Below, in pieces: positions 1 to 64,000 of a stretch of 64,000 nucleotides of DNA. Both the position numbers and the translations under genes were made by a program. Source of the DNA: Monocercomonoides exilis PA203. Lineage: Eukaryota > Protista > Preaxostyla. Every line of letters begins with the position of its first letter. Positions within the stretch are counted from its first letter, which is position 1. The notes beneath the pieces are model-generated. The model ran no database searches, had not been told where the DNA came from, and saw nothing but the letters and a program-made list of their open reading frames with translations. The stretch is taken from assembly GCA_001643675.2 (NCBI GenBank), contig LSRY02000008.1, positions 1,364,001 through 1,428,000 on the forward strand. The letters are read 5' to 3'.

Positions 1-3000
1 TATTCATATATTAAGTCAAGAAATGAAAATTAATAACTTTGTATTAAAGCGTAAATACCACCAGTCCTCTAAAACTTATATGGGTTATTCTTTTTGAAAA
101 GTCGCAAATGTTTAATTCTCAAATAAATCAAAAATTTAATATTTTGTTCAAATTTCTGTTTCTGCTCACGAATCTTCTTTGGAATGAATAAAATAGCATT
201 ATCCAGAAATAGATTCTATATAAGAGAAGTTTGTTGTATGTTTATAAAAATTTGAGCAATATATGAAATTTTTATTCATTTGAAAATTAAACATTTGCGA
301 CTTTTCAAAAAGAATTACCCATATATTTTTTTAAAGTCAGAATACAAAATATAATTCAAATTCTTTTGATTTTCATAGAAACCGATAATGAATCTAAAAA
401 GCATTTATATTGTTGAGATTGTTAAAGATTTTATTTTTGTTGATCCTTTTTGTAATTGATTATTTTTAATCATTCGTTCATTTTAACGATATTTATTGTT
501 TTTATGTATTGTAATTTATTATTTATCCAACATTTGAAATAAAATAAAATACAACAATCAGTGAGTTTAAAAAATTATAATAATGTTTTTTATGTTTTCT
601 TTCTTTTTCTTTTTCTTATTCTTTTTTTTTTCTTTTTCTTATTCTTTTCTCTTTTTCTTTTTTCTTTTTCTTTTTTCTTTTTCTTTTTCTTTATTTTTTA
701 TTTTTTGATTTCATTTTAATGTTTTCTTTTCTTTTTTTATGTGCACCAAAAATGTATGGACGACTGAAATAAGTTAACTTCTTCACCATTTATTATTCAA
801 ATTTGGTAAACATATTATTCGAAATTAGAAAACTGGGGTGATTATTTTTGAATTCATATTTTCTCTTACTTGAATTTCCATTTTAAAATTAACTTTGAAT
901 ACTAATAAAAGAACACTGAAAAGTTATAATTTCTTTCAAAGAATGTTGGATAAAAAACTAAAATCCCAAACTTTGTCTTTTTAAACGATTGGGGGAAAAT
1001 ACGGACTTTCAAGCTTTTTTTGCACAAAGCATGAAAAAATTATTTCATTTATAACATAATTAAACTTAATCAGATTTCAAATAAATTCGATTTTCATAAC
1101 TGGAAACAAACATCATTGATATAATAACATCATGTTTTGTGACATCAAACATATTTCAAAAAAATAAACACATTTATTTCGAAAATTTTGATCACAAAAA
1201 ATTCATATAAGTTGCATAATATTTCAATGAAAATGCCTGAAGTTAAATATTTTGTCCCAATTGTCATGCTTTTTTCATTCGAATAAAAAATTCCTTTCCA
1301 AATTTATTGAACCTCCTGAGAATCAACACTCAGAAAAAAGTTATGATAACAAAAATAATCACACACTTCTTATTCAAAAATAATAAAATTGAGTATTTTT
1401 TGAAAAAAATTTTTTTTGAATTAAGCCTTCCATTGATTGAGTGTCGAAAAGTGATTAAAATATTATATTCCGTCAATATTCAAAATGCAGATGAGAAATT
1501 GAACCTTTAATTTTTTTATTTGTGAATAAACATGAAAATTTCCGATTTTTCAGAAAAAATTCATCATCATGGAAATCGGATTATCTTTGAATTATTTCAC
1601 CTCACATTGTCAGATTTCACATTACGCTATAAAGATATTATATTTTCATTTAAATATATCCAGAGGATCGATAAATACAAACTAAAAATTAAGAAAGTGC
1701 TTTTATTGACTTATTTGATTGTGCAAATTAAAAGTTTTCATGAACTTAATGATGCCAACAATATTTTTTTGAATGAATAATGTGAAATCTGACAATGTGA
1801 GGTGAAATAATTCAAAGATAATCCGATTTCCATGATGATGAATTTTTTCTGAAAAATCGGAAATTTTCATGTTTATTCACAAATAAAAAAATTAAAGGTT
1901 CAATTTCTCATCTGCATTTTGAATATTGACGGAATATAATATTTTAATCACTTTTCGACACTCAATCAATGGAAGGCTTAATTCAAAAAAAATTTTTTTC
2001 AAAAAATACTCAATTTTATTATTTTTGAATAAGAAGTGTGTGATTATTTTTGTTATCATAACTTTTTTCTGAGTGTTGATTCTCAGGAGGTTCAATAAAT
2101 TTGGAAAGGAATTTTTTATTCGAATGAAAAAAGCATGACAATTGGGACAAAATATTTAACTTCAGGCATTTTCATTGAAATATTATGCAACTTATATGAA
2201 TTTTTTGTGATCAAAATTTTCGAAATAAATGTGTTTATTTTTTTGAAATATGTTTGATGTCACAAAACATGATGTTATTATATCAATGATGTTTGTTTCC
2301 AGTTATGAAAATCGAATTTATTTGAAATCTGATTAAGTTTAATTATGTTATAAATGAAATAATTTTTTCATGCTTTGTGCAAAAAAAGCTTGAAAGTCCG
2401 TATTTTCCCCCAATCGTTTAAAAAGACAAAGTTTGGGATTTTAGTTTTTTATCCAACATTCTTTGAAAGAAATTATAACTTTTCAGTGTTCTTTTATTAG
2501 TATTCAAAGTTAATTTTAAAATGGAAATTCAAGTAAGAGAAAATATGAATTCAAAAATAATCACCCCAGTTTTCTAATTTCGAATAATATGTTTACCAAA
2601 TTTGAATAATAAATGGTGAAGAAGTTAACTTATTTCAGTCGTCCATACATTTTTGGTGCACATAAAAAAAGAAAAGAAAACATTAAAATGAAATCAAAAA
2701 ATAAAAAATAAAGAAAAAGAAAAAGAAAAAAGAAAAAGAAAAAAGAAAAAGAGAAAAGAATAAGAAAAAGAAAAAAAAAAGAATAAGAAAAAGAAAAAGA
2801 AAGAAAACATAAAAAACATTATTATAATTTTTTAAACTCACTGATTGTTGTATTTTATTTTATTTCAAATGTTGGATAAATAATAAATTACAATACATAA
2901 AACAATAAATATCGTTAAAATGAACGAATGATTAAAAATAATCAATTACAAAAAGGATCAACAAAAATAAAATCTTTAACAATCTCAACAATATAAATGC

Positions 3001-3401
3001 TTTTTAGATTCATTATCGGTTTCTATGAAAATCAAAAGAATTTGAATTATATTTTGTATTCTGACTTTAAAAAAAATATATGGGTAATTCTTTTTGAAAA
3101 GTCGCAAATGTTTAATTTTCAAATGAATAAAAATTTCATATATTGCTCAAATTTTTATAAACATACAACAAACTTCTCTTATATAGAATCTATTTCTGGA
3201 TAATGCTATTTTATTCATTCCAAAGAAGATTCGTGAGCAGAAACAGAAATTTGAACAAAATATTAAATTTTTGATTTATTTGAGAATTAAACATTTGCGA
3301 CTTTTCAAAAAGAATAACCCATATAAGTTTTAGAGGACTGGTGGTATTTACGCTTTAATACAAAGTTATTAATTTTCATTTCTTGACTTAATATATGAAT
3401 A
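1..3401. repeat. Giant inverted repeat P1 (left arm runs off the window start); arms 1-1624 and 1778-3401+, loop 1625-1777
   Basis: Base i pairs with base 3402-i. The window start TATTCATATATTAAGTCAAG is the reverse complement of 3382-3401. ORFs 1307-1510(+) and 1892-2095(-) are identical mirrors. AT-rich and non-coding. Confidence 0.97.
77..325. mobile_element. MITE-like element with ~52-bp imperfect terminal inverted repeats (mirror copy at 3077-3325)
   Basis: TATATGGGTTATTCTTTTTGAAAAGTCGCAAATGTTTAATT at 77-117 and its near-perfect reverse complement ending ACCCATATA at 325. TA at both ends, no credible coding capacity. Confidence 0.55.
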
Positions 3402-3804
3402 AAACGAATTATTTTTGAACAAATTATTTTTTTCTTTATTGAAATGTTAATCAAAAATCTTTAAAACAAATACTCAATTTTGTTCCTCAAGGAATAATTA
3501 TGATAAAAATGTTATTTTTTACTAATTTTTCTTTTTACAATTTTATATTCATTGAAATACTAATTTTAAAAAATTCAAGCATTATCAAGTTGATTTTATT
3601 ATTTTTTTCAATTTTCTATAAGATTCAAAATATATTAGTATTACGATAAAAAACTTTCAGCAAACAACTATTTTTCAATTTTTCTTCATAAAATACAAAA
3701 AGTAAATCAATATTTACGATAAAATAACTTTTTAAAAAAATTCATCGAAACGAAAAATAAAACATGCACATACACAAAATTTTAAACTCAACAACGTTAT
3801 TCAA

Positions 3805-5943
3805 GTGCTAGGTATGGGGATGGGGAAGGATGTTGAGGCAGGGGCATTTGATCTGAGTGGGAGCATTGGGGTGTTGACGAACATTACATTGAAGGGGTGG
3901 AGAAGTGGGGGAGAGATCTATTCAGGCAGGCTGTTTGGAGGGAAGGGATATGGAGGGGAGAAGGGTGGAGGTGAAGAAAAAGGAGGAGAAGGAGGAGAAA
4001 TGGGAAGAGGAAGAGGAAGAGAAGGAGAAGGAGAAGGAGAAGGCATTGAAGGGAGTATTTCGGTGAGTGAATCACACTTCTCTTCTTTTTGTGTCTCATC
4101 AGCCCCATTCCTCTCGTCGCCTTCAATACCCCTAATGTCCCTCTCCAAACTCACATTTTTCAACATCTCAACAGCAAATGAGGCATGCTCACCTTCAACA
4201 ACAACGTCATCCCAAACCTCATGTTTTATGAGTAGCTGCTCATTCTCATCAGTTTGTGATGCGTATGATGGAGGAATTGTCACTTCCCTCAACAACCCCT
4301 TTGCCTCTTTGACTGCCTCAAATACCTCGTTTGTTGGATGTTGCAGAACAAGAAATGTTGTTTGCGAAGGAACATCAGACAGAAAGTTGACTCCAGGGAG
4401 GCAGAACGAAACAGAAAATGGAGCAAATTCATTCACTTGGTGTGAATGGAACGGATCGAAGGCTAATGGAAGCAAAGATGATTATGCCGATGAAGCTTCC
4501 AATGGTGGAGCAATTCGAATGTATAACCTCAATTCAGGAGAACTGATAGTTTCGCATTGTTTATTCAATGATTGCTATGCTCATTATGCTGGAGGAGGGG
4601 TCATGTGTTTTGGAATCAGTTCGGTTGAGATTGAGCACAGTTTTTTTAATTCTTGTGAAGGACAAAATCGATATGGAGGAGGAATGTTTGTTTATACGAT
4701 TTCGTCGTGTGTTCGGATCAGTAGATGTGAATTTCTCAATTGTAAATCAAATGAGGCTGGAGGAGGACTTTATCTTAATGATTTCAAGGTTTCAGGAACA
4801 GGATGTATTGGAGAAGAAAATGAAGGAGGGGAAAGTGCGTGTGTGTTTGACTGCAGTTTCACTTCATGTTCAATTACGAACGATTGGGGTGGAGGCATGT
4901 TTTGCAAAAATGTTCCCAATCAATTCAAGATTAGAAGCGTCAGGTTTATTTCGTGTAACGCATCGACCAGGGGAGGCGGATTTCATTTGGAGCCAATAAA
5001 GCAAACTGTACCAGCTGATGGGCTTTATTGCTATTTCCTCTTCTTCCATGAATGCAAATGCTCGGGTGATCCACCACATGGTCACGACATGATATACTTG
5101 GACAATTACAATCACTATTTGAAATCAGGAAATCCGTTCAAAGAATGTTACACCACAAACACAGATGATCAGAGAGTGTGCTATGCATACAATTATGCAA
5201 GTGCAAAAGCTTGGTCATATAACCAAACATCAAAAAAGGTGTGGCTGAACGAATGGTCGAAGGTTCTGTTTGTGGGGGTGAATGGTAAGGACTCGAGTGG
5301 GCTGTGTGGAATGGGCGAGTCAGCACCTTGCAAGACGGTGGGACACGCAGTGGAGACGGGCTTGGAAGAGCTGAGCTCATCAATCACGCTGATGGAAGGG
5401 AATCACACGAGCGAGGCAACAACGATTGATATTGGAGAAAAGAAGATTTCAGTCATTGGGAAAGGCAAAGATAAAAGCTCGATTGGAACAGGAACACTTT
5501 CATCGGTAGGAACGCTATTCAGCGTGTCAACAGGTCATCTTGGTTTATTGCACATGAAGGTTGATTGCAATTCAAATTCAAGTCCTTCGCCGAGCGTGGT
5601 TGTGGTGTCTGATGGGGGTGGGTCACTCTCATTGGAGGATGTTGTGATCACCACGAGTGTTTCTTCAGGAAACTATGTGATGTCGTCGTCAGTGTTTGTG
5701 GTGCCGCTGTCGCAGCTATCGATGGTTGATGTGGAGATAACAGATATGAATGTCTCAAAATCATTGTTCTCTGAGTCGGATCTATCTTCTCCTTCTTCTT
5801 CTTCATTGTCGTCATTGTCGTCATTTTCATTGACTTCGTCTTCTTCATCTTCTTCGTCGACTTCATTGTCTTCATCGCCTCCTCCTGCGCTGTTTTCGAC
5901 TCTTCTTCCTTTTCTTCTCAGAAAGCAGTTTCACCAACGATAG
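3805..5943 (+). CDS. Cys/Gly-rich parallel beta-helix-like putative surface protein, copy 1 (5'-truncated, degenerate Ser-rich 3' end)
   Basis: 712-codon ORF with repeating GGAI/GGG-x-hydrophobic...CxFxxC units, FTWCEW, ESACVFDCSFTSCS, YCYFLFFHECKC and CG...PCKTV. It begins abruptly at the edge of the AT-rich hub, so the true start is uncertain. Fold inferred from repeat periodicity. Confidence 0.75.
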   Translation: MLGMGMGKDVEAGAFDLSGSIGVLTNITLKGWRSGGEIYSGRLFGGKGYGGEKGGGEEKGGEGGEMGRGRGREGEGEGEGIEGSISVSESHFSSFCVSSAPFLSSPSIPLMSLSKLTFFNISTANEACSPSTTTSSQTSCFMSSCSFSSVCDAYDGGIVTSLNNPFASLTASNTSFVGCCRTRNVVCEGTSDRKLTPGRQNETENGANSFTWCEWNGSKANGSKDDYADEASNGGAIRMYNLNSGELIVSHCLFNDCYAHYAGGGVMCFGISSVEIEHSFFNSCEGQNRYGGGMFVYTISSCVRISRCEFLNCKSNEAGGGLYLNDFKVSGTGCIGEENEGGESACVFDCSFTSCSITNDWGGGMFCKNVPNQFKIRSVRFISCNASTRGGGFHLEPIKQTVPADGLYCYFLFFHECKCSGDPPHGHDMIYLDNYNHYLKSGNPFKECYTTNTDDQRVCYAYNYASAKAWSYNQTSKKVWLNEWSKVLFVGVNGKDSSGLCGMGESAPCKTVGHAVETGLEELSSSITLMEGNHTSEATTIDIGEKKISVIGKGKDKSSIGTGTLSSVGTLFSVSTGHLGLLHMKVDCNSNSSPSPSVVVVSDGGGSLSLEDVVITTSVSSGNYVMSSSVFVVPLSQLSMVDVEITDMNVSKSLFSESDLSSPSSSSLSSLSSFSLTSSSSSSSSTSLSSSPPPALFSTLLPFLLRKQFHQR

Positions 5944-6032
5944 TTGGCATTTCTTCGTTTGGTCAAGCACAATAACCCCAAAATAGCAACAATGCTTGGC
6001 AAGATGTTCCAGCAGCACTCGCCTCTCAGAGC

Positions 6033-6106
6033 CATCAAGTCAATCAAGCTCGTCAAGTCCGTCAAGTCCGTCAAGTCCGTCAAGTCCGTCAAGTCTGTCA
6101 AGTCTT
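6033..6106 (+). repeat. 9-bp tandem repeat (GTCAAGTCC)n, about 8 imperfect copies
   Basis: gtcaagtcc repeated directly at 6052-6105 with degenerate leading units. Confidence 0.9.
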
Positions 6107-6629
6107 TCAATAGCGCCAATGAAATCTATTGCCAGCCATTTTCTTTGATTCTGCACACATTGCTATTTCCGGCACACAACTGAAAGTCACAAATGGAAGG
6201 GCATAAAACACAGCGAATGCGAAGGAACTGAAGCAGACACAGCGGAGAAGACAAACAAATTGATTAATGCAAGGATCTAAATGACAGCTACAATGCAAAT
6301 ATAACGAACACAAAGATACGAAAATGAAGATGCAGAATGCCTTGGACAAATTAAAAACGATCTTCAAAGTGGTTGTGCATCGACGTGAAGAGGTTGCAGC
6401 TGCTGTTTTTCTTTTCGCGAAAATCAACAGAATTTTCTGATGGCAAAAACCATGCCAACCGCTCACCAGAACAGCTACCCCATTAATGTCCATTTCTGAA
6501 GGAAAAAAAAGGCCGTTTCAGCATGCAAGCAGCAGACGCATCGCCACGTCATTCCCTTTCACAATTTCCCAACTGACAATTGAAGAGTTCGCGTATCATG
6601 AAGGAATTCCTCGGTAAGAGAAGTCATCT

Positions 6630-7130
6630 GAAGAAGTAAATGAAGAAAAAAAAAGAGATGAAGGCGATGAAGGTGATGAAGGCGATGAAGGCGATGAAGG
6701 CTTGGAGGAAAATGAAGAAGAATATAAGGAAGAAGAAGAAGAAGAAGAAGACAAATATGATTATGACCAAGAAGGGAAAAATTATATAAAATTTTAATTA
6801 TTGGGAGATGCATTTGAAAATAATGACGGAGAAGAATTCGATGAAGAAGATGAAGGAGATGACGAAGAGGAAGAAGATGAAGAAGATGAAGAAGATGAAG
6901 AAGATGAAAAATATGAAGAAGATAATGGCCAAGAAGATAAAGAAGAATATGATAATGGACAAGAAGGATAAAATTTATGTAATTTCATTTGTCAAGGAGG
7001 TGCATATGAAAAAAATGACTTCGAAGATAAAGACGATTAAGGAAATGAAGATGGAGAAGAAGATGATGATGATGACAGCGATGATGGCAATGACAGAGAT
7101 GAAGATGACAAAGATGGTGAATATGATGTT
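6630..7130 (+). repeat. GAA/GAT-rich low-complexity tract, possible decayed acidic-protein exon
   Basis: Runs of GAAGATGAA and GAAGGCGAT. The Asp/Glu reading frame is interrupted by stops. Confidence 0.6.
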
Positions 7131-10089
7131 ATTGTCAAGTTTGAATACTATACATCTTCTGACAGAAGATATTCTCAGCATCACGGCCTCGTTCTCTGCT
7201 CTTGTGAATAACGTTTCAATGATAGAAGGCTGAAGACAAAGGTCAAATGACTCAAATCCATTTTACCTGTAATTTGCCTCCAGCTGCCTGTATTACGCAA
7301 AACTGTCCGTTTTTCTCGTTTTTTCGCCTCTCAAGCCAAGCAATGAAAAGCAGTTCCATCGCTCCCCCCAGCGCATAAAATCAATGTCTTGCCCTTCTCA
7401 TTCCAAGAAAGGCGCCTTGTTCTGTTCTAGCTGCCTCCAATGTCCTGTTTCACTCATCTGCCCCAATCGCCCCAACAAACTTAAAAATGAAAATGTCCTC
7501 TTCCTCTTTTTAAAAACGTTCCCTTTTCATTGAAGTTGGCTGTTCTTCCTTTTGGCCTTGGAAGTCTTTCAACCCCGTTGATTTCTGCATCATTAAATTT
7601 CATTTTTCATCACATTTCTATCCATCGCGCATGTTGAGTCCAAAATAAGTCACATAAATATTTATGATAAAATACATTCAGGCTCTAATAATATATTTGT
7701 AAGATAACATTTGACTCGCTTCATTGCTGTTCTGTTCTGCAAAGAATAAATTGTCCATTTTATATAATTTGTCTGAATCACCACTTTGGAGAGGATACGG
7801 ATGGAAATATCTTCACAACAAATAGAATAATATAAAATACATACATTGAAAATTCTTCATTTCCATCGAAAATATTGTCGCTCCACAGCATTCCAACAAT
7901 CGAAATGAACAATTTCATCTTCCATCGAATAAATATTCTTTTGTAATACCCAACCTATTTACTGGAAATATTTCATTTAGTCAATCTGTCTTTGTTTTCA
8001 CTTCGGAGTCTCACTCCGTTGACAGTTTCTGAGCATTTGGCATTTCTTGATCATTTTCCATAACGAATAAGAGCCACAAAAGAAAAAGAGCACAACTCGA
8101 TGTGTCGTGGCTGAATGGGAATATGAAGACAATGCGATAACAAAAGGATGGACTTGTGGTGTGGGGTGAAGGAGTTGAGTTTTTGGAGGAGACAGGGTTT
8201 TGGAGGGGGAAAGGAACGATAAAAGAATATTTTTTGTGGAAAAGAGGTATTTTTGTGATATTTAAAAGGCAAAATGGATGTGCGGGAGATGGATTTGGAT
8301 GGGATTTTGAGGGGTTGTTTTTTCGATTTTTGTGAGTTGGAAGGAGTGGAGGTCGTGTTTGTTATTTGAGAAAAGGATTTTGATGTTGAGGAGGTGGGGT
8401 GAGAAGGGGCAGAGGTGCGGAAGATGGGTGAAGCGAATGGAATATATTATCTTTGGAGGAGAGGATAAGAGATGGAGAGATATGTGGAGGAGGTGTTTTT
8501 TTATTTTCAAATGCAGAGAAGGAGGAGGCATATGGGGCAGGGCAAGAGGGAGAGCATTTGTGAGTGAGTGTTTGATAAGAAAGAGAAGTGGGGTTGAAGA
8601 AAAAAAAAGTGAGAGATATTTATTTAATATTTTAAATTTTTTATTGAAAGGATAGTTTGGCCGCGCCTCTCATTTGCAGGACAAGTGTTGGAGGCGGAGG
8701 CAGAGGAAGACGGGAAGAAGGAACATCAGCGCTGGCTCTTTGCATTGGAGGTGCGGAGACAGAGGAAGATGAGGAGCTGACTACGAGAGGCGTCTTGCAA
8801 TGGAAAGAGACAGAAAAAGGATGGAGATATTTATTTTTATTTTTGGTTGGAAGAAGGGGAATGGGAGCTGGGGGGACAGGGATTGTGATATTTTGTGGAG
8901 TGATATTGTTGTTGTTTTGAGGGGAAATGGAGAGAAGAAGAAGAAGATTTGGGCAAGGGATGGGAAAGGATTCTTCAGATGGAATCTTCTTCTTTTCCAG
9001 TTCTTTATGGAATAGAGTTTGTGAAGTTATTTAAGTGGAAATAAGACCAAGGATTGGAAGTGAATGATTTTTAGGAGAAGCAGAAGGGAAGCGAAGAAGG
9101 GGCGGATGGGCTTTGTTGGCAGAAAGGAACGATATTTTGGGGAAAAAAAAGGAAATGAAGAAGAAAGGATGAATTAGAAAAAGTGTGTGAAGAAAATTCA
9201 TTATAAAATAATTTGTTGTTATTTGTTTTGTTTTGTTTTTTAAAAATATCTTTCACATTTTTTTTTACAAATTTGTATATTTTTTATATTAAATTTCATG
9301 ATATTTTTTATTTTATATATTTTTATTCGGAATATTCAGTGAATTTCCGAAAGATGCGCAGAAAGCCATCACATGTTGTCTGAGGAGCGCAGATTGTTTT
9401 TTTAGCTTTGCTTGAAGAATGAGAGGAGGAAGAGAAATATTTCATATTTTTTGGATTGAGGGTTGGATGGAGGAAGATGAGAAGAGAAGAATGGTGAGAG
9501 TGAGGTTGGATGGGCAATGGAAGAGCGGGCGAAAACAACATTTAATTTTTTCTTTATTTTTGGAATTAGATTTGAAAGGCGAAGGCGTGGTGTGTGTGGT
9601 GCTTGGAGTGGATGATGTTGGGGTGAGAGGCATTTGGAGAGAGGCAAACAGGGGACGAGGGGAGTGAAGGGAAATGAAGATTTGTGGAGGTATTTTGTTC
9701 TTGTTTGTTCATATTCTTCATGTTCCATTTTTTATTTGTATTTGTATTTGTATTTTTTGATTTGATTGATGTGTGATGCGATCAGGTGTTGTCAAAAGCG
9801 CTGGGGGAGCATGAAACATGGGATGTGGAAACACTGCTTTTTTTATGAGCATTCCTGGAAGAAATTGGGAGAAATCAGCAACCGAAGAGTGTTTGGCAGA
9901 ATGAGCGAGACGGAAAAAACTGAAGAGAATGAGGAAAGAAATTTTTGTGGAATTTTTATTTACAAAAATCTTTTCGGAAGCAGCAGCAGAAGAGGCAGAA
10001 AAGAGGAACTCAAGCTCAATGGGATATTTTTTGGCATGGCGCTAAGAGGCATGGGGAAGGGGGAGAAGGAAAAGGAAGAAATTCTGTGA

Positions 10090-11523
10090 ATGAATTTCAT
10101 TTCTCTTCTTTTTGCCAATTTTTTATCGCCGCCCTCTACACCCCTTAAATCCCTCTCCAGACTCACTTTTTTCAACATCTCAACAGCAAATGATGCATGT
10201 TCACCTTCAACAACAACATCAACCCAAACCTCTTGTTTTATGAATGGTTGCTCATTCTCATCAGTTAGCGACGCATATGATGGCGGAATTGTTCATTCCC
10301 TCAACAATCCTTTGGCTTCCTTATCTGTTTCAAACACCTCGTTTATTGGGTGTTGTCGAACAAGGAATGTTGAATGCATTGGAACTGAAACTAATAGGCT
10401 GGCTCCAGGGAGACAGAACATTACAGTGAATGGAGCAAACTCATTCACTTGGTGCGAGTGGAGTGAATCGAAGACGACTGGAAGCAAAGATGATTATGCC
10501 AATGAAGCTTCCAATGGTGGAGCAATTCGGATGTATAACCTCAATTCAGGAGAACTGACAGTTTCGCATTGTTCATTCAATGATTGCTATGCATATTATG
10601 GCGGAGGCGGAATCATGTGCCGTTCAATCAAGTCAGTTGATATAACAAACAATTTATTCAACGCTTGCAATGCTCAAAACAATGCTGGAGGGGGATTGTA
10701 TGTTGTATTAATTTCATCATGTGTTCGGATCAGCGGATGTGAGTTTCAGAAATGTTCTTCTTATGGCTGGGGAGGAGGACTTTATCTTGATAATTTTCAG
10801 GTTTCAGGAACAGATTGCATTGGAACAGAAAATGGAGAAGGGGAAAGTGCGTGTGTGTTTGACTGCAGTTTCACTTCATGCTCAGTCACAAATTCGCAAG
10901 GTGGGGGCATGCGTTGTGCTACTGTTCCTGCAACGCAATTCAAAATGAGGAGCATTCAGTTTTTTTCATGTTCTGCACGGCAAGAAGGTGGAGGATTGTG
11001 TTTACATCCAAATCGAGCAACAGCACCGAATGATAAATTTTATTGTTATTTTTTGTTTTTCACGAATGCAAATGCTCTGCAGCCACTCCATATGGGCATG
11101 ATATGATATATTACGATAATAACAATTTATATTTATCTCAAAATAACCCGTTCCATGAATGTTACACAACAAACACAGATGACCAAAGAGTATGTTATGG
11201 ATATGATTTATCGAATTCAGGGAGTTGGAAATTTCAGCACACAGAAAAAAAAGGATTGGCTGAAGGACAAGACGATATATGTTTCAATGAATGGAAATGA
11301 TGCATCTCCACTTTGCGGATCAAATGAATCAAATCCGTGCAAAACGGTGAAGAAGGCGTTTGAGATGTGTGAGGTGCAGATTAGCTTGACAATCACGCTG
11401 CTGGATGGAAATCATCAAAGCGAGACAACAACAATTGAGATTGGGTCAAAGAAGGTTTCAATCATTGGGACGAGCAAAGAGAAGAGCGCGATTGGAACAG
11501 GAGTGCTTTTTTTTAAATCATGA
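10090..11523 (+). pseudogene. Beta-helix family copy 2 (two compensating homopolymer frameshifts; 3'-truncated at hub)
   Basis: Mirror of 13924-15357. One T fewer at 11056-11060 and one A more at ~11245-11252; these may be sequencing errors. Confidence 0.75.
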
Positions 11524-12156
11524 CTGGATGGTTTAAGATGCGTGAATAAGTATGCCCAACATTTTTCAAAAACAAAAGTGGATTAATATTTTGCATACAA
11601 ATACCAAAAAAATGCATTTAGTCGTAGCTATTGTTTGTAATAGGAAAAAGCTTTTTTACATATATTTTTATAGATTTTTCATCATTTTTTTCATTCTTAT
11701 ATTTATTACAAAAACATTATTAGCAACAGAAAAAAATAAATATATTTTTTCTGTGCAAAATTTGAAAAGAACATCAGGTCGAAAAAATATATTTTTGTGA
11801 TTGCTTATGCAGAATCATTTTTTTTCCTTGTTATTGTGAATAAAATCTTTCATTCATGTGAGTTATTATCTGTGGAAACTCCAGTGTATGAACTTAAAGA
11901 TACTGTTTGCCAAAACGAAATCCATATTCCGTTGAAAAGCTGAATCTTCCTTTTCGGATTATTTTTACACACATACATATTAACAAGTGTGTATACATAT
12001 GGACAATTCTTTTTGAATTCATGATAATTTTTAATCTTTTTTTTTCTTTTCTTTTTCTTTTTTTCAATAAAAATATTTCTTTTTTTGAAAACACTTCAGA
12101 AGCATTAACCAATCTTTGTGAAGAATTGTCATTAGCAAAACTTATCAATGTATATT

Positions 12157-12402
12157 GGGTGATAATTTTTGATGTCATGCCTTTACTGTAAAAAATTTCG
12201 GTTTTAATATATATCTTGAATGGTGATAAATGAACACTGAAAATTGATAATACCTTTTCAAGATAATTATGTCATGAACTTATCTCAAATAATGGCTTTT
12301 GCAACAATTATTTTATGTTCGAAATTTGATAAAAAACTTTTTGTTATTGGCAAAAAAACATTTTTTCAAATCAACACTCCGAAAAAAGTTATGATTTCAA
12401 AA
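12157..12402 (+). repeat. Conserved hub module with inverted ends; homologues at 835-1362, 37212-37460 and ~54320-54755, plus their mirror copies
   Basis: Same order in all four hubs: GGGTGATTATTTTTGA ... TGAACAC(T/A)(G/A)AAA ... TCAACACTCCGAAAAAAGTTATGATTTCAAAA. The middle TCGGTTT(G/T)A element is seen in P2, P3 and P4. Confidence 0.75.
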
Positions 12403-13923
12403 CAAAAAAGTCGCACAATATAACTTTTCAATAACGTTTCAGATGTGTAATGAAAATCAGATTTGATAAAACTTCTTTCGAATTTGAATTGGACTTGATT
12501 CAAATGGTATTTTTTCAGAAATTATCTTTGGAAACAAATGTTTGTCATTATGATTTCATTTTTTTCATTCAAATCATAATTGTTCAGCAATCATGGAATA
12601 TGTCAAATATGTCTTGATTTCTCAAAAATTCTATCATTATTTATCAAATATGTAATGTTTGTTTTATTATCAATTATTAAACAATCACATTCGTTTGTCA
12701 TATTTCAATTTCAGATCTCAGAGTTTCATAGAAAAGGAAATGAATCATTAATGATGTTTGTTTATGTTCAAACAGGAAAAAGATACTATTATAAAATTTC
12801 TGTTGAATAATGACAGAATTTTTGAGAAATCAAGACATATTTGACATATTCCATGATTGCTGAACAATTATGATTTGAATGAAAAAAATGAAATCATAAT
12901 GACAAACATTTGTTTCCAAAGATAATTTCTGAAAAAATACCATTTGAATCAAGTCCAATTCAAATTCGAAAGAAGTTTTATCAAATCTGATTTTCATTAC
13001 ACATCTGAAACGTTATTGAAAAGTTATATTGTGCGACTTTTTTGTTTTGAAATCATAACTTTTTTCGGAGTGTTGATTTGAAAAAATGTTTTTTTGCCAA
13101 TAACAAAAAGTTTTTTATCAAATTTCGAACATAAAATAATTGTTGCAAAAGCCATTATTTGAGATAAGTTCATGACATAATTATCTTGAAAAGGTATTAT
13201 CAATTTTCAGTGTTCATTTATCACCATTCAAGATATATATTAAAACCGAAATTTTTTACAGTAAAGGCATGACATCAAAAATTATCACCCAATATACATT
13301 GATAAGTTTTGCTAATGACAATTCTTCACAAAGATTGGTTAATGCTTCTGAAGTGTTTTCAAAAAAAGAAATATTTTTATTGAAAAAAAGAAAAAGAAAA
13401 GAAAAAAAAAGATTAAAAATTATCATGAATTCAAAAAGAATTGTCCATATGTATACACACTTGTTAATATGTATGTGTGTAAAAATAATCCGAAAAGGAA
13501 GATTCAGCTTTTCAACGGAATATGGATTTCGTTTTGGCAAACAGTATCTTTAAGTTCATACACTGGAGTTTCCACAGATAATAACTCACATGAATGAAAG
13601 ATTTTATTCACAATAACAAGGAAAAAAAATGATTCTGCATAAGCAATCACAAAAATATATTTTTTCGACCTGATGTTCTTTTCAAATTTTGCACAGAAAA
13701 AATATATTTATTTTTTTCTGTTGCTAATAATGTTTTTGTAATAAATATAAGAATGAAAAAAATGATGAAAAATCTATAAAAATATATGTAAAAAAGCTTT
13801 TTCCTATTACAAACAATAGCTACGACTAAATGCATTTTTTTGGTATTTGTATGCAAAATATTAATCCACTTTTGTTTTTGAAAAATGTTGGGCATACTTA
13901 TTCACGCATCTTAAACCATCCAG

Positions 13924-15357
13924 TCATGATTTAAAAAAAAGCACTCCTGTTCCAATCGCGCTCTTCTCTTTGCTCGTCCCAATGATTGAAACCTTCTTTG
14001 ACCCAATCTCAATTGTTGTTGTCTCGCTTTGATGATTTCCATCCAGCAGCGTGATTGTCAAGCTAATCTGCACCTCACACATCTCAAACGCCTTCTTCAC
14101 CGTTTTGCACGGATTTGATTCATTTGATCCGCAAAGTGGAGATGCATCATTTCCATTCATTGAAACATATATCGTCTTGTCCTTCAGCCAATCCTTTTTT
14201 TCTGTGTGCTGAAATTTCCAACTCCCTGAATTCGATAAATCATATCCATAACATACTCTTTGGTCATCTGTGTTTGTTGTGTAACATTCATGGAACGGGT
14301 TATTTTGAGATAAATATAAATTGTTATTATCGTAATATATCATATCATGCCCATATGGAGTGGCTGCAGAGCATTTGCATTCGTGAAAAAACAAAAAATA
14401 ACAATAAAATTTATCATTCGGTGCTGTTGCTCGATTTGGATGTAAACACAATCCTCCACCTTCTTGCCGTGCAGAACATGAAAAAAACTGAATGCTCCTC
14501 ATTTTGAATTGCGTTGCAGGAACAGTAGCACAACGCATGCCCCCACCTTGCGAATTTGTGACTGAGCATGAAGTGAAACTGCAGTCAAACACACACGCAC
14601 TTTCCCCTTCTCCATTTTCTGTTCCAATGCAATCTGTTCCTGAAACCTGAAAATTATCAAGATAAAGTCCTCCTCCCCAGCCATAAGAAGAACATTTCTG
14701 AAACTCACATCCGCTGATCCGAACACATGATGAAATTAATACAACATACAATCCCCCTCCAGCATTGTTTTGAGCATTGCAAGCGTTGAATAAATTGTTT
14801 GTTATATCAACTGACTTGATTGAACGGCACATGATTCCGCCTCCGCCATAATATGCATAGCAATCATTGAATGAACAATGCGAAACTGTCAGTTCTCCTG
14901 AATTGAGGTTATACATCCGAATTGCTCCACCATTGGAAGCTTCATTGGCATAATCATCTTTGCTTCCAGTCGTCTTCGATTCACTCCACTCGCACCAAGT
15001 GAATGAGTTTGCTCCATTCACTGTAATGTTCTGTCTCCCTGGAGCCAGCCTATTAGTTTCAGTTCCAATGCATTCAACATTCCTTGTTCGACAACACCCA
15101 ATAAACGAGGTGTTTGAAACAGATAAGGAAGCCAAAGGATTGTTGAGGGAATGAACAATTCCGCCATCATACACATCACAGACCGATGAAAATGAGCAAC
15201 TGCTCATAAAACTTGATGTTTGGGTTGATGTAGTTGTTGAAGACGAACATGCATCATTTGCTGTTGAGATGTTGAAAAAAGTGAGTCTGGAGAGGGATTT
15301 AAGGGGTGTAGAGGGCGGCGATAAAAAATTGGCAAAAAGAAGAGAAATGAAATTCAT
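13924..15357 (-). CDS. Beta-helix family copy 3 (477-aa open cassette, truncated after IGTG at the hub)
   Basis: Continuous ORF with all family motifs. Homology to longer copies stops at ...AIGTGVLFFKS, where the AT-rich hub begins. Confidence 0.75.
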   Translation of the reverse strand: MNFISLLFANFLSPPSTPLKSLSRLTFFNISTANDACSSSTTTSTQTSSFMSSCSFSSVCDVYDGGIVHSLNNPLASLSVSNTSFIGCCRTRNVECIGTETNRLAPGRQNITVNGANSFTWCEWSESKTTGSKDDYANEASNGGAIRMYNLNSGELTVSHCSFNDCYAYYGGGGIMCRSIKSVDITNNLFNACNAQNNAGGGLYVVLISSCVRISGCEFQKCSSYGWGGGLYLDNFQVSGTDCIGTENGEGESACVFDCSFTSCSVTNSQGGGMRCATVPATQFKMRSIQFFSCSARQEGGGLCLHPNRATAPNDKFYCYFLFFHECKCSAATPYGHDMIYYDNNNLYLSQNNPFHECYTTNTDDQRVCYGYDLSNSGSWKFQHTEKKDWLKDKTIYVSMNGNDASPLCGSNESNPCKTVKKAFEMCEVQISLTITLLDGNHQSETTTIEIGSKKVSIIGTSKEKSAIGTGVLFFKS

Positions 15358-17510
15358 TCACAGAATTTCTTCCTTTTCCTTCTCCCCCTTCCCCATGCCT
15401 CTTAGCGCCATGCCAAAAAATATCCCATTGAGCTTGAGTTCCTCTTTTCTGCCTCTTCTGCTGCTGCTTCCGAAAAGATTTTTGTAAATAAAAATTCCAC
15501 AAAAATTTCTTTCCTCATTCTCTTCAGTTTTTTCCGTCTCGCTCATTCTGCCAAACACTCTTCGGTTGCTGATTTCTCCCAATTTCTTCCAGGAATGCCC
15601 AGAAAAAAACAGTGCTTCCACATCCCGTATTTCATGCTCCCCCAGCGCTTTTGACAACACCTGATCGCATCACACATCAATCAAATCAAAAAATACAAAT
15701 ACAAATACAAATAAAAAATGGAACATGAAGAATATGAACAAACAAGAATAAAATACCTCCATAATTCTTCATTTCCCTTCACTCCCCTCGTCCCCTGTTT
15801 GCATCTCTCCAAATACCTCTCACCCCAGCATCATCCACTCAAATGCCACACCACACCACGCCTTCGCCTTTCAAACGCAATTCCAAAAATAAAGAAAAAA
15901 TAAAATGTTGTTCTCGCCCGCTCTTCCATTGCCCATCCAACCTCACTCTCACCATTCTTCTCTTCTCATCTTCCTCCATCCAACCCTCAATCCAAAAAAT
16001 ATGAAATATTTCTCTTCCTCCTCTCATTCTTCAAGCAAAGCTAAAAAAACAATCTGCGCTCCTCAGACAACATGTGATGGCTTTCCGCGCATCTTTCCGC
16101 AATTCACTCAATATCTTCAATAAAAAAAAAAAATAATCATAAAATTTAATATAAAAAATATATATAAATTCTCATGAAACAAATCACCAAACCTGTCTCC
16201 TCTTTCATCATGAAAGGCTCACAAAGCAATCGCACAGTCCCTTTCCTGTGCTGCCTCGACTGCCCAGATGAGCATGACTGCATCCCCAAACATCCTGTCC
16301 CGACCTCTCATCCCCGTCTCCTTGATTTCCATATCCTCTTCCATTCTCATATTGTTCATGTTAGCTATCGTCGATGCGTGCCTTCCAACACACACACCCA
16401 CCTCGATCCTCTTCAATCATCCACACCCGTCAGCTGCCAAAAATACAACATCCAACTCGCTTTTGTCACCCCCTTTAAAATAAAAAATATGTGTGTGAAA
16501 ATCCCAGCTGCAATGTGTTCTTCCATCAGTCAGGCACTCTGCTCCACACTCTTTATCCCCCTCCCCTTTCCTGCTCCTTCTCACAATCATTGTTTCCCAC
16601 TTTCGCCTTTCTTTTCCAAAAAACGAACTGCTGAAAAATCATCTCATCAAACACAGCTGCTGCAAGCACCTTTTTCTCTTGTGGGCGTCCGCTCCTCTGA
16701 TCAGCCACAAGCCGAACCCTGCTCCCCACAAACAATCTCGCTTATCAATCAAACACTGCCAAACACATGAAATTCAGAAAATGAACAAATATCCCCCAAA
16801 ACAAGTTTAATTTTTGTTTTCACACACCCCTCTCAACCTCGTCCCTTTTCACTCAGCCATTGCCAAGAAAAAAAATATCAAAATGATTTATTGGTTTGAG
16901 TCTTTTTTGTAATGGATTCAATGATCATCAGATTCGAAAAAACGGAATATTCCATTCACAGAATGAGAAATCCGTGAGTGAACATTGCCTGTAGAGCTAG
17001 AAATATTATTTCCTGTGGAGATAACAAGAAACGAGGCAATGCAATATTTTTGAAATTCTGTCTGATGATTTTTGTCAATTGGATGGTCAAGGGGAATGCA
17101 ACAATTTCATCAATCACACAAAAAGACATAATGTATGTATTTTATATTGTTCTATATGTTGTGAAGATATTTCCATCTGTATCCTCTCCAAAGTGCAGGA
17201 ATGTGAGTTATTGTTGAAATGGCCAATCTCCGCTTTGTGGAGCAATGCGATGAGAACGGAGCAGATTATTGTATAGCCATTGGGAAATAAATGAAGTTAC
17301 GGAAGATACATGATTTTTATTTGGTGCAGGAGGTGAAAACAAATTCTACTGATGTTTTGTTGAATGAAGACAAAAAGTGGATGGAATTCTGTGAAGGACA
17401 AAATCTGCACAAAATTATATAGCATTTTGGAGCATAAGGCAAGGGAGAAGCTTTTTTGGCAAGGAAAGTGGCTGGCAATATCGAGGGAAGGATATTAATC
17501 ACATAAAAAA
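15358..17510 (+). repeat. Dispersed ~2.1-kb upstream block, direct copy of ~56950-59130 (inverted copies at 48151-50035 and 9270-10089; fragment at ~7786-7846)
   Basis: Shared ORF-like text MKQITKPVSS / MKQIIKPVSS and MFVGSRVxLVADQRS, plus matching DNA such as GTATCCTCTCCAAAGTGCAGGAAT at ~17179 and 58801. Confidence 0.85.
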
Positions 17511-18475
17511 GGCAAGAATTCAACGAAAAAAGGAGAACCCCAAAATATCGGTTTTATTTATAAGGTTTTCCTGTTTCTCGGACTGTGCCAGGCAGACATG
17601 GAAGGCTGCGAAATTCTATTTGTGATTCCGCTTTTGCTTCAAAAGAGTGGAGAAACGCCAACTACGAGACATCCAATTGTCGAATATTTGTTGGCAGTTG
17701 AACAACATTCAGGCCAGCCGCTTTTGGATTTCATTCTTCGAAGGGACAGCCATTTTGAGCAAGCAATGTGATTATCATTCGAAGTTTGCTTTCTTCGACG
17801 CCACAGCCAATGAAAGAGAATATGATGGTTTTTGTTTTCATCGTTTGTTTTTCAACAAAGCTGTTGTTTCGCTCAGCTTCTATGTTTGTGCATGGTCCAT
17901 TGAATTTTGTGCGTTGAGTATCAGAGAATGCATTTCAGAAGCATTGTCATCTGCATCGTGAGCATCGATGAATGAATGCCAACCTTTCCATCCATCTTCC
18001 TCTTCGCTGTTGAAGCACAGCCAACTCATTCTCTTCGTTTTCATCAGGGTTTATCTTCCTCATCCGCGATCTCGTTGGCATTTGATGCCTTCCAATCACG
18101 CAGGCCGAAGAGCGATGTCCTTCAAGCACAGAAAGATGAGCATCCCTTCCTTCCTCTGCAGCCCCTTTTCGTCTGCTTCAATCTGCCGATCGTTGTCGTC
18201 TATTTCTTCTTCCCCTTTTTCTTCTGTGAAGCGAGCTTGGCCAAAAGCACAAAGTGTGGCCATTCAAGCCACAAGTACCCAAAGTCTGCAAACGGTAATT
18301 TTTTTTTTTTTCGCTGGAGATTATCTTCTATCTTCTTTATTTTTTTTTTTATTTCAAGATTTTGAAGGATGGAAAAAGCGACGCAAAAAAACATTTATTT
18401 TCTTTGTTTGTTCATTTGTTGAAGGAAGGAGCAGGAAGGCGGAGGGAAAGGGACAGGGCAGGATGGAGAGAAGAA

Positions 18476-18507
<32 letters not shown>

Positions 18508-18918
18508 GGATAATAAAAAGAAAAAGAAAAAGATTGAATGAAAGTGAATGGATAGGAATGGTACTTGGGATGGGCCTGTAGGATTTGGTCGAATGGGTTG
18601 AAGCGATGCAGATGCGGAAGGGATGCACAGAGGGTGGATGGTGTGTCATTCTGCTTTGTCTGAATTATTTCTTTGTTTTGAAATTAGTTTTGGAATTTGT
18701 TTTTAATCATATAACTATATTCAATATTTATTTATTATTTAAATATATTTTGATTTTTCTATTTTTCAATTCAACTTCCGCGTTTCTTTTCCTCATTCTT
18801 CTTCTCCTTTTTTTTAAAATCAACTTCGATTGCCTCTGTTTTATATTTGCATATCTGACAAATGAATATTCTTTATTCTTTTCGATTTCATGACATTCTA
18901 TAATATCAGCTCCCTGTT

Positions 18919-19082
18919 TCTTCTTCCTCTTCCTCCTCTTCTTCCTCTTCCTCTTCCTCTTCCTCTTCCTCTTCCTCTTCCTCTTCCTCTTCCTCTTCCT
19001 CTTCCTCTTCCTCTTCCTCTTCCTCTTCCTCTTCCTCTTCCTCTTCCTCTTCCTCTTCCTCTTCTTCTTCTTCCTCTTCTTC
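18919..19082 (+). repeat. (CTTCCT)n hexamer microsatellite
   Basis: About 20 or more tandem CTTCCT units; explains the spurious poly-LP and poly-KR ORFs. Confidence 0.95.
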
Positions 19083-20414
19083 TGTTTATTCATCATCATC
19101 TTCTTTTTATTCAAATATGTCTGCATCGTGTCACGCAGTTTCTCCTTCTTTGACATCATCATCAACATCATCTGATTGGAATTCTTCATATTTCGTATTT
19201 TGATCAGAGAAAATAAGAGAAAATGAAAGAAAATGAAAGAAAAAGGAAGAAATTTATTTGCACAAAGAGGAATCCAGAAATCAAAAGAAAATGAGAAGAA
19301 GAGGAAGAAGAGGAAGAAGAGGAAGAAGAGGAAGAAGAAAAGGAAGATAAATTCAATCGAGGAGTTTTTGAAGGATGAGAACAAAAGCAATGAACGAACT
19401 GAAGAGCATTTACAGTTGATTCAGAAGAGATGCAATCAATGATAGAATTTCATTTATCATCATCATCATCATCATCATCATCATCTTTTTCTTCCTTTAT
19501 TTCTCCTTCTTCCTCTGCTTCAAATTCATTATCATCATCTCCCTCTCCCTCTCCCTTTCCCTCTTCTTCTCTCCCTCTTCTTCTCTCCCTCTTCTTCTCT
19601 CCCTTCTTCTCCCTTCCTCTGGCAGCATTTTCTCATCCCTCCCAAAAGCATTGAATGTGCTTGTGATGTTGTCGAAGCTCTTTTTCAACACAATTTGGTG
19701 GGAGTATTGTGGATAGGGGCTGTTAGAATATCTTCTTCTTCTTCTTCTTCTTTTTCAAATTCTTCTTCTTCTTCTTCTTCTTCTTCTTTTTCAAATTCTT
19801 CTTCTTCTTCTTCTTCTTCTTTTTCAAATTCTTCTTCTTCTTCTTCTATGGTTTTTCTTCGGTTCATTAAGTTAATTTGGCATATGTTAATGCTGAACAG
19901 CCACAAAGCCATCAAACAATGCGAAGAAAAAAAAAGGATGATAATTCCGCGCTTCCTAATAAGGAACAGGAAAACATGAAAAAAAATTTCGTCTGTTTTT
20001 TTCATGTCGGAAAATAACATTCATTTGCACACAACTGCAATTGATATTCAGCCAAATTAATTCATCATCATCTTCTTCTTCTTTTTCTTCTTCATTTACA
20101 GCAAACACAAAATGTTTTATTTGTCCAAAGAAATTCGATGAACAGAATTACAAATCAAATGGAATGAAAGGACTTAACATTGGATGATGGTATTTGAGGA
20201 GAAGGGGGGAAAAGGCGGAGCTTGATGATGATTTTCAATGGAATGAAGAAGAGACTGTGATTTTTGAATTTGGAGAGAGGAAATGTGGCTTGGAGCAAAA
20301 AGGACGGATTGATTGGAGGGAGTGGAATGAGAAGGTGGGTTGAGAGAAAGGGAAAAGAAAGAGAGAGAAGAGAAAATTTTTTGATAGAACGCAGTGAGAC
20401 AGGTTTTGCTCCGA

Positions 20415-20448
20415 AATAATGAGTTTGATCTTAAATTATGGGTGGTTT
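20415..20448. repeat. DIRS subterminal inverted repeat (34 bp), partner at 26489-26522
   Basis: AATAATGAGTTTGATCTTAAATTATGGGTGGTTT is the exact reverse complement of AAACCACCCATAATTTAAGATCAAACTCATTATT. Confidence 0.93.
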
Positions 20449-21051
20449 GAGTGAAAAACTTCGCCCTCCCAAATGACGTGGAAAAAAGGGCGAGATGAAA
20501 AAACAAAACAATAGCATTAAAATTTAATAATAATAAAATAAAATAATGCATTGTCCGCTTCACTTCACCACCGACTTCGCCTTTTGCCATGGTCTCGAAG
20601 ACCAGAGGGCAGGGGGCATACCCCTCGGAGCTCCCTCCTGCAGGCTGTGCAGGGATCCGGTGAGGCGAAAATTAAAAACGGAGCAGAAAGAAAAACCACT
20701 CTCGCTTTCGCGAGGCGTGGAAAAGAAAACTGCGTGTATAATGCTCTGCCTCCCACTCTTCTGCTGCATCAGCAGAGCAACCCCAATCATCACACACTGC
20801 ATATTTAATATTCAATTCTTCTCTGTAAAAAAACAATAATAATCTTGTAAAGGAGTAAGGTTCTTCTTAACGGTTTCAATAACATTCCTGTTTATCAATA
20901 CAGGTTATGGATGCACTTGATATCTCTGGACGGATTATCTCTTTCTATCTCCTCTGTTCTCTCGCCACTTTTTTCTCGTCCTATTCTTCACCCTGTGTTT
21001 CTCTCTCTCATCTCGCACCCAGCCGCTCTGAGTCTCTCCATCCGCGTTAGT

Positions 21052-21150
21052 ATTATTTCGGAGCAAAACCTGTCTCACTGCGTTCTATCAATTCGCAATA
21101 GAGCGAATATCCGAACGCAAGGAGCAGGTTTGCTCCTCAATAATGAGTTT
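21052..21150. other. DIRS internal complementary region (ICR)
   Basis: 21052-21091 is the reverse complement of terminus 20381-20420, and 21087-21150 is the reverse complement of terminus 26511-26574. Together they spell the circular junction GCGAATTGATAGAACG. Confidence 0.95.
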
Positions 21151-22577
21151 TGAAAGCCCTCGTTCTCTTCTCTCCTCTGATCTTAAACCCTCTTGCCTAG
21201 CACATTGTCGTGCGGCGGATGAACAGAGGGACTGCGGATGAAGGTGCGGCCTCTATTCCTACTCCCTCCCCCTCTTGCGCTGTTTTCGGGGGGTTCTTGA
21301 TCGTGTCTTCCGTACTTGAGCGGGCATAATAATTTGTCCTATGCTTCTCTCTCCGCGTTTCCTCCGATCGGTCTCGAGTTTCTTCTGCAAGGCAGGTTGT
21401 CTGCCCTCCGCCAGCTCCATGATGCTGCGGGGAATTATGGACGGTGTCTCATCACCCCTGGTGGGTTGTGTTATATCGTCCTCATGATGCGAACTCTTCT
21501 CTCGAGTCGGCCCTCGTCTCTTCGAATTCTTTCTCTCACTCGTCTCCGCTTCTCCCCCGGTCTGTGATGTTTCTTCAGGTAATTCCTTAGTTACAGATTC
21601 TGTATTCTCATTTTTAATATTTTCTCTCTTGCTGTTCTTCTCCAACTTATATCCCTTCTCAGCCAGGGGTACTGGGCCTCCGATTGTCTCCAGGATCCAT
21701 CTCGTGTCCTGAACTGGTAACACGGTATCATATTCCTGGGCAACTCTCGAACCTGGCGCCCATCTCACATAAGCATTGATAGCCTTCCAGTCCGCTCCTT
21801 CTCGTCTTGCTAAGTGTGTGATCACTGCGTGTCTTATAGAGTACGCGGTAAATGTGTCGGGTATTCCGTTCTATCTCAGGACAGCTACTATTTCTTCTTT
21901 GATTCTCTGCAAATTTGCGGGTTGATTCTCACTAATATCGAACCACATATGCTCATTTATAAAGGCTGCCTTGGTGTAATCCATCCAGCATTGGAGCGCT
22001 ACTTCTACATCGATCTGTGGATTCGGATATTTATTTATTATAACTTTGATAACTTCACCTCCCGACGTCTTGGTTCGTACTTGTGTCTGGACAGAGTTAT
22101 CTTTGAATATCATTGTCTCTCTTCTCATTCTTTCTAGCTCTGCTGGCCTTAAAGCTCCAAAGATCATAGTGAGAATGAGGGCTCTACTCTGGAGGGTCTG
22201 TGGGTCTTTCATATCGTGAGTGGCTTCTGCCCACTTCGTGATGATTGTCAAGTCCCACATCGATTTGTATCGTTTGCCTCTTCTTGGTTTCTCCCCCACA
22301 TAGGTCTTTAGAAATGTCTCTATGTCTTTCACGTCAACCTTAGTCTTTCTGAAGAGGTTAATAGAATCCAGTACCTTCCGTACTGTCTGATTTATCACTC
22401 CACTTGAGAGGTTTGTATTCGAGAGTGTTTCGATGAACTCTGCCATAATCCATTTTGCATCTTTCGTTGTGAGGGGGTCAGTGTCATCCATACTCTCTCT
22501 ATCTAGAAATTGCTTGAATCTTCGCAGCGCTCTCCACGTATCTCTTTCGCTCTTTTGATTTCTAAGTATTGCTGCTG

Positions 22578-25202
22578 CTATCTCTTTTGCTCCAACGTGT
22601 TCTCCCCATGTAAAGAAGAGGTCTCTCCCCTGAATATTCTCTTCTCCGGTACAACGCTTATTACCTCTCCTGGGGGTAATTTCCAGCCTTCCCTTCTCAT
22701 CTTCGTTCCCGGTGTCATGCACTCCTGAAAGGTCCCCAGGGTCTTTGTCAAATGCCCAGGCTGCAGTAGCGGGGTCCAGGTCTGCCCCCGCCAGGCTGGC
22801 AGAATCAGAATCGTCAGATTCCTCTGAGCTTCGTTCATCTTCTCTTTCATCACTCGCCCAATGTTTCTCAGGAGCGGGTGGACTAGCACTATGTCGTCTT
22901 CTGCTGTTCCTTCCTCTCTCTTCCTTCTCATGGAGGATAGTCTCCAAGTACTTCCGCAGGGCACCGGCGCAATCTGTTCTGAAATTGTATCTAGTGTTCT
23001 CGGTGCGATTGTCTGTAATATCTCTGCGACTTTCTCCCCCTTCAGTGCATAGTCCGGCTTCTTCGCCATCCGGCTGAGTGCATCTGCTTCCGTGTTCTGC
23101 TCTCCCGGGAGATGTTCCGTCTGTATTGTCAAGTCCAGGCTGTTCAGTTTCTTCTCCAATGCTCTCAGTGTTGGGATGAGCGATGGCGCTCCCCTTTTCT
23201 TCTGGATTGTCCATCTCGTGGACATGTTGTCTGTCTTCAGACAAATATGATCTATCTTTTGTTCTTTCAGCCATGCTCCTTTCCTTTCCAAAGTCCTCAA
23301 CACTGCTCTGGACTCCTTCTCGTTTATCGCTAATGCGCTCTCCTGGAGGGTCCAACTCCCGTGGACATATATCTTCTCCTCTTTGTTCTCTGTCGATATT
23401 GTCAATACTGCACCCCATCCCAGCTCTGAAGCGTCCGTTGTTAGCTCTGCTGGTCTGTTCCTTCTCTTCAGACTCCTTGGTCTGTTCTCTCGCAGAGTTT
23501 TCCTCCAATGTGTTAGTTCTCCTAACATCATTGGGTTGGGTATCACCTTTCCATTCCAGCCTCCGCGGGCTATTGCATGCCTCAGTACGTATTGCATGCG
23601 TCTCATCCACAAGCTCGCTGGTGGGTGTTGTAACCTCACAAAATTCAGCCTCCCGAGGAGTGCTGCTAGGTCCTTCGTCTTTTGTCTCCTCCTCTTCTTT
23701 GCATGTGCTATCCACTTTCGCACATCCTCCAGGAGCAGCACTCTCTTCCTCTCTTGGAGCATCACTTCCATCTTCTCTGAATTCCAACTCCATCCCAAAA
23801 ACTCCACGCTCCTTGCGGGTTCCAGATTCAGCTTCTCCTCCGACAGTATCCAGCCCAGATTTCTCAGGAACTGGGCTATCTCCTGTGAGATCGATCTCAA
23901 TGCATCCCTGTCTGGGTGCATGAGGAGGATGTCGTCCAGATATATCACCAGCTTTACCTTCCAATGTTCTCTGATATATGACGCTGCCCGTCTCATTATC
24001 TTCGTGAATACTCTGGGCGCGTCCTTTGCTCCAAATGGCATCCCCACGTAAGTGTAGCATTGCTTTTGGAAGCTGAAGCACAGAAAGGGACTGAACTGCT
24101 CGTCCACTTTGACATGTTGATAAGCACTCGATATGTCGAGCGTAGTCATCCAATCGTTCTCCTCCAGGAGTTCCACAACTGTCTCCTGGGAATCCATCTT
24201 GAAGTGTTTCCCTAGCACTTCCTCGTTTAAAATTCTGCAATCCAGAATCTTCCTCCACTTTCCGTTCTTCTTCCGGACCATAAATGTCGGGTTGAACCAC
24301 TTTACCTCCGATTCCTGTATGGGTTTCACCACTCCTTCTTTCACTTCCTCCTCTAAGAGGGATAAATAATTGTTTGTCATCTCTGTTGTTCCCCGAAATT
24401 CTTGTCTGTGTTTTCTCTCCTCGAGTGAGATTGGGGATTGGGGATCTTTCCATCGGGCTTTTATACCACGGCTCACCAGTTTGTCTCCCCCAATCTTCCT
24501 CCACTCGTTCAGCCTGTTCACCAGTCTCCCAGGCAGTGGCTCCTTCGGTGGTCCCACTGCTACGCAACTCCCCACTTCTGGTGTCCTTTGACCAGTCTGG
24601 ATCTGTGCGGTCTCTTTCCCCTCGAGAGTATCTGCAGTAGCTATCTTCCAGCTCTCCTCCAGGACGCTCCCAGTTAGGGACTCGATAACAGTCCCAGAAG
24701 CTCTCAAGGCTCTCTTCACTACCTCCCTCTCTGGTTCCTGATCGTTCATCTGTACTGTCCCGTGGGGATATACGGAGTCTCCCTCTGTGTTTACTCTCCC
24801 TGTTCCCATCTCGCGATCTCTCAAGCTTTCTATCTCTATCCTCTTCTTTCGGTCGGAAGGGCTCAGTGCCTCTTCGTTGCTCTCGCAGACTTCCAAGGGT
24901 TCCTCCCCTGTGATCGTCTGTCGATCGATTGGGACCTCCCGTTGTACTGCCATTCCCTTGAGCTCTGACAGCATCATGTCCGTTCCTGTCTCGCGGCGAA
25001 GCGCGGCTCTCTCTTCTCTCTCTGTCTCGCGGCGAAGCGCGGCTCTCTCTTCTCTCTCTGTCTCGCGGCAAAGCGCGGCTCTCTTTTCTCTCTCTGTCTC
25101 GCGGCAAAGCGCGGCTCTCTCTCCTCTCTCTGTCTCGCGTCGAAGCGCGGCTCTCTCTCCTCTCTCTGTCTCGCGTCGAAGCGCGGATATCTCTAAGCCC
25201 AC
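22578..25202 (-). CDS. DIRS reverse transcriptase + RNase H + degenerate methyltransferase-like tail (874 aa)
   Basis: RT motifs KWRKILDCRILN, LDISSAYQHV, MPFG and YLDD. RNase H motifs TTDAS..GWG, INEKE, TDN and HLPGEQNTEADALSR. C-terminal ILILPAWRGQTWTPLL. Confidence 0.95.
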   Translation of the reverse strand: MGLEISALRRETERGERAALRRETERGERAALCRETEREKRAALCRETEREERAALRRETEREERAALRRETGTDMMLSELKGMAVQREVPIDRQTITGEEPLEVCESNEEALSPSDRKKRIEIESLRDREMGTGRVNTEGDSVYPHGTVQMNDQEPEREVVKRALRASGTVIESLTGSVLEESWKIATADTLEGKETAQIQTGQRTPEVGSCVAVGPPKEPLPGRLVNRLNEWRKIGGDKLVSRGIKARWKDPQSPISLEERKHRQEFRGTTEMTNNYLSLLEEEVKEGVVKPIQESEVKWFNPTFMVRKKNGKWRKILDCRILNEEVLGKHFKMDSQETVVELLEENDWMTTLDISSAYQHVKVDEQFSPFLCFSFQKQCYTYVGMPFGAKDAPRVFTKIMRRAASYIREHWKVKLVIYLDDILLMHPDRDALRSISQEIAQFLRNLGWILSEEKLNLEPARSVEFLGWSWNSEKMEVMLQERKRVLLLEDVRKWIAHAKKRRRQKTKDLAALLGRLNFVRLQHPPASLWMRRMQYVLRHAIARGGWNGKVIPNPMMLGELTHWRKTLRENRPRSLKRRNRPAELTTDASELGWGAVLTISTENKEEKIYVHGSWTLQESALAINEKESRAVLRTLERKGAWLKEQKIDHICLKTDNMSTRWTIQKKRGAPSLIPTLRALEKKLNSLDLTIQTEHLPGEQNTEADALSRMAKKPDYALKGEKVAEILQTIAPRTLDTISEQIAPVPCGSTWRLSSMRRKREEGTAEDDIVLVHPLLRNIGRVMKEKMNEAQRNLTILILPAWRGQTWTPLLQPGHLTKTLGTFQECMTPGTKMRREGWKLPPGEVISVVPEKRIFRGETSSLHGENTLEQKR
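24987..25185 (-). repeat. 36-bp minisatellite (~5.5 copies) inside the DIRS overlapping ORFs
   Basis: Unit TGTCTCGCGGCGAAGCGCGGCTCTCTCTTCTCTCTC. It translates as ALRRETERxERA in the RT frame and RASxRDRERRES in the YR frame. Confidence 0.92.
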
Positions 25203-26446
25203 TGGCTCGTTCCAGTCGCTGTTCCTGCTGCTGATTCTCCCTGTATCCTCGGGGGAGCTGGAGGGAGGGGGACTGTGAACGTGGGAGCTCTCCCAGCTGT
25301 TGCTGGGGCCTGTTGTGGTCGAGCATGTGTTGACCTCCTTCTCTGTTTGAAATTTGAGAAGCTCCCTTCGAAACCTTGCTTCTGGGATTGTCTGTAGGCA
25401 AAGCCTTGAGCGTTTCTGCCTGTGCTGTACCTCCCTGAGCGCCCGCCCCTGACTGGGGCGAGGCCGAAGGTTGTGGAAGAAACGGGGGATGCTCCATACC
25501 CTGGAGCGTCCCCCCCTGGACGAAAAAAGCTGGTGCTATCCACCAGTCTCCTGAAACTCTCCGGGATGTCCTTGGACATTCCCCCGTCCAGAAAACACTT
25601 CACGTTCTCCCAGCTAGACTGAGGGATAACTTTCAGCAAGTTTATGCGGCTAATACAGTCTGCTATTAGGGCGTACGCGCAAAAGAGCCCCCTCAGTCGC
25701 TCTTTCTCTTCTTCCTCTAGGCGCGTCTTTTTCAATTCTCTTGTAGTGAGGGCTGCAATCGCCTTCGCGGCTTCAAACCCCGATTCCAAGGCGGGCTGAA
25801 GCAGCTCGATAACCCGAGCGGCTTCTGGAGAGTCTTTTCTTCCCTCAGCAGTGACACCCGTCACTGCTAAGGCGTTCCAACTGATGTCAGTGTGTCTTGT
25901 AAAAAAGTTCTTCTCCGACTCCGGGATAAAAGTGTTCAGGATATCATCATTTATTCTGATAGATCCGGCTTTGCAAAAGTCCATAAATCTCTTCAGTTCT
26001 CCTGCTTGTTTCCTAGGCGTTAACCATTCGTCTGGGAAAATTCCCAAGAAATCTTCGGATCTATCTTGCTCTTCCTCCCGCTTTTCTGTGTTTTCGGAAT
26101 CGCTCTCGCTGGTTTCTACATCGTCCCATTTCTTCATCTGGTTACGTCCGCGACTGCCCCTCAATCGCTGTCTGTGTCTTTTCTTTGCGATCATCTCTGT
26201 GTCATCAGATTCGGACTCAGATTCGCTTGATCTCGATAGAGATCTTCCTCTTGGTCGTTCCCTCTTCGTCTTTCTCATCGGTAATATTCCTACTGCTCCC
26301 GAGCGGCTCGGAACTGCTCGGCTTCTCGCCATTTCCTCAATCAAATTTTCTACTCTTGAAAGTCTAATTGCAAGATCAAATCCTCTGTCCTCGCTGTCAC
26401 TGGTTTCCATTCTAACAGGATCTTGTGTCATTATTGCTGCGGACAA
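25193..26446 (-). CDS. DIRS ORF1 (gag-like), 417 aa
   Basis: First ATG ORF inside the element's 5' end, upstream of RT, with a low-complexity charged N-terminus and a basic/Pro-rich C-terminus. Assigned by position. Confidence 0.75.
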   Translation of the reverse strand: MSAAIMTQDPVRMETSDSEDRGFDLAIRLSRVENLIEEMARSRAVPSRSGAVGILPMRKTKRERPRGRSLSRSSESESESDDTEMIAKKRHRQRLRGSRGRNQMKKWDDVETSESDSENTEKREEEQDRSEDFLGIFPDEWLTPRKQAGELKRFMDFCKAGSIRINDDILNTFIPESEKNFFTRHTDISWNALAVTGVTAEGRKDSPEAARVIELLQPALESGFEAAKAIAALTTRELKKTRLEEEEKERLRGLFCAYALIADCISRINLLKVIPQSSWENVKCFLDGGMSKDIPESFRRLVDSTSFFRPGGDAPGYGASPVSSTTFGLAPVRGGRSGRYSTGRNAQGFAYRQSQKQGFEGSFSNFKQRRRSTHARPQQAPATAGRAPTFTVPLPPAPPRIQGESAAGTATGTSQWA

Positions 26447-27206
26447 TGGTGTGTAACAAAGGTTTATTTGTTAGCGAAGTTTGATCTTAAACCACCCATA
26501 ATTTAAGATCAAACTCATTATTGAGGAGCAAACCTGCTCCTTGCGTTCGGATATTCGCTCTATTGCGAATTGATGAAAAGATTCAAAAGTGAGGAGAAAG
26601 TGTTTTGAAGATTATTTGTGTATGCTTTATTCTATTAATCGAAAGAGGCATTTTGGAAAGGAAAAGCTGCAAAATGGAATGAATTCAGCTGGCTTTATTT
26701 TATTTGGAGAGGATGAAAGCGATGAAAGTGACAAATGGACAATGAAAGTGGCAATACTTTGACAAAAGAAAAAAAAGATAGAGATTGAAGGATTATCAAG
26801 GTGTTACTATTTATTATCATTTATAATTATTTATAATTTTTTGTCATATTATTTGATCGATATTTTCTATGATTTATTACATATTTTTATTTTCACATTC
26901 ATAATTCATTCTTTTTTTTTTTGAAGACTTCTTCAGAAATCAATGAGAGAACAAGGAATGAGGAAGATTAACAGAAGAAGACAACAGAAGGGCAGTTAAT
27001 GGATTCAGCGGAAGAATGACTTGAAGGAATCTTTGCTATCACAAGGCATTGGCAGAGAAGATCCTTCATATTTTGAATGTTTCATTTAATAATGAGCAGA
27101 AAACGCAGAAAAGGAAATAAACATAGTGTAATATTTTTTTACAAGATTACGCAAAGAAGCAAAACAGGCATATGTACAAAATATTAAAAGAGAAAGAAGC
27201 GTTTCA

Positions 27207-28897
27207 GTGAGCGAATCGCATTTCTCATCTTCAACGGCATTTCTCTCGTCACCTTCCATTCCCCTTGTATCCCTCTCCAAACTCACATTTTTCAACATCT
27301 CAACAGCAAATGAGGCATGTTCACCTCCAACCACTACGTCAGCCCAAACCTCGTGTCTGATGAGCAGCTGCTCATTTTCATCAGTTTGCGACGCATATGA
27401 TGGAGGGATTGTTCATTCCCTCAACAACCCCTTGGCTTCCTTGACAGCCTCAAATACATCATTCATCGGGTGTTGCAGAACAAGAAATGTTGAATGCACT
27501 GGAACTGCAGAGGTTCCATTGAAGCCAGACAGACAGAATGAAACAGATAATGGAGCAAACTCATTCACTTGGTGTGAATGGGATGGGTCGAGACAACAGG
27601 AGAAAGTGACTCTTATACTGATGGAATATCGAGTGGAGGGGCCATCTGCATGTACAGTCAATCGTCGGCCGCTGTTTCAGTTTCGCATTGTGCATTCAAT
27701 GAATGTGTTGCGCATTGGTGCGGTGGAGGTATTAGTTGCTATAATATTAAATCGGTTGAGATTGTGAACAATTCTTTCAACGAATGTACAGCTCAAAATC
27801 AACATGGAGGTGGAATACTAATTTATACGATATCAACATGTGTTCAGATCAGCGGATGTGAATTCCAGAATTGCAAAGCAAATAGTTCTGGTGGAGGGTT
27901 ATTATTGCAATCGTTTCAGGTTTCTGGAGAAGGATGCATTGGGGAAGAAAATGGTGGGGGAGAAAGTGCGTGTGTGTTTGACTGCAGTTTCACTTCATGC
28001 TCAGTTACAAATATATATGGTGGAGGTTTCTTTTGCTATATTGTTCCTGCAGCATTCAAAATGAGGAGCATTCAGTTTATTTCATGCTCAGCATTAAGAG
28101 AAGGCGGAGGATTGTTTTTCAGACCAGACAAAGCAGAAAAGCCAGACAATGGAATTTATTGCTATTTTTTGTTCTTTCACGGATGCAGCTGCAAGGATGC
28201 AGCCAATCCATACGGGCATGATGTTGAGTATGTCGATACATACAATCTGTATTTGGATTCAGGAAATCCATTCTATGAATGTTACACCACAAATACAGAT
28301 GAGAAGAGGATCTGCTTTGCATATAATTATGTTAATGAACAGAAATGGACATATAACCAAACATCGAAAAAGGATTGGCTGAAGAGAGGAATTTTAAATC
28401 GATTTGTGGCTGTGAGTGGAGGTGGCGAAGAAGAGTTGTGTGGATTGGATGAGTCAAGTGCATGCCGAACCATTGGTGTTGCAGTCATTCGGAGCGTGAT
28501 CCAGGTGAGTCTGTCAGTCACGCTGATGGAAGGGAATCACATAAGCGAGGTGACAACAATTGAGATTGGATCAAAGAAGATTTCAGTCATTGGGAAGGGA
28601 AGGGAAACATGTTCAATTGGAATAGGAGCACTTTCATCAACTGGATCGCTGTTCAGTGTTTCGACAGGTCATTTGAGAATGAGTCACTTGAAGATTGATT
28701 GTAACTCAACAGAAGGAACTTCACCGAGTATGGTTGTGGTCTCTTGTGGGAGCGGGTCACTTTCGCTGGAGGATGTTGTGGTAACAACGAGTAACACTGG
28801 AACGAATGTTATGTCGCATCAATACGCTTTCGAATTCATCTCATTTTCTATTAATAATTCATTTTTCTTCTTCCAACTCTTTTTTCATCTTTTCTAA
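27207..28897 (+). pseudogene. Beta-helix family copy 4 (1-nt deletion at ~27591 relative to mirror copy 9)
   Basis: ORFs 27207-27767 and 27578-28897 join to give the 563-aa mirror ORF at 43795-45486; GGGTCGAGAC here versus GGGTCGAGGAC there. Confidence 0.75.
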
Positions 28898-29994
28898 TTC
28901 TTTTTCTTCCTCTCTGTTTTTCTCTTTCTCTTCTTTTTCTTCTTCTTATTTTTCTTTTTTGTTTTCATCAACAATTTCAAAGATTTAGGCTGTTAGAGTT
29001 ATATAGCCGGAAACAGAACTGAGGATTAGAAATAAGTGATTTGAGGGCGCAAAAGAGAAGAAAATTCGTTGGTTGTGAGATTTGCAGTGGAGATGGAGAA
29101 GATGGGTGTATTTGCAGAGTGGAGCAATATTTGAGGTTAACAAGAAGAAGAAGAAATTCTGTTAAGAATGATTAATTTGAAAAGGCAAAAGTTTATATTT
29201 TTTATTTCTATGTTTTTTCATCAGAAATTATTTTTACTGAAATTAGGATCTTTGTGTGAATGTTCAATGGTGATGAATAAGCATCAAGAACGGAAAGATG
29301 GTAGAATGAGGGAAATGGAATGGGCACAGAGGAATGAGCCAGAGGAAATATATGAAATGGATGGAAAAGATGAGGCTTGTGAGATATATGTGGTATTTTG
29401 AAAAGAATGAGGCAAAGCGATAAAAGAGAGAATGTGAGAAATTGATGATATGGCAAAAGAAGAAATTTGACAAAAATTCGAAAAGAAAAAGACACAAAAG
29501 CGGAAGTTGAAGCGAAAGATTGAGAAAAGAATATGGTACTGATTTTTCATAATACATTTTATATATTTTTAGTTTTTTCATATTTTTGATATTTTTCTTT
29601 AATGTTTAATTTCTAATTTTATATTAAATTTTTTTGTTTTATTTCATTATTTATCTTTAATATTTTTTTTATTTATTAATATTTTTATCGATAATAGAGA
29701 CTTTGCGTATATCTTCAAAAGTGAAGGAAATGAATAGAAATTTAAAAGAAGACAGAAAACGGAAGCAAGAGAAAAAGAGATATTTGAACGGAATAGTTGA
29801 TGAAGGATGCTGGAATGTTGTTTCCATTCAGAAGCATTGAAGAAAAAAGATGTATTTCTGCTTTTAATGGGAGCCAATTGTCTTCAGCAGAAGAGGCAGG
29901 GAAAGAATCTGACTTTAGGAAATAATTTGCGACAGGCGCCAAGAGGCAAAAAAGGTATATAATCAAAAAATTAAAAGAGAAGGAAGTGTTTCGA

Positions 29995-31423
29995 TATGAG
30001 AATCTCTTACCCAATCTTCAACCACATTCCTCTTTTCAATATCTATATCCCTTGAATCCCTCTCTTATCTGATATTTTTCAACATTTCAACAGCAAATGA
30101 TGAATGCTCACCTGTAACAACTACGTCAACCCAAAGATCAAGTTTTATGGTCAGCTGCTCATTCTCATCAGTTAGCGACGCATATGATGGCGGAATTGTT
30201 CCCTCTCTGAACAATCCATTGGTTTCTCTGACTGTTTCAAATACATCATTCGTTGGGTGTTGCAGAACAAGAAATGTTGTATGTGAAGGAACTGCAGATA
30301 ATAAGAAACAGCCAGGGAGACAAAACGAAACAGAAAATGGAGCAAATTCATTCACTTGGTGCGAATGGAGCGGATCGAAGACGACTGGAGAAATTGACTC
30401 GTGGACGGATGGAATATCGAGTGGCGGGGCCATCTGCATGTATGGTCAATCGTCTGCCACTGTGTCTGTTTCGCGTTGTGTGTTTAATAATTGTTTTGCA
30501 TACAGCCGAGGTGGGGGAATAATGTGTGCAAGCATAAAAGAAGTTAAAATAGAGAATAATACGTTTGATTCTTGTACTGCGCAAAGTCATTACGGAGGAG
30601 GAATGCTAATTTATGCTATTTTGGCATGTGTTCGGATCAGCGGATGTGAATTTCAAAATTGTAAAGCAAATGGCGCTGGAGGAGGTCTTGATCTTGATAA
30701 TTTTAATGTTTCAGGAACAGATTGCATTGGAAATGAAAATGGAGGAGGGGAGAGTGCGTGTGTGTTTGACTGCAGTTTCACTTCATGCTCTGTGGCAAGC
30801 ACTGATGGTGGGGGTATGCGCTGTGCTAACATTCCAATCACGCAATTCAAAATGAGGAGCATTCAATTCATTTCGTGTTCAGCAACTGCATATGGAGGAG
30901 GATTATATCTTTATCCATATAGACAAGGATCACAAAATGATATTATTTATTGTTATTTTCTGTTCTTTCATGAATGCAAATGCAGAACAACCTCTACTCC
31001 ATATGGACATGATGTTGAATACGTTGATGCTTACAATGTCTATTTAAATTCAGGAAATCCGTTTTTTGAATGTTACACCACAAATCTGAATGAACAGAGG
31101 ATGTGCTATGCATACAACTACTCGAATGCCGGTGCTTGGTCTCATCAGCACACCGAAAAAAGGATTGGCTGAAAGATAAGACGATTTATGTCTCAGCGAA
31201 TGGAAATGATACATCTCCACTTTGCGGGGCAAATGAATCAAATCCGTGCAAAACAGTGAAGAAGGCGTTTGAGATGTGCGAGGTGCAGATTAGCTTGACA
31301 ATCACGCTGATGGAAGGGAATCATGTGAGTGAGACAGCAACAGTTGAGATTGGGACAAAGAAGATTTCAGTTATTGGGAAGGGAAGGGAAACTACAATGA
31401 ATGAAACAGAAGCGAATTTATAA
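29995..31423 (+). pseudogene. Beta-helix family copy 5 (A6 vs A7 frameshift at ~31156; truncated after ISVIGKGRET)
   Basis: ORFs 30147-31172 and 31103-31423; mirror of 41269-42546. Confidence 0.75.
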
Positions 31424-32429
31424 GATTCTCCTTTCCATTCTTTTTTTTCTCTAACTCTGCTTATTCTTTCTTTTTCCTACAATTTTTCATCTAAAAATTG
31501 TTCCTTGCTAATTTTGTTTATTTTATGTCAACTTTAAATCTACAAGTTCCTTGTTTTCAATTTCCCTTCTCTTGCTATTTTTTTCCGAGCAGGCATTTGA
31601 GATAATGAAGAAGGAGGAGCAGAAAGATAAAATCAAATCATTTGTTGATACTACTAATTGTGAAGGATATGCTTTATATTCATTTATCCTTTTGAATTTT
31701 TTCATCAATAATTTTTTTTTCAATAAAACTGCTTCTTCTTCTTCTTCTTCTTCTTCTTCTTCTTCTTCCTCCTCATCTTCCTTTTATTCATCGTCATCAT
31801 TGCCTAATTTTACGATTTGAGCTGTTGGAGTTGTTCCACTTGAAACAGAACTGAGGATTGGGCTTTGGCTATTATTTTTAGGAGAAGAAGAACAGAAACG
31901 GAGGCGGTACAAATGAATTTTGCTGACAGAAAATAACGATATTTTGGGGGGAAAAAAAAGGAAATGAAGAAGAAAGGACGGATTAGAAAAAGTGTGTGAA
32001 GAAAATTCATTATGAAACAGTTTGTTATTATTTGTTATATTTTTATTTTATTTTATTTTATTTTGTTTTAGAAAATTAACTTTCGTATTTAATTACAAAT
32101 TTATATTTTTTTCCCCAGTTATTTAATGATTATAGGAGCATTTGTGTGGTTATTCAAAAGCGATAAATGCGAATGGAATGTGGAAAGAAGAAAGGAAATG
32201 GGAAGCGAAGATAAAAAGAGGATTTGTTGAAAGATGAATGATGAAGAACGTTGGAATTTCATTTTGATTTAGAGGAGTTAAAGGGAAAGATGATTTTCTT
32301 CTTATGGATATCCCTTTGAGAAGCAGAGGAAGAGGCGGGAAGAGGGATTTTGAATTTAGTAAATATTTTGCCAGATTGCTCCAAGAGGCAGAGGAAGAGA
32401 AGACAGCGTCGAAGATAGTATTTTTGTGT

Positions 32430-34572
32430 GTGAGTTGCACTTCTCCTCTTTTTGCCAATTATTCTCATGAATCTTCATTCCCCTTGTTTCCTTCTCACAA
32501 CTCACGTTTTTCAACATATCAACAGCAAATGAGGCATGTTCAACTCCGACCACATCCTTTCACCGAATCGCATGTTTGATGAGCAGCTGCTCATTCTCAT
32601 CAGTCTGTGATGCATATGATGGCGGAATTGTTCCTTCTCTGAACAACCCCTTGGCCTCTTTGTCTGTTTCGAACGCCTCGTTTATTGGATGTTGTCGGAC
32701 TAGGAATGTTGAATGCACTGGAACTGCAGAGGTTCCATTGAATCCAGGCAGACAAAACGAAACATTCAATGGATCGAATACCTTCACTTGGTGCGAATGG
32801 AACGGATCAAATACGACGGGAACAAATAATACTCACGCTGATGGGGTTTCAAATGGAGGGGCAATTTGTATGTACAATCAGTCATCTGCCACTGTATCGG
32901 TTTCACATTGTTCATTCAACAACTGTTTTGCTTATTGGGATGGAGGTGGAATATTGTGTGCAAATATTAAATCTGTTGAGATTGAAAACAATTCGTTCGA
33001 CTCATGCACAGCTCAAAGAAATGCTGGGGGAGGGATGTGCGTTGTGGCAATTACAACATGTGTTCGTATCAGCGGATGTGAATTCCAGGGTTGCAAAGCA
33101 AATTATTATGGAGGAGGACTTTATCTTGAAAATTTTCAAGTTATAGAAGGATGCATTAGAACAGAAAGTGGAGAAGGGGAAAGTGCGTGTGTGTTTGACT
33201 GCAGTTTCACTTCATGCTCAGTCACAAATACTCACGGTGGAGGTATGCGTTGTGTTACTGTTCCTAATCAATTTAAAATGAGAAGTACTCAATTCATTTC
33301 ATGCACAGCAATGGGATATGGTGGGGGGCTGAACTTTGATCCAAATCGAGCATCCGCATCAAATGAAACAATTTACTATTATTTTCTTTTTTTCCATGAA
33401 TGTAAATGCAAGACTGGATCAAATTCATATGGACACGATGTGATGTATTTTGATCGCTATGATCTTTTAATTCATCTGGAAATCCGTTCAAGGAATGTTA
33501 CACAACAAACACAGATGACCAAAGAGTATGTTATGGATATGATTATTCGAGTTCAGGGAGTTGGAAATTTCTGCACACCGAAAAGAAGGATTGGCTGAAG
33601 GACAAGACGTTATACGTTTCTGTGAGTGGAAATGACTTGAATGAGCTGTGCGGATCAAATGAATCAAATCCGTGCAAAACGGTGAAGAAGGCGTTTGAGA
33701 TGTGTGAGATACAAATTAGCTTGACAATCACGCTGATGGAAGGGAATCATGTGAGTGAGGCAACAACAGTTGCGATTGGAACAAAGAAGATTTCAGTCAT
33801 TGGGAAAGGGAGGGCGGAGAGTTCGATTGGAACAGGAGCACTTTCATCTGTAGGAACGCTGTTCAGTGTGTCAACAGGTCACCTTGGTTTATTGCACATG
33901 AAGGTTGATTGCAACTCAAATGCAAATCCTTCTTCGTCGAGTGTGGTTGTGGTGTCTGATGGGGGTGGGTCACTCTCGTTGGAGGATGTTGTGATCACCA
34001 CGAGTGTTTCTTCAGGAGACTATGTGATGTCGTCGTCGGTGTTTGTGGTGGCGCTGTCGCAGCTGTTGATGACCGATGTGGAGATCATAAATATGAATGT
34101 CTCAAAATCATTGTTCTCTGAGCCGGATCTCTCTTCTTCTTCTTCTTCTTCTTCTTCATTGTCGTCATCGTCTTCATCTGCATTGTATCTGACAGCCACA
34201 GCATCAGGAGACAGCGTGCTGGCGAATGTGAAGGTGACGAATGTGAAGTTGACTGAAGGAGATGGGGTGGTTGTGGCAAAGAGTGTGAAGGCAGGAGAGA
34301 TATTTGGGATGATGAGCACGAGAACAGAAGGGGGGCAGAGTGGTTGTATGTTTGGGAAGGGCGATTTTGAGATGAATTTTTGGTCACATGTGAATTTGGA
34401 GGGAAGAATAAAAAATCATAGGTGCATTGTGAATTTGTTTCTGTTTTGCTGCAACTCGTGCAATCCACATAAAATAAGCACCATCACTGCTGCAAAACTC
34501 GAAATCTCCTGTTTTATCAAAGAAAGGAAAATCGGTTTTATTTGTGAAAAGGAAAGGAAGAAAGGTGAGTAA
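32430..34572 (+). pseudogene. Beta-helix family copy 6 (T4 vs T5 frameshift at ~33465; decayed 5' end)
   Basis: ORFs 32576-33598 and 33622-34572; mirror of 38119-40116. Confidence 0.75.
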
Positions 34573-37500
34573 TTTGACGGAACATCAACGATTTATTTTT
34601 TCTTTGAAAAAAAAAAGAGTATTTGGGTTTATTCATAAATTTAGATGTTTTGCAAAAACAAAAAGTGGACAAGTTTCTTTGTTGAATCCTTCTATTTTTT
34701 CAATGTAACAATTCATATGATTTTTATTTTTTCATTCATTAGCCAACTGCTTTTGAATGATTTTTCAGACAACAAAGTTTTTCTTTAAAAAAATTTCAGT
34801 CCTTTCTTTTTTTCATTCTTTTTATTTTTTCAAATGTGATTTTCACAACAACATTTTTTTATAACAAAATGAAAAAATCAAATAGTTCCCTTGTTTGAAA
34901 GGATATATGAAATTTCGGAACAAACTGTTGAAGAACTTCAAAAATGATTTGTTGAAGAACAAACAAACAAATGGATGAATGAATGGATGAAAAACGCCAG
35001 ACAATAGTATTTTCACAGCAACTGATGAATGAAAAAGGAAAACGATAACTTTTTTTTGTATTTTTGTCAAATAATATCAAACTCTTCTGATTTGTCAATC
35101 ACTCATTTTCATTTTGACAGGGGAAATAAAAATGAAAACAATTATTCATTGAGAAATCAGATGAATTAGAAAATGGGCTTTATCATGATTCAAATGAGAA
35201 ACATTTATCAAAATGAAAAATATAATGAAAATTTTTGAAATCATAACTTCTTTCGGAGTGTTGATTATTTTGAAAATACATTGTTATTTGCCGAATAATT
35301 TTCTTTTAAATATTAAATGTTATTCAAACGTTTTAAAAGTTAATGGTTGATGAAAAAGAGAGACAGAGATGTTTTGTATTGGAGTTGTCACTTTTCTGTG
35401 TTCATTAACAAAAATTCAAAACAAAATAGTCAAACCGATATTTTTGTTCGAAAAAATCTGATTTCAAAAATATTCACCCATATGAATTAAAAAATGAATG
35501 AAATCTTTTTTATCAGAAATGATTATTTTTTCATTGACGTTTAACTATATATCCTTTTTTTATATCCACCACAAGGCACTCATTGGCTTTCAAAATCATG
35601 ATTTCAAAATTAATCACTCATATTGATTTTTTAAAAATTGAATATTTCTTTTTTGTTTATTTTGTTTTCTTCTTCTTTTTTATCAAAACAGATTATTCTT
35701 TCACAAAACGATGAAAATGAAGTTTTTGAAATGTGTCGACACTGATTCGTTTGTTCCTTTTTTATTTTTGTTTTCCAGTCACAGTTTTGATAGTTTATTT
35801 TGATGAGGGTGATTGTTTATCTGAAACTGCAATTTTTCTGTCAAAAACGTCGATTTGAAATTGAGATTGGGACACTTTGAAATGGAAACTTGAAAGTGAT
35901 AACAACACTGTGACAGTTCAATAATTGACTTTTTCTTTCTCAAATAAAAAGTCTTTCTGGTTATTGAAAGTCCTATTTCACTTCAACTGAATATTCACAA
36001 ATCAATCTCGAAAAGCCGCGTGATTATCCATTCTCCAATTATTTTTCTGAATCATAAATCTTTTTCTATCTTCATCTCGATTATTTCTTTTCATTTGGTT
36101 CAATATTTGTGGATAATGTTTTATATCTCATTCAAACAAAATATCTTTCTGAAAAGTCGCAAATGCAAAATTTTCATGTTATATCGAATGTTTTTTATAT
36201 TTTTTTATCATTTTCACTTTTCAACTGTCTGAAATTTTTTGTAAAGCTACTTTTGTTTAATTTTCGAAAGTTAAAAAATTTCATATTTGTTTCAAATTTC
36301 TGTTTTCACTCACAAAATTTTGATGTCATTGAAACAAATCCTTGTCAAAGTTATTTCATCCGTTTGGGTGTGATTTCGAGAGTGAAAACAGAATTTTGAA
36401 ACAAATATGAAATTTTTTAACTTTCGAAAATTAAACAAAAGTAGCTTTACAAAAAATTTCAGACAGTTGAAAAGTGAAAATGATAAAAAAATATAAAAAA
36501 CATTCGATATAACATGAAAATTTTGCATTTGCGACTTTTCAGAAAGATATTTTGTTTGAATGAGATATAAAACATTATCCACAAATATTGAACCAAATGA
36601 AAAGAAATAATCGAGATGAAGATAGAAAAAGATTTATGATTCAGAAAAATAATTGGAGAATGGATAATCACGCGGCTTTTCGAGATTGATTTGTGAATAT
36701 TCAGTTGAAGTGAAATAGGACTTTCAATAACCAGAAAGACTTTTTATTTGAGAAAGAAAAAGTCAATTATTGAACTGTCACAGTGTTGTTATCACTTTCA
36801 AGTTTCCATTTCAAAGTGTCCCAATCTCAATTTCAAATCGACGTTTTTGACAGAAAAATTGCAGTTTCAGATAAACAATCACCCTCATCAAAATAAACTA
36901 TCAAAACTGTGACTGGAAAACAAAAATAAAAAAGGAACAAACGAATCAGTGTCGACACATTTCAAAAACTTCATTTTCATCGTTTTGTGAAAGAATAATC
37001 TGTTTTGATAAAAAAGAAGAAGAAAACAAAATAAACAAAAAAGAAATATTCAATTTTTAAAAAATCAATATGAGTGATTAATTTTGAAATCATGATTTTG
37101 AAAGCCAATGAGTGCCTTGTGGTGGATATAAAAAAAGGATATATAGTTAAACGTCAATGAAAAAATAATCATTTCTGATAAAAAAGATTTCATTCATTTT
37201 TTAATTCATATGGGTGAATATTTTTGAAATCAGATTTTTTCGAACAAAAATATCGGTTTGACTATTTTGTTTTGAATTTTTGTTAATGAACACAGAAAAG
37301 TGACAACTCCAATACAAAACATCTCTGTCTCTCTTTTTCATCAACCATTAACTTTTAAAACGTTTGAATAACATTTAATATTTAAAAGAAAATTATTCGG
37401 CAAATAACAATGTATTTTCAAAATAATCAACACTCCGAAAGAAGTTATGATTTCAAAAATTTTCATTATATTTTTCATTTTGATAAATGTTTCTCATTTG

Positions 37501-38118
37501 AATCATGATAAAGCCCATTTTCTAATTCATCTGATTTCTCAATGAATAATTGTTTTCATTTTTATTTCCCCTGTCAAAATGAAAATGAGTGATTGACAAA
37601 TCAGAAGAGTTTGATATTATTTGACAAAAATACAAAAAAAAGTTATCGTTTTCCTTTTTCATTCATCAGTTGCTGTGAAAATACTATTGTCTGGCGTTTT
37701 TCATCCATTCATTCATCCATTTGTTTGTTTGTTCTTCAACAAATCATTTTTGAAGTTCTTCAACAGTTTGTTCCGAAATTTCATATATCCTTTCAAACAA
37801 GGGAACTATTTGATTTTTTCATTTTGTTATAAAAAAATGTTGTTGTGAAAATCACATTTGAAAAAATAAAAAGAATGAAAAAAAGAAAGGACTGAAATTT
37901 TTTTAAAGAAAAACTTTGTTGTCTGAAAAATCATTCAAAAGCAGTTGGCTAATGAATGAAAAAATAAAAATCATATGAATTGTTACATTGAAAAAATAGA
38001 AGGATTCAACAAAGAAACTTGTCCACTTTTTGTTTTTGCAAAACATCTAAATTTATGAATAAACCCAAATACTCTTTTTTTTTTCAAAGAAAAAATAAAT
38101 CGTTGATGTTCCGTCAAA

Positions 38119-40116
38119 TTACTCACCTTTCTTCCTTTCCTTTTCACAAATAAAACCGATTTTCCTTTCTTTGATAAAACAGGAGATTTCGAGTTTTGCA
38201 GCAGTGATGGTGCTTATTTTATGTGGATTGCACGAGTTGCAGCAAAACAGAAACAAATTCACAATGCACCTATGATTTTTTATTCTTCCCTCCAAATTCA
38301 CATGTGACCAAAAATTCATCTCAAAATCGCCCTTCCCAAACATACAACCACTCTGCCCCCCTTCTGTTCTCGTGCTCATCATCCCAAATATCTCTCCTGC
38401 CTTCACACTCTTTGCCACAACCACCCCATCTCCTTCAGTCAACTTCACATTCGTCACCTTCACATTCGCCAGCACGCTGTCTCCTGATGCTGTGGCTGTC
38501 AGATACAATGCAGATGAAGACGATGACGACAATGAAGAAGAAGAAGAAGAAGAAGAAGAGAGATCCGGCTCAGAGAACAATGATTTTGAGACATTCATAT
38601 TTATGATCTCCACATCGGTCATCAACAGCTGCGACAGCGCCACCACAAACACCGACGACGACATCACATAGTCTCCTGAAGAAACACTCGTGGTGATCAC
38701 AACATCCTCCAACGAGAGTGACCCACCCCCATCAGACACCACAACCACACTCGACGAAGAAGGATTTGCATTTGAGTTGCAATCAACCTTCATGTGCAAT
38801 AAACCAAGGTGACCTGTTGACACACTGAACAGCGTTCCTACAGATGAAAGTGCTCCTGTTCCAATCGAACTCTCCGCCCTCCCTTTCCCAATGACTGAAA
38901 TCTTCTTTGTTCCAATCGCAACTGTTGTTGCCTCACTCACATGATTCCCTTCCATCAGCGTGATTGTCAAGCTAATTTGTATCTCACACATCTCAAACGC
39001 CTTCTTCACCGTTTTGCACGGATTTGATTCATTTGATCCGCACAGCTCATTCAAGTCATTTCCACTCACAGAAACATATAACGTCTTGTCCTTCAGCCAA
39101 TCCTTCTTTTCGGTGTGCAGAAATTTCCAACTCCCTGAACTCGAATAATCATATCCATAACATACTCTTTGGTCATCTGTGTTTGTTGTGTAACATTCCT
39201 TGAACGGATTTCCAGATGAATTAAAAAGATCATAGCGATCAAAATACATCACATCGTGTCCATATGAATTTGATCCAGTCTTGCATTTACATTCATGGAA
39301 AAAAAGAAAATAATAGTAAATTGTTTCATTTGATGCGGATGCTCGATTTGGATCAAAGTTCAGCCCCCCACCATATCCCATTGCTGTGCATGAAATGAAT
39401 TGAGTACTTCTCATTTTAAATTGATTAGGAACAGTAACACAACGCATACCTCCACCGTGAGTATTTGTGACTGAGCATGAAGTGAAACTGCAGTCAAACA
39501 CACACGCACTTTCCCCTTCTCCACTTTCTGTTCTAATGCATCCTTCTATAACTTGAAAATTTTCAAGATAAAGTCCTCCTCCATAATAATTTGCTTTGCA
39601 ACCCTGGAATTCACATCCGCTGATACGAACACATGTTGTAATTGCCACAACGCACATCCCTCCCCCAGCATTTCTTTGAGCTGTGCATGAGTTGAACGAA
39701 TTGTTTTCAATCTCAACAGATTTAATATTTGCACACAATATTCCACCTCCATCCCAATAAGCAAAACAGTTGTTGAATGAACAATGTGAAACCGATACAG
39801 TGGCAGATGACTGATTGTACATACAAATTGCCCCTCCATTTGAAACCCCATCAGCGTGAGTATTATTTGTTCCCGTCGTATTTGATCCGTTCCATTCGCA
39901 CCAAGTGAAGGTATTCGATCCATTGAATGTTTCGTTTTGTCTGCCTGGATTCAATGGAACCTCTGCAGTTCCAGTGCATTCAACATTCCTAGTCCGACAA
40001 CATCCAATAAACGAGGCGTTCGAAACAGACAAAGAGGCCAAGGGGTTGTTCAGAGAAGGAACAATTCCGCCATCATATGCATCACAGACTGATGAGAATG
40101 AGCAGCTGCTCATCAA
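38119..40116 (-). CDS. Beta-helix family copy 7 (665-aa ORF; family-like sequence fades after ...VKAGEIFG)
   Basis: Continuous ORF with all family motifs, a second module and a poly-Ser linker. Confidence 0.75.
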   Translation of the reverse strand: MMSSCSFSSVCDAYDGGIVPSLNNPLASLSVSNASFIGCCRTRNVECTGTAEVPLNPGRQNETFNGSNTFTWCEWNGSNTTGTNNTHADGVSNGGAICMYNQSSATVSVSHCSFNNCFAYWDGGGILCANIKSVEIENNSFNSCTAQRNAGGGMCVVAITTCVRISGCEFQGCKANYYGGGLYLENFQVIEGCIRTESGEGESACVFDCSFTSCSVTNTHGGGMRCVTVPNQFKMRSTQFISCTAMGYGGGLNFDPNRASASNETIYYYFLFFHECKCKTGSNSYGHDVMYFDRYDLFNSSGNPFKECYTTNTDDQRVCYGYDYSSSGSWKFLHTEKKDWLKDKTLYVSVSGNDLNELCGSNESNPCKTVKKAFEMCEIQISLTITLMEGNHVSEATTVAIGTKKISVIGKGRAESSIGTGALSSVGTLFSVSTGHLGLLHMKVDCNSNANPSSSSVVVVSDGGGSLSLEDVVITTSVSSGDYVMSSSVFVVALSQLLMTDVEIINMNVSKSLFSEPDLSSSSSSSSSLSSSSSSALYLTATASGDSVLANVKVTNVKLTEGDGVVVAKSVKAGEIFGMMSTRTEGGQSGCMFGKGDFEMNFWSHVNLEGRIKNHRCIVNLFLFCCNSCNPHKISTITAAKLEISCFIKERKIGFICEKERKKGE

Positions 40117-41268
40117 ACATGCGATTCGGTGAAAGGATGTGGTCGGAGTTGAACATGCCTCATTTGCTGTTGATATGTTGAAAAACGTGAGTTGTGAGAA
40201 GGAAACAAGGGGAATGAAGATTCATGAGAATAATTGGCAAAAAGAGGAGAAGTGCAACTCACACACAAAAATACTATCTTCGACGCTGTCTTCTCTTCCT
40301 CTGCCTCTTGGAGCAATCTGGCAAAATATTTACTAAATTCAAAATCCCTCTTCCCGCCTCTTCCGCTGCTTCTCAAAGGGATATCCATAAGAAGAAAATC
40401 ATCTTTCCCTTTAACTCCTCTAAATCAAAATGAAATTCCAACGTTCTTCATCATTCATCTTTCAACAAATCCTCTTTTTATCTTCGCTTCCCATTTCCTT
40501 TCTTCTTTCCACATTCCATTCGCATTTATCGCTTTTGAATAACCACACAAATGCTCCTATAATCATTAAATAACTGGGGAAAAAAATATAAATTTGTAAT
40601 TAAATACGAAAGTTAATTTTCTAAAACAAAATAAAATAAAATAAAATAAAAATATAACAAATAATAACAAACTGTTTCATAATGAATTTTCTTCACACAC
40701 TTTTTCTAATCCGTCCTTTCTTCTTCATTTCCTTTTTTTTCCCCCCAAAATATCGTTATTTTCTGTCAGCAAAATTCATTTGTACCGCCTCCGTTTCTGT
40801 TCTTCTTCTCCTAAAAATAATAGCCAAAGCCCAATCCTCAGTTCTGTTTCAAGTGGAACAACTCCAACAGCTCAAATCGTAAAATTAGGCAATGATGACG
40901 ATGAATAAAAGGAAGATGAGGAGGAAGAAGAAGAAGAAGAAGAAGAAGAAGAAGAAGAAGCAGTTTTATTGAAAAAAAAATTATTGATGAAAAAATTCAA
41001 AAGGATAAATGAATATAAAGCATATCCTTCACAATTAGTAGTATCAACAAATGATTTGATTTTATCTTTCTGCTCCTCCTTCTTCATTATCTCAAATGCC
41101 TGCTCGGAAAAAAATAGCAAGAGAAGGGAAATTGAAAACAAGGAACTTGTAGATTTAAAGTTGACATAAAATAAACAAAATTAGCAAGGAACAATTTTTA
41201 GATGAAAAATTGTAGGAAAAAGAAAGAATAAGCAGAGTTAGAGAAAAAAAAGAATGGAAAGGAGAATC

Positions 41269-42546
41269 TTATAAATTCGCTTCTGTTTCATTCATTGTAG
41301 TTTCCCTTCCCTTCCCAATAACTGAAATCTTCTTTGTCCCAATCTCAACTGTTGCTGTCTCACTCACATGATTCCCTTCCATCAGCGTGATTGTCAAGCT
41401 AATCTGCACCTCGCACATCTCAAACGCCTTCTTCACTGTTTTGCACGGATTTGATTCATTTGCCCCGCAAAGTGGAGATGTATCATTTCCATTCGCTGAG
41501 ACATAAATCGTCTTATCTTTCAGCCAATCCTTTTTTTCGGTGTGCTGATGAGACCAAGCACCGGCATTCGAGTAGTTGTATGCATAGCACATCCTCTGTT
41601 CATTCAGATTTGTGGTGTAACATTCAAAAAACGGATTTCCTGAATTTAAATAGACATTGTAAGCATCAACGTATTCAACATCATGTCCATATGGAGTAGA
41701 GGTTGTTCTGCATTTGCATTCATGAAAGAACAGAAAATAACAATAAATAATATCATTTTGTGATCCTTGTCTATATGGATAAAGATATAATCCTCCTCCA
41801 TATGCAGTTGCTGAACACGAAATGAATTGAATGCTCCTCATTTTGAATTGCGTGATTGGAATGTTAGCACAGCGCATACCCCCACCATCAGTGCTTGCCA
41901 CAGAGCATGAAGTGAAACTGCAGTCAAACACACACGCACTCTCCCCTCCTCCATTTTCATTTCCAATGCAATCTGTTCCTGAAACATTAAAATTATCAAG
42001 ATCAAGACCTCCTCCAGCGCCATTTGCTTTACAATTTTGAAATTCACATCCGCTGATCCGAACACATGCCAAAATAGCATAAATTAGCATTCCTCCTCCG
42101 TAATGACTTTGCGCAGTACAAGAATCAAACGTATTATTCTCTATTTTAACTTCTTTTATGCTTGCACACATTATTCCCCCACCTCGGCTGTATGCAAAAC
42201 AATTATTAAACACACAACGCGAAACAGACACAGTGGCAGACGATTGACCATACATGCAGATGGCCCCGCCACTCGATATTCCATCCGTCCACGAGTCAAT
42301 TTCTCCAGTCGTCTTCGATCCGCTCCATTCGCACCAAGTGAATGAATTTGCTCCATTTTCTGTTTCGTTTTGTCTCCCTGGCTGTTTCTTATTATCTGCA
42401 GTTCCTTCACATACAACATTTCTTGTTCTGCAACACCCAACGAATGATGTATTTGAAACAGTCAGAGAAACCAATGGATTGTTCAGAGAGGGAACAATTC
42501 CGCCATCATATGCGTCGCTAACTGATGAGAATGAGCAGCTGACCAT
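41269..42546 (-). CDS. Beta-helix family copy 8 (425-aa open cassette)
   Basis: Continuous ORF with family motifs; homology extends upstream to ~42700. Confidence 0.75.
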   Translation of the reverse strand: MVSCSFSSVSDAYDGGIVPSLNNPLVSLTVSNTSFVGCCRTRNVVCEGTADNKKQPGRQNETENGANSFTWCEWSGSKTTGEIDSWTDGISSGGAICMYGQSSATVSVSRCVFNNCFAYSRGGGIMCASIKEVKIENNTFDSCTAQSHYGGGMLIYAILACVRISGCEFQNCKANGAGGGLDLDNFNVSGTDCIGNENGGGESACVFDCSFTSCSVASTDGGGMRCANIPITQFKMRSIQFISCSATAYGGGLYLYPYRQGSQNDIIYCYFLFFHECKCRTTSTPYGHDVEYVDAYNVYLNSGNPFFECYTTNLNEQRMCYAYNYSNAGAWSHQHTEKKDWLKDKTIYVSANGNDTSPLCGANESNPCKTVKKAFEMCEVQISLTITLMEGNHVSETATVEIGTKKISVIGKGRETTMNETEANL

Positions 42547-43794
42547 AAAACTTGATCTTTGGGTTGACGTAGTTGTTACAGGTGAGCATTCATCATTTGC
42601 TGTTGAAATGTTGAAAAATATCAGATAAGAGAGGGATTCAAGGGATATAGATATTGAAAAGAGGAATGTGGTTGAAGATTGGGTAAGAGATTCTCATATC
42701 GAAACACTTCCTTCTCTTTTAATTTTTGATTATATACCTTTTTTGCCTCTTGGCGCCTGTCGCAAATTATTTCCTAAAGTCAGATTCTTTCCCTGCCTCT
42801 TCTGCTGAAGACAATTGGCTCCCATTAAAAGCAGAAATACATCTTTTTTCTTCAATGCTTCTGAATGGAAACAACATTCCAGCATCCTTCATCAACTATT
42901 CCGTTCAAATATCTCTTTTTCTCTTGCTTCCGTTTTCTGTCTTCTTTTAAATTTCTATTCATTTCCTTCACTTTTGAAGATATACGCAAAGTCTCTATTA
43001 TCGATAAAAATATTAATAAATAAAAAAAATATTAAAGATAAATAATGAAATAAAACAAAAAAATTTAATATAAAATTAGAAATTAAACATTAAAGAAAAA
43101 TATCAAAAATATGAAAAAACTAAAAATATATAAAATGTATTATGAAAAATCAGTACCATATTCTTTTCTCAATCTTTCGCTTCAACTTCCGCTTTTGTGT
43201 CTTTTTCTTTTCGAATTTTTGTCAAATTTCTTCTTTTGCCATATCATCAATTTCTCACATTCTCTCTTTTATCGCTTTGCCTCATTCTTTTCAAAATACC
43301 ACATATATCTCACAAGCCTCATCTTTTCCATCCATTTCATATATTTCCTCTGGCTCATTCCTCTGTGCCCATTCCATTTCCCTCATTCTACCATCTTTCC
43401 GTTCTTGATGCTTATTCATCACCATTGAACATTCACACAAAGATCCTAATTTCAGTAAAAATAATTTCTGATGAAAAAACATAGAAATAAAAAATATAAA
43501 CTTTTGCCTTTTCAAATTAATCATTCTTAACAGAATTTCTTCTTCTTCTTGTTAACCTCAAATATTGCTCCACTCTGCAAATACACCCATCTTCTCCATC
43601 TCCACTGCAAATCTCACAACCAACGAATTTTCTTCTCTTTTGCGCCCTCAAATCACTTATTTCTAATCCTCAGTTCTGTTTCCGGCTATATAACTCTAAC
43701 AGCCTAAATCTTTGAAATTGTTGATGAAAACAAAAAAGAAAAATAAGAAGAAGAAAAAGAAGAGAAAGAGAAAAACAGAGAGGAAGAAAAAGAA

Positions 43795-45486
43795 TTAGAA
43801 AAGATGAAAAAAGAGTTGGAAGAAGAAAAATGAATTATTAATAGAAAATGAGATGAATTCGAAAGCGTATTGATGCGACATAACATTCGTTCCAGTGTTA
43901 CTCGTTGTTACCACAACATCCTCCAGCGAAAGTGACCCGCTCCCACAAGAGACCACAACCATACTCGGTGAAGTTCCTTCTGTTGAGTTACAATCAATCT
44001 TCAAGTGACTCATTCTCAAATGACCTGTCGAAACACTGAACAGCGATCCAGTTGATGAAAGTGCTCCTATTCCAATTGAACATGTTTCCCTTCCCTTCCC
44101 AATGACTGAAATCTTCTTTGATCCAATCTCAATTGTTGTCACCTCGCTTATGTGATTCCCTTCCATCAGCGTGACTGACAGACTCACCTGGATCACGCTC
44201 CGAATGACTGCAACACCAATGGTTCGGCATGCACTTGACTCATCCAATCCACACAACTCTTCTTCGCCACCTCCACTCACAGCCACAAATCGATTTAAAA
44301 TTCCTCTCTTCAGCCAATCCTTTTTCGATGTTTGGTTATATGTCCATTTCTGTTCATTAACATAATTATATGCAAAGCAGATCCTCTTCTCATCTGTATT
44401 TGTGGTGTAACATTCATAGAATGGATTTCCTGAATCCAAATACAGATTGTATGTATCGACATACTCAACATCATGCCCGTATGGATTGGCTGCATCCTTG
44501 CAGCTGCATCCGTGAAAGAACAAAAAATAGCAATAAATTCCATTGTCTGGCTTTTCTGCTTTGTCTGGTCTGAAAAACAATCCTCCGCCTTCTCTTAATG
44601 CTGAGCATGAAATAAACTGAATGCTCCTCATTTTGAATGCTGCAGGAACAATATAGCAAAAGAAACCTCCACCATATATATTTGTAACTGAGCATGAAGT
44701 GAAACTGCAGTCAAACACACACGCACTTTCTCCCCCACCATTTTCTTCCCCAATGCATCCTTCTCCAGAAACCTGAAACGATTGCAATAATAACCCTCCA
44801 CCAGAACTATTTGCTTTGCAATTCTGGAATTCACATCCGCTGATCTGAACACATGTTGATATCGTATAAATTAGTATTCCACCTCCATGTTGATTTTGAG
44901 CTGTACATTCGTTGAAAGAATTGTTCACAATCTCAACCGATTTAATATTATAGCAACTAATACCTCCACCGCACCAATGCGCAACACATTCATTGAATGC
45001 ACAATGCGAAACTGAAACAGCGGCCGACGATTGACTGTACATGCAGATGGCCCCTCCACTCGATATTCCATCAGTATAAGAGTCACTTTCTCCTGTTGTC
45101 CTCGACCCATCCCATTCACACCAAGTGAATGAGTTTGCTCCATTATCTGTTTCATTCTGTCTGTCTGGCTTCAATGGAACCTCTGCAGTTCCAGTGCATT
45201 CAACATTTCTTGTTCTGCAACACCCGATGAATGATGTATTTGAGGCTGTCAAGGAAGCCAAGGGGTTGTTGAGGGAATGAACAATCCCTCCATCATATGC
45301 GTCGCAAACTGATGAAAATGAGCAGCTGCTCATCAGACACGAGGTTTGGGCTGACGTAGTGGTTGGAGGTGAACATGCCTCATTTGCTGTTGAGATGTTG
45401 AAAAATGTGAGTTTGGAGAGGGATACAAGGGGAATGGAAGGTGACGAGAGAAATGCCGTTGAAGATGAGAAATGCGATTCGCTCAC
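43795..45486 (-). CDS. Beta-helix family copy 9 (563-aa open cassette, no ATG at the ORF start)
   Basis: Continuous ORF from VSESHFSS; alternative second-module start KKDWLKRGILNRFVAVSGGG. Confidence 0.75.
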   Translation of the reverse strand: MSESHFSSSTAFLSSPSIPLVSLSKLTFFNISTANEACSPPTTTSAQTSCLMSSCSFSSVCDAYDGGIVHSLNNPLASLTASNTSFIGCCRTRNVECTGTAEVPLKPDRQNETDNGANSFTWCEWDGSRTTGESDSYTDGISSGGAICMYSQSSAAVSVSHCAFNECVAHWCGGGISCYNIKSVEIVNNSFNECTAQNQHGGGILIYTISTCVQISGCEFQNCKANSSGGGLLLQSFQVSGEGCIGEENGGGESACVFDCSFTSCSVTNIYGGGFFCYIVPAAFKMRSIQFISCSALREGGGLFFRPDKAEKPDNGIYCYFLFFHGCSCKDAANPYGHDVEYVDTYNLYLDSGNPFYECYTTNTDEKRICFAYNYVNEQKWTYNQTSKKDWLKRGILNRFVAVSGGGEEELCGLDESSACRTIGVAVIRSVIQVSLSVTLMEGNHISEVTTIEIGSKKISVIGKGRETCSIGIGALSSTGSLFSVSTGHLRMSHLKIDCNSTEGTSPSMVVVSCGSGSLSLEDVVVTTSNTGTNVMSHQYAFEFISFSINNSFFFFQLFFHLF

Positions 45487-47540
45487 TGAAACGCTTCTTT
45501 CTCTTTTAATATTTTGTACATATGCCTGTTTTGCTTCTTTGCGTAATCTTGTAAAAAAATATTACACTATGTTTATTTCCTTTTCTGCGTTTTCTGCTCA
45601 TTATTAAATGAAACATTCAAAATATGAAGGATCTTCTCTGCCAATGCCTTGTGATAGCAAAGATTCCTTCAAGTCATTCTTCCGCTGAATCCATTAACTG
45701 CCCTTCTGTTGTCTTCTTCTGTTAATCTTCCTCATTCCTTGTTCTCTCATTGATTTCTGAAGAAGTCTTCAAAAAAAAAAAGAATGAATTATGAATGTGA
45801 AAATAAAAATATGTAATAAATCATAGAAAATATCGATCAAATAATATGACAAAAAATTATAAATAATTATAAATGATAATAAATAGTAACACCTTGATAA
45901 TCCTTCAATCTCTATCTTTTTTTTCTTTTGTCAAAGTATTGCCACTTTCATTGTCCATTTGTCACTTTCATCGCTTTCATCCTCTCCAAATAAAATAAAG
46001 CCAGCTGAATTCATTCCATTTTGCAGCTTTTCCTTTCCAAAATGCCTCTTTCGATTAATAGAATAAAGCATACACAAATAATCTTCAAAACACTTTCTCC
46101 TCACTTTTGAATCTTTTCATCAAAAAATTTTCTCTTCTCTCTCTTTCTTTTCCCTTTCTCTCAACCCACCTTCTCATTCCACTCCCTCCAATCAATCCGT
46201 CCTTTTTGCTCCAAGCCACATTTCCTCTCTCCAAATTCAAAAATCACAGTCTCTTCTTCATTCCATTGAAAATCATCATCAAGCTCCGCCTTTTCCCCCC
46301 TTCTCCTCAAATACCATCATCCAATGTTAAGTCCTTTCATTCCATTTGATTTGTAATTCTGTTCATCGAATTTCTTTGGACAAATAAAACATTTTGTATT
46401 TACTGCAAAAGAAGAAGAAGAAGAAGAAGAAGAAGAAGAAGAAGAATTAATTTGGATGAATATCTATTGCAGTTGTGTGGAAATGAATGTTATTTTCCGA
46501 CATGAAAAAAGCAGACGAAATTTTTTTTCATGTTTTCCTGTTCCTAATTAGGAAGCGCGGAATTATCATCCTTTTTTTTCTTCGCATTGTTTGATGGCTT
46601 TATGGTTGTTCAGCATTAACATATGCCAAATTAACTTAACGAACCGAAGAAGAAGAAGAAGAAGATGATGATGAAGATGAAGAAGAAGATGAAGAAGAAG
46701 AAGAAGAAGATGATGATGATGATGATAAATGAAATTCTATCATTTATTGCGTCTCTTCTGAATCAACTGCAAATGCTCTTCAGTTCGTTCATTGCTTTTG
46801 TCCTCATCCTTCAAAAACTCCTCATTTGAATTTTTCTTCCTCCTCCTCCTCCTCTTCCTCTTCTTCCTCCTCCTCCTTCTTCTTCTTCTTCTTCTTCTTC
46901 TTCTTTTCTTTTTCTCCTTCCTCTTCTTTCTCTTCTCATTTTCTTTTGATTTCTGGATTTCTCTTTGTGCAAATAAATTTCTTCCTTTTTTTCATTTTCT
47001 CTCATTTTCTCTCATTTTCTCTGATCAAAATACGAAATATGAAGAACTCCAATCAGATGATGTTGATGATGATGTCAAAGAAGGAGAAACTGAGTGATAT
47101 GATGTTGACTTATTTGACGATGAAAAAGATGAATAAACAGAAGAAGAAGAAGAAGAAGAAGAAGAAGAAGAAGAAGAAGAAGAAAACAAATGAATTGGAT
47201 CGAATGAAATGATAGGATGTTCAGAATTGCGAAGGAAAATGATTTCAAATGCAAACAGATGAGTTTGCTGAAATTACTCTTCATCAGCCTTCCTCTTCTT
47301 TGTTCGTGAGTATTCTTCTGCCAAAAATATGACCCTCTGAATCCTTCATTCATTTCGCTCGACCTCCGCCCTCCCTCTCTCGCAAACCAAAAATATGAAA
47401 CTCATGAAAATCCCTCTTTTCTTCCTCTTCTTCCATTTCTTCCTTTCTTCTTTTCTTTCTTCCATTTCTTCATTTCCTCCTTTCTTCATATTCCACTTTC
47501 ATTTTCAATCGTTCACAAAAATCTTCTTTCTTCAAAAAAA

Positions 47541-47572
<32 letters not shown>

Positions 47573-50034
47573 AGAAAAAAAAACAATTCTCCACCAGAGC
47601 ACCAATGTTTGGTATCCTTGTCATATCTGGCATTCGCAAGCATTGCCTTTCTGCATTTTCCTTCTCCGCTTTTCCTTCTTCTTCTTCAACACCACACAAT
47701 TCATAACTCTTTCAACAAATTCTGTGTTATTCAAAAATTACAATTCAAAAAATATTTGAAAAATAATTTATTAGCAAACCTTCAGAACCCATGTTTGTGC
47801 CTTTTTCAATTTCTCATTCCAATGGTTATGTTCGATATTTCCAAATATGAAATTCCCTTTAAGTATTCCATATCGTTTCATCTTCTGTGACTGGATTTGG
47901 GCACACAGGCAACAATCTCCCTTTCCAGCATTTTCCCCATTTCGCATGATTTACCAACCAATATTCCTGTGAAAAATTCGAGAATTGCTCAATCTTTTAT
48001 CTTTCAATATTTTCCTGCTTTTCTCAAAACGGCGTGTTCCTCAATAAAACCATATCAAAGATCGTAAACGTCATGCATACATTCCTTGTTGAAGTTACTT
48101 TCCCCTTCGATTTCATATTCCGATATTTCCTTCAAAAAAACAAATTTTCTCCATTTCAACAATAACTCATATTCCTGCACTTTGGAGAGGATACAGACGG
48201 AAATATCTTCACAATCAATTGAACAATAAAAAATACATACAATATCATTTTTGTGTTATTGATGAAATTGATATATTCCCCTTGGTCATCCGATTACCAA
48301 AAATCAAAGGTCAGAATTTCAGCATTATTGCATCTCCACCATTTCTTGTTGCCTCCACAGGAAATAATATTTCTAGTTCTACAGATAATGTTCACTCACG
48401 GATTTCTCATTCTGTGAATAAATTATTCCGTTCTTTCGAATCTGATGATCATAGAATCCATTACAAAAAAGACTCAAACCAACAAATCATTTTCATATTT
48501 TCTTTATCTCGGCAATGGCTGAGTGAAAATGGACATGGTTGAGGGGGGTGTGTGGAAACAAAAAATAAACTTGTTTTGGGGATATTTTGTTCATTTTCTG
48601 AATTTCATGTGTTTGGCAGTGTTTGATTTATAAGCGAGATTGTTTGTGGGGAGCAGGGTTCAGCTTGTGGCTGATCAGAGAAGCAGATGCCCACAAGAGA
48701 CAATGGTACTTGCAGCAGCTATGATTGATGGGATGATTTATCTGCAGTTCGTTTTTTGGAAAAGAAAGGCGAATGAGGGAAACAATGTTTGTGAGAAGGA
48801 GCAGGAAGGGGAAGGGGATGGAGAGTGTGTGGTGGAGTGCATGTTTGGTGGAGGAACACATCTCAGCTGAGATTTTCACACACACATATTTTTTATTTTA
48901 AAGGAGGAGACAAAAGCGAGTTGGATGTTATATTTTGGGAGCTGATGGGTGGGGATGATTGTGAATGATTGAGGGGGGAGTATGTGTTGAAAGGCACACG
49001 CCGATGATTGCTATCAAGAACAATACGAAAATGGAAGAGGATATGGAAATCAAGGAGATGGGGAAGAGAGGTTGGCACAGGATGTTTGGGGATGCAGTCA
49101 TACTCATCTGGGCAGTCGAGACAGCACAGGAAAGGGAATGTGCGATTGCTTTGTGAGCCTTTCGGGGCGTAGGAGGAGACAGGTTTGATGATTTGTTTCA
49201 TGAGAATTTATATATATATTTTTTATATTTAATTTTATGTTTATTTCTTTTTTTATTGAAGATATTGAGTGAATTTCAAAAAGATGGATGGAAAGCCATC
49301 ACATGTTGTCTGAGGTATATCGATGGAACGCAGACTGTTTTTTTTTAAGCCTTACTTGAAGAATGAGAAGAGGAGGAGAAATATTCTATATTTTTTTTTT
49401 GGATTGAAGGCTGGATGGAGGAAGATGGGAAGAGAAGAATGGTGAGAGCGGGGTTGATGGGCAATGTTAGAGAGGGTGAAAACAACATATTATTTTTTCT
49501 TTATTTTTGAAATTGGATATGAAAGGCGAAGGCGTGGTGTGGTGTGGTGCTTGGAGTGGATGATGTTGGGATGAGAGGTATTTGGAGAGAGGCAAACAGA
49601 GGATGAGGGGAGTGAAGGGAAATGAAGATATCTGGAGGTATTTTATTCTTGTTTGTTAATTTTTTTCACATATCATTTTTTATTTTTATGTATTTGTATT
49701 TTTTTAAATTTCATAAATGTGTGATGCGATCAGGTGTTATGAGAAGCACTGGGGGAGCATGAAATATGGGATGTGGAAGCACTGCTTTTTTTCTGGGACA
49801 TTCTTGGGAGAAACTGGGAGAAATGGGAAACTGAAGAGTGTTTGGCAGAATGAGCGAAATGGAAAAAACTGAAGAGAATGGGGAAAGAAATTTTTGTGGG
49901 ATTTTTTTTAACAAAAATCTTTTCGGAAGCAGCAGCAGAAGAGACAGAAAAGAGGAACTCAAGCTCAATGGGATATTTTTTGACATGGCGCTAAGAGGCA
50001 TGGGGAAGGAGGAGAAGGAAAAGGAAGAATTTTT

Positions 50035-51636
50035 GTGAACGAATTTCATTTCTCATATTCTTCCCCATTTTTCTCATCACCTTCCATCCCTTTTGCATCC
50101 CTCTATCATCTGACATTTTTCAACATCTCAACGGCATCTACAGATTGTCCATCCCCAACAACAACGTCAACCCAAATCACATGCCTGATGAGTAGTTGCT
50201 CATTCTCATCGGTTAGCGATGTATATGATGGAGGGATTGTTCATTCCCTCAACAACCCCTATGCCTCTTTGATAGCCTCAAACACATCATTCATCGAGTG
50301 TTATCGGACAAGGAATGTTGTATGTGAAGGAACTAAAACTAATAGGCTGGCTCCAGGGAGACAGAACATTACAGTGAATGGAGCAAACTCATTCACTTGG
50401 TGTGAATGGGATGGGTCGAAAACAACAGGAGAAAGCGATTCGTGGACTGATGGAGTGTCAAGTGGAGGGGCCATCTGCATGTACAGTCAACCATCTGCCT
50501 CTATGTCTGTTTCGCATTGTTCATTAGATGACTGCACAGCCTATTATAATGGTGGAGGAGTCATGTGCTATAACATAAAATCTGTTGAGATTGTAAATAA
50601 CACTTTCGACTCATGTACTGCGCAAAATTATCGTGGGGGTGGAATGTTTATTCATTCCATTTCGTCGTGTGTTCGGATCAGCGGATGTGAATTCCAGAAT
50701 TGTAAAGCAAATAATGGTGGAGGAGGCTTAAGATTAGAAAATATTCAAGTGACCGGATCAGGATGTATTGGAGATGAGAACGAAGGAGGCGAAAGTGCGT
50801 GTGCGTTTGACTGCTGTTTCACTTCATGTTCACTTACCGGTAATAGTGGTGGGGGCATGTGTTGTTATAATATAGTTCCCCAATTCAAGATGAGGAGCGT
50901 TCAATTTATCTCATGTTCTGCAATGGGATATGGAGGAGGGTTTCATTTTAATCCAGATAGACAAAATGCACCAGATGATAGAGTTTATTGTTTTTTCCTT
51001 TTCTTTCATGAATGCAAATGCAGAACAACCTCCAATCCATATGGGCATGATGTGATGTATTATGATTATTACAATGTTTTTTTGAGCACAGGAAATCCGT
51101 TCTATGAATGTTACACCACAAACACAGATGACAAGAGAGTATGCTATGTGTATAATTATTCGAGTTCAGGGAGTTGGGTGTATGATCAAATATCGAAAAA
51201 GGATTGGCTGAAGGACAAGACGATATATGTCTCAGCGAATGGAAATGATGAATATGAGCTGTGCGGGTCAAATGAATCAAATCCTTGTCTGACAGTGAAG
51301 AAGGCGTTTGAGATGTGTGAGATACAGATAAGCTTGTCAGTCACGCTTATGGAAGGGGATCATCGAAGCGAGACAACAACAATTGATATTGGGGCAAAGA
51401 AGATTTCAGTCATTGGGAAGGGAAGGACGAAGAGTTCGATAGGAACAGGAGCACTTTCTTCTTCTTCTTCTTCTTCTTCTTCTTCTTCTTCTTCTTCTTC
51501 TTCTTCTTCTTCTTCAGCAGCAGCAGCAGCAGCAGGAGAGACAACGCCATTTACTTTATTCAGTACGATAGCCGGGGTAAGTGGAATGATTGGTGTGTTG
51601 ATATATTTTTGGTATAAATCATTTGAGAATTTATAA
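50035..51636 (+). CDS. Beta-helix family copy 10 (533-aa ORF ending in (TCT)n/(GCA)n and a short hydrophobic tail)
   Basis: Continuous ORF with family motifs; family homology ends at IGTGALSS followed by poly-Ser and poly-Ala. Confidence 0.75.
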   Translation: MNEFHFSYSSPFFSSPSIPFASLYHLTFFNISTASTDCPSPTTTSTQITCLMSSCSFSSVSDVYDGGIVHSLNNPYASLIASNTSFIECYRTRNVVCEGTKTNRLAPGRQNITVNGANSFTWCEWDGSKTTGESDSWTDGVSSGGAICMYSQPSASMSVSHCSLDDCTAYYNGGGVMCYNIKSVEIVNNTFDSCTAQNYRGGGMFIHSISSCVRISGCEFQNCKANNGGGGLRLENIQVTGSGCIGDENEGGESACAFDCCFTSCSLTGNSGGGMCCYNIVPQFKMRSVQFISCSAMGYGGGFHFNPDRQNAPDDRVYCFFLFFHECKCRTTSNPYGHDVMYYDYYNVFLSTGNPFYECYTTNTDDKRVCYVYNYSSSGSWVYDQISKKDWLKDKTIYVSANGNDEYELCGSNESNPCLTVKKAFEMCEIQISLSVTLMEGDHRSETTTIDIGAKKISVIGKGRTKSSIGTGALSSSSSSSSSSSSSSSSSSSSAAAAAAGETTPFTLFSTIAGVSGMIGVLIYFWYKSFENL

Positions 51637-54600
51637 GATAGCAGCACAAGCATTTAAGAGGCGAATGATTTTTATTGGAATAAGGCTGTGTGAAAAGGGA
51701 GGTACATCAACAGGAAAAAATAAGCTAACTTTATTACAAATAGCAAATAGAATATTTTTTTTTCCTTTGGAAAAGGAGGAGAGCGAGAAAGGAGAGCTCT
51801 GTATTACGAGCCATTGTTATTTTATCTGAATTTATTTATTAAACAGCCAGCGGATCTGCTTGCTGATAATTTTGATTTCAACTTCTAAAATATATGTTTT
51901 TGGTAAGACTGATTGTATTTTCCATGATTCATTTGACTCAAGGTGATATTAATTTGATAAACGGTGATTAACTATTTGCTTCTTTAAAAAGGCGTGGGCT
52001 AAGTTCTGTACTATGTGCTATATCCTGAGCTTGTTCTCATAAAAGCGATTATTAAGATCATGATTCTGTGTAAATCTATTGCAATCTCCTTCAATGAGTT
52101 GATGTTACACATCACGACAATATGTTTTTCTGGTGATATTTTTTTCTATTTTTTTGCCTTCTGGAAGATAATGTCAGAATTATATTAGTGACTTTTTTTT
52201 TTCCTTTTTTTTTATTATTATTAATTTTCATTAAAATATTGTTTGAATATATATGGATGATTATTTTTCAAATCATAACTTTTTTCGGTGTGTTGAATAT
52301 GGGACGAAATTTTTTGCTTTATGAATTTTGTTCCACACAATCTTTTCAAAGATTTTCCTCAACTTTTTAATATTTAAATATTTTATTTTGCATGAGAATG
52401 TTAGAATTGCAAGTATTCGATACAGAAATTGATGGAACAAATCATCGATTTTTTCATAAATGCAAGAATTCTGACCCATATCCAAAGGTTTTTTGTTATT
52501 AGCCAAATAATTTTCATCTGAATGTTGAATGCATGTCAATTATTACAAAAGCCAAAGTTAGATACGAAAAAATAGTAGAGGAGTCATAAAACAGATCCAT
52601 CACTTTTTAGTGTTCATTTAGGAAAATTCAAAGCAAATATTCAAACCGAAATTTTAAACAGAAATAATTTGATTTCAAAAAAGACCACTTATAATATGGG
52701 TGATTATTTTTGAAATCATAACTTTTTTCGGGGAATTGATATTTCAAAGATTGTTCATCTTTGACTGAAAATATTTTTTTCAAATTAAAAATGTTTTGCA
52801 TTTCTTTTAAGAGCCAATGTTTGAGATTTGTTCATAGCAAAATTTTCAACAAATGGAAAATAATATTTTGGTATTCATTTATTCATATACAATGCAAATT
52901 TTCTTTCCGAAAATTTTGATAGAAAAAATATGATATCAAAAATGATCACCCATAATATATTCACAAATAATTTTGAAATGTGATGTGACATTGTCTCCGA
53001 AAATTAATTTTTGTCATTTCTATCTTTTCAAAAAGATCTTCAAAATAATGTTTTTGTTCAATTTTTATGATCGAAGACATGCTTGTGTTCCTACAAACTT
53101 CGTAATTTTGTTGTTTGAAATGCAATCATTGTTAATTTCTTCACCATTTATTATTCAAAATTGATAAACTTCTTTTTCATAATTAATAAAATTGAGAATT
53201 TTTTTAAAAAAATTTTTTGTGAAAAATTGGTTTTTGGCCGAGTATCGAAAAGTGATGAATATATTATATTTTTTCATTATTTATAAAATAGATGAAAATT
53301 TGAATCCCAATTAATATTATTTGTCAATTGACATTATATTTTCTGATTTTTCAGAAAGAAATCATCATCATGAAAATCGGAAAATTTTTAAAATTAATTC
53401 TACTTGCATTATTTTAACTATTCATGAATAAATCAATATATATTGGTTATTTCATTTTCAAATTATGATAACAAATATATTTCTCAATTAAACAAGTCCA
53501 TTAAGACACTTTATGAATTCCTTATTTGTTTTGAAGTGTTAACCTGAATTCATTTTAAAATAATTGAATTATATTGATTGAATAATGCATAACTAATCAT
53601 TGCAAATTGAACAAATTTGAAAATTATTAGATAACAATGCTGCAGGTCATTTTCTTAAAAATTAGAAAATATAATGTCAATTGACAAATAATATTAATTG
53701 GGATTCAAATTTTCATCTATTTTATAAATAATGAAAAAATATAATATATTCATCACTTTTCGATACTCGGCCAAAAACCAATTTTTCACAAAAAATTTTT
53801 TTAAAAAAATTCTCAATTTTATTAATTATGAAAAAGAAGTTTATCAATTTTGAATAATAAATGGTGAAGAAATTAACAATGATTGCATTTCAAACAACAA
53901 AATTACGAAGTTTGTAGGAACACAAGCATGTCTTCGATCATAAAAATTGAACAAAAACATTATTTTGAAGATCTTTTTGAAAAGATAGAAATGACAAAAA
54001 TTAATTTTCGGAGACAATGTCACATCACATTTCAAAATTATTTGTGAATATATTATGGGTGATCATTTTTGATATCATATTTTTTCTATCAAAATTTTCG
54101 GAAAGAAAATTTGCATTGTATATGAATAAATGAATACCAAAATATTATTTTCCATTTGTTGAAAATTTTGCTATGAACAAATCTCAAACATTGGCTCTTA
54201 AAAGAAATGCAAAACATTTTTAATTTGAAAAAAATATTTTCAGTCAAAGATGAACAATCTTTGAAATATCAATTCCCCGAAAAAAGTTATGATTTCAAAA
54301 ATAATCACCCATATTATAAGTGGTCTTTTTTGAAATCAAATTATTTCTGTTTAAAATTTCGGTTTGAATATTTGCTTTGAATTTTCCTAAATGAACACTA
54401 AAAAGTGATGGATCTGTTTTATGACTCCTCTACTATTTTTTCGTATCTAACTTTGGCTTTTGTAATAATTGACATGCATTCAACATTCAGATGAAAATTA
54501 TTTGGCTAATAACAAAAAACCTTTGGATATGGGTCAGAATTCTTGCATTTATGAAAAAATCGATGATTTGTTCCATCAATTTCTGTATCGAATACTTGCA

Positions 54601-55364
54601 ATTCTAACATTCTCATGCAAAATAAAATATTTAAATATTAAAAAGTTGAGGAAAATCTTTGAAAAGATTGTGTGGAACAAAATTCATAAAGCAAAAAATT
54701 TCGTCCCATATTCAACACACCGAAAAAAGTTATGATTTGAAAAATAATCATCCATATATATTCAAACAATATTTTAATGAAAATTAATAATAATAAAAAA
54801 AAAGGAAAAAAAAAAGTCACTAATATAATTCTGACATTATCTTCCAGAAGGCAAAAAATAGAAAAAATATCACCAGAAAAACATATTGTCGTGATGTGTA
54901 ACATCAACTCATTGAAGGAGATTGCAATAGATTTACACAGAATCATGATCTTAATAATCGCTTTTATGAGAACAAGCTCAGGATATAGCACATAGTACAG
55001 AACTTAGCCCACGCCTTTTAAAGAAGCAAATAGTTAATCACCGTTTATCAAATTAATATCACCTTGAGTCAAATGAATCATGGAAAATACAATCAGTCTT
55101 ACCAAAAACATATATTTTAGAAGTTGAAATCAAAATTATCAGCAAGCAGATCCGCTGGCTGTTTAATAAATAAATTCAGATAAAATAACAATGGCTCGTA
55201 ATACAGAGCTCTCCTTTCTCGCTCTCCTCCTTTCCAAAGGAAAAAAATATTCTATTTGCTATTTGTAATAAAGTTAGCTTATTTTTTCCTGTTGATGTAC
55301 CTCCCTTTCACACAGCCTTATTCCAATAAAAATCATTCGCCTCTTAAATGCTTGTGCTGCTATC

Positions 55365-56962
55365 TTATAAATTCTCAAATGATTTATACCAAAAATATAT
55401 CAACACACCAATCATTCCACTTACCCCGGCTATCGTACTGAATAAAGTAAATGGCGTTGTCTCTCCTGCTGCTGCTGCTGCTGAAGAAGAAGAAGAAGAA
55501 GAAGAAGAAGAAGAAGAAGAAGAAGAAGAAGAAGAAGAAGAAAGTGCTCCTGTTCCTATCGAACTCTTCGTCCTTCCCTTCCCAATGACTGAAATCTTCT
55601 TTGCCCCAATATCAATTGTTGTTGTCTCGCTTCGATGATCCCCTTCCATAAGCGTGACTGACAAGCTTATCTGTATCTCACACATCTCAAACGCCTTCTT
55701 CACTGTCAGACAAGGATTTGATTCATTTGACCCGCACAGCTCATATTCATCATTTCCATTCGCTGAGACATATATCGTCTTGTCCTTCAGCCAATCCTTT
55801 TCGATATTTGATCATACACCCAACTCCCTGAACTCGAATAATTATACACATAGCATACTCTCTTGTCATCTGTGTTTGTGGTGTAACATTCATAGAACGG
55901 ATTTCCTGTGCTCAAAAAAACATTGTAATAATCATAATACATCACATCATGCCCATATGGATTGGAGGTTGTTCTGCATTTGCATTCATGAAAGAAAAGG
56001 AAAAAACAATAAACTCTATCATCTGGTGCATTTTGTCTATCTGGATTAAAATGAAACCCTCCTCCATATCCCATTGCAGAACATGAGATAAATTGAACGC
56101 TCCTCATCTTGAATTGGGGAACTATATTATAACAACACATGCCCCCACCACTATTACCGGTAAGTGAACATGAAGTGAAACAGCAGTCAAACGCACACGC
56201 ACTTTCGCCTCCTTCGTTCTCATCTCCAATACATCCTGATCCGGTCACTTGAATATTTTCTAATCTTAAGCCTCCTCCACCATTATTTGCTTTACAATTC
56301 TGGAATTCACATCCGCTGATCCGAACACACGACGAAATGGAATGAATAAACATTCCACCCCCACGATAATTTTGCGCAGTACATGAGTCGAAAGTGTTAT
56401 TTACAATCTCAACAGATTTTATGTTATAGCACATGACTCCTCCACCATTATAATAGGCTGTGCAGTCATCTAATGAACAATGCGAAACAGACATAGAGGC
56501 AGATGGTTGACTGTACATGCAGATGGCCCCTCCACTTGACACTCCATCAGTCCACGAATCGCTTTCTCCTGTTGTTTTCGACCCATCCCATTCACACCAA
56601 GTGAATGAGTTTGCTCCATTCACTGTAATGTTCTGTCTCCCTGGAGCCAGCCTATTAGTTTTAGTTCCTTCACATACAACATTCCTTGTCCGATAACACT
56701 CGATGAATGATGTGTTTGAGGCTATCAAAGAGGCATAGGGGTTGTTGAGGGAATGAACAATCCCTCCATCATATACATCGCTAACCGATGAGAATGAGCA
56801 ACTACTCATCAGGCATGTGATTTGGGTTGACGTTGTTGTTGGGGATGGACAATCTGTAGATGCCGTTGAGATGTTGAAAAATGTCAGATGATAGAGGGAT
56901 GCAAAAGGGATGGAAGGTGATGAGAAAAATGGGGAAGAATATGAGAAATGAAATTCGTTCAC
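55365..56962 (-). pseudogene. Beta-helix family copy 11 (mirror of copy 10; A4 vs A5 frameshift at ~55800)
   Basis: ORFs 55787-56962 and 55365-55703 together reproduce copy 10, apart from shorter Ser/Ala runs. Confidence 0.75.
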
Positions 56963-59900
56963 AAAAATTCTTCCTTTTCCTTCTCCTCCTTCCCCATGCC
57001 TCTTAGCGCCATGTCAAAAAATATCCCATTGAGCTTGAGTTCCTCTTTTCTGTCTCTTCTGCTGCTGCTTCCGAAAAGATTTTTGTTAAAAAAATCCCAC
57101 AAAAATTTCTTTCCCCATTCTCTTCAGTTTTTCCATTTCGCTCATTCTGCCAAACACTCTTCAGTTTCCCATTTCTCCCAGTTTCTCCCAAGAATGTCCC
57201 AGAAAAAAAGCAGTGCTTCCACATCCCATATTTCATGCTCCCCCAGTGCTTCTCATAACACCTGATCGCATCACACATTTATGAAATTTAAAAAAATACA
57301 AATACATAAAAATAAAAAATGATATGTGAAAAAAATTAACAAACAAGAATAAAATACCTCCAGATATCTTCATTTCCCTTCACTCCCCTCATCCTCTGTT
57401 TGCCTCTCTCCAAATACCTCTCATCCCAACATCATCCACTCCAAGCACCACACCACACCACGCCTTCGCCTTTCATATCCAATTTCAAAAATAAAGAAAA
57501 AATAATATGTTGTTTTCACCCTCTCTAACATTGCCCATCAACCCCGCTCTCACCATTCTTCTCTTCCCATCTTCCTCCATCCAGCCTTCAATCCAAAAAA
57601 AAAATATAGAATATTTCTCCTCCTCTTCTCATTCTTCAAGTAAGGCTTAAAAAAAAACAGTCTGCGTTCCATCGATATACCTCAGACAACATGTGATGGC
57701 TTTCCATCCATCTTTTGAAATTCACTCAATATCTTCAATAAAAAAAGAAATAAACATAAAATTAAATATAAAAAATATATATATAAATTCTCATGAAACA
57801 AATCATCAAACCTGTCTCCTCCTACGCCCCGAAAGGCTCACAAAGCAATCGCACATTCCCTTTCCTGTGCTGTCTCGACTGCCCAGATGAGTATGACTGC
57901 ATCCCCAAACATCCTGTGCCAACCTCTCTTCCCCATCTCCTTGATTTCCATATCCTCTTCCATTTTCGTATTGTTCTTGATAGCAATCATCGGCGTGTGC
58001 CTTTCAACACATACTCCCCCCTCAATCATTCACAATCATCCCCACCCATCAGCTCCCAAAATATAACATCCAACTCGCTTTTGTCTCCTCCTTTAAAATA
58101 AAAAAATATGTGTGTGTGAAAATCTCAGCTGAGATGTGTTCCTCCACCAAACATGCACTCCACCACACACTCTCCATCCCCTTCCCCTTCCTGCTCCTTC
58201 TCACAAACATTGTTTCCCTCATTCGCCTTTCTTTTCCAAAAAACGAACTGCAGATAAATCATCCCATCAATCATAGCTGCTGCAAGTACCATTGTCTCTT
58301 GTGGGCATCTGCTTCTCTGATCAGCCACAAGCTGAACCCTGCTCCCCACAAACAATCTCGCTTATAAATCAAACACTGCCAAACACATGAAATTCAGAAA
58401 ATGAACAAAATATCCCCAAAACAAGTTTATTTTTTGTTTCCACACACCCCCCTCAACCATGTCCATTTTCACTCAGCCATTGCCGAGATAAAGAAAATAT
58501 GAAAATGATTTGTTGGTTTGAGTCTTTTTTGTAATGGATTCTATGATCATCAGATTCGAAAGAACGGAATAATTTATTCACAGAATGAGAAATCCGTGAG
58601 TGAACATTATCTGTAGAACTAGAAATATTATTTCCTGTGGAGGCAACAAGAAATGGTGGAGATGCAATAATGCTGAAATTCTGACCTTTGATTTTTGGTA
58701 ATCGGATGACCAAGGGGAATATATCAATTTCATCAATAACACAAAAATGATATTGTATGTATTTTTTATTGTTCAATTGATTGTGAAGATATTTCCGTCT
58801 GTATCCTCTCCAAAGTGCAGGAATATGAGTTATTGTTGAAATGGCCAATCCCCGCTTTGTGGAGCAACACGATGAGAACGGAGCAGATTATTATATAGGC
58901 ATTGGGAAATAAATGAAGTTACGCAAGATACATGATTTTTTATTTGGAACAGGAGATGAAAACAAATTCGACTGTTATATTATAAAATGAAGATAACAAG
59001 AAGGAATTCTGTGAAGAACAAAATCTGCACAAAATTATATAGCATTTGGGAGCATAAGGCAATGGAGCAGTTTGGGGTATTTTTTGGCAAGGAAAGTGGA
59101 AGGCAATATCGAGGGAAGGACATTTCTTGCGAATAAAAACTTAGAAAACAATGCAAGCGATGAGAGTGGAGATCAGGGACATCAATGGGAGTAAAACAGC
59201 TGCTGCTGCCGTTGGAAAGATGCATGTGTGTTTTGTGGAATATGCGCAGAGAAGCAAGACTTTCCAAAAATTCGTGCTTAAATGAAAAAGAATAATTTGT
59301 GACAAAAGCATCAGTCTTGGCCTGTGTTCCTGCAAGAATGGCAAGACAAGTGAAGTATCCTGCAGCTGTTACCGTTCTTTAACCTTCTCCGAGCTGCTGC
59401 AAGGACGAGTCTAAAGCTTGGCGTTTCGTTGTCATGGGCAGTTATACAGCAATTTGAGTTGGGAATTATCTTCTGCCCCGTCTCCATCAACGGTATTTCG
59501 ACTTCTGCTGGCAAAGTTCAGTATTTTTTGAGGCTCTGTTCGGCTGCTGATTTAGGGTTGGGCTGTTTTGCTACAGTTGTTGCGGGGGATGGCAACAAAG
59601 CGACTTTGTCATATCTGCTGCCAACTGCAACAGGTGGATCAGCCTTTTTCTTCTTCTTCTTCTTCTTCTTCTTCTTCTTCGTTTTTGTCATTTTTGAAGC
59701 AGACGAGCATTGGCAGCAACGAGGGATGAATTGAGGCAAGCACATGCAATATGCGTGAAGAGAGCCAAGGGATAAAAGGACGGGCATATCCCTGACGTTC
59801 CTGATATTGCCATGACAGAAAATGGGATGTGCGCTTGAAGCGCCGGGGATGAGCGAAGCAGCGCAACGGCTATGGAGCAGCACACAGCACTCAAGGCATG

Positions 59901-60674
59901 CTGTTTTTCCGCGTATTGTGTTGACCGTGCTTGAGGCAGAGGGAATGGCGGGATGAGTGTTCTTTTTGTGTGAGTTACATGATTGAAGAAGGTGAGGAAA
60001 GGAGGGATGGAAGTGCCTTGTTTTATTTGAGAGGAAGGCAGAAGAGGGAGAAGGAAGACATGGATTGAAAGGATCAAGGAAGAGAAGAAGGGTTATGAGA
60101 CCGAGACGAGAGAAACGAGGGAACAAGAGAAGGAGAAGAAGAATGAGGAGAAGAGAAGGGAAGTGAAGAAGCGGAAAATGAAGCGGAAGGTTTCGAGAAG
60201 AAAAAGGTATAAGGATTATATCTCAAAAGTCATATTTTTGATATTTTATTTCAAATTTATTTTCAAATATTCTTTCAATTTTCTTTCTTTTTTTTTCCAT
60301 ATTTAATTTAATATTTCTTCAGTTTATTTTTTATTTTTCAGAATTTTTACTGTTATTTTTTAAATGACAAAAGTGCATTTGCATGAGTCGTCAAGAGCAA
60401 TGGATGTGAATGGAATGTGGAAAAAAGGCAGAAGACGACAATAGAAGAAAAAAAGAGATAATAGGGAAAGCAAATGGCGAAGAAGATTATGTTCTTGTTT
60501 CAATTTGGTGGAACTGAAGGAAAAAGACGCTTTTCTTTTGGGAATGCGCATTTCAGAAGCAGGAGAAGAGGCAGGAAAAGGGAATTCAAGCTCATTTGAA
60601 TCTTGACGAATATCTTACTGAGAGGCATGGTAGGCATATGACAAATGATTGAAGGAAAAGGAAGAGTATTTCAG

Positions 60675-62159
60675 TGAGAGAATCAAGCTCCATTTCTTAC
60701 AACTCCCTCGATGCTCCTTATTTCCTTCTCACAACTCACATTTTTCAACATCTCAACAGCAAATGAGGCATATTCATCTCCAGCAACTACATTTTCCCAA
60801 ACATCATGTTTGATATACAGCTGCTTATTTTCATTAGTGTGTGATGCATATGATGGAGGAATTGTTCCTTCTCTGAACAACCCCTTGGCCTCTCTGACTG
60901 CCTCAAATACCTCATTCGTTGGATGTTGCAGGAAAAGGAATGTTGAATGCAATGGAACTGCAGAGGTACCATTAAAGCCAGTGAGACAAAGCACAACAAC
61001 CAATGGAGCTAATTCATTCATTTGGTGTGAATGGAATGGATCGAAGACGACAGGAACAGAAAATACATGGGAAGACATTGCTTCAAATGGAGGGGCTATT
61101 TGCATGCACAGCCAATCAAATGCTATAATTTCAATTAAGCACTGCTCATTCAATGATTGCAATGCTTATTGTGATGGAGGAGGAGTCATGTGTGCAAAAA
61201 TCAAATCTGTTGAGATTGAAAACAACTCATTCAACTCATGCACAGCTCAAAAAAGTGCTGGAGGAGGGATGTGTATTTATGTGATTTCAACATGTGTTCA
61301 GATCAGCGGATGTGAATTCCAGGATTGTAAAGCAAATGGATATGGAGGAGGACTTTATCTCGACAATTTTCAGGTTTCAGGGCCAGGATGCATTCCAACA
61401 GAAAATGGAGGAGGAGAAAGTGCGTGTGTGTTTGACTGCAGCTTTGCTTCATGCTCAGTGACAAGCACAACTGGTGGAGGAATGCGTTGTTACAATATTC
61501 CTGTTCAAGTTAAGATTAGAAGCATTCAATTTATTTCATGCAATGCATCGTCATATGGAGGAGGGTTGAGTGTGGATCCACGTATTACAACAGCGCCAAA
61601 AGATGGACATTATTGTTATTTTCTTTTTTTTCACGAATGCAAATGTTCGGCCACTTCTCCACGGGGACATGATATTGCATATACAGATTATTACAAACAT
61701 TTTTTGGATTCTGGAAATCCGTTCAACGAGTGCTATACTACAAATGCTGATGATAGAAGAATGTTTTATGAACACTATGATGGTACTAATTGGGTGTATG
61801 ATCAAATATCGAAAAAGGATTGGCTGAAGGACAAGACGATATATGTCTCAGCGAATGGAAATGATGAATATGAGCTGTGCGGGTCAAATGAATCAAATCC
61901 GTGTCTGACAGTGAAGAAGGCGTTTGAGATGTGTGAAATACAGATAAGCTTGTCAGTCACGCTTATGGAAGGGGATCATCGAAGCGAGACAACAACAATT
62001 GATATTGGGGCAAAGAAGATTTCTGCTGTTGGAAAGGAAAAAAAGAAGAATGCGATTGGAAGGAATGCTGTTTTGCCTTTATTCTCTGCTCCGCAGCTTT
62101 TTATTCTCCTCTTCTTTTTTCATCTCCTTCAGACTCGTCTTCTTCGTCTTCTTCATTAA
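60675..62159 (+). CDS. Beta-helix family copy 12 (482-aa ORF from 60711; truncated after KKISAVGK)
   Basis: Continuous ORF with family motifs; both flanks decayed. Confidence 0.75.
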
Positions 62160-62864
62160 TATCTTCAATTTCTGTTTTATTATCTTCAATTATATTGTAG
62201 TCATTGTCTATTTTTAATATTTTGGCTGTTGGAATTATTCGGCCGGAAGCCACGCTGAGGAAAGGAAATGAGCAAAATTTGGAAGCAGAAGAGGGTCAAT
62301 TTCATTGGTCGTGAGATGGAAAGCGGAGATGGAGAAGAAGGGTTTTGAGATTGAAATTGGAGGGATGAGGGAATACTGGTCGGAGGAGAAGAAACGACGA
62401 GGAAGAAAAAGTGTGTGAAGAAAACTCAAAATAAAAAGGTTTGCTGAATGATTTGTTTTGTTTTTCTTGTACAAAATTAATTCTTTGATGTTTCTGTAAT
62501 ATTTTTTCATACTTTTCTTTGAGTGATTTTATATCATTTATTTTTTATAATTATTTTATGACAATAAGAATTTTTTGGATGAGTATTCAAAAGCGAAGAA
62601 TGCGAATGGAATATGGAAAGAAGGCAGAAGATGGTTACAGTTGAAAAAGTGATTTTGGAAAAACAAATGATGAAGAATGTTGGAATGCTGCTTCCGTTCA
62701 GAAGCATTGAAGAAAAAAGATGCTTTTCTGCTTTTAATGGGAGCCAATTGTCTTCAGCAGAAGAGGCGAGGAAAGAATCTGAATTTAGGAAATATTCTGC
62801 TACATGGCGCGGAGATGCAAAACAGGTGTATGGTCAAAAAATCAAAAGAGAAGGAAGAATTTCA

Positions 62865-64000
62865 GTGAGTGAATCGCGTTTCTCATCTTCTTCCCCATTT
62901 TTCTTTTCACCATCTATATCCCTTATATCTCTCTTTCATTTGGTATTTTTCAACATCTCAACAGCAAATGAGGCATGCTCACCTTCTACCACTATGTCAA
63001 CACAAACCTCATGTTTTATGAGTAGTTGCTCCTTTTCATCAGTCTGCAATGCATATGATGGCGGAATTGTTCCCTCACTCAACAATCCCTATGCCTCTTT
63101 GACTGCCTCAAACACCTCGTTTGTTGGATGCTTCCGGACAAGGAATGTTGTTTGCGAAGGAACTTCAGATGTCAAGTTGACTCCAGAGAGGCAAAGCATT
63201 ACAGAAAATATAGCGAATACGTTCACTTGGTGCGAATGGAACGGGTCGAAAACAACAGGAGATGTTGACGATCATACTGATCGTACTTCAAATGGCGGAG
63301 CAATCAACATGAACAATTTGGCATCTGCCTCAATTTCTATTCAACACTGCACGTTCAACAACTGTTATGCGCATTATGGAGGTGGGGGAGTAATATGCCG
63401 GCAAATCAAAACACTCATTGCTGAAGACAATACATTCAATGATTGTACAGCTCAAAGTTATTATGGAGGAGGATTGTATGTTTATTATATAACTTCGTGT
63501 GTTCGGATCAGCGGATGTGAATTCCAGGGTTGCAAAGCAAGTATTCAAGGAGGAGGACTTTTTCTCGAAAATTTTCAGGTTTCAGGGCCAGGATGCATTC
63601 CAACAGAAAATGGAGGAGGAGAAAGTGCGTGTGTGTTTGACTGCAGCTTTGCTTCATGCTCAGTGACAAGCACAACTGGTGGAGGAATGCGTTGTTACAA
63701 TGTTCCTAATCAATTTAAAATGAGGAGCATTCAGTTCATTTCATGTTCAGCAACTGCATATGGAGGAGGATTGAGCTTCAGACCAGAAAAATCAGAAAAG
63801 CCAGATGATGGGTTCTATTGTTATTTCCTGTTCTTCCACGAATGCAAATGCAGAGATGAATCTAATCCATATGGTCACGATGCGTATTATGTTGATTATT
63901 ACAATGTTTTTTTGAGCACAGGAAATCCGTTCTATGAATGTTACACAACAAACACAGATGACCAGAGGATGTGTTATGTGTATAATTATTCGAGTTCAGG
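62865..64000 (+). CDS. Beta-helix family copy 13 (partial, runs off the window end; absent from the ORF track)
   Basis: Manual reading from GTGAGTGAATCGCGT gives VSESRFSSSSPFFFSPSISLISLFHLVFFNISTANEAC, later FTWCEWNGSKTTG, ESACVFDCSF and YCYFLFFHECKC. Confidence 0.8.
   Translation, partial: MSESRFSSSSPFFFSPSISLISLFHLVFFNISTANEACSPSTTMSTQTSCFMSSCSFSSVCNAYDGGIVPSLNNPYASLTASNTSFVGCFRTRNVVCEGTSDVKLTPERQSITENIANTFTWCEWNGSKTTGDVDDHTDRTSNGGAINMNNLASASISIQHCTFNNCYAHYGGGGVICRQIKTLIAEDNTFNDCTAQSYYGGGLYVYYITSCVRISGCEFQGCKASIQGGGLFLENFQVSGPGCIPTENGGGESACVFDCSFASCSVTSTTGGGMRCYNVPNQFKMRSIQFISCSATAYGGGLSFRPEKSEKPDDGFYCYFLFFHECKCRDESNPYGHDAYYVDYYNVFLSTGNPFYECYTTNTDDQRMCYVYNYSSS

Follow-up and report, generated by a model that had tools for sequence, protein, structure and literature searches.

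Head-only gene fragments of Monocercomonoides exilis, a probable reservoir that exchanges segments with receptor-like pseudokinase genes

Donor-fragment archives have been described in pathogens of blood and mucosa and in the antibody genes of birds, and in nearly all cases they serve a single target gene. In the msp2 system of Anaplasma, the pilS/pilE system of Neisseria and the mosaic VSGs of Trypanosoma brucei, truncated hypervariable donors recombine into complete surface-protein genes, and in the chicken, immunoglobulin pseudo-V conversion is somatic, AID-driven and directed at one rearranged target gene. The vls system of Borrelia burgdorferi consists of 15 silent cassettes and one expression locus with one-way flow, and vlsE does not switch in culture (PMC9159922). 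Pmp-like proteins of Chlamydia and trichomonads combine a GGA/GGG turn, an FxxC/FxxN-like motif and right-handed beta-helix repeats, with a single membrane segment in trichomonads; the accessible text of the papers concerned describes no fragment archive (PMC6701047, PMC11166332).

The window studied here is a stretch of 64,000 nt of contig LSRY02000008.1 of Monocercomonoides exilis, for which a newer, nanopore-based assembly and an older, 454-derived assembly exist. In this gut protist, which has no mitochondrion, an anchor search of the window gave 13 matches, at the places reported in a preliminary description of the DNA, and the copies share one module as reported there. The 13 copies collapse to only eight loci (pieces 1–8), however, because five loci are doubled by near-identical palindrome arms (Table 1). 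The palindrome spacers are unique sequences of 98–319 bases. The two arms of palindrome 2 are distinguished by a patch of 17 substitutions and by divergence at the outer end, and a retroelement in one arm of palindrome 3 is absent from the other. The patch is an apparent recent conversion tract, and its donor was not found among the loci and proteins compared.

Table 1 Positions of palindromes, head pieces and associated features in the window.
Feature	Coordinates	Strand	Details
Palindrome 1	1..3401		Spacer 1625-1777; contains no piece within window
Palindrome 2	9276..16162		Spacer 12633-12814; doubles piece 2
Palindrome 3	26570..46123		Spacer 36297-36394; doubles pieces 3, 4, 5
Palindrome 4	48151..58844		Spacer 53345-53663; doubles piece 6
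Head piece 1	3796..5874	+	Receptor residues 54-752; open frame 3736-5940; no signal-peptide exon
Piece 1 segment common to full-length MONOS_9366	4891..5087	+	6 mismatches in 197 bases
Head piece 2, left arm	10038..11508	+	Real frameshift 10116; single-arm shifts 11057, 11250
Substitution patch, piece 2	10203..10275	+	17 substitutions; arms identical elsewhere in the piece
Head piece 2, right arm	13939..15409	-	Alignment to receptor
Head piece 3, left arm	27192..28816	+	Alignment to receptor
Predicted leader intron, piece 4	29536..29697	+	GT-AG, 10% GC; aligns with spliced intron of piece 7
Head piece 4, left arm	29979..31420	+	Stop at 29999, upstream of core, both arms
Head piece 5, left arm	32384..34362	+	Stop at 32470, upstream of core, both arms; extends to residue 795
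Head piece 5, right arm (MONOS_14448)	38329..40308	-	Alignment to receptor
Head piece 4, right arm	41272..42714	-	Alignment to receptor
Head piece 3, right arm	43876..45501	-	Alignment to receptor
Head piece 6, left arm	49987..51504	+	Alignment to receptor
Head piece 6, right arm	55494..57010	-	Alignment to receptor
Spliced leader intron, piece 7	60207..60373	+	GT-AG, 167 bases; two RNA runs (X3, X4)
Head piece 7	60681..62102	+	Alignment; copy-specific contigs in RNA runs
Spliced leader intron, piece 8	62439..62568	+	GT-AG, 130 bases; one RNA run (X4)
Head piece 8	62739..64000	+	Alignment; cut by window end

The library was made from unamplified DNA, and amplification fold-backs were therefore rejected as the source of the palindromes. 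The near-identical arms, the single-base slips in one arm and the nanopore assembly could suggest that both the duplicates and the breaks result from fold-back long reads and homopolymer errors, but this is extremely improbable given the unamplified library, the unique spacers, the patch and outer-end divergence in palindrome 2, the single-arm retroelement in palindrome 3, the upstream stops present in both arms and the gene numbers that most fragments already bore in the older 454 assembly. Such an artefact accounts for the single-arm slips only. Six in-core frameshifts, each confined to one arm, involve a single base, usually within a homopolymer run, and most likely reflect sequencing errors; MONOS_14448, a protein from the older 454 assembly, has an intact frame at a place where one arm is shifted.

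The common module corresponds to residues 165–612 of MONOS_13710 (copy 8 ends at 525, at the window edge) and forms the N-terminal beta-helix 'head' of receptors of 2,000–4,000 aa; its size is about 450 aa rather than the ~400 aa given previously. The cores had been called stop-free, and no stop codon occurs in any core of the window. Breaks number 1 in 9,920 core codons versus 7 in 1,423 upstream codons (p 3.5e-6). Real breaks lie just 5' of the cores, at reference codons 145–162 in the window, and are present in both palindrome arms. The description of the upstream sequence as frameshifted holds for these breaks but not for copy 1, whose frame stays open between codons ~35 and ~770 with no break upstream of the core. 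The reported lack of a shared ATG and the breaking off of copies after the core were both borne out, with the first in-frame Met falling between about codon 61 and 199 (by codon 199 in every fragment) and ragged ends that reach a stop at about 624–863. The starts of the fragments differ by up to 140 codons and their ends by up to 280, the tails are unrelated, and the fragments span only residues ~140–795 of the receptor's 2,907.

Variable blocks sit in register on either side of every GGG turn and alternate with invariant blocks, as noted earlier. The dN/dS of the cores was 0.27 overall, 0.02 in the framework (at dS about 1) and 0.88 at hypervariable sites. The head carries 20 invariant Cys, and conserved Cys are lost at 0.45% of fragment sites versus 2.1% in receptors. 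Judged from these substitution patterns, the fragment cores are evidently under purifying selection, and the proposed comparison of stop density and dN/dS between core and flanks revealed cores free of flank-like decay. Ordinary decaying pseudogenes were rejected, as breaks are not evenly divided between core and upstream sequence and the overall dN/dS is not near 1.

Searches for complete relatives yielded at least 120 long relatives and ~100 full-length genes. As the preliminary description had asked, genes do exist that combine a signal-peptide-like start (judged solely from a hydrophobic start) with a single membrane segment and a cytoplasmic tail, the complete genes consisting of an ectodomain, a membrane segment and a kinase-like tail. 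HRD and DFG are both missing from all 97 of the 97 tails, and the complete genes are accordingly classed as receptor-like tyrosine-kinase-like pseudokinases. They are very probably members of the M. exilis tyrosine-kinase-like family, its largest gene family. This family was reported as 332 predicted kinases, overlapping "unclassified repeats"; the accessible text of these papers counts kinase domains only and describes no ectodomain, head-only arrays or conversion (PMC6759080, PMC8767320). Our literature search, outside which most subscription papers lay, found no published description of the structure or arrays of the head family.

Many full-length genes sit close to the pieces, and the MONOS_8047/16438/8050 trio adjoins its own fragment array. 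MONOS_13710 was rejected as a single recipient, since the best matches are distributed among 25 long proteins. The pieces cover the region where full-length genes diverge fastest, which agrees with the donor role first proposed: close receptor paralogues diverge most in the head, which is on average 72% alike in pairs with bodies at least 90% alike and 64% alike in pairs with bodies 80–89% alike.

The head is predicted to be a right-handed parallel beta-helix of pectate-lyase-like type, a solenoid of three-strand coils; the preliminary description had supposed a beta-helix. The model has a pLDDT of 75 overall and >90 in the coils. In a structural search it matched 5mqp (Z 19.0, rmsd 3.3 over 242 residues), with many beta-helices being similar, and Foldseek against the PDB returned weak rows and no significant match. 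A Pfam search of the window copies gave no match, Chlam_PMP included, and a feature-level search reached the Chlam_PMP and Beta_helix clusters as a likeness only. The head turns comprise one GGAI and five GGG, with FxxC. Membership of the chlamydial/trichomonad Pmp proteins was rejected because the heads do not conform to the GGA[ILV] plus FxxN pattern of Pfam, leaving a feature-level likeness; the M. exilis receptors also differ in their cysteine-rich coils, their length, their pseudokinase tail and the absence of a Pfam Chlam_PMP match. From the model, one might guess that the ligand is a bacterial or host glycan.

The tandem twin receptors MONOS_8047 and MONOS_16438 differ at only 2 positions in the ~9.8 kb that lie outside the head, and at none in the first 190 bases, but at 188 positions within the 1.5-kb head. 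The head differences affect 70 synonymous and 76 non-synonymous codons, which indicates that blocks were imported rather than point-mutated. MONOS_16438 and the nearby fragment MONOS_16280 share an identical stretch of 431 bases that includes 39 of the sites at which the twins differ, and MONOS_13710 is identical to fragment MONOS_16745 over 238 bases. Piece 1 matches MONOS_9366, on another contig, over 197 bases with 6 mismatches (97%), and the adjacent variable blocks are 58–68% alike. These three tracts provide the shared segments that the donor idea called for. Receptor-private head residues in identical runs of at least 25 aa were shared with fragments in 349 cases versus 172 with other receptors (24 versus 10 genes), and of the 107 private residues of the twin trio, 58 lay in runs with fragments versus 16 with other receptors. 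Taken together, the shared tracts and the twin pattern demonstrate, in the DNA as assembled, segmental gene conversion among heads, between pieces and complete genes. Some shared tracts occur in several receptors and one fragment, and tract direction rests on one genome, from which direction cannot be read; piece-to-receptor conversion is favoured, not proven. Long 5' ends of receptor type are present in six fragments, and in four of these the identity to full-length genes is 85–92%, so flow from receptor to fragment appears to occur as well.

Of the short proteins, 168 match the head versus 18 matching an equally long mid-gene control piece, a ninefold excess of head-only pieces. Well over 100 head-only fragments are clustered in arrays on four contigs. 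It is unlikely that they are passive by-products, duplicated debris whose core is overwritten by conversion from receptors and from each other, with any gift back being incidental. Consistent with such debris are the receptor-like 5' extensions, and 3' extensions also seen in some fragments, the intermingling of fragments and receptors on a tree of heads (39 label changes versus 69 when shuffled), the few private changes at invariant sites (12 in 2,994) and the richness of the genome in conversion-prone palindromes. However, the nearest head is another fragment for 96 of 110 fragments, and shared runs cover 37% of fragment variable sites from fragments versus 12% from receptors. About 3 stops were expected from private changes and 0 observed, a weak test, and the ninefold excess and the clustering are left unexplained by this account.

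The copies had been regarded as silent cassettes, but RNA data reveal transcription and splicing of pieces 7 and 8, with copy-specific contigs for piece 7, and piece 1 sequence is present in four RNA runs, which indicates presence and not level. The leader intron is conserved among pieces. Splicing into the anchor, which carries lookalikes of a branch point and acceptor, was rejected, as the contigs of pieces 7 and 8 cross it and no RNA joint lies there; the same contigs, which show presence only, gave no hint of trans-splicing or of alternative exons of the Dscam kind. Introns were also rejected as the cause of the upstream frameshifts: the real intron lies ~360 bases 5' of the anchor, and the spliced leader, when the joined leaders were translated locally, keeps stops in all frames.

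Transcription, splicing and the in-frame Met by codon 199 mean that the fragments could be translated on their own, and selection might keep the frame of a short soluble beta-helix decoy or sensor read from an internal ATG. The sense-strand spliced RNA from two studies, the conserved leader intron, the Met in every copy and a dN/dS of 0.09 downstream of Met199 versus 0.40 upstream would agree with this. Such stand-alone genes are nevertheless quite unlikely. There is no signal-peptide exon despite the 20 invariant Cys, starts and ends are scattered and tails unrelated, and 11 ATGs precede the in-frame Met in exon 2 of piece 7, behind a spliced leader with stops in all frames. Codons 165–190 have a dN/dS of 0.40 (interval 0.20–0.75) in copies unable to translate them, and Met199 is kept no better in fragments than in receptors (89% versus 93%).

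The cassette-like layout and segmental mosaics would fit classical antigenic variation of a surface protein, with silent cassettes feeding one expression site in a one-way, fast process of antibody escape. Complete genes do exist elsewhere as anticipated, but as ~100 genes and not at one or a few sites, and they encode receptor-pseudokinases rather than simple coat antigens. No receptor can be pieced together entirely from known fragments (at best 51% of its variable sites), and for most the overlap is little, with a median of 5%. With donors transcribed and signs of two-way flow, classical programmed antigenic variation is very unlikely. The switching envisaged was not seen: heads were identical between the 2016 and 2021 assemblies in 8 gene pairs of one cultured clone, a stability compatible with the classical scheme because vlsE likewise does not switch in culture (PMC9159922).

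Like vls, the M. exilis system has in-frame incomplete copies of a variable region, invariant sequence between variable blocks, segmental conversion into complete genes and no visible switching in culture. It differs in its >100 fragments on four contigs, ~100 complete genes, transcribed fragments and two-way signs, and no boundary repeats were seen at the fragments. Of the features of vls/msp2/pilS-type systems, variable-region-only donors, in-frame blocks and donor-identical segments in complete genes are present; donor silence and one or few expression sites are not. Unlike M. exilis, Anaplasma msp2, pilS/pilE and VSG use one or a few expression sites, and their switching under immune pressure is documented. 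Most VSG donors are broken, whereas the M. exilis cores are open, and the M. exilis recipients carry a membrane segment followed by a kinase-like tail. As in chicken pseudo-V conversion, headless open donors would diversify a receptor binding tip and stay readable; the AID machinery and the single target are features of the chicken system. The head-piece system works like a cassette reservoir and is not a vls-type system as defined.

These results suggest that the copies are probably part of a large head-only reservoir that exchanges segments with ~100 receptor-pseudokinase genes. The fragments would have arisen as 5' portions of receptor genes, keeping the old promoter and intron while the signal-peptide end decayed and everything beyond about residue 800 was lost, and their number would have grown through both tandem and inverted duplication. 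The invariant framework would then allow homologous recombination to copy tens to hundreds of bases between fragments and between fragments and complete genes, which would rewrite the binding face exposed at the tip of the receptor and leave its body constant. We propose that the fragments stay readable because they still exchange with selected genes; a net flow from fragments to receptors, and selection for that role, are what we infer. A regulated, immune-like diversification is a tentative possibility. In that case transcribed arrays, each matched to a receptor subfamily, would rapidly rewrite the binding faces of many pseudokinase receptors in the gut of the host, tracking bacterial prey surfaces or host antibodies; palindromes would help to copy and preserve fragments, and transcription may open them for recombination.

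The reservoir accounts for >100 proteins annotated as "uncharacterized" and for some of the unclassified repeats of the M. exilis genome, and gives the largest gene family of this organism a fast-changing beta-helix tip. The MONOS_8047/16438/8050 trio and MONOS_13710 offer exact loci for the rate and direction of conversion in a culturable clone. A harmless gut flagellate appears to use a donor-fragment archive, with transcribed donors, for a whole family of signalling-type receptors.

Self-comparison of the window, whose coordinates are obtained by subtracting 1,364,000 from those of contig LSRY02000008.1 of GCA_001643675.2 (a nanopore assembly of unamplified DNA with short-read polishing; PMC8767320), revealed four palindromes with spacers of 98–319 bases that fill most of its length. 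Because the palindromes double some copies, the 13 copies of the preliminary description, whose anchors were all found, correspond to only eight loci (pieces 1–8). The best 120 matches of the protein searches came exclusively from Monocercomonoides exilis, and a protein encoded in the window places it on this contig. A DIRS-like retroelement is flanked by two TTGAT copies, and the mirror arm near 46119–46123 has an empty site, indicating that palindrome 3 formerly extended to 19796/46708. Palindromes 1 and 4 have homologous AT-rich sequence at their centres (~1364–2036 and ~53167–53839; ~69% over 685 bases), which suggests a common hairpin-type seed. In palindrome 2, 32 substitutions separate the outer 570 bases (9276–9848) from their mirror and none the inner 2.3 kb; homogenisation weakens with distance from the centre. 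Same-strand pieces (3-4-5 and 7-8 in the window, and those of four further loci, L003, L004, L005 and L007) are spaced every 2.1–2.8 kb. Reads of the DNA and RNA runs carry an extra base at both 59962 and 62658; these are leftover assembly errors, and the latter makes the open frame of piece 8 look shorter. Fragment arrays also occur on LSRY02000055.1, 71.1 and 45.1, which together comprise 1,549,232 bases. The head-fragment arrays are a real feature, and an artefact is highly improbable.

Features of the window and their positions
Feature	Position	Strand	Description
DIRS-like retroelement	20381–26574	−	RT and RNase H domains, overlapping gag-like frames
ORF of the retroelement	22581–25535
Recombinase-like ORF of the retroelement	21262–21870		no Pfam match
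Spliced intron, piece 7	60207–60373	+	GT–AG, skipped by RNA-run contigs
Spliced intron, piece 8	62439–62568	+	GT–AG, skipped by RNA-run contigs

The module forms the first block of the ectodomain in very long proteins, with at least 120 relatives of 1,500–4,300 aa. Full-length members, which the preliminary description had proposed to seek, exist: many begin with a hydrophobic stretch, contain a single membrane segment and end in a tyrosine-kinase-like tail, from which HRD and DFG are absent in 97 of 97 checked. In all likelihood they are members of the largest M. exilis gene family (PMC6759080). Structure prediction and structural search assign the module a right-handed beta-helix fold. The most variable sites, which are enriched in tyrosine (17.7% vs 4.9%), occupy matching positions in six consecutive coils, lying three residues ahead of each GGG turn and at +4, +6 and +7 from its first glycine, a register (rather than coordinates) suggesting that they stack on one face.

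Outside complete genes, the window and seven other loci contain nothing that corresponds to residues past 795 of the 2,907-residue receptor-pseudokinase MONOS_13710. Short annotated proteins matched the head in 168 cases, against 18 for a mid-gene control piece of the same length; the latter are scattered across other contigs, and four contigs carry 79 of the 103 head fragments that are listed with a contig. The arrays are larger than the annotation shows, since it misses several copies in the added loci. Residues ~800–1400 of MONOS_13710 form a second low-identity zone (43–68% vs otherwise close paralogues), of which no fragments were seen in the loci examined. A perfect 372-base inverted repeat lies ~600 bases upstream of this gene (L002, its genomic locus, 7598–7969 and 8951–9322).

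Frameshift-aware alignment to the MONOS_13710 N-terminus bore out the stop-free cores, with codons 165–612 lacking a stop in every copy. Six core frameshifts, each a single-base difference in one palindrome arm only, are read as probable sequencing errors; the upstream breaks at codons 145, 154 and 162, also anticipated, are present in both arms. Across 23 distinct loci (the window loci plus 15 from three other contigs and LSRY02000008.1, six of these picked via annotated, hence open, proteins), we counted one break in 9,920 core codons, seven in 1,423 upstream and six in 1,402 downstream, with the core/upstream boundary placed at codon 175 after data inspection and the downstream count taking in non-homologous overrun. 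In 21 fragments, using site classes set from complete genes only, dN/dS rose from 0.02 at invariant sites through 0.19 and 0.51 to 0.88 at hypervariable sites (dS 0.8–1.1), so the core framework is constrained. Invariant residues are kept at least as well as in complete genes, and the fragments are not ordinary pseudogenes.

The preliminary description had envisaged silent donors. Over window 59700–64000, contigs specific to each of pieces 7 and 8 are present in the RNA runs X4 and X5 (2024) and X3 (2016; labelled DNA by guess, it behaves as RNA), and both intron bins are depleted in these runs and not in DNA run X1. The contigs indicate the presence of transcripts, their level, ends and translation being beyond their reach. 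Sequence before and between the two pieces (59700–60206 and 62150–62438) also occurs in the RNA runs; the transcripts may accordingly be long, or may run on from a piece into its neighbour. The leader intron is conserved in most fragments examined. In the same-strand pieces the decayed leader is common to all and its intron has a branch-point-like motif 8–12 bases before the acceptor. Once spliced, the leaders have stops in every frame and numerous upstream ATGs. Spliced RNA and decayed leaders thus mark the pieces as transcribed remnants rather than silent cassettes. Stand-alone short proteins are an unlikely explanation.

Identical runs reach 139 aa in fragment pairs that are only 70–80% alike; in the window, pieces 6 and 7 have 111 exact bases in common and pieces 7 and 8 have 132, and one 73-base patch separates the two arms of piece 2. 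The receptor head changes rapidly: complete genes with close bodies diverge most in the fragment-covered region, often to 40–65%. The clearest example is a tandem pair on contig 45, MONOS_16438 and MONOS_8047, in an 11.9-kb repeat: ~9.8 kb contain two differences and the first 190 bases are free of them; the head has 188, and close to half of the altered codons are synonymous. MONOS_16438 is identical to fragment MONOS_16280, 30 kb away, over 431 bases spanning 39 twin-difference sites; for MONOS_8047 and a third copy the matching fragments are different ones. This direct repeat (L009/L010, ~296–324 kb) spans from ~70 bases ahead of the annotated start to ~2.4 kb past the stop codon, with small kinase genes between and after the twins, which have a smaller low-identity zone at 800–900. 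Piece 1 matches MONOS_9366 at 97% over 4891–5087, a segment also carried by two other fragments and by no other complete gene.

In 46 complete genes, private head residues are accounted for by fragments about twice as often as by the remaining complete genes, which favours fragments as donors. Some tracts point the opposite way and several fragments carry fresh receptor-like ends, so this direction is unproven. Passive refreshing of fragments is rather unlikely. The fragments work like the donors of vls, msp2, pilS and chicken pseudo-V genes, but they are neither silent nor tied to a single site, which are two defining traits, and one-way flow has mixed signs, donor bias alongside opposite tracts. 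We therefore do not file them with these systems; classical antigenic variation with a single site is very unlikely. No earlier description for oxymonads was found in the literature searched. No head changes between the 2016 and 2021 assemblies appeared in the eight genes compared, which limits switching in culture and not in a host, as is seen with vlsE, which does not switch in culture either (PMC9159922).

The likeliest reading, which we consider reasonably probable, is that the head fragments form a conversion reservoir. The 5' portions of receptor genes would have been multiplied in tandem and as palindromes, with the invariant framework keeping them in homologous exchange; we infer both a net flow from fragment to receptor and an adaptive role, in which the amplified portions would supply variable blocks to many receptors.

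What the first reader, a model, noticed from the sequence alone, without database searches (positions are those of the whole stretch)
4468..64000. Paralogs are patchworks of short near-identical segments (segmental gene conversion)
Seen: otherwise divergent copies share sharply bounded blocks, with different partners. 4468-4580 matches 10480-10592 (copies 1/2, about 4 mismatches). 10388-10454 is identical to 50336-50402 (2/10). ~11158-11208 matches ~33493-33544 (2/6). 51175-51407 matches 61791-62023 (10/12, 2 mismatches). 61365-61496 is identical to 63570-63701 (12/13, 132 bp). 51064-51116 matches 63894-63946 (10/13). ~5500-5790 is close to ~33840-34130 (1/6). No single tree fits these partnerships. 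Inference: combinatorial shuffling of 50-250 bp tracts, about 1-3 beta-helix rungs, that preserves the reading frame.
Basis: partly seen in the sequence, partly recalled or inferred. Interest (0 to 1): 0.82.

Follow-up and report, generated by a model that had tools for sequence, protein, structure and literature searches.

The report
Patchwork receptor-head genes from gene conversion
In the protist Monocercomonoides exilis, neighbouring copies of a truncated surface-receptor "head" gene are true patchworks. Stretches of 35-345 bases have been copied between otherwise 70%-identical copies, which is the familiar gene-conversion way that large surface-gene families evolve.

Summary
All seven tract pairs exist; two needed coordinate shifts of 1-7 bp. 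The "13 copies" are 8 distinct paralogs, because every copy sits in one of six near-perfect palindromes. The copies are about 70% identical in all pairs, yet they share pair-specific identical tracts. A GENECONV-type test gives 33 significant fragments among 15 local copies (median 52 bp, range 35-345). Tracts have no synonymous differences where 5-41 are expected, while third-party copies diverge normally in the same codons. Five alignment blocks each reject all other blocks' trees.

Palindrome twins act as before/after controls. The arms differ almost only in dense patches, and in two coding patches one arm's allele equals another paralog exactly. That means a short internal copy with both flanks kept.

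Tracts are also shared with full-length genes of about 2,900 aa on other contigs, so the process is family-wide. These genes have a beta-helix ectodomain, a membrane span and a kinase-like tail. Full-length genes show the same tract density outside the part that the truncated copies share, so a dedicated cassette archive is not supported. Tract ends are not enriched in invariant blocks.

This is a known kind of process in a new organism and family. The scan already found it elsewhere in this genome (s1-466207, s1-471035, s1-468335). No reads could be checked.

The parts
3805..5943 (+). Paralog c1, a truncated receptor-head copy. Its palindrome twin lies upstream of the window at about -2422..-719.
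   Evidence: ORF list; copy map; palindrome P0
10090..11523 (+). Paralog c2, arm A of palindrome P1. It is split by 1-bp homopolymer indels at 11055 and 11245.
13924..15357 (-). Paralog c3, the twin of c2, with an intact 477-aa ORF.
   Evidence: P0016 matches at 100%
27207..28897 (+). Paralog c4. Its twin c9 is at 43795-45486 (-).
30147..31423 (+). Paralog c5. Its twin c8 is at 41269-42546 (-).
32576..34572 (+). Paralog c6. Its twin c7 is at 38119-40116 (-), with an intact 665-aa ORF.
   Evidence: P0017 matches c7 at 100% over 589 aa
50035..51636 (+). Paralog c10. Its twin c11 is at 55365-56962 (-). It ends in a Ser/Ala run plus a hydrophobic tail.
60711..62159 (+). Paralog c12. Its twin c12' lies beyond the window at 75161-76468.
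62667..64000 (+). Paralog c13, which runs off the window end to 64340. Its twin is at about 73176-74515.
   Evidence: P0022
61365..61496 (+). 132-bp tract in c12, identical to c13 63570-63701. The core 61411-61471 differs from the twin c12' at 16 sites.
63570..63701 (+). Partner of the 132-bp tract, in c13. Both c13 arms carry this allele.
51174..51407 (+). 234-bp tract in c10, matching c12 61790-62023 with 2 mismatches. It is present in all four arms.
61790..62023 (+). Partner of the 234-bp tract, in c12.
10388..10454 (+). 67-bp tract in c2, identical to c10 50336-50402.
51063..51116 (+). 54-bp tract in c10, identical to c13 63893-63946.
11314..11373 (+). 60-bp tract in c2, identical to c6 33649-33708. 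Further c2-c6 tracts are 11157-11208 = 33493-33544 and 10833-10893 = 33169-33229.
4468..4580 (+). 113-bp tract in c1 matching c2 10480-10592 (4 mismatches). Other copies are about 57% identical there.
10093..10426 (+). About 335-bp tract in c2, identical to copy c0 upstream of the window (-12878..-12545). The identity continues upstream to about 9787.
10203..10275 (+). Patch where palindrome twins differ: c2 vs c3 15172-15244, 17 substitutions in 73 bp. The c2 allele equals c0. The c3 allele is unique in the genome.
5500..5790 (+). Older or longer shared segment, c1 vs c6 at about 33847-34137. Identity is 91%, against 70% in the rest of the gene.
9276..16162 (.). Palindrome P1 (arms 97.3% identical). 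All substitutions lie in 5 patches and none are isolated.
26570..46123 (.). Palindrome P2 (19.5 kb, 99.73% identical), carrying c4-c6 and c7-c9.
48151..58844 (.). Palindrome P3, carrying c10 and c11.
58518..64000 (.). Left arm of palindrome P4. It continues to 67697; the right arm is 69495-78670, beyond the window.
1..8467 (.). Part of palindrome P0 (-5062..1624 | 1778..8467), carrying c1.

Best explanation
The window is a cluster of truncated 5' copies of the giant beta-helix receptor-kinase-like family of Monocercomonoides exilis. These "receptor heads" are about 425-710 aa long. The copies stand in short tandem runs, and each run has been duplicated in mirror image, giving a chain of palindromes.

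The copies diverged long ago: about 70% nucleotide identity and synonymous difference of about 0.5 per site. They keep exchanging short stretches by non-reciprocal homologous copying, that is, interlocus gene conversion during recombinational repair. Each event overwrites 35-345 bp of a recipient with the in-register sequence of a donor and leaves both flanks untouched. The same exchange links these copies with full-length family members on other contigs.

**Shown**
- Significant pair-specific tracts.
- Synonymous-site identity within tracts.
- Tree conflict along the gene.
- Internal patches between palindrome twins.
- Sharing of tracts across contigs.

**Inferred**
- The repair mechanism.
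- The direction of single events.
- Any benefit of the process.
For: **Genome and family**
- The genome is M. exilis: all 155 protein hits are MONOS_ proteins. The assembly size and contig number match PMC8767320.
- Eight distinct copies are star-like, 66-73% identical in all pairs.

**Tracts are real and not selective conservation**
- Permutation test: observed runs of 33-69 polymorphic sites against a permutation maximum of 27-28.
- 33 Bonferroni-significant fragments occur among 15 local copies.
- Tracts have 0 synonymous differences against 5-41 expected. Third-party pS in the same codons is 0.30-0.77.
- Each 288-column block rejects all other blocks' ML trees (AU p<0.01, mostly <1e-5). 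Supported sister pairs switch between blocks.

**Palindrome arms as controls**
- Only 8 of about 404 arm-vs-arm substitutions are isolated; the rest lie in patches.
- The c12 allele equals c13 and c13' over 132 bp, while the twin c12' differs at 16 sites.
- The c2 allele equals c0, while the twin c3 differs at 17 sites.

**Scope across the genome**
- The 132-bp and 234-bp tracts have no other match above 88% in the 82-Mb genome.
- 22 significant tracts link local copies to loci elsewhere, including full-length genes on other contigs.

**Independent support and repair background**
- Proteins under GiardiaDB-style EukProt names match c7, c14, c16, cm3 and c17 at 100%.
- M. exilis lacks NHEJ and has a complete homologous-recombination set (PMC6759080).
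Against: - No sequencing reads could be examined, and the assembly is ONT-based with known residual errors in multi-copy regions.
- Polarity is unresolved. Three patch alleles have no exact donor in the assembly. Copy c0 matches different P1 arms at different patches.
- Some boundary chimeras, such as the c0 5' part at the outer edge of palindrome Pm1, may come from the palindrome-forming event rather than from classic short-tract conversion.
- The Sawyer-type test counts multi-copy shared segments as several pairwise tracts.
Confidence: 0.85

Rival explanations
1. Assembly or polishing artefact. Canu read correction, Nanopolish or ten rounds of Pilon wrote one paralog's sequence into another, or collapsed repeats into chimeric consensus.
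For: - The assembly is ONT + Nanopolish + Pilon, and its authors report poorer polishing of multi-copy regions.
- Palindrome arms differ by many 1-bp homopolymer indels that look like uncorrected errors.
Against: - Partners are only about 70% identical outside the tracts, so reads should not cross-map.
- The donor sequence is itself present in the assembly, so its reads have a better home.
- The errors actually seen are homopolymer indels, not substitution patches.
- Each twin carries its own allele, and one of them is unique in the genome.
- Five mosaic copies are reproduced at 100% by proteins that I take to derive from the earlier 454 assembly. This covers both partners of the c14-c16, c14-c17 and c6/7-c16 tracts.
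Confidence: 0.04
2. The identical blocks are conserved by purifying selection on the protein or on the DNA, not by copying.
For: - The family has conserved motifs. For example, the block at alignment columns 883-943 is shared by many copies.
- Overall dN/dS is 0.29.
Against: - The significant tracts are pair-specific.
- Other copies are 53-80% identical there and show normal synonymous divergence in the same codons.
- Partners change along the gene.
Confidence: 0.01
3. Part of the mosaic comes from a different recombination route. These would be chimeric junctions made when fold-back or break-induced replication that built the palindromes re-entered a paralog, or from crossovers, rather than from short-tract conversion.
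For: - The longest tract, c0-c2 (about 335 bp in the coding alignment and about 640 bp with the upstream part), lies at the outer edge of palindrome Pm1.
- The outer end of P4 is shared with P3.
Against: - Most tracts are internal, 35-150 bp, and flanked on both sides by the recipient's own sequence. These include the patches between twins.
- Tracts shared with other contigs cannot be palindrome junctions.
Confidence: 0.1

Closest known systems
Interlocus (ectopic) gene conversion in large surface-gene families, such as Plasmodium var genes, trypanosome VSG mosaics and Giardia VSPs (from my own knowledge)
   Same: - Old, diverged paralogs share short identical tracts with changing partners.
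- Trees conflict along the gene.
- Exchange occurs between clusters and chromosomes.
- The products are predicted extracellular repeat proteins.
   Different: - The host is a commensal oxymonad.
- The protein is a parallel beta-helix receptor-kinase-like ectodomain.
- No expression-site logic, switching or immune pressure is known.
- Many participants are truncated copies inside palindromes.
Palindromes of the human Y chromosome, whose arms are kept alike by arm-to-arm conversion (from my own knowledge)
   Same: - Multi-kb gene-bearing palindromes with 97-99.9% identical arms.
- Almost no isolated substitutions between arms.
   Different: - Here the arms also receive patches from non-allelic paralogs, which become the main source of arm differences.
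- Arm homogenisation itself was not tested here.
Entamoeba histolytica transmembrane kinases, a large receptor-kinase-like family with variable repeat ectodomains (from my own knowledge)
   Same: A protist-specific expansion of single-pass receptor-like kinases with a repeat-rich ectodomain.
   Different: - The ectodomain type differs: CXXC-rich there, beta-helix here.
- No sequence relationship was tested.

Membership tests
Short-tract interlocus gene conversion | Pair-specific identical fragments longer than chance, given the pair's divergence | tested here: met
   - Permutation global P<0.0005 for 8 or more fragments.
- 33 Bonferroni-significant fragments among 15 copies.
- 63 among 37 copies.
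Short-tract interlocus gene conversion | Synonymous sites are also identical inside tracts, while other copies diverge normally there | tested here: met
   0 observed against 5-41 expected synonymous differences. Third-party pS is 0.30-0.77 in the same codons.
Short-tract interlocus gene conversion | Phylogenetic incongruence along the alignment | tested here: met
   Each of five blocks rejects the other blocks' trees and the concatenated tree by AU test.
Short-tract interlocus gene conversion | Patch with both recipient flanks retained (not a crossover) | tested here: met
   c12 vs its twin c12' differ by 16 substitutions confined to 61 bp. c2 vs c3 differ by 17 substitutions in 73 bp. The arms are identical on both sides.
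Short-tract interlocus gene conversion | Non-reciprocity and known polarity (donor unchanged) | tested here: inconclusive
   - c13 and c13' both keep the shared allele, and c12' has a unique one. This favours c13 to c12.
- The donor-less alleles and the c0 pattern leave polarity open.
Short-tract interlocus gene conversion | Junctions present in raw reads | not testable with these tools
   No reads are available. The only indirect support comes from 100% protein matches under GiardiaDB-style names.
Programmed cassette diversification (silent archive feeding expressed genes, as in VSG, vlsE, pilS) | Exchange concentrated in the region covered by the silent cassettes, and directed from cassettes to expressed genes | tested here: not met
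   - Among 13 full- or mid-length genes, tract density is 0.148 per pair per kb in the cassette-homologous part and 0.215 in the next 1.45 kb that the cassettes lack.
- Direction is unknown.
Right-handed parallel beta-helix fold | Three-stranded rungs stacked into a helix; structural match to solved beta-helices | tested here: met
   - AF2 model of c7: residues about 45-335 at pLDDT 85-97, three strands per 28 residues.
- VIA-align Z 17-19, 220-260 residues at 3-4.5 A to tailspikes, AlgG and pectate lyases.
- Foldseek alone was weak, best E 1.5e-3.
M. exilis tyrosine-kinase-like receptor family | Membrane span plus C-terminal kinase-like domain | tested here: not met
   - Full-length relatives have both: PF07714 partial match at 2767-2866 and a hydrophobic span.
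- The window copies stop after 425-712 aa and have no Pfam hit.
- They are head-only relatives, not kinases.

The most novel reading that the evidence does not exclude
The palindromic arrays of truncated receptor heads might be a maintained archive. On this reading, its short tracts are fed into the roughly 300 full-length beta-helix receptor-kinase genes to vary their outer tips. That would be a somatic or germline receptor-diversification system in a commensal protist that lacks end-joining repair.
Probability: 0.08. Interest if true: 0.8.

Novelty: new member of a known kind. Interest (0 to 1): 0.4.

Why it matters
- It shows, with internal before/after controls, that the largest gene family of the first known mitochondrion-less eukaryote evolves by frequent short-tract copying between paralogs, within and between chromosomes.
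- This gives a route to receptor diversity in an organism that relies on homologous recombination for break repair.
- Trees and orthology calls for this family cannot be trusted gene-wide.
- Several frameshifts in these copies are probably consensus errors in the published assembly.
- The palindrome twins offer a natural way to count conversion events against point mutations.

Tried and rejected
- I fetched five 10-kb flanks instead.
- **Faulty filter, conclusion withdrawn.** A BLAST filter on whole-HSP identity wrongly suggested that exchange is only local. An exact-match scan and a 37-copy test overturned that.
- **Inflated threshold.** A global permutation threshold was inflated by the near-identical c0/c0b pair. 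I replaced it with per-pair analytic P values with Bonferroni correction.
- **Tract ends.** The test of whether tract ends lie in invariant blocks was null: 0.717 against 0.713, P=0.37.
- **Distance.** Distance dependence within 114 kb was not significant (P=0.10). The only signal is a roughly 2.6-fold higher tract rate per pair locally than with remote loci.
- **Pfam.** No hit for the window copies.
- **Foldseek.** No hit at E<=0.001. VIA-align did give matches.
- **IQ-TREE.** The first runs failed on the thread setting.
- **Literature.** Full-text searches found no paper on palindromes or on gene conversion in Monocercomonoides.
- **Purifying selection.** Considered and rejected as the cause.
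Full report
**What the window is**

The window is contig 80, 1,364,001-1,428,000, of an 82.3-Mb, 101-contig genome. All 155 strong protein hits to one of its paralogs are "uncharacterized protein MONOS_..." of Monocercomonoides exilis. Size and contig number match the published ONT assembly of strain PA203. That assembly was built with Canu 1.8, Nanopolish and ten rounds of Pilon with 2x300 MiSeq reads (PMC8767320).

Coding parts are about 40% G+C and spacers about 23%. A DIRS-like retroelement with reverse transcriptase and RNase H lies at about 20.4-26.6 kb.

**What the paralogs are**

- The repeated gene has no Pfam hit of its own.
- Whole-genome search finds over 2,300 candidate matches, many inside open frames of about 3,000 aa.
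- Two full-length relatives that I fetched are about 2,900 aa. Their N-terminal 600-700 residues match the window copies. After that come further beta-helix repeats (PF13229), one hydrophobic span and a partial PK_Tyr_Ser-Thr domain.
- Karnkowska et al. call tyrosine-kinase-like proteins the largest family of this genome, with 332 members. They also report that end-joining repair is missing while homologous recombination is complete (PMC6759080).
- The window copies stop after 425-712 aa, so they are head-only versions.
- An AlphaFold model of copy c7, built with 74 homologues, is confident for residues about 45-335 (pLDDT 85-97). It has three short strands per 28 residues.
- The model aligns to solved right-handed parallel beta-helices at Z 17-19, over 220-260 residues at 3-4.5 A. 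Foldseek alone was weak.
- The GGG motif recurs every 28-29 residues, so one rung is about 84 bp.

**Copy number needs correcting**

Self-comparison shows that the region is tiled by near-perfect palindromes:
- Pm1: -12880..-5754
- P0: -5062..8467
- P1: 9276..16162
- P2: 26570..46123
- P3: 48151..58844
- P4: 58518..78670

With the 50 kb of flanks that I fetched there are 15 distinct copies in 114 kb.

**The observation**

All five exact claims hold to the base. The two approximate ones hold after shifts of 1 and 7 bp.

The eight distinct copies are star-like, 66-73% identical in every pair. The shared tracts, in contrast, are 52-234 bp with 0-2 mismatches.

**Statistics**

- A GENECONV-type test permutes polymorphic columns. 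It gives a maximum chance run of 27-28 concordant sites, against observed runs of 63 (c12-c13), 69+25+35 (c10-c12), 40/26/21 (c2-c6), 36 (c2-c10) and 33 (c10-c13).
- With 15 copies and Bonferroni correction there are 33 significant fragments, median 52 bp and range 35-345. They form a web of partners: c13 has seven and c16 seven.
- Overall dN/dS is 0.29 with pS 0.52.
- Inside the top 16 tracts, 15 show no synonymous difference and one shows a single difference, where 5-41 are expected. Third-party pairs have pS 0.30-0.77 in the same codons. Selection therefore cannot explain the blocks.
- Five 288-column blocks each reject the ML trees of all other blocks and of the whole alignment (AU p<0.01, mostly far lower).
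- Well-supported sister pairs change from block to block. Examples are c0+c2 and c0b+c6; then c1+c2; then c12+c13; then c4+c14 and c2+c16; then c13+c17 and c10+c12.

**Palindrome twins as before/after controls**

- Across about 38 kb of arm pairs, only 8 of about 404 substitutions are isolated. The rest lie in dense patches.
- The isolated differences are mostly 1-bp changes in A or T runs, the usual residual ONT error.
- These indels explain why one twin is often frameshifted, at 11055, 11245, 27591, 31155, 33464 and 51196.

Two patches lie in coding sequence:
- c12 differs from its twin c12' at 16 sites within 61411-61471. There it equals c13, and c13's own twin, over 132 bp.
- c2 differs from c3 at 17 sites within 10203-10275. 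There it equals copy c0, 23 kb upstream.

In both cases the arms are identical on either side of the patch. These are therefore internal non-crossover patches made after the palindrome existed.

The other alleles (c12', c3) occur nowhere else in the genome; the next best match is 92%. The simplest reading is c13 to c12.

For P1 the direction stays open. Copy c0 carries the c3 allele at a second patch (9817-9848) and the c2 allele at 10203-10275. It may therefore preserve the ancestral P1 state.

**Scope**

- The 132-bp and 234-bp tracts have no other match above 88% in the genome.
- I first concluded that exchange is local, but that rested on a faulty filter.
- An exact-match scan and a 37-copy test show 22 significant tracts between local copies and loci elsewhere. 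These include full-length genes on other contigs: c17-L021 147 bp, c15-L014 108 bp, c0-L029 93 bp and c10-L015 79 bp.
- Rates per pair are 0.173 local-local, 0.067 local-remote and 0.10 remote-remote.
- Among 13 full- or mid-length genes, tract density is as high in the 1.45 kb that the truncated copies lack (0.215 per pair per kb) as in the shared head (0.148).
- Conversion is thus a property of the whole family. The truncated copies are participants, not a demonstrated archive.

**Artefact check**

I could not see reads. Five points argue against an artefact:
- Partners are too diverged outside the tracts to cross-map.
- The donor is present in the assembly.
- The errors actually seen are homopolymer indels, not substitution patches.
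- Each twin has its own allele.
- Proteins listed under GiardiaDB-style EukProt names match c7, c14, c16, cm3 and c17 at 100% over 417-589 aa.

On the last point, I infer that these proteins come from the earlier 454 assembly, because PMC8767320 says GiardiaDB held that assembly. The matches cover both partners of three significant tracts.

**Other tests**

- Tract ends are not enriched in family-invariant blocks.
- Distance within the 114 kb has no significant effect.
- Frame preservation needs no special explanation, because copying is in register.

**Comparison with known systems, and novelty**

The pattern is the classic one of interlocus gene conversion in large surface-gene families, combined with Y-chromosome-like palindromes. 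Those comparisons rest on my own knowledge.

I found no paper on gene conversion or palindromes in Monocercomonoides.

Other follow-ups in this scan reached the same reading on other parts of this genome: s1-466207, s1-471035 and s1-468335. The finding is real and well supported, but it is a new member of a known kind.

Noticed in passing
window 20381-26574: A DIRS-like retroelement lies between palindromes P1 and P2. It has RT and RNase H domains on ORF 22578-25202 (-) and a long overlapping ORF at 21871-25497.
   Followed up: no
window 11055, 11245, 27591, 31155, 33464, 51196: One-base homopolymer length differences between palindrome twins break the reading frame in one arm only. They are probably uncorrected ONT consensus errors rather than real pseudogenisation.
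   Followed up: partly
window 15172-15244; 9817-9848; L032:1713-1773: Three patch alleles in palindrome arms have no source above 92% anywhere in the assembly. The donors may be missing, overwritten or on an unassembled haplotype, or these alleles may be the ancestral states.
   Followed up: partly
window 51500-51636 (end of c10): The short form c10 ends in a long Ser/Ala run followed by a hydrophobic helix-like segment and a short tail. It may be a membrane-anchored head-only protein.
   Followed up: no
window 51063-51407 and homologous columns 1142-1527 of the copy alignment: 18 of the 30 distinct local tracts fall in the 3' third of the shared core, beyond the confidently folded beta-helix. 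Whether this is a hot zone or a detection bias was not tested.
   Followed up: no
window 58518-58844: The outer end of P4's left arm is also the outer end of P3's right arm (100% identical to 48200-48477, inverted). The two palindromes therefore overlap by about 330 bp.
   Followed up: no
window 8000-10000 and 3805-4100: The strongly G-skewed stretch upstream of the paralogs corresponds to a Gly/Glu/Arg-rich N-terminal extension that is in frame in full-length genes and in c1. In c2 it is interrupted by a stop.
   Followed up: no
L003-L030 (other contigs and other parts of contig 80): Short-form copies elsewhere also come as inverted pairs, for example L004/L005, L007/L008, L009/L010, L011/L012 and L018/L019, each over 96% identical.
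   Followed up: partly
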